Source of the DNA: an uncultured Acetatifactor sp.
Lineage (GTDB): Bacteria > Bacillota > Clostridia > Lachnospirales > Lachnospiraceae
Length of the DNA stretch: 39,558 bases
Direction of reading: 5' to 3'
Assembly (NCBI GenBank): GCA_964617975.1
Contig: CAZUAP010000001.1
Coordinates: 1 to 39,558 of the forward strand
This document shows positions 1 to 39,558 of this stretch, in pieces (position 1 is the stretch's first letter; each line of letters starts with the position of its first letter). The translations under genes were made by a program, and so were the position numbers. The notes beneath the pieces were generated by a model. The model was not told the origin of the DNA. It searched no databases and saw only the letters and a list, made by a program, of their open reading frames with translations.

Positions 1-140
1 TTGTTCGCATCAGGACTGCGTTCGTACTGGTTGTACTGCTTGTCAGCAAGGGCTTTGTGTTCCTCACAGTACTGACCACCATCGACAGCCCGCTTTGGAC
101 AGTTCCCGTAAGCACAGCCCCGTCTCGGCATTCTCGGCAT
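1..140 (-). CDS. Phage HNH endonuclease (terminase-associated type), 5' part only
   Basis: Translated by hand: MPRMPRRGCAYGNCPKRAVDGGQYCEEHKALADKQYNQYERSPD. This is the typical MP..P...C....C.......YC..H N-terminus. RBS GAGGTGAGG. Runs off the window. Confidence 0.75.
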   Translation of the reverse strand, partial: MPRMPRRGCAYGNCPKRAVDGGQYCEEHKALADKQYNQYERSPDAN

Positions 141-270
141 CCGCCTCACCTCGCTTTCCGGGCATAAAGAAAGCCCCACAGGATTTCTCCCATGAGGCTC
201 CGCCCACTATTTTACGATATCAGTATAACACGCCATTATAGATAAATCGTCTCAGAAAGTGGACAAGGGT

Positions 271-732
271 TTAAGGCTTGCCGAACAGCAGGACGGTCAG
301 CTTGTCGATGGCACGGTTCTTCCTGCGGTAAGCAGATGCCCGCTCGATATGGAAATACTCCGCGATGTCATCAACCACGCTGCTGCCGTACTCGTTGTCC
401 TCACTGTAGAAGGTGTCCAACACATAGCGGTCATCCTCCGACAGCTGCTCCCATGCGGGAACGAACCAGTCCATGTATTCCACCGCCTGCCTGTAACGCT
501 CCTTCAGCACATCGATCTCCTCGATGGCATTGATGATCCTGTCCTCGGTGGCGTGGAGATTCCTCACATGCGGCATCCCGTCATAACGGACGCCGCTGAC
601 GCTTGACATCTTATCATACGCCGCTTTGATCTCATCATCTGTGCTTTCGATGATGAACTTCATGCTGCCGAAATCCTTAAGCGCCGCGACAGCCCCGGCT
701 CTTTTGTCCAGATACTTCCAAACTACATTCAT
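271..732 (-). CDS. RinA/ArpU-like phage late transcriptional activator
   Basis: C-terminal sigma-4-like HTH (LSEDDRYVL...DIAEYFHIERASAYRRKNRAIDKL). Lies between SNF2 and HNH. Start set at MNVVWK behind RBS GGAGGT. Confidence 0.75.
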   Translation of the reverse strand: MNVVWKYLDKRAGAVAALKDFGSMKFIIESTDDEIKAAYDKMSSVSGVRYDGMPHVRNLHATEDRIINAIEEIDVLKERYRQAVEYMDWFVPAWEQLSEDDRYVLDTFYSEDNEYGSSVVDDIAEYFHIERASAYRRKNRAIDKLTVLLFGKP

Positions 733-810
733 GGTATCTACCTCCGAATAAGAAATTGTTGTTTCCCTCGGATTGGCCATGATTGTCTCCATAGATTGTC
801 ATAGATGCCG

Positions 811-2175
811 TCACAGCTGAAGGTCAGCTTTCACGGCTTCGATCAACGCAGATTGTGTGCTGTCCTTTTCGGACAGAGCTTTCATGATCCGTCCGTCAAT
901 CGTGTCCTCGGCAACGATGTGCTGCACCACCACCGTCCCGGCTGTCTGCCCCTGCCGCCACAGCCTTGCATTCGTCTGCTGGTACAGTTCAAGGCTCCAG
1001 GTAAGACCGAACCATACGATGGTGCTGCCGCCGCTCTGCAGGTTCAGCCCGTGTCCCGCCGATGCCGGATGAATGAGTGACACGGGAAGCTCCCCGGCAT
1101 TCCACTTCCGGATGCTGGCATCCGTGTCCAGTCTGGCAAAGGGAACCTTGATCTCAGTAAGCCTCGCCGTGATGCGCTCAAGGTCGTGCTTGTACCAGTA
1201 CGCCACAAGCAGCGGTTTGCCGTTCGCCGACTCGATGATGTCCTCCAGGGCGTCCAGCTTGCGGTCGTGGATCTTTACCACCGACTCGTCATCGGAATAG
1301 ACCGCTCCGTTCGCCATCTGGGATAGCTTGTTTGACAGTGCTGCGGCATTGGCAGCCGTCACCTCGCCTTCCGGCAGCTGAAGGATCAGCTCCGCTTTCA
1401 TATCCTCGTACCGCTTCCGCTCATCCTCCGACAGGTACACCGTATGCTTGGAACTGACCAACTCCGGCATTTTCAGATGGTCGGTAGACTTCATGGAAAT
1501 CGTGATGTCGGATATTCTGCCATATATCTGCTTCTCGGCATCTGGGAGAGGCTTGTAGCTGTAAACGATGGGACCGTTGAACTTGTCCGGCTTGAAATAC
1601 GCCGTCCGGTACTGCCCGATGAATCGTCCAAGCCGCTGTCCCATATCCAGCAGTCGGAACTCCGCCCACAAGTCCATCAGACCGTTGCTGCTCGGCGTTC
1701 CCGTAAGCCCCACGATGCGTTTTACCTTCGGTCTTACCTTCATAAGGCTTCTGAACCGTTTTGCCTGGTGGTTCTTGAAGGACGAAAGCTCATCAATCAC
1801 CACCATGTCGAAGTCAAAGGGGATGCCGCTTTTATCGATCAGCCACTGCACGTTCTCGCGGTTGATGATGTAAATGTCCGCCTGTCTGTTTAAGGCTTCC
1901 AGCCGCTCCTTTTCCGTACCGACTGCCACGGAATACCGAAGTCCGCTCAGATGCTCCCATTTCTCGATCTCCGCAGACCATGTGAACCTGGCAACTCTTA
2001 AAGGCGCCACGACAAGCACTTTATGCACCTCAAAGCTGTCAAACAGGAGGTCGTTCAGTGCCGTCAGTGTGATGCTCGTCTTGCCAAGTCCCATATCCAG
2101 GAGGACTGCGACAATGGGATGGCTTTCGATGTATCCCGTGGCATATTTCTGATAATCATGTGGCTCGTATATCAT
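811..2175 (-). CDS. SNF2-family (DEAD/DEAH-like) phage helicase
   Basis: LDMGLGKT, VIDELSSFK, LTGTP, SAGHGLNLQ and QTNARLWRQGQ motifs. Start at MIYEPHDYQ. Confidence 0.93.
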   Translation of the reverse strand: MIYEPHDYQKYATGYIESHPIVAVLLDMGLGKTSITLTALNDLLFDSFEVHKVLVVAPLRVARFTWSAEIEKWEHLSGLRYSVAVGTEKERLEALNRQADIYIINRENVQWLIDKSGIPFDFDMVVIDELSSFKNHQAKRFRSLMKVRPKVKRIVGLTGTPSSNGLMDLWAEFRLLDMGQRLGRFIGQYRTAYFKPDKFNGPIVYSYKPLPDAEKQIYGRISDITISMKSTDHLKMPELVSSKHTVYLSEDERKRYEDMKAELILQLPEGEVTAANAAALSNKLSQMANGAVYSDDESVVKIHDRKLDALEDIIESANGKPLLVAYWYKHDLERITARLTEIKVPFARLDTDASIRKWNAGELPVSLIHPASAGHGLNLQSGGSTIVWFGLTWSLELYQQTNARLWRQGQTAGTVVVQHIVAEDTIDGRIMKALSEKDSTQSALIEAVKADLQL

Positions 2176-2437
2176 CGATAATCCCTCCAATCTGCTCCGC
2201 ACCGTCCAGGACATACACTTTGAACCCCAGGCGCCGCAGGAGCCTGTGCCTTGAAAGCTGCAGCGGCCTCGGCTTCTCACCCGGCGCTTTCACCTCGACA
2301 AATCCGATGCAGCCACCCGGCATCAGCACCATGCGGTCGGGCATCCCGTCAAAGCCGGGAGAGGTAAGTTTCGGTGCGATGCCGCCTGCCGCTTTTACGG
2401 CTTTCACAAGTTTCTGTTCAATCTGTCTCTCCCGCAT
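2156..2437 (-). CDS. VRR-NUC domain nuclease
   Basis: MRERQIEQKL...PGFDGMPDR...FVEVKAPGEKPRPLQ is the PD-(D/E)xK VRR-NUC pattern. Confidence 0.92.
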   Translation of the reverse strand: MRERQIEQKLVKAVKAAGGIAPKLTSPGFDGMPDRMVLMPGGCIGFVEVKAPGEKPRPLQLSRHRLLRRLGFKVYVLDGAEQIGGIIDDIRAT

Positions 2438-2936
2438 ATTCCCTCCATAACTCTTCGAACGCCTCCACAGCTCCGCTACAGGCGCCGATACGTCCAAGAT
2501 ACCGTGCGATAATGTCGTGTTCCGCCAAGATCGGGAACTCGAAGTCATGAAGCATATCCCTGACGAAGTCTCCGCAGGGCGTGGCGTCCATCTCGAATTT
2601 CCTCGCCCACTGGAAGAACGGGCTGGGATTGTCGTTGATCTCCCGTGTCAGTTCAATGCGGTACTTCCAGTTCAGATCCTTCGGATTCGCGGGCTGGTAT
2701 CCGGCAAGCAGCATGGCATCCTTGAACTCGTTGTTCGTGAGGTAAATGCCTGTGTCATGTTCCAGCATGTGCTTCATCCCGTAACTTGTGTGTCCGTGGA
2801 GTATCTTTTTCCCGGTACGGATATTCTTCCTGATCCACCTGTCAACAGCCGCTATCTCCTCATCTCCATGTTCCGTGATAAGCGCCTCATCGACAAATCC
2901 GTTCTCATTCGTATAAGGTCTTCCGTTTTTGATCAT
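2418..2936 (-). CDS. Hypothetical protein with C-terminal YozE/SAM-like domain
   Basis: C-terminus FFQWAR...PCGDFVRDMLHDFEFP...IARYL...AFEELWREY resembles YozE. RBS AGGAG. Confidence 0.6.
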   Translation of the reverse strand: MIKNGRPYTNENGFVDEALITEHGDEEIAAVDRWIRKNIRTGKKILHGHTSYGMKHMLEHDTGIYLTNNEFKDAMLLAGYQPANPKDLNWKYRIELTREINDNPSPFFQWARKFEMDATPCGDFVRDMLHDFEFPILAEHDIIARYLGRIGACSGAVEAFEELWREYAGETD

Positions 2937-2954
2937 TTCCGATTTCTCCTTTCA

Positions 2955-3245
2955 GAAGTTGTCCCGTCCAACACTTGTCCGCAGAACCTGTCCACAGTAA
3001 AAACCCTTGCTGTGACAGCGTTTTTGCCGCTTCTGCGGACAAGTGGACGAAAAAATCCTTTACGCGCGAAACGTGCGCATTCGCCTGTGTGCAGGACGGG
3101 ATTTGTAATATGAAAATCAATGTTTTTGTCTTTTATAGATTTTTCTGTCCAGTTGTCCACGGACTTGCAGAAAACCCTTGTGTTGACTGCATTTGTGGGC
3201 CGTGGACAACGCCAGGACAGGCAATGGACGGATTAAGTTGTCCTC
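2955..3245. repeat. Clustered GTCC/GGAC repeats in two similar units; putative replication origin
   Basis: About 14 (T/C)GTCC or GGAC copies converge on two AAAACCCTTG cores (~3000 and ~3171). Directly downstream of the primase-helicase gene. Confidence 0.45.
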
Positions 3246-5575
3246 GTATATACACGCTGTCGCCCATAGATGGGGAGCATCTGCCGAGCTCCGCACTTCT
3301 CCCAGCCCTCGATCCGCACCATGATGGCGGATATGGCATAGGAGTCGGAGGGACGCATTTCCTCCTTGCTCTTGCCGAAACATTCGCACCAGATCTCGAT
3401 GTTGCTCACGGTCTGGCGCTTCACGGTACCCTCCGTCCTTGTCGGATCGTCAATGTCGCGGATGTACTCCCTGCGCCTGTAATAGTCCATGCTGTCCCAA
3501 TTGTCGGGGAGAAGCATATCGAGGTAGTTCCGCACAATGCCCTCGCGGTCATCCTGCTCCATCGCCTCACGCTGTTCCTGCTTGGCAAAAGCCTCAAGGT
3601 CAGCGTCGAGATACAGCTTTTCTCCCGCCTTGGCAATCTCGGCGACCTCCGCCCATATCTGCTGAACCACCTCGGCGGTCATGTCCCAGGGCTTGTATTT
3701 TCCCTGACCCGTGACCTTGACGTTCCAGAACCTACGGTTGCCGGTGATGTCGCGGAGATACCCGTTCTCGCTGTTGGTCGTGCCGAAGAACACGCACTGC
3801 CTCGGATGCGGAGTCACCCTCCGTCCGAAACTGGCGCGGTACTTATCATCCTGACGGGATATAAAGGCTTTGACCTTGTCGATGTCCGCTTTCTTCATGC
3901 CCGCCAATTCGCCAATCTCCAGAATCCAATACCCCTGCAGTTTCTCTGCCGCCGTTTTGTCGTTCATGTCCGAAAGAGCGAGGCTGTCCGAGAACCATTC
4001 TCTGCCGAGGCAGGCGATCAGGGTGCTTTTGCCGATGCCCTGCGCACCGTTCAGAACGATCATGGTATCGAACTTGATGCCTGGATAATGCACCCTCATG
4101 TATGCCGCACACAGCGACTTCCTCGTGACCGCCCTGACATAGCGGTTGTCCTCCGCACCGAGATAATCGATCAGCACGGTTTCTGCCCGCTTGACCTTGT
4201 CCCAGGGAGGGAGCGACTCGAACATTTCCCGGATGGGATGGTAGGAACGGTCGTCCGTCACCTTGGTGACCGCAATGCGATAGTTGCGTTCCGAGAATGA
4301 GCCGTAATGGGAGTCCACAAAGCTGATAAGCTGCGCGTCATCCGCATCGCGCCAGAACCTCGCCGGATGCTTCCACGGCACTTCGCCCTTGATTTCCATA
4401 CCATCCGCCAGCTGATTGAATACGATGCCCTTGAGGTTGGGATCGTTCTCCATGATCAGGGTAATGTTGTGCAGGGAATTTTTCAGCATGGTGGAACGAG
4501 GCTCATACTCCAGCTTTTTCTTCCAGGAATCGTCCTCGTCCGTGATATCGAAATCCGTCTCCGCCTCCTGCTGTTTTTTCTCAAGGATCAGCATTTTGAC
4601 CTTCTCCTCCTTGCTGGCAAAATCCGCCATCGCACGGAACGACTTCTTCTCGTCCTCATCACCGAACAGGTGGATGCGGACAATATCGAATGCGCTGCAC
4701 AGCTTCAGATATGCCGGGTCCTTGGCATGATGGCTGTATACGAACTTGCCGCCCTCCTTGATCTCCACGCCCGGCTGGCTGCTCGACTCCTTAAAGCGGT
4801 AGCGGGTGCCGTCCGCTGAAAGCTCATAGATGTCGCCAAGGAACTCATCGATGGCGAGGTTCACGGGATAATAGGCGTTATTGAACATTCCGACAATGCC
4901 GTCCTTCTCCAAAGGGTCCGCCTGTTTCTTGTCGCTGATGCCCTTTGCCTCGCTTTCCCTGGATGACGTTGGCAGCCTCGCCGGGTCCGTCCATTCGGGA
5001 TGCGCCGAGAGGATATCGTCCGGGTCAAGCCAGTCGCCGTCCGTCACGAGATACAGATATTCTCCGTTAGACGGCGTACTCGGCCAGTACATCATCTGGT
5101 TCGGAAGGTAGGAGCATTCGTCAAACATGTCGATGCCCAACTCCTCCGCCACATATCTTGAGATGGCGACATATTCCTCCGCTGTTACATACCTGGTAAG
5201 AGGAATCAGTATCCTCACCCTCGGAGCCTCCGGCACATGACCGTGCGTAGAGTACAGGCAGGAGCGGTATTTCATCCTGGTTTCGTAATCGTCCACGAAT
5301 GCCGCCGTGACCCTGTCACCGTCCAGGTTGACCATAGAGCGGCTCGCCACGTTCTGCAAAAGGCGTCTGCCGCCCGTAAGAGTTCCGCAGACAAATCCGC
5401 CGTGGTCTTTCGCCGTCTCGCGCTCTTTTGACTTCATCTTTGCATATTCCTCCACCGACTCCGGCGTCCGGATGGTGGTCTTCAGCCTCTCGCACAGGTC
5501 ATCGAAGGTCGTGGTCTTGTTCGACCATTTCTTCGCATGGCTGCTGTGACCGTAGGCAATCGGTAAATCACGCAT
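3233..5575 (-). CDS. Primase-helicase with virulence-associated E (VirE/VapE) ATPase domain
   Basis: N-terminal primase-like region (KDHGGFVCG, LYSTHGH.PEAPRVR), Walker A GAQGIGKS, WILEIGEL, DITGNRRFW. Confidence 0.92.
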   Translation of the reverse strand: MRDLPIAYGHSSHAKKWSNKTTTFDDLCERLKTTIRTPESVEEYAKMKSKERETAKDHGGFVCGTLTGGRRLLQNVASRSMVNLDGDRVTAAFVDDYETRMKYRSCLYSTHGHVPEAPRVRILIPLTRYVTAEEYVAISRYVAEELGIDMFDECSYLPNQMMYWPSTPSNGEYLYLVTDGDWLDPDDILSAHPEWTDPARLPTSSRESEAKGISDKKQADPLEKDGIVGMFNNAYYPVNLAIDEFLGDIYELSADGTRYRFKESSSQPGVEIKEGGKFVYSHHAKDPAYLKLCSAFDIVRIHLFGDEDEKKSFRAMADFASKEEKVKMLILEKKQQEAETDFDITDEDDSWKKKLEYEPRSTMLKNSLHNITLIMENDPNLKGIVFNQLADGMEIKGEVPWKHPARFWRDADDAQLISFVDSHYGSFSERNYRIAVTKVTDDRSYHPIREMFESLPPWDKVKRAETVLIDYLGAEDNRYVRAVTRKSLCAAYMRVHYPGIKFDTMIVLNGAQGIGKSTLIACLGREWFSDSLALSDMNDKTAAEKLQGYWILEIGELAGMKKADIDKVKAFISRQDDKYRASFGRRVTPHPRQCVFFGTTNSENGYLRDITGNRRFWNVKVTGQGKYKPWDMTAEVVQQIWAEVAEIAKAGEKLYLDADLEAFAKQEQREAMEQDDREGIVRNYLDMLLPDNWDSMDYYRRREYIRDIDDPTRTEGTVKRQTVSNIEIWCECFGKSKEEMRPSDSYAISAIMVRIEGWEKCGARQMLPIYGRQRVYTRTT

Positions 5576-6002
5576 TGTTTATCTCCTCCTCCAGGTCTTC
5601 CGAAAAACGGCGGATCTTCTTTTTCAACCGTTCCGCTCTGTCAATTTCCTCACGCATCCCGGCGGTTATCCTGTTGCCGAACACCCATACCTCGTCGCAT
5701 TTACCGAGAAGCACGCCTCCCATGAAAAGCGCGAGGCTGCGTTCCGTATCCTCGGACATGAACTGCGGGAAGAGCAGGTGGGGAGCAATCGGAATAGCCC
5801 TCTTGACCACGGCAAAGCGGCTGTAGTTCCTCGCCCTGCAGGTGTTCTTCTCCACGTCCCCGGCATACGGGGAACAGATATACACGAGCGGACGGTAGTT
5901 CGCCGCCTTTCTCGCGGCGCGTTCCTCCTGCTCGATCTTCATCAGTGCCTCGTAAGTGGTGGGATCGTAATATCCCTCGCTGTTGTACTTCATTTCATCC
6001 AT
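5568..6002 (-). CDS. DUF4406-like (nucleoside deoxyribosyltransferase-fold) phage protein
   Basis: VYICSPYAGD, PIAPHLLFPQF and KCDEVWVFG...GMREEI motifs. Confidence 0.75.
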   Translation of the reverse strand: MDEMKYNSEGYYDPTTYEALMKIEQEERAARKAANYRPLVYICSPYAGDVEKNTCRARNYSRFAVVKRAIPIAPHLLFPQFMSEDTERSLALFMGGVLLGKCDEVWVFGNRITAGMREEIDRAERLKKKIRRFSEDLEEEINNA

Positions 6003-6334
6003 TCGTCGTCTACCTCCAATTTGCAATAAAGCCTGTAGTTGCTGTCCGCCCGCTTATAGAGCGACCGCCTCTCCGCCACGCTGTATGTGACGAACCTGCT
6101 GCCGTACTCCCAATCGGGCGGGACGCCGGAAAAGCCGTCTCCCGTTTCCATCTGCGCCTGCAAAAAAGCCCGGAGAAGATACAGGTAACGGCCGAGAGCC
6201 GCCCTGTCCTTTCCGGTGCAGTAACGCTTTATCATCGGGAAGAGCTTCCTTGCGTGTTTCTGGAGGCATGGGAAATACACAGGGACATTGATCGTCATGT
6301 GTCCGTTCTCGTAGCGAATCTCCAATACATCCAT
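5990..6334 (-). CDS. Hypothetical protein
   Basis: Strong RBS AAGGAGG before MDVLEIR. Overlaps the next gene. Confidence 0.65.
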   Translation of the reverse strand: MDVLEIRYENGHMTINVPVYFPCLQKHARKLFPMIKRYCTGKDRAALGRYLYLLRAFLQAQMETGDGFSGVPPDWEYGSRFVTYSVAERRSLYKRADSNYRLYCKLEVDDEWMK

Positions 6335-6378
6335 CTGATAGTCCTCCTTCCGTGATTCGTAAGGAGCCATTGCCCCTT

Positions 6379-6422
6379 CAAGTCACAGTCAAAGAAAAAA
6401 GGCGGGATTTTAACCCCGCCCG
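6379..6422 (-). promoter_or_regulatory. 44-bp repeat, copy 1 (hairpin / putative element-specific promoter)
   Basis: 42/44 identical to 11018-11061. Contains a GGCGGG/CCCGCC stem. Confidence 0.6.
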
Positions 6423-6431
6423 AAAAAACTA

Positions 6432-8420
6432 TCAGTCTTTTTTATAAAAATCAGTCTCGTACCCGTCCGCGCGGAGCAACAAGCCTTCCGCCCAGGGCGG
6501 CGTCCGTCCCATCTGTTCACATACGGCGTCAAGCGACATCCGCTTATCCGCCTCTATGATCAGTTCGTCATGAACATGAGCAACGATGCTGCAGCACCGC
6601 AGCGTCTTCATGGCATACATGAGGATATCCCTTGAAATCGCCTGCACGATGTTCTCCACGAACTTGGGACCATAGCTTTTCAGCCGCTCCCACTTTTTTG
6701 TCCCGCCGACACCCATGTACGTCACGCAGTCGCCGCCGAACTGGTTCTCTCCGATCCTTGGTTTCACATAGGCAAGCTGTCTGCCGGAAGGGAGCGTGAT
6801 AAACAGCATCCCGCTTCTCCAGGCAAAACGGATATTCTTTACCCTTGTGGGGACGTGTTCCCGGACGGTCTTCATGACCGCACGGTCGACATCCCACCAG
6901 AATTCCACAATCTTCGGATTCGCCGACCGCCATGCGTCCACCAGCGGTTTCAGTTCATCCTCCTGCATACCTGCCTCAAGAGCGCCCATCGCTTTGAGCG
7001 CGCCGACCGAGCCACCGTAACCACACGACAATTCGCATTGCTTGCCCTTCTGGCGCAACTCGCCGTTCTCGCCGTGCTTGACCACCCTGCAATGAAACAT
7101 CCGCTCCGCCGTGGCGCAGTAGATGTCCCCGCCCTCGGCAAAGGTCTGCATCCGCCACTGTTCCCCGGCAAGCCAGGACAGCACACGAGCCTCAATAGCG
7201 GAGAAGTCCGATACGATGAACTTGTATCCCGGTTTCGGCACGAACGCCGTGCGGATCAGTTCCGACAACACCTCCGGCACATTCTCATACAGAAGTTCCA
7301 ACGCCTCATAATCACCGCACTTCACAAGGGAGCGGGCTTCCGCCAGGTCGGGGATATGGTTCTGAGGCAGATTCTGCAATTGCACGATACGCCCGGCGAA
7401 CCTGCCTGTCCTGTTGGCTCCGTAAAAAGCAAACATCCCACGGCACCTGTTATCAGCACAGACAGAATTTTGCATTGCCTGGTATTTCTTCACAGATGAT
7501 TTGGCAAGCTGCTGCCGGAGCGTCAGTACCTCCGCCAGTTTCGGCGGAGCGGTCTTCAGCATGGAAGCGACCTCTTTCTTTCCAAGGGAATCCACCTCCA
7601 TGCCGTTCTCGGAAAGCCACTGCTTCATCTGCACCACCGAATTGGGATTCTCAAGGTCGGTCAGTTCCTGCATGGCTTCCGCCAGCTCTCCCTTGGAGCG
7701 TTCATCAAAGTCAATAGCGTTCGTGACCACGTCCATATCGAGCATGATGCCCCGGTCGTTGATCTCCTGATCAATGTGGAACTCATCCCACACGAAGTCC
7801 GGCACGGGATAGTTGGCAAGCCGCTTCTGTATCGCCATCTCCGTTTCCACGTCACGCTTGTTGTATTTCTTAAACATCTCCCACTTATCAGGATCATGGG
7901 CAGGGAGGTTTCGTGTCCTGCCGCCGTTCGCCTTGGTCGGTTTACAGGGAACACAGAAATAACGGATCAGTTCCTTGCCCTCTTTCAGCTTCTGTTCCTC
8001 AAGACCGAGAACGGCGCCGACCGACTCAAGTGAACGGGGAAGCCCCATGTATGCCGACCAGATCATGGAGCAACGCCAGCTTTCGGGATTCAAGAACCTC
8101 GCCATCTCCGTGGACAGTTCGTGGCGGTCATGGAATGGATCAAGACTTACGCCACGGTCAGACAGATAGCGGGAAAGGCAGACGCGCTCGAACTGACAGT
8201 TATATGCCCACTTGATAACGGAGTCATCTGTAAGAGCGTCAATGACATCCTGCGGTATCTTCTCGCCACAGGCAAGGTCGACCACTTCCACGGGACCTCC
8301 ATCCACGGAATATCCAAACAGCAATATTTCAAAATCGGGAGTCTCAGCATATTTGTAAACGCCGCATTTCTGCAGGTCATTGCTGCTATAGGTCTCCAAA
8401 TCGATACTCAATGTTTTCAT
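6432..8420 (-). CDS. Phage family A DNA polymerase with 3'-5' exonuclease domain
   Basis: SIDLETYS (ExoI), RTGRFAGR...QLQNLP, VSDFSAIEARV (motif A), RQKGKQCELSCGYG (motif B), HVHDE (motif C). Start at MKTLSID. Confidence 0.95.
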   Translation of the reverse strand: MKTLSIDLETYSSNDLQKCGVYKYAETPDFEILLFGYSVDGGPVEVVDLACGEKIPQDVIDALTDDSVIKWAYNCQFERVCLSRYLSDRGVSLDPFHDRHELSTEMARFLNPESWRCSMIWSAYMGLPRSLESVGAVLGLEEQKLKEGKELIRYFCVPCKPTKANGGRTRNLPAHDPDKWEMFKKYNKRDVETEMAIQKRLANYPVPDFVWDEFHIDQEINDRGIMLDMDVVTNAIDFDERSKGELAEAMQELTDLENPNSVVQMKQWLSENGMEVDSLGKKEVASMLKTAPPKLAEVLTLRQQLAKSSVKKYQAMQNSVCADNRCRGMFAFYGANRTGRFAGRIVQLQNLPQNHIPDLAEARSLVKCGDYEALELLYENVPEVLSELIRTAFVPKPGYKFIVSDFSAIEARVLSWLAGEQWRMQTFAEGGDIYCATAERMFHCRVVKHGENGELRQKGKQCELSCGYGGSVGALKAMGALEAGMQEDELKPLVDAWRSANPKIVEFWWDVDRAVMKTVREHVPTRVKNIRFAWRSGMLFITLPSGRQLAYVKPRIGENQFGGDCVTYMGVGGTKKWERLKSYGPKFVENIVQAISRDILMYAMKTLRCCSIVAHVHDELIIEADKRMSLDAVCEQMGRTPPWAEGLLLRADGYETDFYKKD

Positions 8421-8475
8421 ATGCACCGTCCTTTTCAAAAGGGCGGCAAAGGTAACCCCTGCCGCCCCGTCCGCA

Positions 8476-8646
8476 TTACTTGTCGTTTTTCTGATTGCGC
8501 TTGTTCCTGTAGTACCGGCGCATCTGCTCCCGCTTCTCACGGAATGCCTCGTGTACACTGACAAAAACCAGCGCAGCGACTTCCGCAAGCAGAAGGATCA
8601 CGAGCGCGGAACACAGGAAATTAAACACTTCACTAACCATTTTCAT
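8476..8646 (-). CDS. Small single-pass membrane protein (56 aa, below the ORF-track cutoff)
   Basis: Translated by hand: MKMVSEVFNFLCSALVILLLAEVAALVFVSVHEAFREKREQMRRYYRNKRNQKNDK. RBS GAGGT. Fills the gap between DUF2815 and the polymerase. Confidence 0.65.
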   Translation of the reverse strand: MKMVSEVFNFLCSALVILLLAEVAALVFVSVHEAFREKREQMRRYYRNKRNQKNDK

Positions 8647-8699
8647 TTACCTCGCTATGTGGCAGACGGCGGTTTCCCGCCGCCCGCCGTTATTTAGGA

Positions 8700-9263
8700 T
8701 CAATCGAGGAAGTCCTCGTCATCGTCCGCGAAATCATCCTCCGCACGGGTCTTGCCGCCGAGAGGTTCGCCGTCACGCATCTTCTGGAGGTTGTTCAGAC
8801 CGCAGGCGATACCCTTATTGCCGTTGGAGTTGAACGCATAGAAGTTGATGCTGGCGCGGCCGTAAACGCCAGAGTAAACCTCGGAGTGGTCGATGATGGG
8901 CTGTCTGTCCGCATCCACGATGCCGGGAGCCGTGCCGGAGTTGGCGTTCACGAAGTAGCTGTTGGCGTATGCCTCATCGTCGGGTCTCTCAAGGTCGCCG
9001 TCACGCAGAGGCGTCTTCAGAACGGAGAGCGCAGGTACGGTCTTGCCGTTGCCCTTCAGCTTGGACTCACCCTCCTCGTAGACCGCCTGGATCGCCGCCT
9101 TTATCTTCTCGATGGTCTTGGTATCGGACTTCGGGATGATGAGGCTGACGCTGAACTTAGGCGCGCCGCCGTTGATGCTCTTGGCCTCCCAGACATTCGC
9201 ATAGCTCCATCTGGTGTTGACTCCTGTGATAACCTTGGTGGGATTTACAAAATACTTTGACAT
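8700..9263 (-). CDS. DUF2815 family ssDNA-binding protein (gp2.5-like)
   Basis: RWSYANVWE, PLRDGD, VYSGVYGR, GIACGLNNLQK and an acidic C-terminal tail. Confidence 0.9.
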   Translation of the reverse strand: MSKYFVNPTKVITGVNTRWSYANVWEAKSINGGAPKFSVSLIIPKSDTKTIEKIKAAIQAVYEEGESKLKGNGKTVPALSVLKTPLRDGDLERPDDEAYANSYFVNANSGTAPGIVDADRQPIIDHSEVYSGVYGRASINFYAFNSNGNKGIACGLNNLQKMRDGEPLGGKTRAEDDFADDDEDFLD

Positions 9264-9276
9264 GGTATTGTCCTCC

Positions 9277-10403
9277 TTAATCTTCTTTGAAATCTTCTGC
9301 TGCCGTATTCATGATCGGACGCTTGTCCGTGATCGGCACTAATGTCGGTTTGCCCTGCGGCTTATAGGTAAGCCCGCCGAGCAGTTCTTCAAACCTGCCC
9401 TTGCCGAGCAGCTTAGTCATTGCCGTGATTCCCAGAACCTTGTGTTCATAGAGATCGTATCCGGCGTTCTGCACCGTCTGCGCGACGGCATCATCGTTTG
9501 TATACTTCCTGTTGGAGCGTCCTTCGACAACCTTCCAGCCCTGCCACTGCTTTCCCTGCAACGCTGCCTGGAGCGCAAACTCCTTCACGTCACCCGCCCA
9601 GGAGATCAGTTCGTCCACCCTTGCAAGAACAGCCTCGATCTCGGCATCCTCCAGGTTGGCTGGAGGCTCGAAGTCATATCGGGCAAGTTCCAGGTTGTAC
9701 TCCGCCCGTTTCCTGCAAGTGGCTTTCACCTTGCAGAACTGGCAGTGTTCTCCGGCGCAGTATTCGCCCCGCCCTTGGCGGCAAGCACTGCGGTCGGCGC
9801 AAGCACATCCTTTGCCCAGGTGAGCAGTTCCTCCTTGGAGATGGTGTATGTGCTGACGTTCTCGCGCCTCGGCTGGAAGATGGTCATGGATACCGTATCG
9901 ATATCGTAGATCCCATCAAACAGCGCCAGCGCGCCGAGCGCATAGCACATCATCTGCGGATTCCTTTCGGCTTCGACCACGATGCCCACGCCGTACTTGA
10001 AGTCGATCACCGAGAGCGTCCCGTCCCCAACGATGACGCAGTCCCCGGTGCCGAAGCCCTCCGGCACATACTCGGAGAAGTCAAGCCGCTGCTCCACCAG
10101 AACGATGGGATCGGCGCATTTCTGCTTTGCCGCCTCGACCTGCTCCTGTACGAACTCCGCGTAGGAATCCGAACAGTCCGCCATCTCCTCATCAAAATAG
10201 GTAAGGTTCTCGGTAGGGTCTTCGGCTTTCTGCCCCAGGGCTTTCAGTAACTTGTACTCGCAAAGGCTGTGCGCGTCTGTACCCTGCTGGGCATACTCGC
10301 TTGCGGTATCCTTCACCCCGGCACAGGCCAGAGCGGAAGGCGGACAGGCAAGCCACCTGTGCGCCGAGGATGCGGAAAGCACCGCGTGTTTCTTCTCACT
10401 CAT
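9277..10403 (-). pseudogene. DUF2800 (Cas4-like PD-(D/E)xK nuclease), split by a 1-bp frameshift near 9768
   Basis: The 5' ORF has HAVLSASSAHRWLACPPS, GFGTGDC and IDFKYG. Adding one base in GGC G-G GGC restores G(x)GEYCAGEHCQFCKVKATCRKRA, in frame with the 150-aa ORF. Confidence 0.85.
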
Positions 10404-10780
10404 CCCAGCACCTCCGCGTCCGCAAGCAAAGCCGCATACTCCGACTCCGGCACTTCCGACAGCCTGTCCGCGCCGTGCTTGGTAATCAGTGCCTTGACCT
10501 CTTCCGTGAACCCGGCTCTGGACTTCTCGGCAAGCACCGCCCTGACGTCCGCAAGAGTGAGCTGCTTTTCCGGCTCTGCGGGCTTCTCAGACTCCTTTGC
10601 GGGAGCGGTCTTCGCCGCCTTTGCCTTGCCCTTCGGCTTCTCGGCAGGTGTTTCCTGTGCCTCCGACGTTTCCTCGCCGCCGCTGAACATCTCGCGGAGC
10701 GTGTCAGAAATGCCGATCAGGATTTCACCGCAGTGGCGCAACTCATCAAGTTCTGCTGCAAGTTGGCTCATTTTTGACAT
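10400..10780 (-). CDS. Phage hypothetical protein usually found upstream of DUF2800
   Basis: C-terminus LTLADVRAVLAEKSRAGFTEEVKALITKHGADRLSEV. ATGA overlap with DUF2800. Confidence 0.8.
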   Translation of the reverse strand: MSKMSQLAAELDELRHCGEILIGISDTLREMFSGGEETSEAQETPAEKPKGKAKAAKTAPAKESEKPAEPEKQLTLADVRAVLAEKSRAGFTEEVKALITKHGADRLSEVPESEYAALLADAEVLG

Positions 10781-10982
10781 CCGTTTTTCCTCCTTCCTTG
10801 ACCTCACTGATGTTCACGGATTCGACTGTCTGCCCCGGCGAGAGGAGGTAGACCTGCTGGAAGTCCCCGAAGAGGAACCTCACGAGCCTTGCAGGGAGCT
10901 TCATATCCGCCCCGCGAAGCACGGCAGCCTTCTTTCCGTTCGGATCAGTGACATTGATGGTGATTCTGTGTTTCATTGCCAT
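10746..10982 (-). CDS. Phage hypothetical protein
   Basis: RBS GAGGTG. First gene after the 44-bp repeat. Confidence 0.65.
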   Translation of the reverse strand: MAMKHRITINVTDPNGKKAAVLRGADMKLPARLVRFLFGDFQQVYLLSPGQTVESVNISEVKEGGKTDVKNEPTCSRT

Positions 10983-11017
10983 GTGTCACCTCGCTTTCTG
11001 TAAGGTCATCTGCCTTA

Positions 11018-11061
11018 CAAGTCACAGTCAAAGAAAATGGGCGGGATTTTAACCCCGCCCG
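11018..11061 (-). promoter_or_regulatory. 44-bp repeat, copy 2
   Basis: 42/44 identical to 6379-6422. Immediately downstream of the sigma-like gene. Confidence 0.6.
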
Positions 11062-11067
11062 GAAAAA

Positions 11068-11616
11068 TCACATTTTTTCTTTCTGTTCCTCGATCCGATC
11101 CATCGCTTTCTTCAGATGCTTGTTGATGTTCGGAATGCTTGTCCCCAGGATGTCCGCCGCCTCGGTCTGCGTGTGTCCCACGATCTTCACCAGACGATAG
11201 ACCTCGCGTTGGATATCGGTCAGGAACCACAGGATGCGGTCGAGCATCTCCTTTTCGGTCTCGTCCTCAGTTTCCATGTAGGTGCAGGTCTCTGAAAGGA
11301 TGCGGCTCTTGTCCAGCTTGTCCTCATCGCCATCGTCCCCGGCCATGTAGTCAAAGGATAGGTTCCAGTTTGCCGGATACCGCTCTCCGGGATGTTCCGC
11401 CTCCCATCTCTTTTTCTCCGCTTTCTCTGCACCCGTCAGCGGCGGCCGACTGTTCTTGAGGTTGTTGTATACCTCGGCATCGTCCAGAGAGTGCAGGATT
11501 TTGATATCCGCCTCGGTCACACCGTTCTCGCCCGGACGGAGGGTGACGCTTGTGCCGTCATTGAACTGAAATGTGTAAGTGCCTCTCTTGTCCCATTTTG
11601 TCTTCTTGGTTTTCAT
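11068..11616 (-). CDS. Sigma-70 region 4-type HTH regulator / phage sigma-like factor
   Basis: C-terminal LTDIQREVYRL...TQTEAADILGTSIPNINKHLKKA. Start at MKTKKT behind GAAAGGA. Confidence 0.8.
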   Translation of the reverse strand: MKTKKTKWDKRGTYTFQFNDGTSVTLRPGENGVTEADIKILHSLDDAEVYNNLKNSRPPLTGAEKAEKKRWEAEHPGERYPANWNLSFDYMAGDDGDEDKLDKSRILSETCTYMETEDETEKEMLDRILWFLTDIQREVYRLVKIVGHTQTEAADILGTSIPNINKHLKKAMDRIEEQKEKM

Positions 11617-11975
11617 TGATTGTCCTTTCCCCTGATTCTTGGGAAAGGGCAGCAGATACAGATAAAGGCCGGAGTGCCACAGGAGCCGCTCCGACCTTAC
11701 AGCCTGCAAAAGGGTATAAGGAAGAAAGGGTACTCCATATCGCACTTTCGCTGCCGCAGCAGCTTGTCCGATATATGTATCCTTTGCCCTTATACGTAAT
11801 CAGGCATTGAAATATTTTGTTATGTAAAAGCGGTCTGACCGCCTGTTACCTTGTTTGTCCGGCTCCTATCAGGTAGCCTTGGGAGAAGGGAAAATCTGAC
11901 GGTTTCTTTCTACTTCCTACCGAGAAATTCAACCTCTCGTATTCCTCATTTTACTCAGTATTTCTGATGTTCCCA

Positions 11976-11990
11976 GGACACCAGGTGTCC
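11976..11990. promoter_or_regulatory. Palindromic operator-like site GGACAC-N3-GTGTCC (copy 1)
   Basis: GGACACCAGGTGTCC. Same consensus as 12096-12110. Confidence 0.5.
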
Positions 11991-12024
11991 GGGAAAAGAG
12001 CGTAAAAAGCCCCGAAAAAGCAAC

Positions 12025-12075
12025 AAAAAAAGCCCCTCCGCAGGACTTCTGTTTGCGAAGTCCCGCAGAGAGGCT
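12025..12075 (-). terminator. Probable intrinsic terminator after the peptidase-HTH gene
   Basis: Imperfect long stem (AGCC..GGACTTC / GAAGTCC..GGCT) followed by T7 on the minus strand. Confidence 0.6.
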
Positions 12076-12090
12076 CTACGGCATATATTT

Positions 12091-12115
12091 TTACCGGACA
12101 CAGTGTGTCCGGTAA
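12091..12115. promoter_or_regulatory. Perfect palindrome TTACCGGACACA-G-TGTGTCCGGTAA (operator-like, copy 2)
   Basis: 12-bp perfect arms; core GGACAC-N3-GTGTCC. Confidence 0.55.
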
Positions 12116-12131
12116 GACTCAAAAAATATTT

Positions 12132-14033
12132 TTATTCTGCGTCCGTATCCACGGCAAGGGGATCAAGTCCCTTCGCTACGAGAAAGGCATTGCAGTCCCT
12201 TACAGAGTACATGAAGAACTTATTAATAAAGGCGTTATATAAGATATGTGCATCATTTTCTGCAAAACGGAAGCCGAAACCTGACTTGCTTATCATGGCT
12301 TGGCTTACTTCCGGTGGAAGATGCATGCCGATACATAAGGCAACCACACTCTCTATGTCCTTGGGGTAATCCGCCCGGTTTCGCATCCTTTGTATTTTCT
12401 TTCCGTTAATCAGGGATTCTTCAGATAGCTTCTCCTCAGTAATATCAACCCAAGTCATAAGATATGCCAGGGCGTCCTTGAAAGTCATCGGCTCAATGGT
12501 GCGAAGAACCTCGGTAATCTCCTTGTTCTGATTCAGGATGGCATCCGCCTCCGCCATAATGTTTCCGTTGATATCCTTGGAAAAGGAAGTCATGAACTCC
12601 ATCCCGGAATTGACATCGCGGAAGAGGACGCATTCCTTATAGAACTCTTCGCCGTACTTATTTTTCGCCTTTACCGTCAAATCAAAAGCAAGACAGCATT
12701 CATCGACATGAAGTCTGCCGTACTCTGTCATGCGGACGCCGCCGTCATCTTGCCTTGTGACATATTTAGGCTTATTCAGGCAGATGTGGGAATCAACAAA
12801 AACATAAGCACCCCGACTGATCTGTCCAGCCAATTCTGCATTGCTGAAATCGATGATAGCCGCGTCTTCCACGCTTATGCTAAAGGTTTGATTCTTAGCG
12901 ATAGAGCCTTTTCTGAATGCGTGGGGAGGAACATATCGTCCATCAATGAATGTAAAAGCACCTATTGCTTCTTCATACCCAGCATCGACCATTCTGATTT
13001 TAGCTGCTTGCCTGGATACACAGAAGAATGTCGCAAGAGCTTCAATCACCGGCTCCATCACATCCACAAGCTCAAAGGTACCTCTTTCTTTGCGGAACTG
13101 CTTAATATATTCGAATACCTTGATCTTAAAAGTCCCAAGAGGCATCTGAATCCTCGGTGCGAGGGTGTTGGCTTGCCACTCCATCCAGTCATTCGCAGAT
13201 CGGACAGTTGAATCCTTGACGCCGCCGACAACAAGGCAGCGAATCTGGGATGCTTCAGAGTTATAGAGCTGCTCCAGCTTGAACGCTTTCCTGTGCCTGT
13301 CCCAATGCACACATTCATGGACAATGGTGTTATTTACAGCGCCAAGGTTACGGAGATAATATGCTTTCGGATCAACAAGAATCGTTTTCGCGTCAAAATG
13401 CTCTGTAACGGTTTCTCCTGTCTCTTCATCGAACACTTCGATGTCGCAAGCCTCAAAGCATATCTGACCGAACACAGAAAAATCCGAAGTAATAGAACGC
13501 TGTTTGATAGTCAGTCCCATTTCTCTTGCCAACTCCGAAACGTCCAAAGCCATCGGAGTTTGCAGTGCTTTCGGATAATTCTTTCTCAAAAAAGCTGTAG
13601 CCGCCTCTTCAACCTGGTCTTTGTATAAAATCGGAACCAGAGAATCAGACAGGGGACGGTTATGCTTGGTTTTCTGATTATATGTGGTAACATTCAGAAT
13701 TTCAAAATCTGCGAGTTTCTTGTCCAGATCGCCGGTACAGCGAATATCAAACCACTGCGTTACAAGGTCTGACTCATCGTAATGCCGAGTTGTTTCAGAC
13801 ACTTCAATCTCAGCTTCGACAACCACGTCAAACAGAATCCGCATTTCCGGCTGATCTTCGACTCCTACCATTTTGACATCAATGTCGGATAATTCGGCGG
13901 CATCAATATTTGACACGACTCTTGAGTACAGATCGAGCCTATCGGAGTTTGCTTCTATGTATTCCTTAACAGCGGCAAACAGATCATCATAAAAATGATT
14001 TGCCACATATTCCTTAAATGATCTGTCTGCCAT
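12132..14033 (-). CDS. ImmA/IrrE-like zinc metallopeptidase with C-terminal HTH-like domain
   Basis: HECVH (HExxH), MEWQAN, LATFFCVSRQAAKIRM. C-terminal ITEEKLSEES...VALCIGMHLPP resembles an XRE domain. Confidence 0.85.
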   Translation of the reverse strand: MADRSFKEYVANHFYDDLFAAVKEYIEANSDRLDLYSRVVSNIDAAELSDIDVKMVGVEDQPEMRILFDVVVEAEIEVSETTRHYDESDLVTQWFDIRCTGDLDKKLADFEILNVTTYNQKTKHNRPLSDSLVPILYKDQVEEAATAFLRKNYPKALQTPMALDVSELAREMGLTIKQRSITSDFSVFGQICFEACDIEVFDEETGETVTEHFDAKTILVDPKAYYLRNLGAVNNTIVHECVHWDRHRKAFKLEQLYNSEASQIRCLVVGGVKDSTVRSANDWMEWQANTLAPRIQMPLGTFKIKVFEYIKQFRKERGTFELVDVMEPVIEALATFFCVSRQAAKIRMVDAGYEEAIGAFTFIDGRYVPPHAFRKGSIAKNQTFSISVEDAAIIDFSNAELAGQISRGAYVFVDSHICLNKPKYVTRQDDGGVRMTEYGRLHVDECCLAFDLTVKAKNKYGEEFYKECVLFRDVNSGMEFMTSFSKDINGNIMAEADAILNQNKEITEVLRTIEPMTFKDALAYLMTWVDITEEKLSEESLINGKKIQRMRNRADYPKDIESVVALCIGMHLPPEVSQAMISKSGFGFRFAENDAHILYNAFINKFFMYSVRDCNAFLVAKGLDPLAVDTDAE

Positions 14034-14040
14034 AAAACAC

Positions 14041-14961
14041 CTACTCTCTGTTCTTATTCAAAATGGGCAACCCCATCTTCTTTAGGAAGTCATTTGCATC
14101 AAATATGGTAATTGAATATGCCACGCCAAGAATGAGCTTGAATGCTCTGTCCGCCTTTTTCCCTCCGAGGCTGTACCCCGCAATGCTTACAAGCTGTTCT
14201 GCTATGAACGGATCTAAAGAAAGCCCGATGCAGATTGCTATCACGGTAGGGAGGGAAGGTTTATTCTCGCCGCTACGCAGCCGGGATATTGTTTTCTCAG
14301 ACAAGCCGGATGTTTCAGCAAGCTGCTCAACGGTAATCTCCCTTTCCTCCATCAACAGTTTCAAAGCATCTCCAAAATCATAGGGTAGATTGCCACCACC
14401 GCCTGTTGCGATCAGCTTTGTCCAGTCTTTGACAGACACCTCTGAAAACTTTCCAGCGTTCTTGATTTCAATTGTAAAACCACCAGGGCGTGCATGCATC
14501 CTATAATGGACGCCAGGGCTCTTTCTATACAAGACACCAGTTCGATATTTACGGGAACGTTCAGCATGGATGCAGTAATCTTCCAGCTTACTGCGAATAC
14601 TATCTTTTATGGAGATCCTTCCTGCAGTTACTTCTATACAATCCGGTGACCGCAGTACCATGTGTCCTTCAGCAAACACATATTTCCCAGTGTCCACACA
14701 TTTGCGGAACTCGGCAGATTCAGCATACCTGTCCAAAAGCTGAACAGGGGAGTATTGCGGTATTCCAACCCTTATTCTGACCGCCGAGCGCGGAGCGGTT
14801 TTTCCTACTCTAATTTTGGTGCCGGGTACTTTTCTCACTTCAACAGCATCCACAGTTTTTACAGCCACTCCACCTCTCGATACTTTCGGTGTCTTTTTCT
14901 TCGCAGATCCTTTTGATGGAGGCGCAATCTTATATCTGCTGCTTTTTCTGCTCTTAGCCAT
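14041..14961 (-). CDS. XRE-family HTH protein resembling the C-terminal half of the neighbouring peptidase
   Basis: ITVEQLAETSGLSEKTISRLRSG...PSLPTVIAICIGL. GKYVFAEGHMVL parallels GAYVFVDSHICL in the neighbour. Confidence 0.8.
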   Translation of the reverse strand: MAKSRKSSRYKIAPPSKGSAKKKTPKVSRGGVAVKTVDAVEVRKVPGTKIRVGKTAPRSAVRIRVGIPQYSPVQLLDRYAESAEFRKCVDTGKYVFAEGHMVLRSPDCIEVTAGRISIKDSIRSKLEDYCIHAERSRKYRTGVLYRKSPGVHYRMHARPGGFTIEIKNAGKFSEVSVKDWTKLIATGGGGNLPYDFGDALKLLMEEREITVEQLAETSGLSEKTISRLRSGENKPSLPTVIAICIGLSLDPFIAEQLVSIAGYSLGGKKADRAFKLILGVAYSITIFDANDFLKKMGLPILNKNRE

Positions 14962-14997
14962 ATTCTTCGCCTCCTTTCCATCTTCGAAAATGTTGTA

Positions 14998-16257
14998 TCA
15001 GATTCCGTTATAGTTCTCCCATCTCCAACGGAGAAATTCTCTATTCGTAAATGATGGAATGACAATCCGAGGTGGAATACTTGCTCCGTAATCCATCCTC
15101 GCCCTGTTTGATAACTCTATGTCGCCATCCGGGGAAATGCGGAGATGCCCAGTGTCAAACAAAGTATGTATATCAACTCGCATTGCGAATCCATTAGCAA
15201 CCGTATCTTCACCATTATACTTAAATGGTTTAATATGAGCGGCCTCCAGTATTTCCGGCATCATCACATTAGTTATGACGCACCGTTCACACGCCTTTAA
15301 CACGTCTTTGCGGAACGTGGCCTGATTTGGTCTGGTGATTCTTGTTTGAATTCTCTTTCTTTCAACCTCGGAAGTCACTTCGCTGGCACGAATCTGATCT
15401 AATGCTTTAAGTAATGACTCGTCCTTTGGCTGTGCGGAAATAATCTCCTCTATTTCGGCAAATATGTTGATGTTAATACGGTACTCTTCTTCCTCACGCC
15501 TTCTTGCATCAGACCTGATCAAATACCCATAGTTGCTCAGGAATAGCAGATACTCTCTTGCAATTCGGAAGTCATTTGCACCTTCGGCACAGTTTGGCCA
15601 ACTGATGAGAGAAATTTCTCCTGCGCGATACCAAAGAATAAAATTCACATAGTCCTGCAATTCAGCTTTTGCCCCGGAGAGAGGGATTATTATACGGACA
15701 AGTTCATCCGGCGTGATATATCCTTGCATCTGGTCAAGTTTTGTCAGTTCGCACATTATTTCTAATAGCAGCTTAAGCGGATGAAGAAGAATTCCCGCAG
15801 AATACCATCGCTTGCACTCCTCCTCACTTTGAATCTGCGGATTAGGCAAACGGAAGGTCTGAATTGTGATAGCGGCAAATTCGGTTTGAGAAATCTCGCG
15901 GTCCGCCACCTTCTGTCCAAATTCCGTCAATTGTATCCGTCCAGATCTATCGTTTGGAATTAAGCCTACCGCCCTCCAATATTGACTGCTGTTTCTTATG
16001 ATATTTCGCTCACCAACACGACCGCCAAGGTTAACCTTGATTGAGTCAGACACATCGTTTGATAATTCGAGCATCTCTTGTGCAAACTCCGGCGAACTGT
16101 ACTTCAAGTTCTGTCCGAGCAACTCCAGTTTTCTCATACGGAAAAGAACGCCTAACAGTATTACAGGATCGTTAAGCCGTTCTGTGCACTGGAGGCTTGC
16201 CCACTTCCATTTATAGTCCTGAAACGGCTTTGATGGTATATAATTCTTCGGGAACAT
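14998..16257 (-). CDS. Restriction endonuclease: N-terminal recognition domain plus C-terminal HNH (type IIS-like)
   Basis: FRKDVLKACERCVIT...LEAAHIKP...NGFAMRVDIHTLFD (HNH_2 pattern). Directly follows two methyltransferase genes. Confidence 0.8.
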   Translation of the reverse strand: MFPKNYIPSKPFQDYKWKWASLQCTERLNDPVILLGVLFRMRKLELLGQNLKYSSPEFAQEMLELSNDVSDSIKVNLGGRVGERNIIRNSSQYWRAVGLIPNDRSGRIQLTEFGQKVADREISQTEFAAITIQTFRLPNPQIQSEEECKRWYSAGILLHPLKLLLEIMCELTKLDQMQGYITPDELVRIIIPLSGAKAELQDYVNFILWYRAGEISLISWPNCAEGANDFRIAREYLLFLSNYGYLIRSDARRREEEEYRININIFAEIEEIISAQPKDESLLKALDQIRASEVTSEVERKRIQTRITRPNQATFRKDVLKACERCVITNVMMPEILEAAHIKPFKYNGEDTVANGFAMRVDIHTLFDTGHLRISPDGDIELSNRARMDYGASIPPRIVIPSFTNREFLRWRWENYNGI

Positions 16258-16260
16258 TGA

Positions 16261-17196
16261 TCATGCCTCCTTGTCTTCTTTATAGGAATTGAACTGTTTC
16301 GCAACTGCATACGCAAGAAGCGGAGGCACTGCGTTTCCTATCTGCCGGTATATTGAGGAATTATTGCCTTCAAACTCATAATCAACGGGAAAGCTTTGCA
16401 CTGAAGCAAGCTCGCGGCATGACATTCTCCTTTTACCGTTAGGGTGCGGTAGGATTACAACTCCTCCACGGCTATCACCTCGTGCAGTAACCGTTGGTGC
16501 TGGCTTTTCTGGATCAAGCAGCCTGTGCCCAATGTATCCGTTGATATTCAACTTATACTTCGAATATGTATGATTAGGAACACCATTCTCCGTATCAGGA
16601 TCTGGAAGGTCTTTCAGGGCTTCTGATACGCTCACCCATATTGGAAGACCATCCTCACCATCTTTGCTGTGTGTCGGTTTTGGAAACTCATATTCCCATG
16701 TAATATCCTTGCGAACACCGATGATGATGACTCTTTGCCGTGTCTGCGGGACACCATAATCAGCGGCGTTGAGAATTCTGTACTGTACCTTGTATCCTAA
16801 ACTCTCAAAATCCGCAAGAATCATCTTGAACACTTCTCCTTTGCCAAGATTTGTCAGCCCTTTGACATTCTCAGCCAGAAAGAATTTTGGCTTCTTATTC
16901 TCTATCACCCGGATAAGCTGTTTATACAACTCATTTCGCTCGTCACCTATATGTCTTTTTGTGTTTGCCACTGAAAATCCCTGGCATGGAAATCCTCCGA
17001 TGACAATGTCACAATCAGGGATATCTTCTGTTGATATGCTATGGATATCCTCAAGCACTATATGATCTCCCATATTTTTTTGATATGTATGAACCGCATC
17101 CTCATACAAATCATTCGCCCATATGACATCGTGTCCGGCCATTTTAAACCCGAGATCTAAGCCGCCGGCACCACTGAATAATGACACTACCTTCAT
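16261..17196 (-). CDS. DNA (cytosine-5)-methyltransferase, M2
   Basis: FSGAGG, GGFPCQ, ENVKG, QTRQR, RQIGNAVPP. Confidence 0.97.
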   Translation of the reverse strand: MKVVSLFSGAGGLDLGFKMAGHDVIWANDLYEDAVHTYQKNMGDHIVLEDIHSISTEDIPDCDIVIGGFPCQGFSVANTKRHIGDERNELYKQLIRVIENKKPKFFLAENVKGLTNLGKGEVFKMILADFESLGYKVQYRILNAADYGVPQTRQRVIIIGVRKDITWEYEFPKPTHSKDGEDGLPIWVSVSEALKDLPDPDTENGVPNHTYSKYKLNINGYIGHRLLDPEKPAPTVTARGDSRGGVVILPHPNGKRRMSCRELASVQSFPVDYEFEGNNSSIYRQIGNAVPPLLAYAVAKQFNSYKEDKEA

Positions 17197-18134
17197 AACT
17201 TCTCTTCCTTTTCGATCCGCATCAGATCTTGTCCAAGCAATTTTGCAAACAATACTGGGACGGCATTACCTATTTGCCTATAGCACGATCCGCGGACTCC
17301 ACAAAATTCGAAATCTTCAGGAAAAGTCTGAACGGACGCACTCTCTCGAACGGTTAGGCGTCTTTTTCCGTTATAATGTGGAATGGCGCAAACTCCACCG
17401 CCACCATTACCCCTTGCAAGAATAGTAGGAGAGGGCTTATCAGGATCAGTCTTGCGATGAGCTGTATAATCGCGGTACTCCACTTTGTACTTCGAATACT
17501 CATGATTCAAAATATTATTCGGTAAGTCTGGATCTGGAAAGTGACCTATTGCCTCCGAAATGCTTACCCATCGCTTTAAGCCGCCTTTTCCTTCCTTGTT
17601 GTGTGTCGGTATTGGGAATCTAAACAGCATTTCCTTGCCAAGATCGTGCCTCTGTCCAACGATGATTACCCTCTGTCTTGTCTCTGGAACTCCGTAATCT
17701 GCCATATTAACTAAATGCAAATCAGTGTAATATCCTGCGGCCTCAAAATCTGAAATGATTTGTTTTATGGCCTCGCCTTTACCAAGGGAGAGAATACCCT
17801 TAACGTTTTCTGCGATGAAGAAATAGGGCTGTTTCTCATGAATGACTTCATAGAAGAATTTATATAGGGCATTTCTTTCGTCATCAAGCATTCTAAACCT
17901 ATTCGCCTGACTGAATCCCTGACAAGGGAATCCGCCAACGACTACATCTGCTGTCGGTAATTCTGAAACATTGATGTGTTTTATATCATCAAGAACAATA
18001 TGAGTCCCGATGTTCTTCCTATATGTTTCTACTGCGTTTGCATCTATATCATTTGCCCATATCACAGTGTTTCCTGCTTGAATCAACCCAAGGTCGAGTC
18101 CACCAGCACCGCTAAATAAAGATAGTATTTTCAT
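17193..18134 (-). CDS. DNA (cytosine-5)-methyltransferase, M1
   Basis: FSGAGG, GGFPCQ, ENVKG, ETRQR, RQIGNAVP. ATGA overlap with M2. Confidence 0.97.
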   Translation of the reverse strand: MKILSLFSGAGGLDLGLIQAGNTVIWANDIDANAVETYRKNIGTHIVLDDIKHINVSELPTADVVVGGFPCQGFSQANRFRMLDDERNALYKFFYEVIHEKQPYFFIAENVKGILSLGKGEAIKQIISDFEAAGYYTDLHLVNMADYGVPETRQRVIIVGQRHDLGKEMLFRFPIPTHNKEGKGGLKRWVSISEAIGHFPDPDLPNNILNHEYSKYKVEYRDYTAHRKTDPDKPSPTILARGNGGGGVCAIPHYNGKRRLTVRESASVQTFPEDFEFCGVRGSCYRQIGNAVPVLFAKLLGQDLMRIEKEEKL

Positions 18135-18171
18135 AATAAACTCGACCTATTGGTCTTTTCTCCTTCCGCCT

Positions 18172-18366
18172 TCATTGAATGGCACTCTTTCCGCTATTCA
18201 CCCAATCACCAAGTTCTGATTTCTTAAATTTCCATAACCGGCCAATCTGATGCGCCGGAATGTCCGACTTTTGCCTTATCCACTTCCGCAATGTCACGGG
18301 CTTAATATTCAAGTATTTTGCAGCATCCTCAAGACTTATATAGTTATCTTCAATTTTTCCAGTCAT
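18172..18366 (-). CDS. Excisionase-like HTH protein, probable RM controller
   Basis: ISLEDAAKYLNIKPVTLRKWI...IPAHQIGRLWKF (HTH_17 pattern). First gene of the RM operon. Confidence 0.85.
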   Translation of the reverse strand: MTGKIEDNYISLEDAAKYLNIKPVTLRKWIRQKSDIPAHQIGRLWKFKKSELGDWVNSGKSAIQ

Positions 18367-18411
18367 AGTGTTCACCTCATATCCCGTGTGAATTCAAAAT
18401 CTTCAGATTAC

Positions 18412-18440
18412 ATTATAGCACAACGAAAGCGAATTTTCAA
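18412..18440 (-). promoter_or_regulatory. Sigma-A promoter of the RM operon
   Basis: TTGAAA-17 bp-TATAAT with extended -10 TG on the minus strand. Confidence 0.8.
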
Positions 18441-18587
18441 GTGATTGAGATGTATTTAGTGATATTTACTGATACGGAATAAACATAAAACAACCCGGTT
18501 GTCCGCTCTATAAATATAAATCGGAACAACCAGGTGCAAGATATGGTTTATTACAAAAAGCCCTCAACAGATTTGCTTTTTTCTTTT

Positions 18588-18758
18588 TCAGTGTCTATTG
18601 GCATTAATCGCTTTCAATACACGGATTAGTTGCCTAATCCCATCTTTATATTGAGCATCCTTTACTTCTTCTGGAAGCTCCGGAAACTTTGTTCCACATA
18701 TATAACAAAAAACCGTATCGTCTGGACTTAGCGTGCCACATTCTCTGCATTGTTTCAT
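18588..18758 (-). CDS. Short zinc-ribbon protein (third paralog, possibly truncated)
   Basis: MKQCRECGTLSPDDTVFCYICGTKF is identical to the N-terminus of 18774-19280. Confidence 0.7.
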   Translation of the reverse strand: MKQCRECGTLSPDDTVFCYICGTKFPELPEEVKDAQYKDGIRQLIRVLKAINANRH

Positions 18759-18773
18759 TTCCTCTCCCTCCAA

Positions 18774-19280
18774 CTAGAACAATCCACAAAAACTGTATCT
18801 TAAATTGCTTGCACTATAGCCATTTATATGTGAAGTCATATCTATTTCAATGGCTTCCTTAAAAATTCTACCTGAGTAGCTTACCTGCCCGCTTGAGCTT
18901 GTTATTACAAAACTGACAGCACCATTTTCAATAGTATAAAACCCAAATGACTCATATTCGTGATTTAGCCATTGACCTACTTGACTTGGAGTGCCGGTTG
19001 AGCCCACCTCAACTACTTTCCCGTCAGGGAAAAATCTAAGATACGATGAGTAATCAGGATATCTGTATTGATAAACACCATCGAACAGAATTATTCCTTC
19101 ACCCGTATCTGACTCAGACGTCGCTGGAATGTTCTTGCCTGACTCTTGATCCTCAGTTAGCGATTCAACACTCGCATAATCTGACAAGTTTTCCTCAAAA
19201 TCGTTAAACTTTGTGCCGCAAATATAGCAAAAAACGGTATCATCAGGGCTTAATGTTCCACATTCTCTGCATTGTTTCAT
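18774..19280 (-). CDS. Zinc-ribbon protein with beta-rich C-terminal domain
   Basis: CxxC...CxxC N-terminus, acidic linker, FDGVYQY...YLRFFPDGKV domain. Confidence 0.8.
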   Translation of the reverse strand: MKQCRECGTLSPDDTVFCYICGTKFNDFEENLSDYASVESLTEDQESGKNIPATSESDTGEGIILFDGVYQYRYPDYSSYLRFFPDGKVVEVGSTGTPSQVGQWLNHEYESFGFYTIENGAVSFVITSSSGQVSYSGRIFKEAIEIDMTSHINGYSASNLRYSFCGLF

Positions 19281-19999
19281 TATATTTTCATCCCTTCATC
19301 ATAAACGAATCGACCATCACACATAGGGCAAATCAGCTCGCCCTCTTTAATCTGTCAGTTGGTATACGACAATTCTTCGTGACAGTAAGGACAAGCAATA
19401 TCAATATAATATTCCTCTGTCTCATCGGACTCTGCTTCTTGCGTTTCTAGTTCACCTGCATCTTCTACGGTTACATATTCTCCCTGTTTTCCGCTTGCAA
19501 CGGCTTCTTCTGTTAGCCTTGTGATTTCTTCCTGCTTTGAAATCTCTGCTTGTATGGCTTTCTCTGCGTTGATTACAAATGATTTCTGAATGCCATCTCC
19601 GAATCGTATTATCTTTGCATAGTTTTTGCTGTCCGCAATGGATACCTTACACTGCCTTAATTGTTCTCGTGTGGTGCATCGGAATTCCACAAGAAGTTTT
19701 CCAAGATAGGCATCAGCATTAGTTGGTTCCATATCAAGAATACGTTCACAGTATTCATCGGCCCGGTCAAACTCACTATCCTCCAAAAAAAGTCCAACAC
19801 GCTGTAAGAGCGGCGATACCTCTGGGTGAATCGCGCTGACTATCTTTTGTCCGTCACTAGAGTTATTCGCATTATCATTCTCAAAGTTATCGCTTTCAGC
19901 AGATGATATATCTATTGCATCAGAAAACCTTTTCCCGCAGACGGCGCAAAACATCGTATCATCGGGACTAAATGTTCCGCACTCTAAACACTGTTTCAT
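19280..19999 (-). pseudogene. Zinc-ribbon/TPR-like protein with an in-frame TGA at 19355-19357 inside a C-terminal zinc ribbon
   Basis: The frame continues CPYCHEELSYTN*QIKEGELICPMCDGRFVYDEGMKI to a TAA that overlaps the next ATG (TAATG). Confidence 0.75.
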
Positions 20000-20017
20000 A
20001 CTGTGTGCCTCCACTGT

Positions 20018-20389
20018 TTATATTTTCAGTCTTGTCACCTCGGCACCAAATGGTGTCAATGCAAGACGTGCTATCTTGAAGTATTGTTTTCCAAACGGAA
20101 TTCCCACGATTGTAATGCAGAAGATGATTCCGATAACTGTAGCCTCAACCGCTAATTCCCAACCAGTTGTCGCAATCCACACCATATTAAGGAGGAAGCT
20201 ACCTACACCGCCGCTAAATACCACGGTCTTTCCAAAAGGGCAGAAGCACAACCATGAAATCTTGAAGCATTGCTTACTGATCGGAATACCAATTACTGTG
20301 ATAGCCCACAAAACACCGGCGATTCCCCAAAGAATACCCGTTATAGCTCCTCCGAAGACAAACCAAGCGAGATTTCCTAGCATCCTCAT
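20018..20389 (-). CDS. YccF-domain inner membrane protein
   Basis: Two repeats: LGNLAWFVFGG...TVIGIPISKQCFK...PFG and LLNMVWIATTGW...TIVGIPFGKQYFK...PFG. TGATG overlap with the AAA gene. Confidence 0.9.
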   Translation of the reverse strand: MRMLGNLAWFVFGGAITGILWGIAGVLWAITVIGIPISKQCFKISWLCFCPFGKTVVFSGGVGSFLLNMVWIATTGWELAVEATVIGIIFCITIVGIPFGKQYFKIARLALTPFGAEVTRLKI

Positions 20390-22224
20390 CAAGTGCCACA
20401 CGCCCTTGTCAAAGAATATTTGAACAATTCTTCGTTTTCTGACGGTTTATCTTCGATTACAACAGAATCTCCAGAAGACCATTCCTCCTTGATTAAGACC
20501 TTTGCAAGTGGATTTACGAGGCAGGTTTCAACCATATTGCCGATACCGCGTCCACCGTTTGACAAATCTCCCTGCGCTTTATTGAGAAGGTATTCCTTAA
20601 ACAGAGCAGATACTTCAAGTTTAATGCCCTTTTCATGTTCCAAGTTGTCTGCAATGGCGCTAAGTTTAAGGTTAAGGATTTCCTCCACTGCTTTCTCTCT
20701 AATGAAATCAAATACTATAAAATTGTCGCCTATACGATTAAGCAGTTCCGGGCGCTGGATAGTGTACTTAAAGTAATCTTTAATAGTAGCAAGCAATTCT
20801 TTTTGGATAGTATCATAATCCATGTTTGGCGTTATGGTCTGATAGCGCTTTCCCGTTTCCGCTTCCTGCCCAACAACTCCTAGATTGCTGGTGAAAATAA
20901 TCAGCGCTTCAGAGAAATACATAGTTTCTCCGGCTGAATCAGTAATTCGACCATCTTCAAGTATCTGAAGGAATTTATCTAGGATTGACGGGTGTGCCTT
21001 ATCAATTTCGTCAAACAGCAATACGCAAAACGGTTTTGACTTGATTGCATTCGTCAACTGCCCACCATCGCTGTAGCCGATATATCCAGGAGGCGCTCCT
21101 AGCAACTTCTGATCAGAATGCGGTTGCTGATATTCACTCATATCAAATCGAGTTACAAAACTCTCATCACCGAAAATAAATTCAGCGATTGTTTTTGCCA
21201 ACTCAGTTTTTCCCGTGCCGGTGGGACCAGCAAAAAATAAAACACCTTTAGGTCGGCTACTTGAACCGCCTTGTATTCCTGACATTCCCAAGCAAGCACG
21301 ACTCAGTACGCTGGCCGCTTTTTTTATTGCAGCTTCTTGACCTTTAACTCTTTTCGCCAGGAACTCTTCAGCATGTTTGACTTTTTCAGAATCCAGCTTG
21401 TCCCATTGACTTTCCGTTTCGCCATAGCGGAACATCTTAACTGCCTCACGGATTTGATATACCGTATATTTCTTTTGCTGGCATAATGAGAAAATACCGA
21501 ACAATTCAACAAGTGTCATACCATCGGTAAGAGCTACAAACTCATCTTGCACTTTTTTCCTTTCTGTCGGTGCTAAATCCTTAGCCCCAGCTACTGTGTC
21601 GATTCTCGCATCTATCACCGCAGCTCTGACCTCTTTCTCCGGGCGGGAAATAGTTAGGGTTCTAACATAGGGATTGTTGAGGTAAAACCATGTCGGTATA
21701 TCATTGACCTTTTCGACAATCAAAAACAGAAGATTAGTCAAAGGTTGTTTATCACGCATGCTTAATGCCTGTGTCGGCGTTCTCGATGCAAGCATAAGCC
21801 TTGTAAAGTATTCTATTTCTTCATCAGATAAATTGTCTGGAGATGCAGCTATCGTGTTCGCCAGATCCACCACAACGGCAGTAGGGCGGACTGTATTTGA
21901 CATCGTTTTTCTTATAAGTTCTGTAGCCGTGCTTATCGACTTGGAAGACTTCTCGTCCGAGGATACCTCTCTGTAAAAAGTTGAGACCATGTCAAGAGCA
22001 TAGGGATTCGAAAAACCGTCAATTCGATTATAGAAAACAACCGGATCATATCCTTCTTCGGTTAAATACCGCTGCAGGTACAGAGAAAGGGCAACCGGCT
22101 CACAAGTCCCATCATCTTCATATATCCAGGGCTGAAGGTCATGAACATTCCCTTCAACAATGAATGTTGTATTTATATCTTGATAGACGGCAAGATCTTT
22201 TTGCCATTTCTCTGCTTGAATCAT
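20389..22224 (-). CDS. ClpB/Hsp100-like AAA+ ATPase with degenerate first and intact second AAA domain
   Basis: VKGQEAA, RPKGVLFFAGPTGTGKTELAK, RFDMSEY, GAPPGYIGY pore loop, LLFDEIDKAH, EDGRITD, RPELLNR. The N-terminal half has no Walker A. Confidence 0.92.
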   Translation of the reverse strand: MIQAEKWQKDLAVYQDINTTFIVEGNVHDLQPWIYEDDGTCEPVALSLYLQRYLTEEGYDPVVFYNRIDGFSNPYALDMVSTFYREVSSDEKSSKSISTATELIRKTMSNTVRPTAVVVDLANTIAASPDNLSDEEIEYFTRLMLASRTPTQALSMRDKQPLTNLLFLIVEKVNDIPTWFYLNNPYVRTLTISRPEKEVRAAVIDARIDTVAGAKDLAPTERKKVQDEFVALTDGMTLVELFGIFSLCQQKKYTVYQIREAVKMFRYGETESQWDKLDSEKVKHAEEFLAKRVKGQEAAIKKAASVLSRACLGMSGIQGGSSSRPKGVLFFAGPTGTGKTELAKTIAEFIFGDESFVTRFDMSEYQQPHSDQKLLGAPPGYIGYSDGGQLTNAIKSKPFCVLLFDEIDKAHPSILDKFLQILEDGRITDSAGETMYFSEALIIFTSNLGVVGQEAETGKRYQTITPNMDYDTIQKELLATIKDYFKYTIQRPELLNRIGDNFIVFDFIREKAVEEILNLKLSAIADNLEHEKGIKLEVSALFKEYLLNKAQGDLSNGGRGIGNMVETCLVNPLAKVLIKEEWSSGDSVVIEDKPSENEELFKYSLTRACGT

Positions 22225-22745
22225 TAGTCGTTTACCTCCTTAACGGTGAGTACGGCATCAACATCACACAAAGTGATTTTTGACCCATCGGCAACTCTAA
22301 CTGGGGAATTTTTTACAATTCGCTGCCCGTCCACCAGAGTACCGTATGTGCTTATATCTTCTACTAAAACTCCAACATTTCGTCGCGGCGTAACTCGCAA
22401 GTGTTGTCTGCTGACCGATGGGAATTCGGCAAGTTCTTCTGCCCCTATTTCTGTCCTTCCAACTATGCCACCCTCTTCGGGGATCTCTATTTCTTTCCCA
22501 TTATTTAATCTCAAGATGTAGTGTTTCTTGCGAGAACCAGATTCTGTCGAAATTGCTTTCCCCTCATTTTCTGAAGTATCTGAAGCGGCATTGCCTTTCA
22601 TAAGTTCCTCAACACGTGGATCGTCCTCATTATAGGTTAAGAAATCCACCAACTTACGGCCACAAGACGGGCAGTTGTCAGGAAAACTCAATCTCCGCTC
22701 AAAAACTATTTTTTCACCACAAGTACATACTTTACAAAACGCCAT
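22224..22745 (-). CDS. Zinc-ribbon plus FHA domain protein
   Basis: CTCG...CPSC N-terminus. FHA motifs IVGR, VSRQH, DISTYGTLVDG. Confidence 0.88.
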   Translation of the reverse strand: MAFCKVCTCGEKIVFERRLSFPDNCPSCGRKLVDFLTYNEDDPRVEELMKGNAASDTSENEGKAISTESGSRKKHYILRLNNGKEIEIPEEGGIVGRTEIGAEELAEFPSVSRQHLRVTPRRNVGVLVEDISTYGTLVDGQRIVKNSPVRVADGSKITLCDVDAVLTVKEVND

Positions 22746-22748
22746 ATG

Positions 22749-23822
22749 TTAACCCTCCGAGTTTAATGCTCGTTGCTTCTGTGTAGATGTTTTTCTCTGC
22801 CTCTTCCTTGCACTTCTTTCGCTGATGTCTGACTGGACACACATTTCATCAATATGAGCGGGTTCTGCATATACACGTTTCAGAATCACACCCTTTTCAG
22901 CAGCTCGTTCTTCCAAGGTTGTATACATGGAGCAAATACTGTTTGCACTACTTTCTATCTGACGTTGGCGTTCCAGAGACCCACCTTTTGCCTCTCCAAC
23001 AGGTTCAAACATTATTCCGCTGCCGTCATTGCCAATAAACACATCGCATAGTGGATGTCCGTCAACCGCATACATTTGACCAACAGTGTGATCCAGGACT
23101 GCGTCATCCTTTGCGTGGCATCCAAGATCTTCCATTATATCCTCGATGACATCCATCACATATTCATCTTGTCTGCGCTTCTCCAACACTGATGTCATTC
23201 TGGCAACTTCTTTTTCGACCCTATATGGAAGTCTCTCTGTTGGCTTTACTTCGAGCATCTCGCACAATGCGCAATACTCGAAATAAGTAGATTCCATCCT
23301 TTCCTTGTCGGCATCAGTAATTCTTGCAGCTCCCTGCAGATAAGTAGAAACTCGCATTTTAACCGACCTGATTTTGTCCTCGATGTCTGTTGCCGATGCC
23401 TGAATCGTTCTTGCCAGTTCCGCTAATAGACGAGTTCTATCTTTCTCGTCTTTCTCTGATATGATAGGCCGCTCATCCACTTTCTTAACCCAGGAATCAA
23501 GCTCCTGTTCCAACTTCGTAGGTTTCTTATGCGCAGAGAATAATAGCCCTGAAAAATCAAGTTCATCCCGTTTGGCGTCGCTTTGACCTTCTTCTATCTG
23601 AAGCGTAGCACCTGTCACAACAGCACTTTTACTATACCCACCGACAGAATCATCTGCAATAAATACCGTCGTTTCAATATTTGACCCAGCTGTCATTTGA
23701 ACATTGTTCTTATGTTCAATCTGCAGCTGCTCCTTTAATCTTTGAATACTGTCTGCCAACTCCTGCTTCAGCCGGGCTTTCCTCATTGCCTCCAACTGGG
23801 CAGTCGTATAATAACTGCTCAT
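22749..23822 (-). CDS. Hypothetical coiled-coil protein with C-terminal alpha/beta domain
   Basis: Charged helical sequence coupled between the kinase and FHA genes. Alternative TTG start at 23831. Confidence 0.8.
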   Translation of the reverse strand: MSSYYTTAQLEAMRKARLKQELADSIQRLKEQLQIEHKNNVQMTAGSNIETTVFIADDSVGGYSKSAVVTGATLQIEEGQSDAKRDELDFSGLLFSAHKKPTKLEQELDSWVKKVDERPIISEKDEKDRTRLLAELARTIQASATDIEDKIRSVKMRVSTYLQGAARITDADKERMESTYFEYCALCEMLEVKPTERLPYRVEKEVARMTSVLEKRRQDEYVMDVIEDIMEDLGCHAKDDAVLDHTVGQMYAVDGHPLCDVFIGNDGSGIMFEPVGEAKGGSLERQRQIESSANSICSMYTTLEERAAEKGVILKRVYAEPAHIDEMCVQSDISERSARKRQRKTSTQKQRALNSEG

Positions 23823-23823
23823 A

Positions 23824-25410
23824 TTAGACAAACGCCTCCTTCATTCTTCGCATTTCCTTCTCATACCCCAATCTGTTAAGCCACGCTATGAAGCGATCAC
23901 TTTGGAGCAGTTCGTCAATTTCTTTAATAGAACACTTACTTAAAACTGGTATCAACGCATCCATCGTTTCCACAGATACCCCAAATATGTCTATCGCTTT
24001 TTTCCCTTGTAAGGCAAAGCATATTGTGGATATAGACGCCATGTCATTGCTTCCGTTACGTCGAATAAGCTGTTCTAGTCTGTCAACCTGTGCTTGCTCA
24101 TAATCATTATACCTAAGATAAAACACCAACAATCCCGTCGAAAGAAACTTCTTTGCAATCTCATCCTTTCCAGTTGATAACTGGTCGACATATTCAGAAA
24201 GAGAGCCATACTCTTTGCCACAGTAGAATATTTGTTGCGGATCATCTTCTATGTACATTAAAAGTTTGTATACAGCAGCATCTGCATCCTGATATAAGGC
24301 AAGTTCCCTGATTTTTTCAACAAGGCTTTTATCAAACTGCCGCACAAAATCAATCAGTTCACGTCTCTTGACGATACGTGATGCCTGCGTCCAATGGTTC
24401 TTAATTGCCTGTGCAAGTTGATGAAGTGTGGTCACCGATACGGTTTGCCCCTCAAATCTACCAAATATAAGTGGCTTGTTTTGATTCTCCTTTTTTGTGC
24501 GGGAATATATGCTTCGATTCACAGGACGCATATATTCTCCCTCGCACCACCGTTTTACCTGTACATATCCCCAACGCTGATCTTCATCCTCATTAAGGAG
24601 TCCTTTTATCAAAACGCCTAAACGACCGCTTATCTGACTCGGCAGGTCTAATCCGCCCTCCCATGCTTTGGAAATCTCTTCAACAGACATTCCTTCAAAA
24701 ATTGAATGCCCCAGGACTGCCTTACAAAGCACTAAACCAAAAGAGCCGTAGTCATAAGCTGGAGACATGGCTGCACTCCATAAAAGTGCTTTAACACGAG
24801 GTGCATATTCTGGGGTTCCTCTTACCGCATCTACCAACTTGCCGTTTGAATTCGTATATCCACTGATGCCACAATCCCCAATCACAACTCTTTCGCCGTT
24901 GTCGGTGTAAAACAAATTACTGGGTTTAATATCACAGTGAACAATGCCGTTTCTATGTAGTTCATGCAAACCTTCATTTATTGAAGGAACCAATATGTTT
25001 TGAATATGTGCACTAGAAAGAGCACCTACATCTTCCAGGGTTCCTTCTGAATAGTATTCATATATTTCATAGTAGTACCCGCCATGCTCGCCGCACTCAA
25101 CAACGTGCGCAATATTGGGATGTCGCACACTCGTCAGAAAGCTTTGCATCTGATTGGACGGATGCCAGCCATTGTGGTAAATTTTGACTACATATGATTT
25201 ACCCCATTTTTTTGCCAAATAGACATTAGATTGCTTCCCTTGCTTATTCATAAGGGAGTTAATCACATAGCTATCAGCAACTGATTCACCAGCTAATAAG
25301 ATAACACTCTGCCCGCTCTGGTTTGAACTTCCCGGCGGAATCGTCTCTCCAACATTTATTATATGGCCGATATGAGATTTCGGCGGTTGTGTTTCGGCAG
25401 CATTTATCAT
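23824..25410 (-). CDS. Hanks-type Ser/Thr protein kinase with C-terminal helical region
   Basis: VVKIY, HPNI, IVHCDIKPSN, DCG in place of DFG, GTPEYAP, YDYGSFG. No transmembrane segment seen. Confidence 0.92.
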   Translation of the reverse strand: MINAAETQPPKSHIGHIINVGETIPPGSSNQSGQSVILLAGESVADSYVINSLMNKQGKQSNVYLAKKWGKSYVVKIYHNGWHPSNQMQSFLTSVRHPNIAHVVECGEHGGYYYEIYEYYSEGTLEDVGALSSAHIQNILVPSINEGLHELHRNGIVHCDIKPSNLFYTDNGERVVIGDCGISGYTNSNGKLVDAVRGTPEYAPRVKALLWSAAMSPAYDYGSFGLVLCKAVLGHSIFEGMSVEEISKAWEGGLDLPSQISGRLGVLIKGLLNEDEDQRWGYVQVKRWCEGEYMRPVNRSIYSRTKKENQNKPLIFGRFEGQTVSVTTLHQLAQAIKNHWTQASRIVKRRELIDFVRQFDKSLVEKIRELALYQDADAAVYKLLMYIEDDPQQIFYCGKEYGSLSEYVDQLSTGKDEIAKKFLSTGLLVFYLRYNDYEQAQVDRLEQLIRRNGSNDMASISTICFALQGKKAIDIFGVSVETMDALIPVLSKCSIKEIDELLQSDRFIAWLNRLGYEKEMRRMKEAFV

Positions 25411-25988
25411 ATAATTCTCTCTCCTTGAGGAATTCCAATCGTTAAAATCTTATTCCCATACATAACGTTTTGTAGCGTTCTCTCCGAGATTTCGATTCCT
25501 TGATATCTATCGTGATATTTAAAAATCAAGCACCTTTGATTTGATGAACCACGTAAACCCTTATTATCGTTTAACTCCTTAATATATGGACCGTCAATCA
25601 GAGCGGCACACGCATTGAGGACGGAATCAATAGCTTCATTTTTCTGTAACCTCAGTTCCTCTATTCTGTATCCTGTAAAGATGAGTATATCATCGCAAAT
25701 ACTCACAAGAGACTGTACCATTTCGTTCAAAGCTTCCGGATTGAGGAATGGCTCTCCACCTGAAATGGTGAATCCATCAATTGGAGTTCGTATACGGCGG
25801 ATCATCAACATAAGTTCGTTAACGGTCACTTCTTTCGAATCGTCATATTCTTGAAGTTCCGGACTTATACACCCTTCACAGCCACGGTTACATCCATTCA
25901 TCCATATTCCGACCCTGTTGCCGGGCCCCAGAGCCTTAACTGGGTAATACATTCTTGCTAGACTGATTTTTGCTTCTTCCATTGTCAT
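25407..25988 (-). CDS. Radical SAM protein of the NrdG-like (glycyl-radical activating enzyme) type
   Basis: LGPGNR...GCNRGCEGC (CxxxCxxC), TISGGEPF, IFTGY, LIDGPY, RGSSNQR. ATGA overlaps at both ends. Confidence 0.9.
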   Translation of the reverse strand: MTMEEAKISLARMYYPVKALGPGNRVGIWMNGCNRGCEGCISPELQEYDDSKEVTVNELMLMIRRIRTPIDGFTISGGEPFLNPEALNEMVQSLVSICDDILIFTGYRIEELRLQKNEAIDSVLNACAALIDGPYIKELNDNKGLRGSSNQRCLIFKYHDRYQGIEISERTLQNVMYGNKILTIGIPQGERII

Positions 25989-27034
25989 CTTAGCTCCGAA
26001 GTAAAATGGGATGAACACACTAGTTTGTTTCCATCAACATGCTTACCACAAAACAAGCAATTGTGAGTCCGTTTGCGTTCCTCAATTTCATGCCCTACCT
26101 GCCATTGATTCATTGACAGCAAAAGCTCATCAGGCGTAATACAAAACATCGCACCATCAGAAAGTTGCTTTGCACATTCTAATGGAGTGGGCATCTTCCT
26201 TCGAAGTTCGGATGACTGTGGAGATCTCAGTTTTGTTGCCACACTGTTTTGAAGAAACAAAATTGCTGTGTCCGGCGAGGCTGAAACAATGTTGCCAATC
26301 CCCCAACAGAAGGGAACATCGTATTCTCCGGATTCATAGGCATCTATGTTTAAAAAAGCATGGGTGCCAATTGGCTCTTTGTGTAAGGCACTACAAAGCA
26401 CTTCCACACTTCTTGTATTTTCGTAATTCAAGTAATAGCTGTCACCACCAAAAAGAGCTCTTCCACCCAGACTCTTTCGTCTGATAATCCAGCTATAATT
26501 AGGTCTTCTCACGCTGCATAAGGCGGGAAGAAACTTAGTATTTACCGCATAAATCATCTCCTGAATACCTGCAGTGTCATCCCATGTGAGATTTTTTATA
26601 GGGTTCAAACCAGCATATAATGTCATAAGGTATACGCTGGTACTTGCAATCATTTTTAAGGCACTCATGTAAGCAATCGTGTCTTTCTTTTTCAAGACCG
26701 TTATCGTTTCAGAAAACGGTAAAGGCGAATGCATTAATTCATTGCATACTCTCACCTCGTTATCAATGGACTCATGCGCTTGTTTCAATTGAGGGAGAAT
26801 ATCCAATGCTTTTGACGGCATGGCATAAATCTTGTCCAACATTTCTTCTCCGTTTTTATAAAGCCCATTGCCAATTTCTCGATAATATGTGTAGTCATTC
26901 AAGAGCATCTTGAGGCGTGCAACATCATCATTTTCATCTAATGCCCGTTTGTATATCTCCGCAATCTCATCTGTATGTCCGCTGGTCTCTCTATTAAGCA
27001 GACCCAGAAAATATAGGACTTTCTTTGAATCCAT
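25985..27034 (-). CDS. Hypothetical protein with C-terminal Cys/His metal-binding motif
   Basis: C-terminus CLFCGKHVDGNKLVCSSH. Coupled to the radical SAM gene. Confidence 0.8.
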   Translation of the reverse strand: MDSKKVLYFLGLLNRETSGHTDEIAEIYKRALDENDDVARLKMLLNDYTYYREIGNGLYKNGEEMLDKIYAMPSKALDILPQLKQAHESIDNEVRVCNELMHSPLPFSETITVLKKKDTIAYMSALKMIASTSVYLMTLYAGLNPIKNLTWDDTAGIQEMIYAVNTKFLPALCSVRRPNYSWIIRRKSLGGRALFGGDSYYLNYENTRSVEVLCSALHKEPIGTHAFLNIDAYESGEYDVPFCWGIGNIVSASPDTAILFLQNSVATKLRSPQSSELRRKMPTPLECAKQLSDGAMFCITPDELLLSMNQWQVGHEIEERKRTHNCLFCGKHVDGNKLVCSSHFTSELR

Positions 27035-27044
27035 TTCATTCGCC

Positions 27045-27497
27045 TCACTTGTCTATGTCTTGTAACACATTCGCCAATGCAATATAGCGTGGATCGTTAG
27101 GCGAATAACTGAGCGCCACACTAATATGTCTTAATGCATCAAGTCTTTGTGTCTCGTTCGTTCCGTTTCTCAATGCTAATAGTGCCATCACATATTCTTT
27201 CTCCGCTGAACTTGGGAGATTATTAATTTTGTGGGCATACTTGAATCCTGTGTTTTCAGATGCAGCGAATCCTTCAAGCGTAAGCCCATATATTGCTTCC
27301 GAGACAATCTGCATCTCTGTCTCCTCATAAGCTGCATCTGCTTGTACCGGAACATAATTCTTCGGAATATCAATCTTCTTTGATCTTTCTCGAAGGACAT
27401 CTTTTGCTGTATCAAGTTTTTCAAACTGAGTAGCCAGGTCATAGCACTCTTTCAGTTGAAAAGCCTCAATGCTATCCCAAGCATTAACATTTGACAT
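27045..27497 (-). CDS. TPR-like helical protein
   Basis: EYVMALLAL...ALRHISVALSYSPNDPRYIALA resembles a TPR. Confidence 0.65.
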   Translation of the reverse strand: MSNVNAWDSIEAFQLKECYDLATQFEKLDTAKDVLRERSKKIDIPKNYVPVQADAAYEETEMQIVSEAIYGLTLEGFAASENTGFKYAHKINNLPSSAEKEYVMALLALRNGTNETQRLDALRHISVALSYSPNDPRYIALANVLQDIDK

Positions 27498-27518
27498 ACT
27501 TATCACCTATTACATCGT

Positions 27519-27553
27519 TCGGCGAGGAGGATAGGAGTTATCCTCCTCGCCGA
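27519..27553. other. Perfect 15-bp intergenic hairpin without U-tract
   Basis: TCGGCGAGGAGGATA-GGAGT-TATCCTCCTCGCCGA. Confidence 0.8.
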
Positions 27554-27588
27554 CATCATGTCTCTTTCCGATAGTCACTTCAACAAAA

Positions 27589-27924
27589 CTATATTCTCGA
27601 ATTGCTATCCAGTGTATTGTTAAGGTATCCCACTTGCTGCTCGACGTTCTTTTGTACCGATGCCGCTGACTGATGAGTATTGTAGGCAATTACAATACCC
27701 ACAATTATCAAAATAACTCCCCAGACAGGATGAGATGCAAAGCAAAGGATCAAGCCAAAAAGGGATATAATAAGCGGCAAAAGGGTGCTCATTGTTGTTT
27801 TACTAGAAGCCGCTTGAGATGCACTCGACCCCATACTTCTTGCCGCATCACGAAGGTTACTGTATGTACCTGTGATTTGGGACTCACACGCATTAAGTTG
27901 CTGTCTTGCTTCTTGTGATGTCAT
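27589..27924 (-). CDS. Small two-TM membrane protein with helical termini
   Basis: Hydrophobic stretches LLPLIISLFGLILCFA and VWGVILIIVGIVIAY. Confidence 0.8.
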   Translation of the reverse strand: MTSQEARQQLNACESQITGTYSNLRDAARSMGSSASQAASSKTTMSTLLPLIISLFGLILCFASHPVWGVILIIVGIVIAYNTHQSAASVQKNVEQQVGYLNNTLDSNSRI

Positions 27925-27926
27925 AA

Positions 27927-30900
27927 TTAGCGACCTCCTTCATTGATTACTTCATCGTAGGTTTCGGCATAACGTTCCACCCAGACCTTGGCGGGTACAT
28001 CATAAGGACGGAAATGAGTGTTTTTAACATCTCTGCCGATATCCATGTAAACAGCAGTTTTGCCACGAAGAGCTTTTGCTTCGCTTTCCGCAACAAGGAT
28101 GTCCATTGACTCCTCATCAAGGCCATATGCGATGCGCTTGTCAAACATAGAATCATAGCGATCCCCAAGCATCAGTTCGATACTACGAATACTCTCACCC
28201 CATACGATGCTGTTCACCCCATATTTGGGACCATTTGCAATGATTTTCTGGAGCATTTCAATCGGACTCAATTCTCCGCCACGGTCTTCCTCATAAATCC
28301 GTCCAGTTCGCAATCTTCTCGCACGATTGATGCCAAAGAACATCAGGAAGATTCTCTCGCTAGCAGGAAGTGTGCCCTCAGAACGCCCAAGAACTGTTTC
28401 ATACAAACTGGATATCAGTTCTTCAGCGTCTCCAACTTTGGCCACTTTAACCTGCTGAGGGAATTGAGACTCAAGGAAATCAAAGTCACACTCTCCATCA
28501 GCCAACTCATCAGCAAAGAGGTCTACAATATACACTAAGGCATTGGCCTTATCTGCATTTGTATGAAGTTCCTCATAAAGAACACTCATGGCAGAAAGCT
28601 CGAACAAACTAAGCGCCATCTTTTCATCTTTGCTGACAACCAGAAGATTATCCCGATCCTTTGTCCGGAGTTCCGGCATGAAGATGCTCTTCTTTCCAAA
28701 CCCTTGACCCAACAGCAACCCATATCCGTCTTTGGATGTTCCGAGAGGCTCAACGCTATCAGAACCCTCCAAAATCAACTTATTAAAACAGTTATGGATG
28801 TTATCTTCTGCATTTGTCAGAAGAACTCTAGTCTGCTGATCTTCATACAGCGGCGCGACATCAGGATCTGTGAAGTATGCATCCAGTCGAGTAAGAAGAT
28901 CCAATCGTTCGTCCTCATTAATGTAACTCACCTGGAAGAAGTTGTTGGCAGATTCAACACCGCCGCCACCATTATAGATTGCAGCACCGGCGGGCTGATT
29001 CTGAAGGGTACGGATTCCGGCGTTATCAGCATTCAGAATCGATGCCGCTCCATCTTCAGATCCTTTTACAGCAATACGAATAGCCATCTGGCTGAAGTAT
29101 GCTTCAAGTCCAGCACAGTTATGGAAATCCTGGCATGCAAGGATAACATGTATACCCATTGCACGACCCTGCATAACGAGCTTGTTTAGACAGGAGAGGC
29201 ATTCACTACTAATGGAGTCGCTCTCTCCTTTACTTCTGAAGAGTTCCTGAACCTCATCGAATATGAGCAGAAGTTTCGGAACCTTGGGAACGTCAGACAA
29301 CTTCACATAACCGTTGATATCGGATACACCATACCGCGTGAAATGCTTTGTTCTGGTTTCCAACTCAGTGCACAATTCCTTGAGAACATTTAAGCCGAAT
29401 TCGCGCTCACTATTAATCGCAACAACCCTAAGAGACGGCAAGCGATACCGAGTGTAGGCGCTGAATTCAACGCCCTCCTTGAAATCGAGCAGATACATCT
29501 GCACCTCATCTGGAGAATAGCTAATTAGCGTACTCATGATGAGCGTATGAAGTAGGGTGGACTTACCAGCACCAGTCTGGCCGGCAATCAAAGCGTGGTG
29601 CTCAGTGCTTCCGCCACCTCTTCCCAACACCATCTTCACGATGGTGTTTGCACCTTTGATACCGATAGGAATGGCAATTTCTTCGTGATTCCCGGTGAAC
29701 CAGTTATTGCTGTCGTAGATATCCTCTCGGTACATGCTATCAAAGTGTTCAACTTTGAGCTGCATATGCTCGATAACGCTGCTGATTAACGGTATAATCT
29801 TGTTCTTCCGTTCAATTACATCCTGCATATCATCAAGCTGCAAGAACAGACGATCCTTATCCGAACCAACAAGCATCAACCTTTTTCCTGATGCCTTCGT
29901 CTCAACAAGGCTTTGCGCAATTTCTGCAACAAGAGTCCCGTTTCTCTGCTTGAGTTTCTCAAGTTCCTCATCATTGGCACAGATGAGTACACAGACTCCC
30001 AAAGACGCGCTATTTCTTACAATTGCATGCAGATCCTTCAGTGCGGTATCATTAAAGCCTACAGGGAAATCGGTAATAGCCAGTGCTCTGATAACCTCTT
30101 TTTTCAGGCGGCTGATTTGATCTCCGCCGTAAGCCTGGGTCATATTTTCGAGACGTTGCCGCAAAGTAGCAATGGCATTCTCGATGTCTTTTTCTTTGCT
30201 CCAAATTTTAGTATCGATGATTCGAGCAGAATTTGGGCCCTCCGCGAGTTTCGGAATATCCGGAAAACTCGCTCCAAGCTCAAGCGGATCAATCATCGTC
30301 GCCTCAAGTTTTCCTGCTGGGAACGACATAAACAGCTTCATAAGCAGAGGCTGAATCAGTCCCTGAACATAGTTTCTCTCCGCAGGAGAATATCTCATCA
30401 AAAGCGAAATGCCATCTGAAAGTCTCTGCGAATAAGGAATTGTAACCACATATTCGCCAGATTGTTTTATACCAACATCGCTCGTTTGCAACTCCACAGC
30501 CTGAACAACCGCCATGTCATCCTGCGATTTATTAGGGATGATAAGACCAATATCACCCAACATCACATAATCCGGAACCTCGGACGGGCACTCGTAGTTA
30601 ACAGCGTTAAATCTGGATGATTTAATTTCTTGCTGATACGCATGAACCGTTGTTTTATTAAAGCCCTCGCTAATATCCGTTCGACGCGCATCGCAAATAT
30701 TTTTATGCTTGGCCTCAAATCGACGTTCAGCCTGAGTGTCACGATCAATTTGCTCTGTCCGCGCCTTGTCGAGCTTGTCATTTCTTGTTCGTTCTGACTC
30801 TGCAATCTGACAATTACAAAGTGTCCTATATGCCTGGACTTTCGAACTGATTGCAGCAGTAACCTCTCTCTGCTTACTTTCTACAGAGCTCATACCTCCA

Positions 30901-31484
30901 CGTGCCGCACCTATGGCACCATCAGCACCGCTTTTTGGCATGTTGTTGATGAGGTTATTACAAGCATTAACAACATTATTAACTGTGTTTCTTCTAGCCT
31001 CAGTATTCTTAATGTTGTTTTCGCATTCGCTCGTGTATTTCTGCCTTTCATCCTCGCACTGTTTCCTTGCGCTTGATGTTACAGAGTCGTAAATCTGCTG
31101 GCTACTGGTCTTTGCGTCCTCCCACTCTTTTCGAGCCCCTGTTAATTCCCCGCGAAAGGCATCAGTGTGGCTGCGCAAGGCAAACATAGCAGCCATAGCC
31201 TGCCCATGTCCGGCAGGAATGTTTTTCCAGTTGTTCCAAGGTTTCGCCACATCGTCTGCACTAACCTCCGGCTGTTTTGAAACGGATACGAAATCAAGCA
31301 AAATCCCTTGATCATCATTTTGCTTGACAACAACATCAACGATTGCACCCTGATCAACCGCTGCTTGTTCAGCTCCGTTCAAAACCCTGCCGATTACACC
31401 TTGCTCCAATTCAACAATCAGATTGCCTTGGTAGATGTTGATGATACGTCCGGAGCATTTTTTTCCTACACTGTAATCTCCCAT
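27927..31484 (-). CDS. FtsK/SpoIIIE (EssC/EccC-like) ATPase with N-terminal S1-like domain and coiled coil
   Basis: HALIAGQTGAGKS, YLLDFKEGVEF, IFDEVQELF, QGRAMGIHVILACQ. Degenerate flanking domains (MIDPLELG...SLGVCVL; NGPKYGVNSIVW). No TM helix seen. Confidence 0.9.
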   Translation of the reverse strand: MGDYSVGKKCSGRIINIYQGNLIVELEQGVIGRVLNGAEQAAVDQGAIVDVVVKQNDDQGILLDFVSVSKQPEVSADDVAKPWNNWKNIPAGHGQAMAAMFALRSHTDAFRGELTGARKEWEDAKTSSQQIYDSVTSSARKQCEDERQKYTSECENNIKNTEARRNTVNNVVNACNNLINNMPKSGADGAIGAARGGMSSVESKQREVTAAISSKVQAYRTLCNCQIAESERTRNDKLDKARTEQIDRDTQAERRFEAKHKNICDARRTDISEGFNKTTVHAYQQEIKSSRFNAVNYECPSEVPDYVMLGDIGLIIPNKSQDDMAVVQAVELQTSDVGIKQSGEYVVTIPYSQRLSDGISLLMRYSPAERNYVQGLIQPLLMKLFMSFPAGKLEATMIDPLELGASFPDIPKLAEGPNSARIIDTKIWSKEKDIENAIATLRQRLENMTQAYGGDQISRLKKEVIRALAITDFPVGFNDTALKDLHAIVRNSASLGVCVLICANDEELEKLKQRNGTLVAEIAQSLVETKASGKRLMLVGSDKDRLFLQLDDMQDVIERKNKIIPLISSVIEHMQLKVEHFDSMYREDIYDSNNWFTGNHEEIAIPIGIKGANTIVKMVLGRGGGSTEHHALIAGQTGAGKSTLLHTLIMSTLISYSPDEVQMYLLDFKEGVEFSAYTRYRLPSLRVVAINSEREFGLNVLKELCTELETRTKHFTRYGVSDINGYVKLSDVPKVPKLLLIFDEVQELFRSKGESDSISSECLSCLNKLVMQGRAMGIHVILACQDFHNCAGLEAYFSQMAIRIAVKGSEDGAASILNADNAGIRTLQNQPAGAAIYNGGGGVESANNFFQVSYINEDERLDLLTRLDAYFTDPDVAPLYEDQQTRVLLTNAEDNIHNCFNKLILEGSDSVEPLGTSKDGYGLLLGQGFGKKSIFMPELRTKDRDNLLVVSKDEKMALSLFELSAMSVLYEELHTNADKANALVYIVDLFADELADGECDFDFLESQFPQQVKVAKVGDAEELISSLYETVLGRSEGTLPASERIFLMFFGINRARRLRTGRIYEEDRGGELSPIEMLQKIIANGPKYGVNSIVWGESIRSIELMLGDRYDSMFDKRIAYGLDEESMDILVAESEAKALRGKTAVYMDIGRDVKNTHFRPYDVPAKVWVERYAETYDEVINEGGR

Positions 31485-31548
31485 TTGCTCTATTGCACCT
31501 CCTGTAAATAATGACCTTGATAAGTTTTGTTGACATTACGCTTCTTTT

Positions 31549-31767
31549 TCATCCGCTTTCATCTATCTGCTGCATGGCTTCCTCCGGTGTTGACATCCTG
31601 ATATTACCCTCGTTGTCCTCTAAAATAAGAAGAGGCAATCCAACAAAAGACATTTCCCCGTCAGCGAATATAGGTTCGTAGCATTTAAAGCCACGCCACT
31701 CACAAAGGTACTCCGCCGTTTCATAGCCTTGGCTCTTTGCAAATTTATCTATTGATGCTTGTACCAT
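31549..31767 (-). CDS. Candidate cognate immunity protein
   Basis: 72-aa acidic ORF overlapping the toxin 3' end. RBS AAGGAG. Confidence 0.65.
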   Translation of the reverse strand: MVQASIDKFAKSQGYETAEYLCEWRGFKCYEPIFADGEMSFVGLPLLILEDNEGNIRMSTPEEAMQQIDESG

Positions 31768-33595
31768 TGTCTACTCCTTTCATAATGTGATTTACCACGC
31801 TAAAATCAAAATCCATATTGTCTATGCGTAACAACTGGGGGACACAAGGAGTCGTTCCGCCGAACAGTGAAGTGTCTTCATACTTGACTCTGGACAAATA
31901 ATCCAGGACAGCAAAATCTCCAATCCATTCACTTTTTTCTCCTGGTCCTCGTTGGTTATCCTTGATTCTTAGGAGTCCGTTTGGTGCCCTGTCAATATTT
32001 ACTATATGACCACTATGTCCACGCCCTTTCCACGCAAACTGGATAGTGTATCGATTTCCAGGCTTTACAACTTCATTTACAAAATCCAAGTAGTCTTCTG
32101 GTGTCCGTCGGTTGTTATCGTAAATATAGTCGGGATGTTTTCCCGTTTTAGGATCAATCCACGCCATTCTGGGATCGTGGGATAGTCGTTCGAGTGCCGA
32201 TCCTTTAGTACATGGCAACACCTGGACATTGTATCCTCTTTCACGAGCCTCGAAAGTAACTACACAAGATTGACAGTTGATCGAATAGCTATAATCCTTT
32301 CCATAGTTGGGATTTACATGGCCAGAATCAGCCTGTTCAAATGTCATGTTTTCACCAGGGGATACATTTGCTATTGGCGGGCGACGATTATTAATTTTTT
32401 CAATTAACTCATCATAATTTGGATCAGTATACAATCCGTTTGGCTGCCCCTGTATATCCTTCTCCAATTCTGCTGAGTAGTGTTTTCGTAATTCACTTAT
32501 CGTTGCATCTAGTGCTGAAATTGAAACCACACCACGATCCAACAAATTATCTCTGTATACTTCAAGAATGTTATTGATGTATCGTTCACCCATCTGTCGC
32601 TTTTCTACAGGCGAAAGTTTTAGGACTTTGACATGCTCTTTTATTGCCTCTGCCTCTACTTGATTAGAGTAATTCTGTGCAACGGCCATCAGCTGGCTTC
32701 TTAACATGTTTAGTTCTGAAATCTTTTGCTCAGCAGACAAGACACTAGATTCCACTATTCGATTCACCAAGGTATCATATGCTTCCTGTAATGTTTCGCT
32801 TTTAGGAAACCCAATGCCAAGAGCACCTTGTGCTGTAGCGGCGGAAAGCGAATCAATTTGACCAACATTTTGATCACTTGCGGTACGCAACATTAACCCA
32901 GCATCTTCATTTGATATCTCTCCCATAGCTAAGGCAGATGCCAGTCCTCCACCTATCGGTGTTGTTATTCCGCCACCAGATGTCAATCCCTCTGAACCAC
33001 CACCTTGATAGCTTTGTACTTGCCCCGCAGTATCTAGTGTTGCAAATCCGCCACCTCTCCAGCCAGAATCATTTCCGCCCTCACTTCCAACAGCAACATG
33101 GTCGGGAGTGGCATCAATCCCCATGCTGCGAAGAAGTGCCACTCTTGCATCTTCAGCCTCGTTTAAGCGTTGAGCCATACCCTCAGTGAGTGCAGCAGAG
33201 TCTGCACCAAATGCTCCTGCCCTTAGTCTGCGCAACTTCTCCAAGTTGGATCTTTCGACCTGGTTGTGCCTTTCTATCTCTTGAACATGGGCGCTTTTCT
33301 GCTGCCTGACACGATCCGCATCTCCACGAGCGGATGACAACGCTCGTTGACTAGCCGCCAGCTGGTTCTCAGCCATACTCAGCTGTGCTCTGGCCTGCTC
33401 CACATCACCTACTGGGTTTCCTTCTTCGTCAGTCTCGCTGGCGGCAGCAAGCTGCCTTCTAGCTGCGGCAACTCTACTATTGGACGAAGCTACTCTAGCT
33501 TGACAACTTTGTACCTTTTGATCGGCCTCTTTGCCTTGCTCGATGAGTGCCTCGGCTTTTTTTCCAATTTCTTTAAAACTTTTAGCCATTACCAC
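31745..33595 (-). CDS. Polymorphic toxin: helical N-terminus, Gly-rich linker, C-terminal papain-fold (Gln deamidase/Tox-PL-like) domain
   Basis: NPNY...INCQSCVVTFEARERGYNV, WKGRGHSGHIVN and KDNQ give a C441/H530/D546 triad. Alternative ATG start at 33589. Confidence 0.8.
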   Translation of the reverse strand: MVMAKSFKEIGKKAEALIEQGKEADQKVQSCQARVASSNSRVAAARRQLAAASETDEEGNPVGDVEQARAQLSMAENQLAASQRALSSARGDADRVRQQKSAHVQEIERHNQVERSNLEKLRRLRAGAFGADSAALTEGMAQRLNEAEDARVALLRSMGIDATPDHVAVGSEGGNDSGWRGGGFATLDTAGQVQSYQGGGSEGLTSGGGITTPIGGGLASALAMGEISNEDAGLMLRTASDQNVGQIDSLSAATAQGALGIGFPKSETLQEAYDTLVNRIVESSVLSAEQKISELNMLRSQLMAVAQNYSNQVEAEAIKEHVKVLKLSPVEKRQMGERYINNILEVYRDNLLDRGVVSISALDATISELRKHYSAELEKDIQGQPNGLYTDPNYDELIEKINNRRPPIANVSPGENMTFEQADSGHVNPNYGKDYSYSINCQSCVVTFEARERGYNVQVLPCTKGSALERLSHDPRMAWIDPKTGKHPDYIYDNNRRTPEDYLDFVNEVVKPGNRYTIQFAWKGRGHSGHIVNIDRAPNGLLRIKDNQRGPGEKSEWIGDFAVLDYLSRVKYEDTSLFGGTTPCVPQLLRIDNMDFDFSVVNHIMKGVDNGTSINR

Positions 33596-33619
33596 AGTCT
33601 CCTAAACTCAAACGGATTA

Positions 33620-34111
33620 TCAGCCAAATATTCCGCTTAAGTTGCTTTTTAGTGATTCTATCTGTTGTTTTGTCTCATCAACAACGCCTTCCGCATCCGA
33701 AATGATACCTTCATATTCTCCGGCGCTCCCTTCCAATTTGGAACGTCCAGCCTCGGCTGCATCGCGTCCAATGTCAGAAATACCACCGGCTTGTTCTAGT
33801 TTGCTGATACCAGACCTGACATTTTCCAACTCGCCCTCAGTGGTCTCTCTGATTTGCTCTCCTTGTTGCTCTATCTCTTGCCCAGCTGACTCCACCTGCT
33901 CGCTAAACGCACTGTCAAAGCTACTTTGATAGGAACGTCCGGTTTCACTGATTGCCTGAACATCCTCTTCATCTTGCAGTTCAATGCTCTCAAGAACAGC
34001 GTTAATCTGATCGGCCTGTTCTGTCATTTCAGATCCAAGTTCAGTAGTCTCTCGACTATTCTCCTGCATCTCTTTTACACCCTCACGGTTTTTTTCTCTG
34101 AAACTTCCCAT
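33620..34111 (-). CDS. Acidic all-helical protein, candidate toxin partner or secretion substrate
   Basis: 163 aa from MGSFREK (RBS AAAGGAG). E/Q/S-rich amphipathic helices. No WxG motif. Confidence 0.8.
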   Translation of the reverse strand: MGSFREKNREGVKEMQENSRETTELGSEMTEQADQINAVLESIELQDEEDVQAISETGRSYQSSFDSAFSEQVESAGQEIEQQGEQIRETTEGELENVRSGISKLEQAGGISDIGRDAAEAGRSKLEGSAGEYEGIISDAEGVVDETKQQIESLKSNLSGIFG

Positions 34112-34124
34112 AAGTAGTCTCCTT

Positions 34125-37064
34125 TCAGTTTTGTTTAAATGCTTCAACACCATGCATCTTGATATAGGTGCTAAGATCCTCGTTTAACTCTTTGGACAGC
34201 AACGATAGTTTCTCGATCTCTTTATCGATTTTCTTAATATCTTTAGTTGTCCCTACCGCTTGAATCAGACTTTTGTAAAGCTGTAATGTCCGGTCGCACA
34301 TTTGTGTTTGCAACAAAGTTATCTTTATTAGTTCGGATTCTGGAGCACCGAATCGTGTCCATCGTCCATTTTTAAGTCTCTCAAGTGCAAAGATCCAATT
34401 GCCTACGGTGTTTATAATATCTAAAGCTTCGTGAATCTTTGATTTGTCCGCAAGCAGACTTTCCCGACTGGATTGAAGCGCTTCAAGTTGATCGTACCTC
34501 ACCTGTTTATCTTCATCATTAAGCTGCACTTTTCCAAGTTCCACTCGTTCCAAATAAGAGTACAGTTTATTGATTTTTTCAGCTTGTGCTGCAACTGAGT
34601 TCAGCCAGTACTCACATGGCGCGATTCTGCTTTCTATGTCAGACAGCAGATGGAAGTATTTACTTCCTATAATTTTAATACTCTTGAGGTTCTCATCCTG
34701 ATATGTATCTCGATCAGCAAGGGCATACCTTAAATCTGCATCGTTCTTTGAAGATACCATTGCTTCTTTCTCAGCCTGGTTCTCTATCTCGCCCCACCAT
34801 TCTTTGATTCTCATGGTAAAGGGGCGCATCAGTTTCTCATAAAAAATCAGAGCTTCGCCCACGGCAAATGTTGACATCTGTTCAAGCTGCATTGCGCTTG
34901 CTGCCATAGTGCTTCCCAAAAGCGATCTGTCATCTGCAGATGTGATTCTCAAGCCAATCTTAAGACCAGTATTTTTTAATACTTCCTGTGCCATCACCGT
35001 GGGTAGCTGGTCTGCAATTACGATTCCTTCCTTCAAAGCTCGTACTTCGGCAAGCATCTTTACAACAAATGCTGTAGCTGCTTGCTTTGGATCTGCATCT
35101 GCACCTGTTTGTTCTTCTGATTCTGGTCCAATTAAGTTGTGTGCTTCTTCTATAAAAATAACGTGTCTTACATCACCCTCAAAACGGGGATTAACTTTCA
35201 ACGTCTCTCTGATAAGTGAGCAGAGCATCAGCGTCAAGAAATTTGCAGGGCCAGTGCCCATAGATTCAAGCTCAATAACAGCCGGCACTTCAAGCCATTT
35301 CTCAGGTGCGAAAGATGATTCGGGAACATCAAATACATCCCCCATTTCTCTTCGCAGAAGACTACCGATTCTCACCTTAAGCGCCGACTCAAGGTTTCCT
35401 CTGACCTCATCACTATATTGTGTTGATTTCAACTCCTGTTCCAAGCGCCGATAAAGCATAGACATAGTCGGCAAAGCACGTTTTTTGTCACTATCCTCTT
35501 GCTTCTCATCTCCGGTGTAAACATGCTCTGGAATCCAGCCAAGTTCTCTGTAAACAGCTTCGATTGCTGTATCAAGCAAGAATGGCATAGGCGGTTCCAA
35601 AGGAAATGCACCCTCAAACACAGAGCACAATCTCCTAATATGCTCTGCAACAAGAGTCCCCTTTGGCATCTCAAAAGGATTTATATGCAACGGAAAACTC
35701 ATGTCTGCATTCGGAGAGAACAGATACATATCCTTCATACCTGGGTCATTAGCCAGTGCACGATATTCCTGCTTTGCCGGTTCTAAGACAAGGAAGGGAA
35801 TTCCGTGGTCTTTCCAAAGCGATGAAGTGATATGATGCATTGTGTTGGTTTTACCTGATCCAGGTACACCGGAAACAAATGCATGTTTTGGTAAAAGCGA
35901 GAGCGGGAAGAATACATCATACCCATTATTGTCTTTTCCCAAAAACAAAGAGCCATTCTTGTCAACAGCTGCGGGAGCTGTTTCCTTTGCCATCTGAATA
36001 ATCTCGCCATCATACAAGGCTGGCAAACGGAAAAATGGTGCTATCTCCTCTAGCGAAAAGAGAGTTGGTAAATAATTCAGATTAATCGTAGCAGTGTCTT
36101 CTCTGCAAACAATTAATCCTGGACGTCCTTTCTTAACCACCATTCTTTCCCTCATATTTTCCAGACCATCAAACTCACCGTCCAGAAAGCAAACAGGATC
36201 AAAGTTGGAAGAAAAAGTGGCTATGTTATATTTACCTTTCAAAAGGCTCTCAGAGCCTACCGCATCAAGTATTGAAACTGCGTCCTCTTTCCCATTGGCA
36301 AGCACCAGCACATTAGCAATGAAATGAGGAGATGAGTCATACTTCTCAATCAAGTCCTCATAACTATCCAATACATCTTTACCGTCGTAATCTCGCTTTG
36401 AACTACCGCTTCTATCATCCTGTCTTTTCCGCAGAATGCTCATAGGTTTTCTTAACGATTCTCTTAAGGAAACACTCTTTTCAACAGGGTATAGGTCAAC
36501 ACGATACAATGCAGTATGATTTAATGCCTCCATCATCTTGCACATATTATATAGGCGACCATCTTCATTCATTTCCCATTCGCGCAACATATAATAGTCT
36601 TCACCCTCGCCGTTTCCTGCGGGGAGGAGTGTTTCTGTTTTTGTAAGCAATGCGCAAGTGTTGAAAATCGGTGAGTCTATTCCACTTCCAGCTAAAACAT
36701 TATTGATATTACAAGAATCATTTCCTGTCCGGCTGTGCTTAATCTTGGATTCCAACTTATAAAAATCCGATAATGGGGATGCGTTTATCAAAGCCGGTAC
36801 ATTATCCATAGCATCGGCCTTACCCCGTATCATCAAGTATATTTGCAATCTATGTCCAGGAGTGTCCTTTGTTTTGTCTTCCGGAGCAACATACAAGTAA
36901 AACAGATGGTATGACAAACCAGAGACAATACCTTTCCGGTTTAATTGCCTCAAAAAAGCTATATGCTTTTCAATAACTCCATCGACACCGTTTCCTTCAA
37001 GAGAAGCATATTTATTTAGCGTCAAATCAGGAAGCTGCGTCAGTCTATACCATAATTCTGCCAT
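34125..37064 (-). CDS. HerA/DUF87-like (FtsK-HerA superfamily) ATPase
   Basis: HAFVSGVPGSGKT, LVLEPAKQEY, LHINPF, IFIEEAHN, EVRALKEGIVIADQLP. C-terminal coiled coil. Confidence 0.9.
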   Translation of the reverse strand: MAELWYRLTQLPDLTLNKYASLEGNGVDGVIEKHIAFLRQLNRKGIVSGLSYHLFYLYVAPEDKTKDTPGHRLQIYLMIRGKADAMDNVPALINASPLSDFYKLESKIKHSRTGNDSCNINNVLAGSGIDSPIFNTCALLTKTETLLPAGNGEGEDYYMLREWEMNEDGRLYNMCKMMEALNHTALYRVDLYPVEKSVSLRESLRKPMSILRKRQDDRSGSSKRDYDGKDVLDSYEDLIEKYDSSPHFIANVLVLANGKEDAVSILDAVGSESLLKGKYNIATFSSNFDPVCFLDGEFDGLENMRERMVVKKGRPGLIVCREDTATINLNYLPTLFSLEEIAPFFRLPALYDGEIIQMAKETAPAAVDKNGSLFLGKDNNGYDVFFPLSLLPKHAFVSGVPGSGKTNTMHHITSSLWKDHGIPFLVLEPAKQEYRALANDPGMKDMYLFSPNADMSFPLHINPFEMPKGTLVAEHIRRLCSVFEGAFPLEPPMPFLLDTAIEAVYRELGWIPEHVYTGDEKQEDSDKKRALPTMSMLYRRLEQELKSTQYSDEVRGNLESALKVRIGSLLRREMGDVFDVPESSFAPEKWLEVPAVIELESMGTGPANFLTLMLCSLIRETLKVNPRFEGDVRHVIFIEEAHNLIGPESEEQTGADADPKQAATAFVVKMLAEVRALKEGIVIADQLPTVMAQEVLKNTGLKIGLRITSADDRSLLGSTMAASAMQLEQMSTFAVGEALIFYEKLMRPFTMRIKEWWGEIENQAEKEAMVSSKNDADLRYALADRDTYQDENLKSIKIIGSKYFHLLSDIESRIAPCEYWLNSVAAQAEKINKLYSYLERVELGKVQLNDEDKQVRYDQLEALQSSRESLLADKSKIHEALDIINTVGNWIFALERLKNGRWTRFGAPESELIKITLLQTQMCDRTLQLYKSLIQAVGTTKDIKKIDKEIEKLSLLSKELNEDLSTYIKMHGVEAFKQN

Positions 37065-37083
37065 AACTGCACCTCACACGTGT

Positions 37084-37389
37084 CTATTTACCATCTATTT
37101 CATCTGATGATTCCATGATCATCTCTATACCTTCTGACAGCCCATTTATTTCACCTATCATCTTTTTGGTGCTCTCATTGTTTTGAAAGTACGCAATTAA
37201 CGCAAGAAATGTTGTCCAGGACATTTCTCGCTTTCCTGTCTCAATAGAACTATATGTTTGGCGAGATATACCTATTTTTTCAGCAATATCTTCTTGCGAG
37301 ATGCGTGCTTTGGCTCTCAAAACCGGCAACTCTTTTCTAAGCAACTCAACAATCGTATTTCTAAGGTAGATACTGTTCTCGATACTCAA
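37084..37389 (-). CDS. XRE-family HTH transcriptional regulator
   Basis: LRAKARISQEDIAEKIGISRQTYSSIETGKR. TTG start behind GGAGGT; alternative ATG at 37407. Confidence 0.92.
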   Translation of the reverse strand: MSIENSIYLRNTIVELLRKELPVLRAKARISQEDIAEKIGISRQTYSSIETGKREMSWTTFLALIAYFQNNESTKKMIGEINGLSEGIEMIMESSDEIDGK

Positions 37390-37526
37390 TTTAATACCTC
37401 CTAGCATTTCGATTTACACAGACATTATTTTTCTCGCCTACAATACCAACAGATAAAGTGCTGTTTGACTGATAGCCTTTTCCTGATAAATCGTCTCAAA
37501 CCACTCCCTCTGGGCACTTGTTTTCC

Positions 37527-37546
37527 TAGAGTGCTTTACTCTACGA
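37527..37546. repeat. Left inverted repeat / tyrosine-recombinase core-type site
   Basis: TAGAGTGCTTTACTCTACGA is the exact reverse complement of 38894-38913. Confidence 0.9.
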
Positions 37547-37570
37547 GCTACTTCGACCGATTACCCTTTT

Positions 37571-37599
37571 ATTATACACATTGTCGCGCTGTTTGTCAA
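37571..37599 (-). promoter_or_regulatory. Consensus sigma-A promoter inside the invertible segment, pointing into the operon
   Basis: Minus strand TTGACA (37599-37594), 17 bp, TATAAT (37576-37571). Confidence 0.9.
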
Positions 37600-37706
37600 G
37601 ATGTCGCTGGTTTCGACTTTGTAAATTATTTCACAAGTCCTTTGTATAATGTTACTAAAGGCTGCCTCCCTTTCGTCACTATAGTTCTCGGAAGGAGGTG
37701 AGAACC

Positions 37707-38828
37707 ATGCCGAAACAAGGCAAAAATATCTATCTGAGGAAGGATGGACGATGGGAAGGCAGATATATCAAGGAGCGAGTCAGCGGAAAAGCACGGTACG
37801 GCTACGTTTTTGGCAAGTCCTACGAGGAGGCTTTGAACAAACTGGTACAGGCAACCTGCATGTCTACCGACACCCAAAACCAACCCTCGATAACATTTGG
37901 GTCCGTTTCATCAGAGTGGCTTGCTGTCCAGAGTCCAGAACTAAAGGCATCAAGTGTCGCACGGTACAGAAATCTGCTGAATTCATACATTCTCCCACAG
38001 TTTTCTACGAGCATAATTCAGGAAATTCAGCGTAGCGAGATAGTCGTATTCAGCAGGAATCTGCTAACATCTGGCGGAGCGCACTCCCAGGGATTAGCTC
38101 CAAAAACCGTCAACAGCGCGCTTTCCGTTCTAAAGAATGTATTTACCTACGCATCTAACGAAAAGGGCATACTCGTGGCCGATATCAAAGACATCTCCGT
38201 AAAACAGCCACAAAAGCCCATGCGTATCCTCAGTAAAGGGGAGCAAAAAGTACTGAGCGAATATCTGTGTTCAGACCCTACACCGTGTCACATAGGAATT
38301 CTTCTGTCTCTTTACACTGGCTTGAGGATAGGAGAAGTATGCGCACTCCGATGGCAGGATATCCGTGTAGAGGAGCAGTACCTCTATATCCATCAGACGA
38401 TGCAGAGGATACAAGTCGATGGTGACGGAAGAAAGCGTACCGAGGTGGTTATATTGCCGCCTAAGAGTGACTGCTCCATACGAAGGATTCCAATCCCGGA
38501 TGAGGTGCTGCGTCTGTTGAAGACCGTGCAGAGGCAGGATGACGCATTTCTGCTTACGGGACTGGTACACAGTTATATTGAACCTCGATGTCTGGAAAAC
38601 CGCTTCAAGGCAGTCACCAAAGAATGCGGACTGAAAGGCGTAAACTATCATGCACTTCGCCACACCTTTGCGACCAGATGTGTTGAATTGGGATTCGACA
38701 TTAAGAGCCTGAGCGAAATTCTGGGACATGCAAGCGTAAACATCACTCTCAATCGTTATGTCCATCCGTCTATGGATCTCAAGCAACGGAACATGAACCT
38801 GCTCTCTGAGCTCCTGACCACAAAATAA
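37707..38828 (+). CDS. Tyrosine recombinase (integrase family), probable invertase
   Basis: TGLRIGE (R), PKS (K), HALRH (HxxR), LGH...RY (H, Y). N-terminal arm-binding-like RKDGRWEGRY. RBS AAGGAGGTG. Confidence 0.95.
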   Translation: MPKQGKNIYLRKDGRWEGRYIKERVSGKARYGYVFGKSYEEALNKLVQATCMSTDTQNQPSITFGSVSSEWLAVQSPELKASSVARYRNLLNSYILPQFSTSIIQEIQRSEIVVFSRNLLTSGGAHSQGLAPKTVNSALSVLKNVFTYASNEKGILVADIKDISVKQPQKPMRILSKGEQKVLSEYLCSDPTPCHIGILLSLYTGLRIGEVCALRWQDIRVEEQYLYIHQTMQRIQVDGDGRKRTEVVILPPKSDCSIRRIPIPDEVLRLLKTVQRQDDAFLLTGLVHSYIEPRCLENRFKAVTKECGLKGVNYHALRHTFATRCVELGFDIKSLSEILGHASVNITLNRYVHPSMDLKQRNMNLLSELLTTK

Positions 38829-38847
38829 GCCGTCAATTTCAGCCGTC

Positions 38848-38894
38848 AAAAAGCCGCCAGAACCCCACCGAATCAGGGGTTGTGGCGGTCTTTT
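38848..38894 (+). terminator. Hairpin plus T-run after the recombinase gene, inside the invertible segment
   Basis: CCGCCA.AACCCC / GGGGTT.TGGCGG stem followed by TCTTTT. Confidence 0.6.
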
Positions 38895-38913
38895 CGTAGA
38901 GTAAAGCACTCTA
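38894..38913. repeat. Right inverted repeat / core-type site
   Basis: TTTCGTAGAGT-AAAGC-ACTCTACGAAA: 11-bp dyad arms around an asymmetric spacer. Confidence 0.9.
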
Positions 38914-39012
38914 CGAAATTTTTTACACTTTTTTGTCCGAAAGCCTACCTGCACGTCTGTCTATAAATCACTCTGAAAGCCCGAAAAGTCAAGTCATACT
39001 CACAGAGTACCG

Positions 39013-39063
39013 AAAATAAAAAATCGCCCGGAGCCAGCCTCAATGAAGAGGTCGGTTCCGGGC
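39013..39063 (-). terminator. Probable terminator insulating the switch from transcription arriving from the right
   Basis: GCCCGGAGCC / GGTTCCGGGC stem with a T-rich tail on the minus strand. Confidence 0.5.
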
Positions 39064-39070
39064 TTCTTGC

Positions 39071-39224
39071 TGTTGTCATACAATTTAGTTTTGCCTGTGC
39101 CTGTTGTCGGAGGGTGTTGTCAAACGGTCTTCTGCTGTTGCTGTTTTCTTTATGGGTGTTGTCACTTTCTCTGTTGCTGTTGTCACACCCGACCACACTG
39201 TTGCCGTTGTGCATGTGGTAGTTG
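39071..39224. repeat. Phased TGTTG(TC) repeats with 21-bp period
   Basis: TGTTG at 39115, 39136, 39157, 39178 and 39199, AGTTG at 39220, plus out-of-phase copies at 39071, 39102 and 39172. Confidence 0.75.
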
Positions 39225-39329
39225 AGCATAAAGAAAGAGCTACCGGAGAGTCCCTAATCTCAGAAAGCCCTTGATTTCAAGCCATTCTGCCGTTCTGACA
39301 ACGGCATTTATTTGTATCAATTCTTGGGT

Positions 39330-39542
39330 TTACATTTCTGCGAATATGCCAGCCAGTACCCATTCCGGATTTTTCTGTATGTATTCCGTGTAGTGTGTGA
39401 CCTGCGTTTCGTAGCTGGTTTCCTGCTCCTCGGAATCTGTACTGACACGGCAGTAGGCTGCGACGCGGAGCTTTTTCTGTTCGGATTGTTTTACTGTGTT
39501 TCCGACCTGCCTTCTGGCCGGGATGACCATTACGTTCCCCAT
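39330..39542 (-). pseudogene. 5' fragment of a large serine recombinase, truncated after GIFA
   Basis: [19 protein letters not shown]...WVLAGIFA then EM* where D(E/D)GISG is expected. TAATG overlap with an upstream gene outside the window. Confidence 0.88.
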
Positions 39543-39558
39543 TAGATTGCCTCGCTTT

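What the first reader, a model, noticed from the sequence alone, without database searches (positions are those of the whole stretch)
18588..37389. Candidate undescribed conflict/secretion system: HerA + toxin/immunity + S1-FtsK + radical SAM + kinase/FHA + ClpB-like AAA+
Seen: 18 co-directional genes with overlapping or very short junctions (ATGA, TAATG, TGATG). They combine two FtsK/HerA-superfamily ATPases, a helical protein, a toxin with a small overlapping gene, two small membrane proteins, a kinase-FHA pair, an NrdG-like radical SAM enzyme, an Hsp100-type ATPase and zinc-ribbon paralogs. Established: EssC/EccC ATPases export helical-bundle toxins in type VII secretion, and kinase-FHA plus a Clp ATPase regulate and recycle the type VI machinery. 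However, no EsaA, EssA, EssB, WXG100 motif or T6SS sheath/tube gene is recognisable here. Inference: a non-canonical toxin-delivery machine or an intracellular anti-phage/abortive system carried as prophage cargo. I do not recognise it as a named system.
Basis: partly seen in the sequence, partly recalled or inferred. Interest (0 to 1): 0.9.

Follow-up and report, generated by a model that had tools for sequence, protein, structure and literature searches.

The report
Switchable toxin system with type-VII-like motor
A mobile 13-gene cluster of mostly gut bacteria joins a toxin-like protein with interchangeable tips and matching predicted immunity genes to a type-VII-secretion-like motor that lacks a membrane anchor and to a kinase/unfoldase/radical-enzyme module, here behind a promoter found in both orientations; it likely delivers toxins to rival cells by an undescribed route, although a role in killing phage-infected cells from within remains a close alternative.

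Summary
Observation confirmed: 18 co-directional genes. The core (HerA–p163–toxin–immunity–FtsK–p111–p153–p349–radical SAM–kinase–p360–FHA–Clp) travels together: both halves occur in 19 of 25 informative related loci, down to about 32% FtsK identity, one of them rearranged. YccF and the zinc ribbons are accessory. The toxin is polymorphic: a constant 160-aa helical N-terminus with 20 tip clusters among 140 proteins, mostly peptidase folds, and immunity genes that follow the tip. The FtsK has the known soluble three-domain EssC-like layout of mobile WXG100/FtsK cassettes. Here WXG100 is missing and swappable S1, L7/L12, GroEL-like or rubredoxin domains cap the ATPase. A perfect sigma-70 promoter lies in a recombinase-containing segment that is ON here and inverted OFF in two relatives. 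The downstream radical-SAM/Clp/kinase module also partners defence-type helicases; this scan noted that module before on other DNA. Ten literature searches found no description of the whole. Best reading: regulated toxin export to neighbours (0.45); close rival: intracellular abortive defence (0.35). New variant of a known kind; interest 0.78.

The parts
37522..37546 (.). Operon-proximal inverted-repeat arm of the invertible segment
   Evidence: 25-nt IR with 38894-38918, 96% complementary; the same arm and outer flank are found in L002 with the inside flipped
37571..37599 (-). Perfect sigma-70 promoter (TTGACA-17-TATAAT) inside the invertible segment, pointing into the operon (ON)
   Evidence: 12/12 match; an identical promoter points away from the operon in L002, and a 12/12 promoter does so in L081
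37698..38828 (+). Tyrosine recombinase inside the invertible segment (inferred invertase)
   Evidence: Phage_integrase E 3.4e-24; relatives of 67% (L002) and 44% (L081) identity lie in the opposite orientation
38892..38918 (+). Distal IR arm; forms a hairpin plus T-run that would stop the promoter in the OFF state
   Evidence: terminator-like site; the same hairpin lies downstream of the promoter in L002
37084..37407 (-). XRE/HTH regulator, first gene (likely start 37389); accessory
   Evidence: HTH_3 E 2.5e-10; detected in L002, L007, L080, L081
34125..37064 (-). HerA/VirB4-like ATPase, 979 aa, no transmembrane helix; core
   Evidence: DUF87; a Walker A motif (GxPGSGKT) and an xEEAH Walker B in 21 of 21 homologues scored, no TM in 21; in 22 of 29 loci, always with p163 and the toxin
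33620..34111 (-). p163, acidic all-helical protein; predicted partner of the toxin N-terminus; core
   Evidence: 22 of 29 loci; no profile match to WXG100; complex with the toxin N-terminus has weak support, score 0.60 vs best control 0.00
31745..33589 (-). Polymorphic toxin: conserved ~160-aa helical N-terminus, Gly-rich linker, papain-fold (Tox-PL1) tip with NCQSC..H..D motifs
31549..31767 (-). 72-aa predicted immunity protein, overlapping the toxin stop
   Evidence: found in 5 of 29 loci, all five with the PL1 tip; other tips have other small genes
27927..31484 (-). EssC/EccC-like FtsK ATPase: variable N-terminal cap (S1-like here), ~200-aa coiled coil, degenerate D1, active D2, degenerate D3; no TM helix; core
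   Evidence: D1 and D3 vs D2 hhalign 93% and 98%; one Walker A; best PDB sequence matches EccC, YukB, EccC5; caps
27589..27924 (-). p111, small helix-TM hairpin-helix membrane protein, the only core membrane component
   Evidence: hydrophobic segment in 24 of 24 homologues; 20 of 29 loci by profile
27045..27506 (-). p153, helical protein of unknown function; core
   Evidence: 21 of 29 loci; longer TM-tailed forms with a DUF5685 gene upstream in distant loci
25985..27034 (-). p349, unknown protein: helical bundle, beta-rich middle, C-terminal CxxC..CxxH Zn motif; core and specific to this system
   Evidence: 25 of 29 loci; confident model, pLDDT 92; no clear fold match
25407..26018 (-). NrdG-like radical SAM enzyme (CxxxCxxC intact); no glycyl-radical partner gene in the cluster
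23824..25410 (-). Soluble Ser/Thr kinase with intact catalytic motifs
   Evidence: Pkinase; VVKIY, HCDIKPSN, GDCG, GTPEY; no TM in 27 of 27
22749..23831 (-). p360, helical protein with a C-terminal alpha/beta domain that weakly resembles KA1 (kinase-associated) folds
   Evidence: homologue in the helicase-linked module of L088, hhalign 96%; KA1 match Z 7.5, rmsd 2.5, 77 aligned, within the range of common folds
22224..22745 (-). Zn-ribbon-FHA protein with intact phosphothreonine-binding motifs
   Evidence: FHA; GR, SRxH, STxGT
20389..22224 (-). Clp/Hsp100-type ATPase with a family-specific degenerate N-terminal region and an intact D2
20018..20401 (-). YccF membrane protein; accessory
   Evidence: 2 of 29 loci
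18588..20014 (-). Three Zn-ribbon paralogs; accessory
   Evidence: ZnR1 in 4 of 29 loci

Best explanation
The cluster is a polymorphic toxin system whose invertible promoter likely switches it ON and OFF, and it likely exports its toxin to neighbouring cells with a type-VII-derived motor by a route that is still undescribed. Shown: gene linkage, tip exchange with tip-matched small genes, the ATPase layout, the variable ATPase caps and two promoter orientations. Inferred steps: (1) ON cells make the toxin together with its immunity protein. (2) The toxin's helical N-terminus pairs with p163, doing the job of the WXG100 or LXG-Lap pair that related FtsK cassettes carry. (3) The EssC-like ATPase and the HerA/VirB4-like ATPase thread this pair out at a site built from p111. 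(4) The kinase-FHA-p360-Clp-radical SAM module, with the housekeeping-like caps on the FtsK (S1, L7/L12, GroEL-like, rubredoxin) as possible decoy sensors, sets the threshold for firing or resets the machine. (5) The mostly peptidase-fold tip poisons non-immune cells.
For: Classic polymorphic architecture: 25 proteins at least 95% identical to the window N-terminus carry 5 different tips; 20 tip clusters in 140 proteins. Tips include PL1, HExxH peptidases, non-specific endonucleases and ADP-ribosyltransferase. Imm72 occurs only with the PL1 tip (5 of 5). L014 and L015 keep a tip-less N-terminal domain beside p163, like a carrier pair. The FtsK profile matches EccC/YukB best among solved structures (E 3e-54 to 6e-41, vs about 1e-22 for DNA-pumping FtsK), and more distant relatives sit beside WXG100 genes. 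p163 plus toxin N-terminus scored 0.60 vs best control 0.00; the runs agree in 96% or more of contacts and partner pLDDT is 88 or more. This is weak support: 18 of 157 solved complexes and both passing mismatches (2 of 215) scored 0.60 or less. A HerA ATPase-domain relative on an E. coli plasmid sits directly before an LHH nuclease-SUKH immunity pair. PMC11090510 (section 10) also proposed secretion for TM-less ATPases of this layout.
Against: No credible envelope channel: no TM helix in the HerA or the kinase, no N-terminal TM anchor in the near-clade FtsKs, and only a 111-aa hairpin. No WXG100 or EssB/YukC match in the 79%-complete own genome. p163 and the toxin N-terminus do not match a WXG100 profile (hhalign below 1%). 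The downstream module elsewhere partners Mokosh-like and Hhe-like helicases, which are intracellular defence types. The FtsK caps are cytoplasmic housekeeping-like domains, which fits sensing of an intracellular invader. About 130 of 140 tips are peptidase folds, whereas over half of MuF toxins are nucleases (PMC5576092, passages). Three loci keep FtsK plus module with no p163 found in the genome.
Confidence: 0.45

Rival explanations
1. An intracellular abortive-infection system. A phage protein that targets a host protein (S1, L7/L12, GroEL) binds the decoy cap on the FtsK or trips the kinase. The Clp and FtsK/HerA motors then strip immunity or p163 from the toxin, and the freed peptidase tip arrests the infected cell. 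Phase variation limits the cost.
For: All large components are soluble. Swappable housekeeping-like caps resemble the S1-like, L12 and decoy domains described in intracellular conflict systems (PMC7159879, passages). The Clp/radical SAM module lies with MkoA-like helicase plus PIN, kinase-helicase, or DUF4011/Hhe-like helicase in 4 of 4 plasmid loci inspected of 11 found. ATPases of this layout occur in TerY-P and CoCoNuT III-A defence loci (PMC11090510 section 10; PMC4978471 passages). In the window the cluster lies next to a two-methylase/HNH restriction-like cassette in prophage cargo.
Against: A constant N-terminal carrier with exchanged C-terminal tips and cognate downstream immunity is the hallmark of toxins aimed at other cells (PMC5576092, PMC3482391 passages). 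The tip-less forms (L014, L015) and the EccC-type motor have no obvious role in suicide. PADLOC gives no system-level match.
Confidence: 0.35
2. The toxin is handed to a mobile-element vehicle (a phage head or conjugation channel), as MuF and polyvalent proteins are, and the ATPases load it.
For: The window tip matches phage MuF/minor head proteins at about 30% identity. Four other tips match head-morphogenesis PHROGs. The HerA resembles VirB4/CedD-type motors. Two of 29 loci are viral contigs and the window is a prophage.
Against: Sharing a tip pool is general among polymorphic toxins (PMC5576092). The toxin N-terminus has no PHROG match. Many loci have housekeeping flanks with no phage or conjugation genes in 10 kb. 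Only 2 viral contigs carried p163.
Confidence: 0.1
3. Two independent cassettes (toxin arm; radical-SAM/Clp/kinase module) merely co-travel on one island.
For: Each half occurs without the other in 3 informative loci. The module is widespread without FtsK: only 1 of 9 other-phylum-sample genomes inspected had this ATPase type beside it. In 74 of 80 metagenome loci seeded with a distant Clp, no radical SAM gene was detected nearby.
Against: Linkage holds across the whole FtsK clade, and the one-half loci are scattered on the tree, as losses would be. It survives rearrangement in G699 and G707. p349 is found only with this FtsK. A distant FtsK plus two WXG100-like genes is independently embedded in the same module in G692.
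Confidence: 0.1

Closest known systems
Mobile WXG100/FtsK cassette ('mobile T7SS'; extension of TerY-P and CoCoNuT type III-A loci; H. pylori HP0062/HP0066)
   Same: Three tandem FtsK domains with only the middle one active, a long N-terminal coiled coil and no TM (PMC3482391 Table 1 note; PMC11090510 section 10; here). Distant relatives found here do carry WXG100 genes.
   Different: No WXG100; p163 and a polymorphic toxin take their place. It adds a HerA ATPase, p111, p153, p349, the radical SAM/kinase/FHA/Clp module, variable N-terminal caps and an invertible promoter. No TerY, vWA or McrBC in the core.
Type VII secretion systems T7SSa-j (Garrett et al. 2024, PMC11217815, parts 2-4 of 7 read)
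   Same: EssC-like ATPase, helical-domain toxins with upstream helical partners and downstream immunity; kinases and FHA proteins are frequent.
   Different: All T7SSc-j have a membrane-bound TsxC with four NTPase domains, almost all have a WXG100, and most have a ubiquitin-like protein; their kinases are membrane-bound. None in the parts read has a radical SAM enzyme, a Clp-D2 ATPase or a HerA.
Polymorphic toxin systems, especially MuF toxins and polyvalent proteins (PMC3482391, PMC5576092, PMC5512222; passages)
   Same: Conserved N-terminus, exchanged tips (PL1, zincin HExxH, ART, nuclease), small downstream genes; some tips are shared with MuF proteins.
   Different: The N-terminal carrier matches no Pfam or PHROG family, and the tips are strongly peptidase-biased.
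Mokosh/Hhe-like helicase loci carrying the same radical SAM-Clp-(kinase-FHA-p360) module
   Same: Homologous Clp (35-43% identity), radical SAM and, in L088, p360, kinase and FHA.
   Different: The partner is an SF1 helicase with a PIN or REase domain, not a toxin/FtsK arm. I found no paper on the module; the scan's own earlier notes describe it.
CoCoNuT III-A 'EccE3-HerA' extension (PMC11090510)
   Same: A VirB4/HerA-like ATPase with an N-terminal extra domain beside a small helical protein.
   Different: Homology of our HerA N-terminus to EccE3 was not tested; no toxin is described there.

Membership tests
Type VII secretion system (T7SSa-j) | EccC/EssC-family ATPase | tested here: met
   Best NCBIfam and PDB matches are EssC/EccC/YukB, though below the equivalog cut-offs
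Type VII secretion system (T7SSa-j) | ATPase membrane-anchored, with four NTPase domains | tested here: not met
   No hydrophobic segment above threshold in the window protein; three domains, one Walker A
Type VII secretion system (T7SSa-j) | WXG100 (EsxA/TsxA) protein | tested here: not met
   No PF06013 hit in the cluster or in the 79%-complete genome; p163, toxin N-terminus and p111 vs a WXG100 profile below 1%. A structural analogy cannot be excluded
Type VII secretion system (T7SSb) | EssB/YukC, EsaA, EssA, EsaB membrane and accessory parts | tested here: inconclusive
   None in the cluster; YukC not found in the incomplete genome; EsaA, EssA and EsaB were not searched genome-wide
Type VII secretion system | ATPase-dependent export of helical substrates | not testable with these tools
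   needs a secretome assay
Mobile WXG100/FtsK cassette | Coiled coil plus D1(inactive)-D2(active)-D3(inactive), no TM | tested here: met
Mobile WXG100/FtsK cassette | Adjacent WXG100 gene(s) | tested here: not met
   absent from the window clade; present beside distant relatives L028, L063, L186
Polymorphic toxin system | Conserved N-terminus with exchanged C-terminal toxin domains | tested here: met
   20 tip clusters in 140 proteins; 5 tips among 25 near-identical N-termini
Polymorphic toxin system | Tip-specific small downstream immunity gene | tested here: met
   Imm72 only with PL1 (5 of 5); L012 and L024 share both tip and small gene. Not universal: L021 has no gene between toxin and FtsK. 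Neutralisation itself is untested
Polymorphic toxin system | Toxicity to non-kin cells | not testable with these tools
   needs a competition assay
Named anti-phage systems in PADLOC 2.0 (Mokosh, MADS, Dodola, HerA-SIR2/DUF4297, PDC-M37) | Complete set of the system's genes | tested here: not met
   only partial single-domain hits spread over different systems; DefenseFinder was not available
T6SS | Sheath, tube, baseplate genes; full-length ClpV | tested here: not met
   no such Pfam or NCBIfam hits; TssH score 206 vs cut-off 885
Recombinase-driven invertible promoter | IR-flanked promoter seen in both orientations | tested here: met
   ON in the window and in contigs of runs X1 and X2; OFF in L002 (same outer flanks) and L081
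Recombinase-driven invertible promoter | Both orientations within one population | tested here: inconclusive
   no strand-switch joint in four contig-only runs

The most novel reading that the evidence does not exclude
A new class of conflict machine that wires an intracellular invader-sensing module (swappable ribosomal-protein and chaperone decoys on the motor, a kinase-FHA threshold, a Clp unfoldase and an orphan radical SAM activase) to a channel-less, two-ATPase type-VII-like exporter with its own family of carrier domain, so that attack on a cell triggers release of polymorphic peptidase toxins. The radical SAM enzyme would modify a protein of the machine.
Probability: 0.25. Interest if true: 0.92.

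Novelty: new variant of a known kind. Interest (0 to 1): 0.78.

Why it matters
The mobile, membrane-less EssC-like ATPases have been noted since 2012 without a tested function. This locus gives them a toxin with a new carrier domain, a natural ON/OFF switch and a cultured host (Dorea sp. YH-dor226, L007, which lacks the switch), so 'export or intracellular defence' becomes directly testable. It also offers a partner context for the widespread orphan NrdG-like/Clp/kinase module. If export is real, gut Clostridia have an unrecognised competition weapon that moves across families and, in two records, across phyla (L008, L020; L020 is a metagenome bin). If it is intracellular, a secretion motor has been turned into a decoy-triggered immune switch.

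Tried and rejected
Named-system matches: none at system level in PADLOC or NCBIfam. Canonical T7SS variants: rejected on the membrane anchor and WXG100. S8-PTS (PMC9424270, abstract only): needs a signal peptide, BetaH domain and S8 peptidase; none here. p111 as a split-off TM segment of the Planctomycete FtsKs (which do have TM helices): hhalign 1%, not supported. p163 and the toxin N-terminus as paralogs or WXG100: hhalign 2.5% or less. p349 fold: Foldseek gave no E at or below 0.001; VIA gave best Z 8.0 on the N-terminal helices only, so the rest is barely tested; Atlas hits were below 0.9. HerA: no PDB sequence match; Atlas look-alikes of a homologue's N-terminus are unnamed or DUF8128-like clusters; plasmid HerA relatives share only the ATPase domain. 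p349 searched in 300 other genomes of the order: 0 hits, so the island is sporadic. RNA runs X15, X17, X19, X20: scattered short low-depth contigs across the cluster, which cannot show transcription or co-transcription. No inversion joint in DNA contigs. The tip of L080 has no phage match. FtsK caps vs the own genome by tblastn: no hit outside the window. The maximum-likelihood tree did not finish; FastTree was used on 48 rows. Anantharaman 2012 was not held and is cited only second-hand. Literature searches without a description of this cluster. The library lacks most subscription journals, and supplements were searched only for PMC11090510, so other supplements may list these loci.

Full report
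Observation. The window (contig C1 of a 79%-complete genome) holds a 55% GC phage replication module at 1-11.8 kb (DNA polymerase A, VapE primase, SNF2 helicase, ssDNA-binding protein). It is followed by 43-44% GC cargo: a restriction-like cassette (two C5 methylases, HNH) and the 18 minus-strand genes of the finding. No NCBIfam equivalog cut-off is reached and PADLOC gives only scattered domain hits.

Co-conservation. A scan of one genome per species with an FtsK alignment kept the best 80 of 221 relatives (78 loci), and viral contigs gave 6. Twenty-nine loci form the near clade (30-100% identity); a FastTree of 48 rows supports it at 100 (L024, split, was left out). Most are Bacillota of several families, plus a Gardnerella isolate and a Bacteroides bin. 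Profile tallies over the 29: HerA, p163 and toxin 22 each; p111 20; p153 21; p349 25; radical SAM, kinase, p360 and FHA 24 each; Clp 23; YccF 2; ZnR1 4. Four loci end too early to inform. Of the other 25, 18 hold both halves in the window's order, and one (G699) holds them rearranged, with HerA-p163-toxin after Clp. Three hold FtsK plus the downstream module with no p163 found in the genome, and three hold the toxin arm with no Clp found; these are draft genomes or bins. A long-branch sister (L072, G707) has FHA-Clp-x-p163-HerA on another contig. The flanks differ from locus to locus, and p349 was found in 0 of 300 other genomes of the order, so the unit is a sporadic mobile island.

Toxin. 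The first ~160 residues are conserved and helical. A search with them gave 176 proteins, of which the best 120 were retrieved. With 19 locus proteins and the window's, 140 proteins fall into 20 tip clusters (many are near-duplicates). An HExxH motif is present in 88; 42 are papain-like (40 in the window's PL1 cluster, one more by Pfam, one by eye); 3 are nucleases; a few are ADP-ribosyltransferase-like. Twenty-five proteins at least 95% identical in the N-terminus carry 5 tips, which indicates recent exchange. The 72-aa downstream gene appears only with the PL1 tip. Some tips are shared with phage MuF/minor head proteins. L014 and L015 encode the N-terminal domain alone. p163 and this domain gave weak support as a pair (0.60 vs 0.00) and do not match WXG100 by profile.

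Motors. The FtsK has a coiled coil, two degenerate domains flanking one active domain, and no TM anchor. That layout is described for 'mobile T7SS' ATPases (PMC3482391, passages) and for CoCoNuT III-A/TerY-P extensions (PMC11090510, section 10 and supplement hits; PMC4978471, passages), always with WXG100. The distant relatives found here (Planctomycetes and others) often have WXG100-like neighbours and two TM helices. I saw no mention in those passages of a variable N-terminal cap. Of 120 close homologues 101 could be parsed: 38 had no cap, 50 the window's S1-like cap, 4 a GroEL-apical-like cap, 3 rubredoxin plus L7/L12, 4 rubredoxin alone and 2 other. That these act as decoys is inference, by analogy with PMC7159879 (passages). 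The HerA has intact Walker motifs and always travels with p163 and the toxin. The only core membrane protein is the 111-aa hairpin p111.

Downstream module. The Clp N-terminal profile hit 10 of 400 other genomes of the phylum (4 from one genus). In all 9 inspected, a radical SAM gene is adjacent, often with kinase, FHA and PP2C; only G692 also has a three-domain FtsK with two WXG100-like genes, and that FtsK lies in the distant clade. In 4 of 4 plasmid loci inspected (of 11) the module accompanies SF1 helicases of MkoA-like or Hhe-like type. Against a strict module, 74 of 80 metagenome loci seeded with a distant Clp showed no radical SAM neighbour; many are short contigs or one rumen lineage. 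Two earlier AI notes of this scan describe the same module on other genomes; I confirmed its spread and make-up in part. p360 ends in a domain with a weak KA1-like match, and p349 folds confidently without a clear match. No glycyl-radical enzyme is in the cluster; the substrate of the radical SAM enzyme is unexplained.

Switch. A 1.35-kb segment between 25-nt inverted repeats contains a tyrosine recombinase and a 12/12 promoter aimed at the operon. In L002, whose core genes are mostly 94-100% identical, the outer flanks are the same and the inside is reversed, so the identical promoter runs into a hairpin plus T-run. L081 (FtsK 43%) has its own 27-nt repeats in the OFF orientation. Contigs of runs X1 and X2 are ON. 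The recombinases of the window and L002 are only 67% identical, and both states were not seen in one sample. Five other loci checked lack such repeats, so the switch is optional.

Mechanism and verdict. The architecture of the toxin and the ancestry of the motor point to export (0.45). The lack of a channel, the cytoplasmic caps and the defence-type partners of the downstream module point to intracellular defence (0.35). Loading onto a mobile vehicle (0.10) and chance co-travel (0.10) are less likely. It is a polymorphic toxin system by the features testable here and works like a stripped type VII system, but it fails T7SS membership on the membrane anchor and WXG100. Ten full-text searches of the open library found its relatives but not this cluster. 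Papers seen: PMC11217815 parts 2-4 of 7; PMC11090510 passages, section 10 and supplement hits; passages of PMC3482391, PMC3113570, PMC7159879, PMC5576092, PMC5512222 and PMC4978471; the abstract of PMC9424270. The labels 'LXG-Lap', 'Mokosh' and 'Hhe' rest on those papers and on PADLOC model names; 'GroEL apical' is my reading of weak Cpn60 hits (E 9e-5 to 8e-3). Novelty: new variant of a known kind. Interest 0.78.

Noticed in passing
L203:6422-14821 (E. coli plasmid NZ_CP035852): Two dynamin-family genes, a TM-tailed protein, a HerA-like ATPase, an LHH nuclease with a helical N-terminus and a SUKH immunity gene in one operon: possibly another HerA-driven toxin system, using dynamins.
   Followed up: partly
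L028:8156-15247: Three WXG100-like genes plus the three-domain FtsK, followed by Prok-JAB and ThiF/E1 genes: a mobile T7SS-like cassette joined to ubiquitin-like conjugation genes. The small proteins look Clostridia-like although the bin is labelled Solirubrobacterales (impression, not tested).
   Followed up: no
L186:7173-19869 and L187 (G692): Kinase, FtsK, two WXG100-like genes, an RNA polymerase alpha-CTD protein, Clp, radical SAM, FHA and PP2C: an independent coupling of the two modules, with another housekeeping-like domain.
   Followed up: partly
window:12132-18375: Prophage cargo: a 633-aa IrrE/CapP-like metallopeptidase-HTH and a 306-aa paralog (phrog_4031), an HNH endonuclease, two C5 methylases and an excisionase-like HTH.
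   Followed up: no
window:9277-10403: The DUF2800 phage gene is split into two overlapping ORFs (9726-10403 and 9277-9729): a frameshift or an assembly error.
   Followed up: no
L017, L025, L027, L032 (between FtsK and p349): Distant members insert a DUF5685 gene before a longer, mostly TM-tailed p153 homologue; L081 has a same-sized gene at that place.
   Followed up: partly
L017:5712-6941: A stand-alone Cpn60-like gene is inserted between p163 and the toxin, echoing the GroEL-like caps on FtsK.
   Followed up: no
L026:11977-17520: FtsK plus the module is followed by an AAA ATPase and a large TPR-vWA protein, reminiscent of MoxR-vWA conflict systems.
   Followed up: no
L099, L114, L117 and many others: A rumen lineage carries this Clp family without a detected radical SAM or kinase gene, next to PGA_cap, VTC and CotH genes.
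   Followed up: no
L024:9986-13695: The FtsK gene is split into two ORFs (703 and 533 aa).
   Followed up: no

What the first reader, a model, noticed from the sequence alone, without database searches (positions are those of the whole stretch)
37522..38918. Self-contained invertible promoter switch (recombinase inside its own inverted repeats) upstream of a 19-kb operon
Seen: a perfect 20-bp inverted repeat (37527-37546 / 38894-38913; 24/25 when extended) brackets a tyrosine recombinase gene. Each copy is a dyad (TAGAGT-N5-ACTCTA) with an asymmetric spacer, and the spacers are inverted relative to each other (GCTTT vs AAAGC). A perfect TTGACA-17-TATAAT promoter sits 24 bp inside the left repeat and fires outward into the XRE gene and operon. 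A terminator-like hairpin sits just inside the right repeat. Established: tyrosine recombinases acting on inverted core sites invert the enclosed DNA, as in the fimS switch. Inference: this is the ON state. Flipping would aim the promoter at DNA with no convincing ORF and place the terminator next to the operon (OFF), making the whole system phase-variable.
Basis: partly seen in the sequence, partly recalled or inferred. Interest (0 to 1): 0.92.

Follow-up and report, generated by a model that had tools for sequence, protein, structure and literature searches.

The report
Self-flipping switch controlling a toxin operon
A 1.4-kb DNA segment that carries its own recombinase gene and an outward-facing consensus promoter occurs in both orientations in closely related bacterial sequences, and it likely flips itself to turn a neighbouring 19-kb operon with a swappable-tip (likely antibacterial) toxin gene on and off.

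Summary
Observation confirmed. The repeats are two inverted tyrosine-recombinase core sites with matched 7-bp overlaps, enclosing an intact integrase-type recombinase, a conserved outward promoter and a two-way terminator-like hairpin. Homologous loci occur in both orientations (15 as here, 13 flipped, 10 unscored of 38), with breakpoints at the repeats. Two near-identical pairs are in opposite states, and one public run holds the flipped junction while its contigs break exactly at the repeat edges. Transcriptional control and recombinase activity are inferred; no RNA reads were found to test them. The layout is Hin-like with a tyrosine enzyme: a new variant of a known kind. This scan has already noted the wider switch family on other DNA; nine literature searches found no description.

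The parts
37522..37548 (.). Left (operon-side) recombination site: arm, 7-bp overlap 37532-37538, arm; its outer arm is the imperfect one
37571..37599 (-). Outward sigma-A-type promoter, 12 of 12 consensus, 17-bp spacer; conserved in 20 of 20 cassettes (function inferred)
37645..37650 (+). Second, divergent -10-like hexamer kept in many cassettes; candidate weak promoter of the recombinase (inferred)
37707..38828 (+). Tyrosine recombinase, 373 aa, integrase type with N-terminal extension, SAM-like and catalytic domains; catalytic residues intact
38849..38894 (.). Terminator-like hairpin with U-rich runs on both strands, abutting the right site; present in 19 of 19 cassettes folded
38892..38918 (.). 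Right recombination site, perfect dyad, 7-bp overlap 38902-38908 inverted relative to the left site
38914..39338 (.). Conserved non-coding flank, end of a larger mobile element; target of the promoter in the OFF state
37084..37407 (-). XRE/HTH_3 regulator, first gene of the operon (likely true start TTG at 37389 behind an AGGAGG)
34125..37064 (-). HerA-like ATPase, 979 aa (DUF87; weak ser_rich_anae_1 match below cutoff)
33620..34153 (-). Acidic helical protein, 177 aa, no family
31745..33595 (-). Polymorphic toxin, 616 aa: conserved N-terminal ~200 aa, C-terminal papain-fold Tox-PL1 domain
31549..31767 (-). 72-aa protein overlapping the toxin stop; candidate immunity protein (inferred from position)
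27927..31484 (-). FtsK/EssC-like ATPase, 1185 aa, no predicted transmembrane helix
18774..27924 (-). Rest of the operon: small membrane protein, two unknowns, radical-SAM 4Fe-4S protein, Ser/Thr kinase, unknown, FHA protein, ClpB-like AAA ATPase, YccF, two zinc-ribbon proteins

Best explanation
The segment between 37532 and 38908 occurs in both orientations in related sequences and is likely a self-contained invertible promoter switch that its own tyrosine recombinase would flip, so that the 19-kb toxin operon is likely transcribed only in the orientation found in this window. Shown: two core sites with matched inverted overlaps, an intact recombinase inside, both orientations with breakpoints at the sites, and a conserved promoter and hairpin at fixed ends. 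From established recombinase chemistry: inverted sites with identical overlaps give inversion, not excision. Inferred: ON = the promoter fires across the left site into XRE-HerA-toxin-FtsK; OFF = the promoter faces the non-coding element end and the hairpin stops recombinase read-through before the operon. Inferred: a subpopulation switches a costly interbacterial toxin/conflict system on or off; lineages are repeatedly locked ON by loss of the recombinase; cassettes and cargo operons are reassorted at the shared site.
For: Both orientations: of 38 loci, 15 ON, 13 OFF, 10 unscored. The same operon (XRE/HerA 96-99% aa) is OFF in L002, L028, L041 and ON in L029, L031; BLAST blocks change strand exactly at 37522-37546 and 38893-38918. 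Opposite-state pairs: L028/L029 cassette 99.1%, operon side 96.5% over 4.6 kb; L026/L038 cassette 98.4%, flanks 96-97%. The two overlaps are exact reverse complements in 19 of 19 loci where both sites were detected (35 examined), across 5 different 7-mers. The imperfect outer arm stays on the XRE side in 8 of 8 ON and 7 of 9 OFF loci. Run X2: contigs end exactly at 37527, 38894 and 38913, and a loose end before 38894 matches the reverse of the first 10 cassette letters (8 of 10 identical to the window), i.e. the flipped junction. Promoter 10 of 12 or better with a 17-bp spacer in 20 of 20 cassettes, against at most 10 (2 cases) in control windows. Broken recombinase in 11 of 15 ON against at most 3 of 13 OFF loci, Fisher p 0.021; lineages collapsed 9 of 13 vs 1 of 11, p 0.0045.
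Against: No read-level or experimental proof of inversion in a clone: X2 is a shallow (2-7x) contig set, the ON junction contig was not among the rows shown, and two strains each fixed in one state are not excluded. X3's break is explained by a second cassette sharing the flank, and no strand-changing joint was listed. Promoter activity and operon dependence are untested. Two loci (L002, L033) have a 10-of-12 promoter-like match in the XRE-side flank, so leaky OFF expression is possible. 10 of 37 more distant homologues lack a clear repeat. The loci are kin and assemblies report the majority state, so the p-values overstate. The genome has one other distant tyrosine recombinase match; action in trans is not excluded.
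Confidence: 0.83

Rival explanations
1. Minimal mobile element: the repeats are the ends of an integrase-only cassette that inserts at a fixed site in either orientation and is then static; its promoter activates neighbours as an IS would.
For: Closest solved structures are conjugative-transposon-type Int (6EN0 series; Tn1549 identity recalled). Cassettes are mosaic with respect to their flanks, which shows movement between loci.
Against: Identical inverted overlaps favour inversion and do not allow excision (established chemistry). No empty site seen: both loci found through the site-proximal flank alone carried a cassette (L084, L086), a weak test. Cassettes 98-99% identical in opposite states, and the branch pattern in X2. 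No second copy in the genome.
Confidence: 0.07
2. The segment inverts, but the operon has its own promoter or is governed by the XRE protein, so orientation only tunes expression or mainly regulates the recombinase.
For: An XRE gene heads most cargo operons. Promoter-like 10-of-12 matches in the XRE-side flank of 2 of 20 loci. No expression data.
Against: In the window the best match in the first 150 bp of that flank is 7 of 12, while the cassette promoter is perfect and conserved. The ON-specific loss of the recombinase implies that the two states differ in effect.
Confidence: 0.07
3. The inversion is driven in trans by another recombinase or by homologous recombination, and the enclosed gene has another job, such as integrating the larger element.
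For: A degenerate dyad lies at the element end (39321). Recombinases acting in trans are known for other switches (recalled).
Against: That dyad class occurs about 1.15 times per 40 kb by chance and its outer arm is not conserved. The gene lies between such repeats in 27 of 37 distant homologues. Only ~25 bp of homology between the sites.
Confidence: 0.03

Closest known systems
Salmonella H segment (Hin, hix sites)
   Same: About 1-kb promoter-bearing segment inverted between 26-bp sites (passages of PMC3798978); recombinase gene inside the segment (recalled).
   Different: Hin is a serine invertase needing Fis and an enhancer. Here the enzyme is an integrase-type tyrosine recombinase with 7-bp overlaps, the segment also carries a terminator-like hairpin, and the target is a toxin operon.
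E. coli fimS with FimB/FimE and related tyrosine-recombinase promoter switches
   Same: Tyrosine recombinase inverts a promoter between inverted repeats (listing and abstract start of PMC6083910; details recalled).
   Different: The recombinase genes lie outside a short segment and are ~200-aa enzymes (recalled). Here a 373-aa enzyme lies inside a 1.38-kb segment; the NCBIfam tyrosine-type DNA invertase model matches only at E 3e-4, far below cutoff.
Inverton group 139 / invertase group 35 of gut Clostridia (Jin et al. 2025, PMC11892184)
   Same: Clostridial invertons tied to a nearby tyrosine recombinase/integrase; one example has 26-bp repeats; read-level flipping shown (sections 8, 14 and passages).
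   Different: The two examples in the text enclose only ~200-230 bp and the recombinases are classed as neighbouring, non-regulatable genes. The repeat motif is in a supplement that could not be read, so kinship of motif or enzyme is untested.
Polymorphic toxin systems with Tox-PL1, and type VII secretion (Zhang et al. 2012 PMC3482391; Garrett et al. 2024 PMC11217815)
   Same: Conserved N-terminus with exchangeable C-terminal toxin domains, Tox-PL1 at the C-terminus, FtsK/HerA-type ATPase nearby, kinase and FHA partners (passages).
   Different: No WXG100 or LXG Pfam match and no transmembrane helix in the FtsK protein; extra HerA, ClpB-like and radical-SAM genes; no mention of phase variation in the held text of PMC3482391 (0 hits for two terms).

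Membership tests
Tyrosine recombinases | Phage_integrase domain with R-K-H-R-H-Y catalytic set | tested here: met
   PF00589 E 3e-24; R207 K253 H315 R318 H341 Y351
Invertible promoter switch (inverton) | Inverted recombination sites with matched overlaps | tested here: met
   19 of 19 loci with both sites detected, 5 spacer types
Invertible promoter switch (inverton) | Both orientations exist, breakpoints at the repeats | tested here: met
Invertible promoter switch (inverton) | Promoter inside the segment facing outward | tested here: met
   Consensus and conservation only, 20 of 20
Invertible promoter switch (inverton) | Target expression follows orientation; cognate enzyme flips it | not testable with these tools
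   0 reads laid from two RNA runs, no test
Hin/hix H segment | Serine invertase | tested here: not met
   Tyrosine recombinase
Hin/hix H segment | Recombinase gene inside the inverted segment | tested here: met
   37707-38828 lies between the sites; position of hin recalled
fimS/FimBE-type switch | Recombinase genes outside a short invertible segment | tested here: not met
   Gene inside a 1377-bp segment; fim layout recalled
Jin 2025 inverton group 139 | Short inverton beside, not around, the recombinase | tested here: not met
   Examples ~200-230 bp vs 1.38 kb
Jin 2025 inverton group 139 | Group repeat motif and invertase group 35 sequence | not testable with these tools
   Supplement unreadable
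Polymorphic toxin | Conserved N-terminus with varied C-terminal toxin domains | tested here: met
   15 C-terminal clusters among the best 120 of 174 homologues; PF15644, PF10263, PF03496, PF14414/PF12639/PF13930
Polymorphic toxin | Adjacent immunity gene and toxicity | tested here: inconclusive
   72-aa ORF overlaps the toxin stop, no family match
Type VII secretion system | Membrane-bound EccC/EssC ATPase | tested here: not met
   FtsK domain present, EssC model far below cutoff, no hydrophobic helix in a simple hydropathy scan
Type VII secretion system | WXG100 protein | tested here: inconclusive
   No Pfam match; small helical proteins present, not folded

The most novel reading that the evidence does not exclude
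These switches are interchangeable parts: the integrase also recombines the shared core sites between elements (natural cassette exchange), plugging different switch cassettes onto different toxin and conflict operons. Flipping is biased to OFF, so constitutive toxin producers arise again and again by killing the recombinase while ON. The controlled operon is an undescribed polymorphic-toxin delivery system built on soluble FtsK and HerA motors.
Probability: 0.3. Interest if true: 0.85.

Novelty: new variant of a known kind. Interest (0 to 1): 0.64.

Why it matters
Promoter inversion is well known in Bacteroidota and enterobacteria and mostly governs surface structures. This is a Hin-like, self-contained switch built from an integrase-type enzyme in Clostridia-like bacteria, common enough to have a match in 42 of 300 family genomes, and here it fronts a polymorphic toxin operon. 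It makes testable whether interbacterial weapons are bet-hedged, and why the ON state keeps getting locked. A 1.4-kb cassette holding enzyme, sites, promoter and terminator, with naturally varied 7-bp overlaps, is also a ready genetic-memory part for Clostridia.

Tried and rejected
RNA: no RNA holder listed; two RNA runs gave 0 reads, no test of expression. Contig runs X1, X3, X4: no strand-changing joint; X3's break at the right site is explained by another cassette end sharing the flank and was not counted as inversion. Viral contigs: no relative of the recombinase and no exact site match. Plasmid and phage collections: only distant matches (11 and 7 records, under 50% identity), not followed up. 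Empty-site search with the right flank: 5 of 268 genus genomes matched, 2 near the site (both carry a flipped cassette) and 3 only at the distal end; 0 of 400 and 0 of 400 further genomes, so the test is weak. Rfam: nothing in 36900-39558. PADLOC: domain-level matches only, no whole system assigned. Atlas search of the 177-aa protein: only its own unnamed cluster. A first reading that L006/L007/L042 carry a promoter deletion was wrong: they keep promoter and sites and have an open 319-aa frame lacking the first ~60 residues; they were still counted as broken, which is conservative. The dyad at 39321 as a third site: at chance frequency, rejected. Candidate arm-type repeats (CGTCA-like, 78 and 64 bp inside the right site) recur but were not tested against a background. 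Jiang et al. 2019 was not held, seen only in a reference list. No structure prediction was run.

Full report
Observation. The 20-bp repeat is perfect, unique in the assembly, and one of only 2 perfect inverted pairs of 18 bp or more at 100-5000 bp spacing in 2.13 Mb. It encloses a 373-aa tyrosine recombinase with all six catalytic residues, a 12-of-12 promoter on the minus strand 24 bp inside the left repeat, and a hairpin of -27.9 kcal/mol (z -5.4; 0 of 200 shuffles as stable) with U-rich runs on both strands. Sixteen co-directional ORFs follow over 18.6 kb with gaps of -34 to +82 bp.

The sites are recombination cores. In 35 loci examined (34 of the 38 fetched plus the window), both sites were detected in 19; the others end at contig edges, have lost a site or escaped the pattern. 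In 19 of 19 the two 7-bp overlaps are exact reverse complements although five different 7-mers occur. Matched overlaps in inverted orientation are what tyrosine recombinases need for inversion (established knowledge). One further locus, L030, has a one-base mismatch between its overlaps.

Both orientations exist. Of 38 loci from genome and metagenome collections (the labelled ones mostly Lachnospiraceae and other Clostridia MAGs), the XRE gene lies divergent from the recombinase as in the window in 15, downstream of it in 13, and 10 could not be scored. The window's own operon (XRE and HerA 96-99% identical) is flipped in L002, L028, L041 and as here in L029, L031; BLAST blocks change strand exactly at the repeats. 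L028/L029 (cassette 99.1%) and L026/L038 (98.4%; flanks 96-97%) are near-identical elements in opposite states. Two more loci found through the flank alone are flipped. The imperfect outer arm stays beside the XRE gene in 8 of 8 ON and 7 of 9 OFF loci, as crossover within the core predicts. In run X2, which holds a cassette about 90-95% like the window's, contigs end exactly at 37527, 38894 and 38913, and a contig carries before 38894 the reverse of the first ten cassette letters. My inference is that this is the branch pattern of an assembly graph holding both states. Depth is 2-7x, the ON junction contig was not among the rows shown, and mixed strains are possible. X1, X3 and X4 gave no such evidence.

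Promoter and hairpin are selected features. The outward promoter scores 10 of 12 or better with a 17-bp spacer in 20 of 20 cassettes (10 perfect), mostly 38-40 bp from the overlap, while cassettes are only ~70% identical overall; control windows reach 10 in 2 cases and otherwise 7-9. The hairpin folds at -18 to -28 kcal/mol in 19 of 19. Flipped, the promoter faces a conserved non-coding flank (no Rfam match, no ORF with a family) and the hairpin lies between recombinase and operon. Expression could not be tested.

The family is wide. 42 of 300 genomes drawn from the family match the enzyme at E 1e-60 or better. Among 37 more distant loci (29 best, 8; 34-57% identity), 27 have a bracketing repeat of score 16 or more (0 of 740 shuffled pairs), 22 of these with an outward promoter of 10 of 12 or better; 10 lack a clear repeat. 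Seven earlier notes of this scan describe the same layout on other DNA beside surface, capsule or resistance genes. My reading was set before that look-up.

What is switched. The operon encodes XRE, a HerA-like ATPase, a papain-fold Tox-PL1 protein, an FtsK/EssC-like ATPase without predicted membrane helix, a radical-SAM protein, kinase, FHA, ClpB-like ATPase, YccF and zinc ribbons. The toxin is polymorphic: the first ~197 residues are 92-96% identical in L029 and L031 while the C-termini differ, and the best 120 of 174 homologues fall into 15 C-terminal clusters, with papain, SprT-like protease, nuclease and ADP-ribosyltransferase Pfam labels. Related switches front other operons of the same flavour: HerA or FtsK with Hsp70/GrpE, vWA-PP2C-kinase, TerD repeats, JAB/ThiF, zinc ribbons (94 selected ORFs scanned). 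It works like a polymorphic toxin locus (PMC3482391, passages) but fails a defining test of type VII secretion (PMC11217815, passages). Target and export route are unknown; interbacterial conflict is my inference.

Two unexpected patterns. First, mosaicism at the site. Against L041 and L039, the window matches L041 at 115 vs 3 informative positions in the operon-side flank but L039 at 391 vs 29 in the cassette. L036 follows L039 in the flank (107 vs 5) and L038 in the cassette (475 vs 9). L002 follows the window in both flanks (136 vs 4, 149 vs 15) and L003 in the cassette (303 vs 71). The change of partner falls at the site, within about 100 bp on the cassette side because that end is conserved. 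Enzyme-driven exchange is the simplest reading, but homologous recombination in the conserved ends is not excluded, and the right-flank signal for the window is weak (35 vs 11 and 26 vs 16). Second, locking ON. The recombinase has a stop, frameshift or truncation in 11 of 15 ON loci, at different positions, while 10 of 13 OFF loci are full length and the other 3 (one lineage) have an open frame without the N-terminal ~60 residues. Counting those 3 as broken, p is 0.021; with lineages collapsed 9 of 13 vs 1 of 11, p 0.0045; adding the window (ON, intact), p 0.012. The test was suggested by the data, and kin are not independent. It implies that the states differ in effect, and fits either OFF-biased flipping or selection to stay ON.

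Comparison and novelty. The layout is that of the Salmonella H segment (PMC3798978, passages; position of hin recalled) and the chemistry that of fimS; recombinases inside invertible regions are not new in principle (PMC9881135, passage: encoded near or inside). The nearest solved structure is a 317-residue Int (6EN0, E 2e-15). The closest Clostridial report is group 139 of PMC11892184 (abstract, sections 8 and 14, passages), whose text examples are short and have the enzyme outside; its supplement could not be read and may bear on novelty. PMC10028968 (passages) has no matching description. Nine full-text searches found no paper on a self-contained integrase switch in Clostridia or on a phase-variable polymorphic toxin operon of this kind; most subscription papers, including Jiang et al. 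2019, are outside the library. Verdict: a real inverton, a new variant of a known kind; confidence 0.83 in the switch model; interest 0.64.

Noticed in passing
window 38914-39338: Conserved ~425-bp end of a larger mobile element with repeated short motifs and a sharp boundary near 39338 in 12 of 15 loci; the outside sequence differs by locus and a GA dinucleotide sits at the junction, as recalled for TnpX-like serine recombinase elements.
   Followed up: partly
window 39330-39542 (-): Serine recombinase ORF cut after 70 aa by that element end, which supplies the stop codon; no remainder found in the assembly with a related C-terminal fragment as query.
   Followed up: partly
window 12132-18134 (-): Two C5 cytosine methyltransferases, an HNH nuclease, an XRE protein and a 633-aa unknown: likely a restriction-modification block, 639 bp beyond the operon end.
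   Followed up: no
window 271-11745 (-): Higher-GC (53-59%) phage-like replication block: SNF2 helicase, VRR-NUC, VapE, DNA polymerase A, Enc34 ssDNA-binding protein, sigma-70 r4; DUF2800 is split in two ORFs (9277-9729, 9726-10403).
   Followed up: no
L006, L007, L042: Natural short variant: recombinase lacks the N-terminal ~60 residues yet sits between matched sites with its promoter, in front of XRE, IrrE-like peptidase and many zinc-ribbon genes.
   Followed up: partly
L044/L045 7150-7760; L008 near 7015; L030 5785-5811: Other ways of being stuck ON: IS-type insertion replacing the right site, truncation with loss of the right site, and a mismatch between the two overlaps.
   Followed up: partly
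L004, L027, L032, L047, L010, L026, L035: Cargo behind related switches includes TerD repeats with a P-type ATPase, a vWA-PP2C-kinase set, tandem vWA genes, JAB/ThiF and Hsp70/GrpE with FtsK- or TrwB-like ATPases.
   Followed up: no
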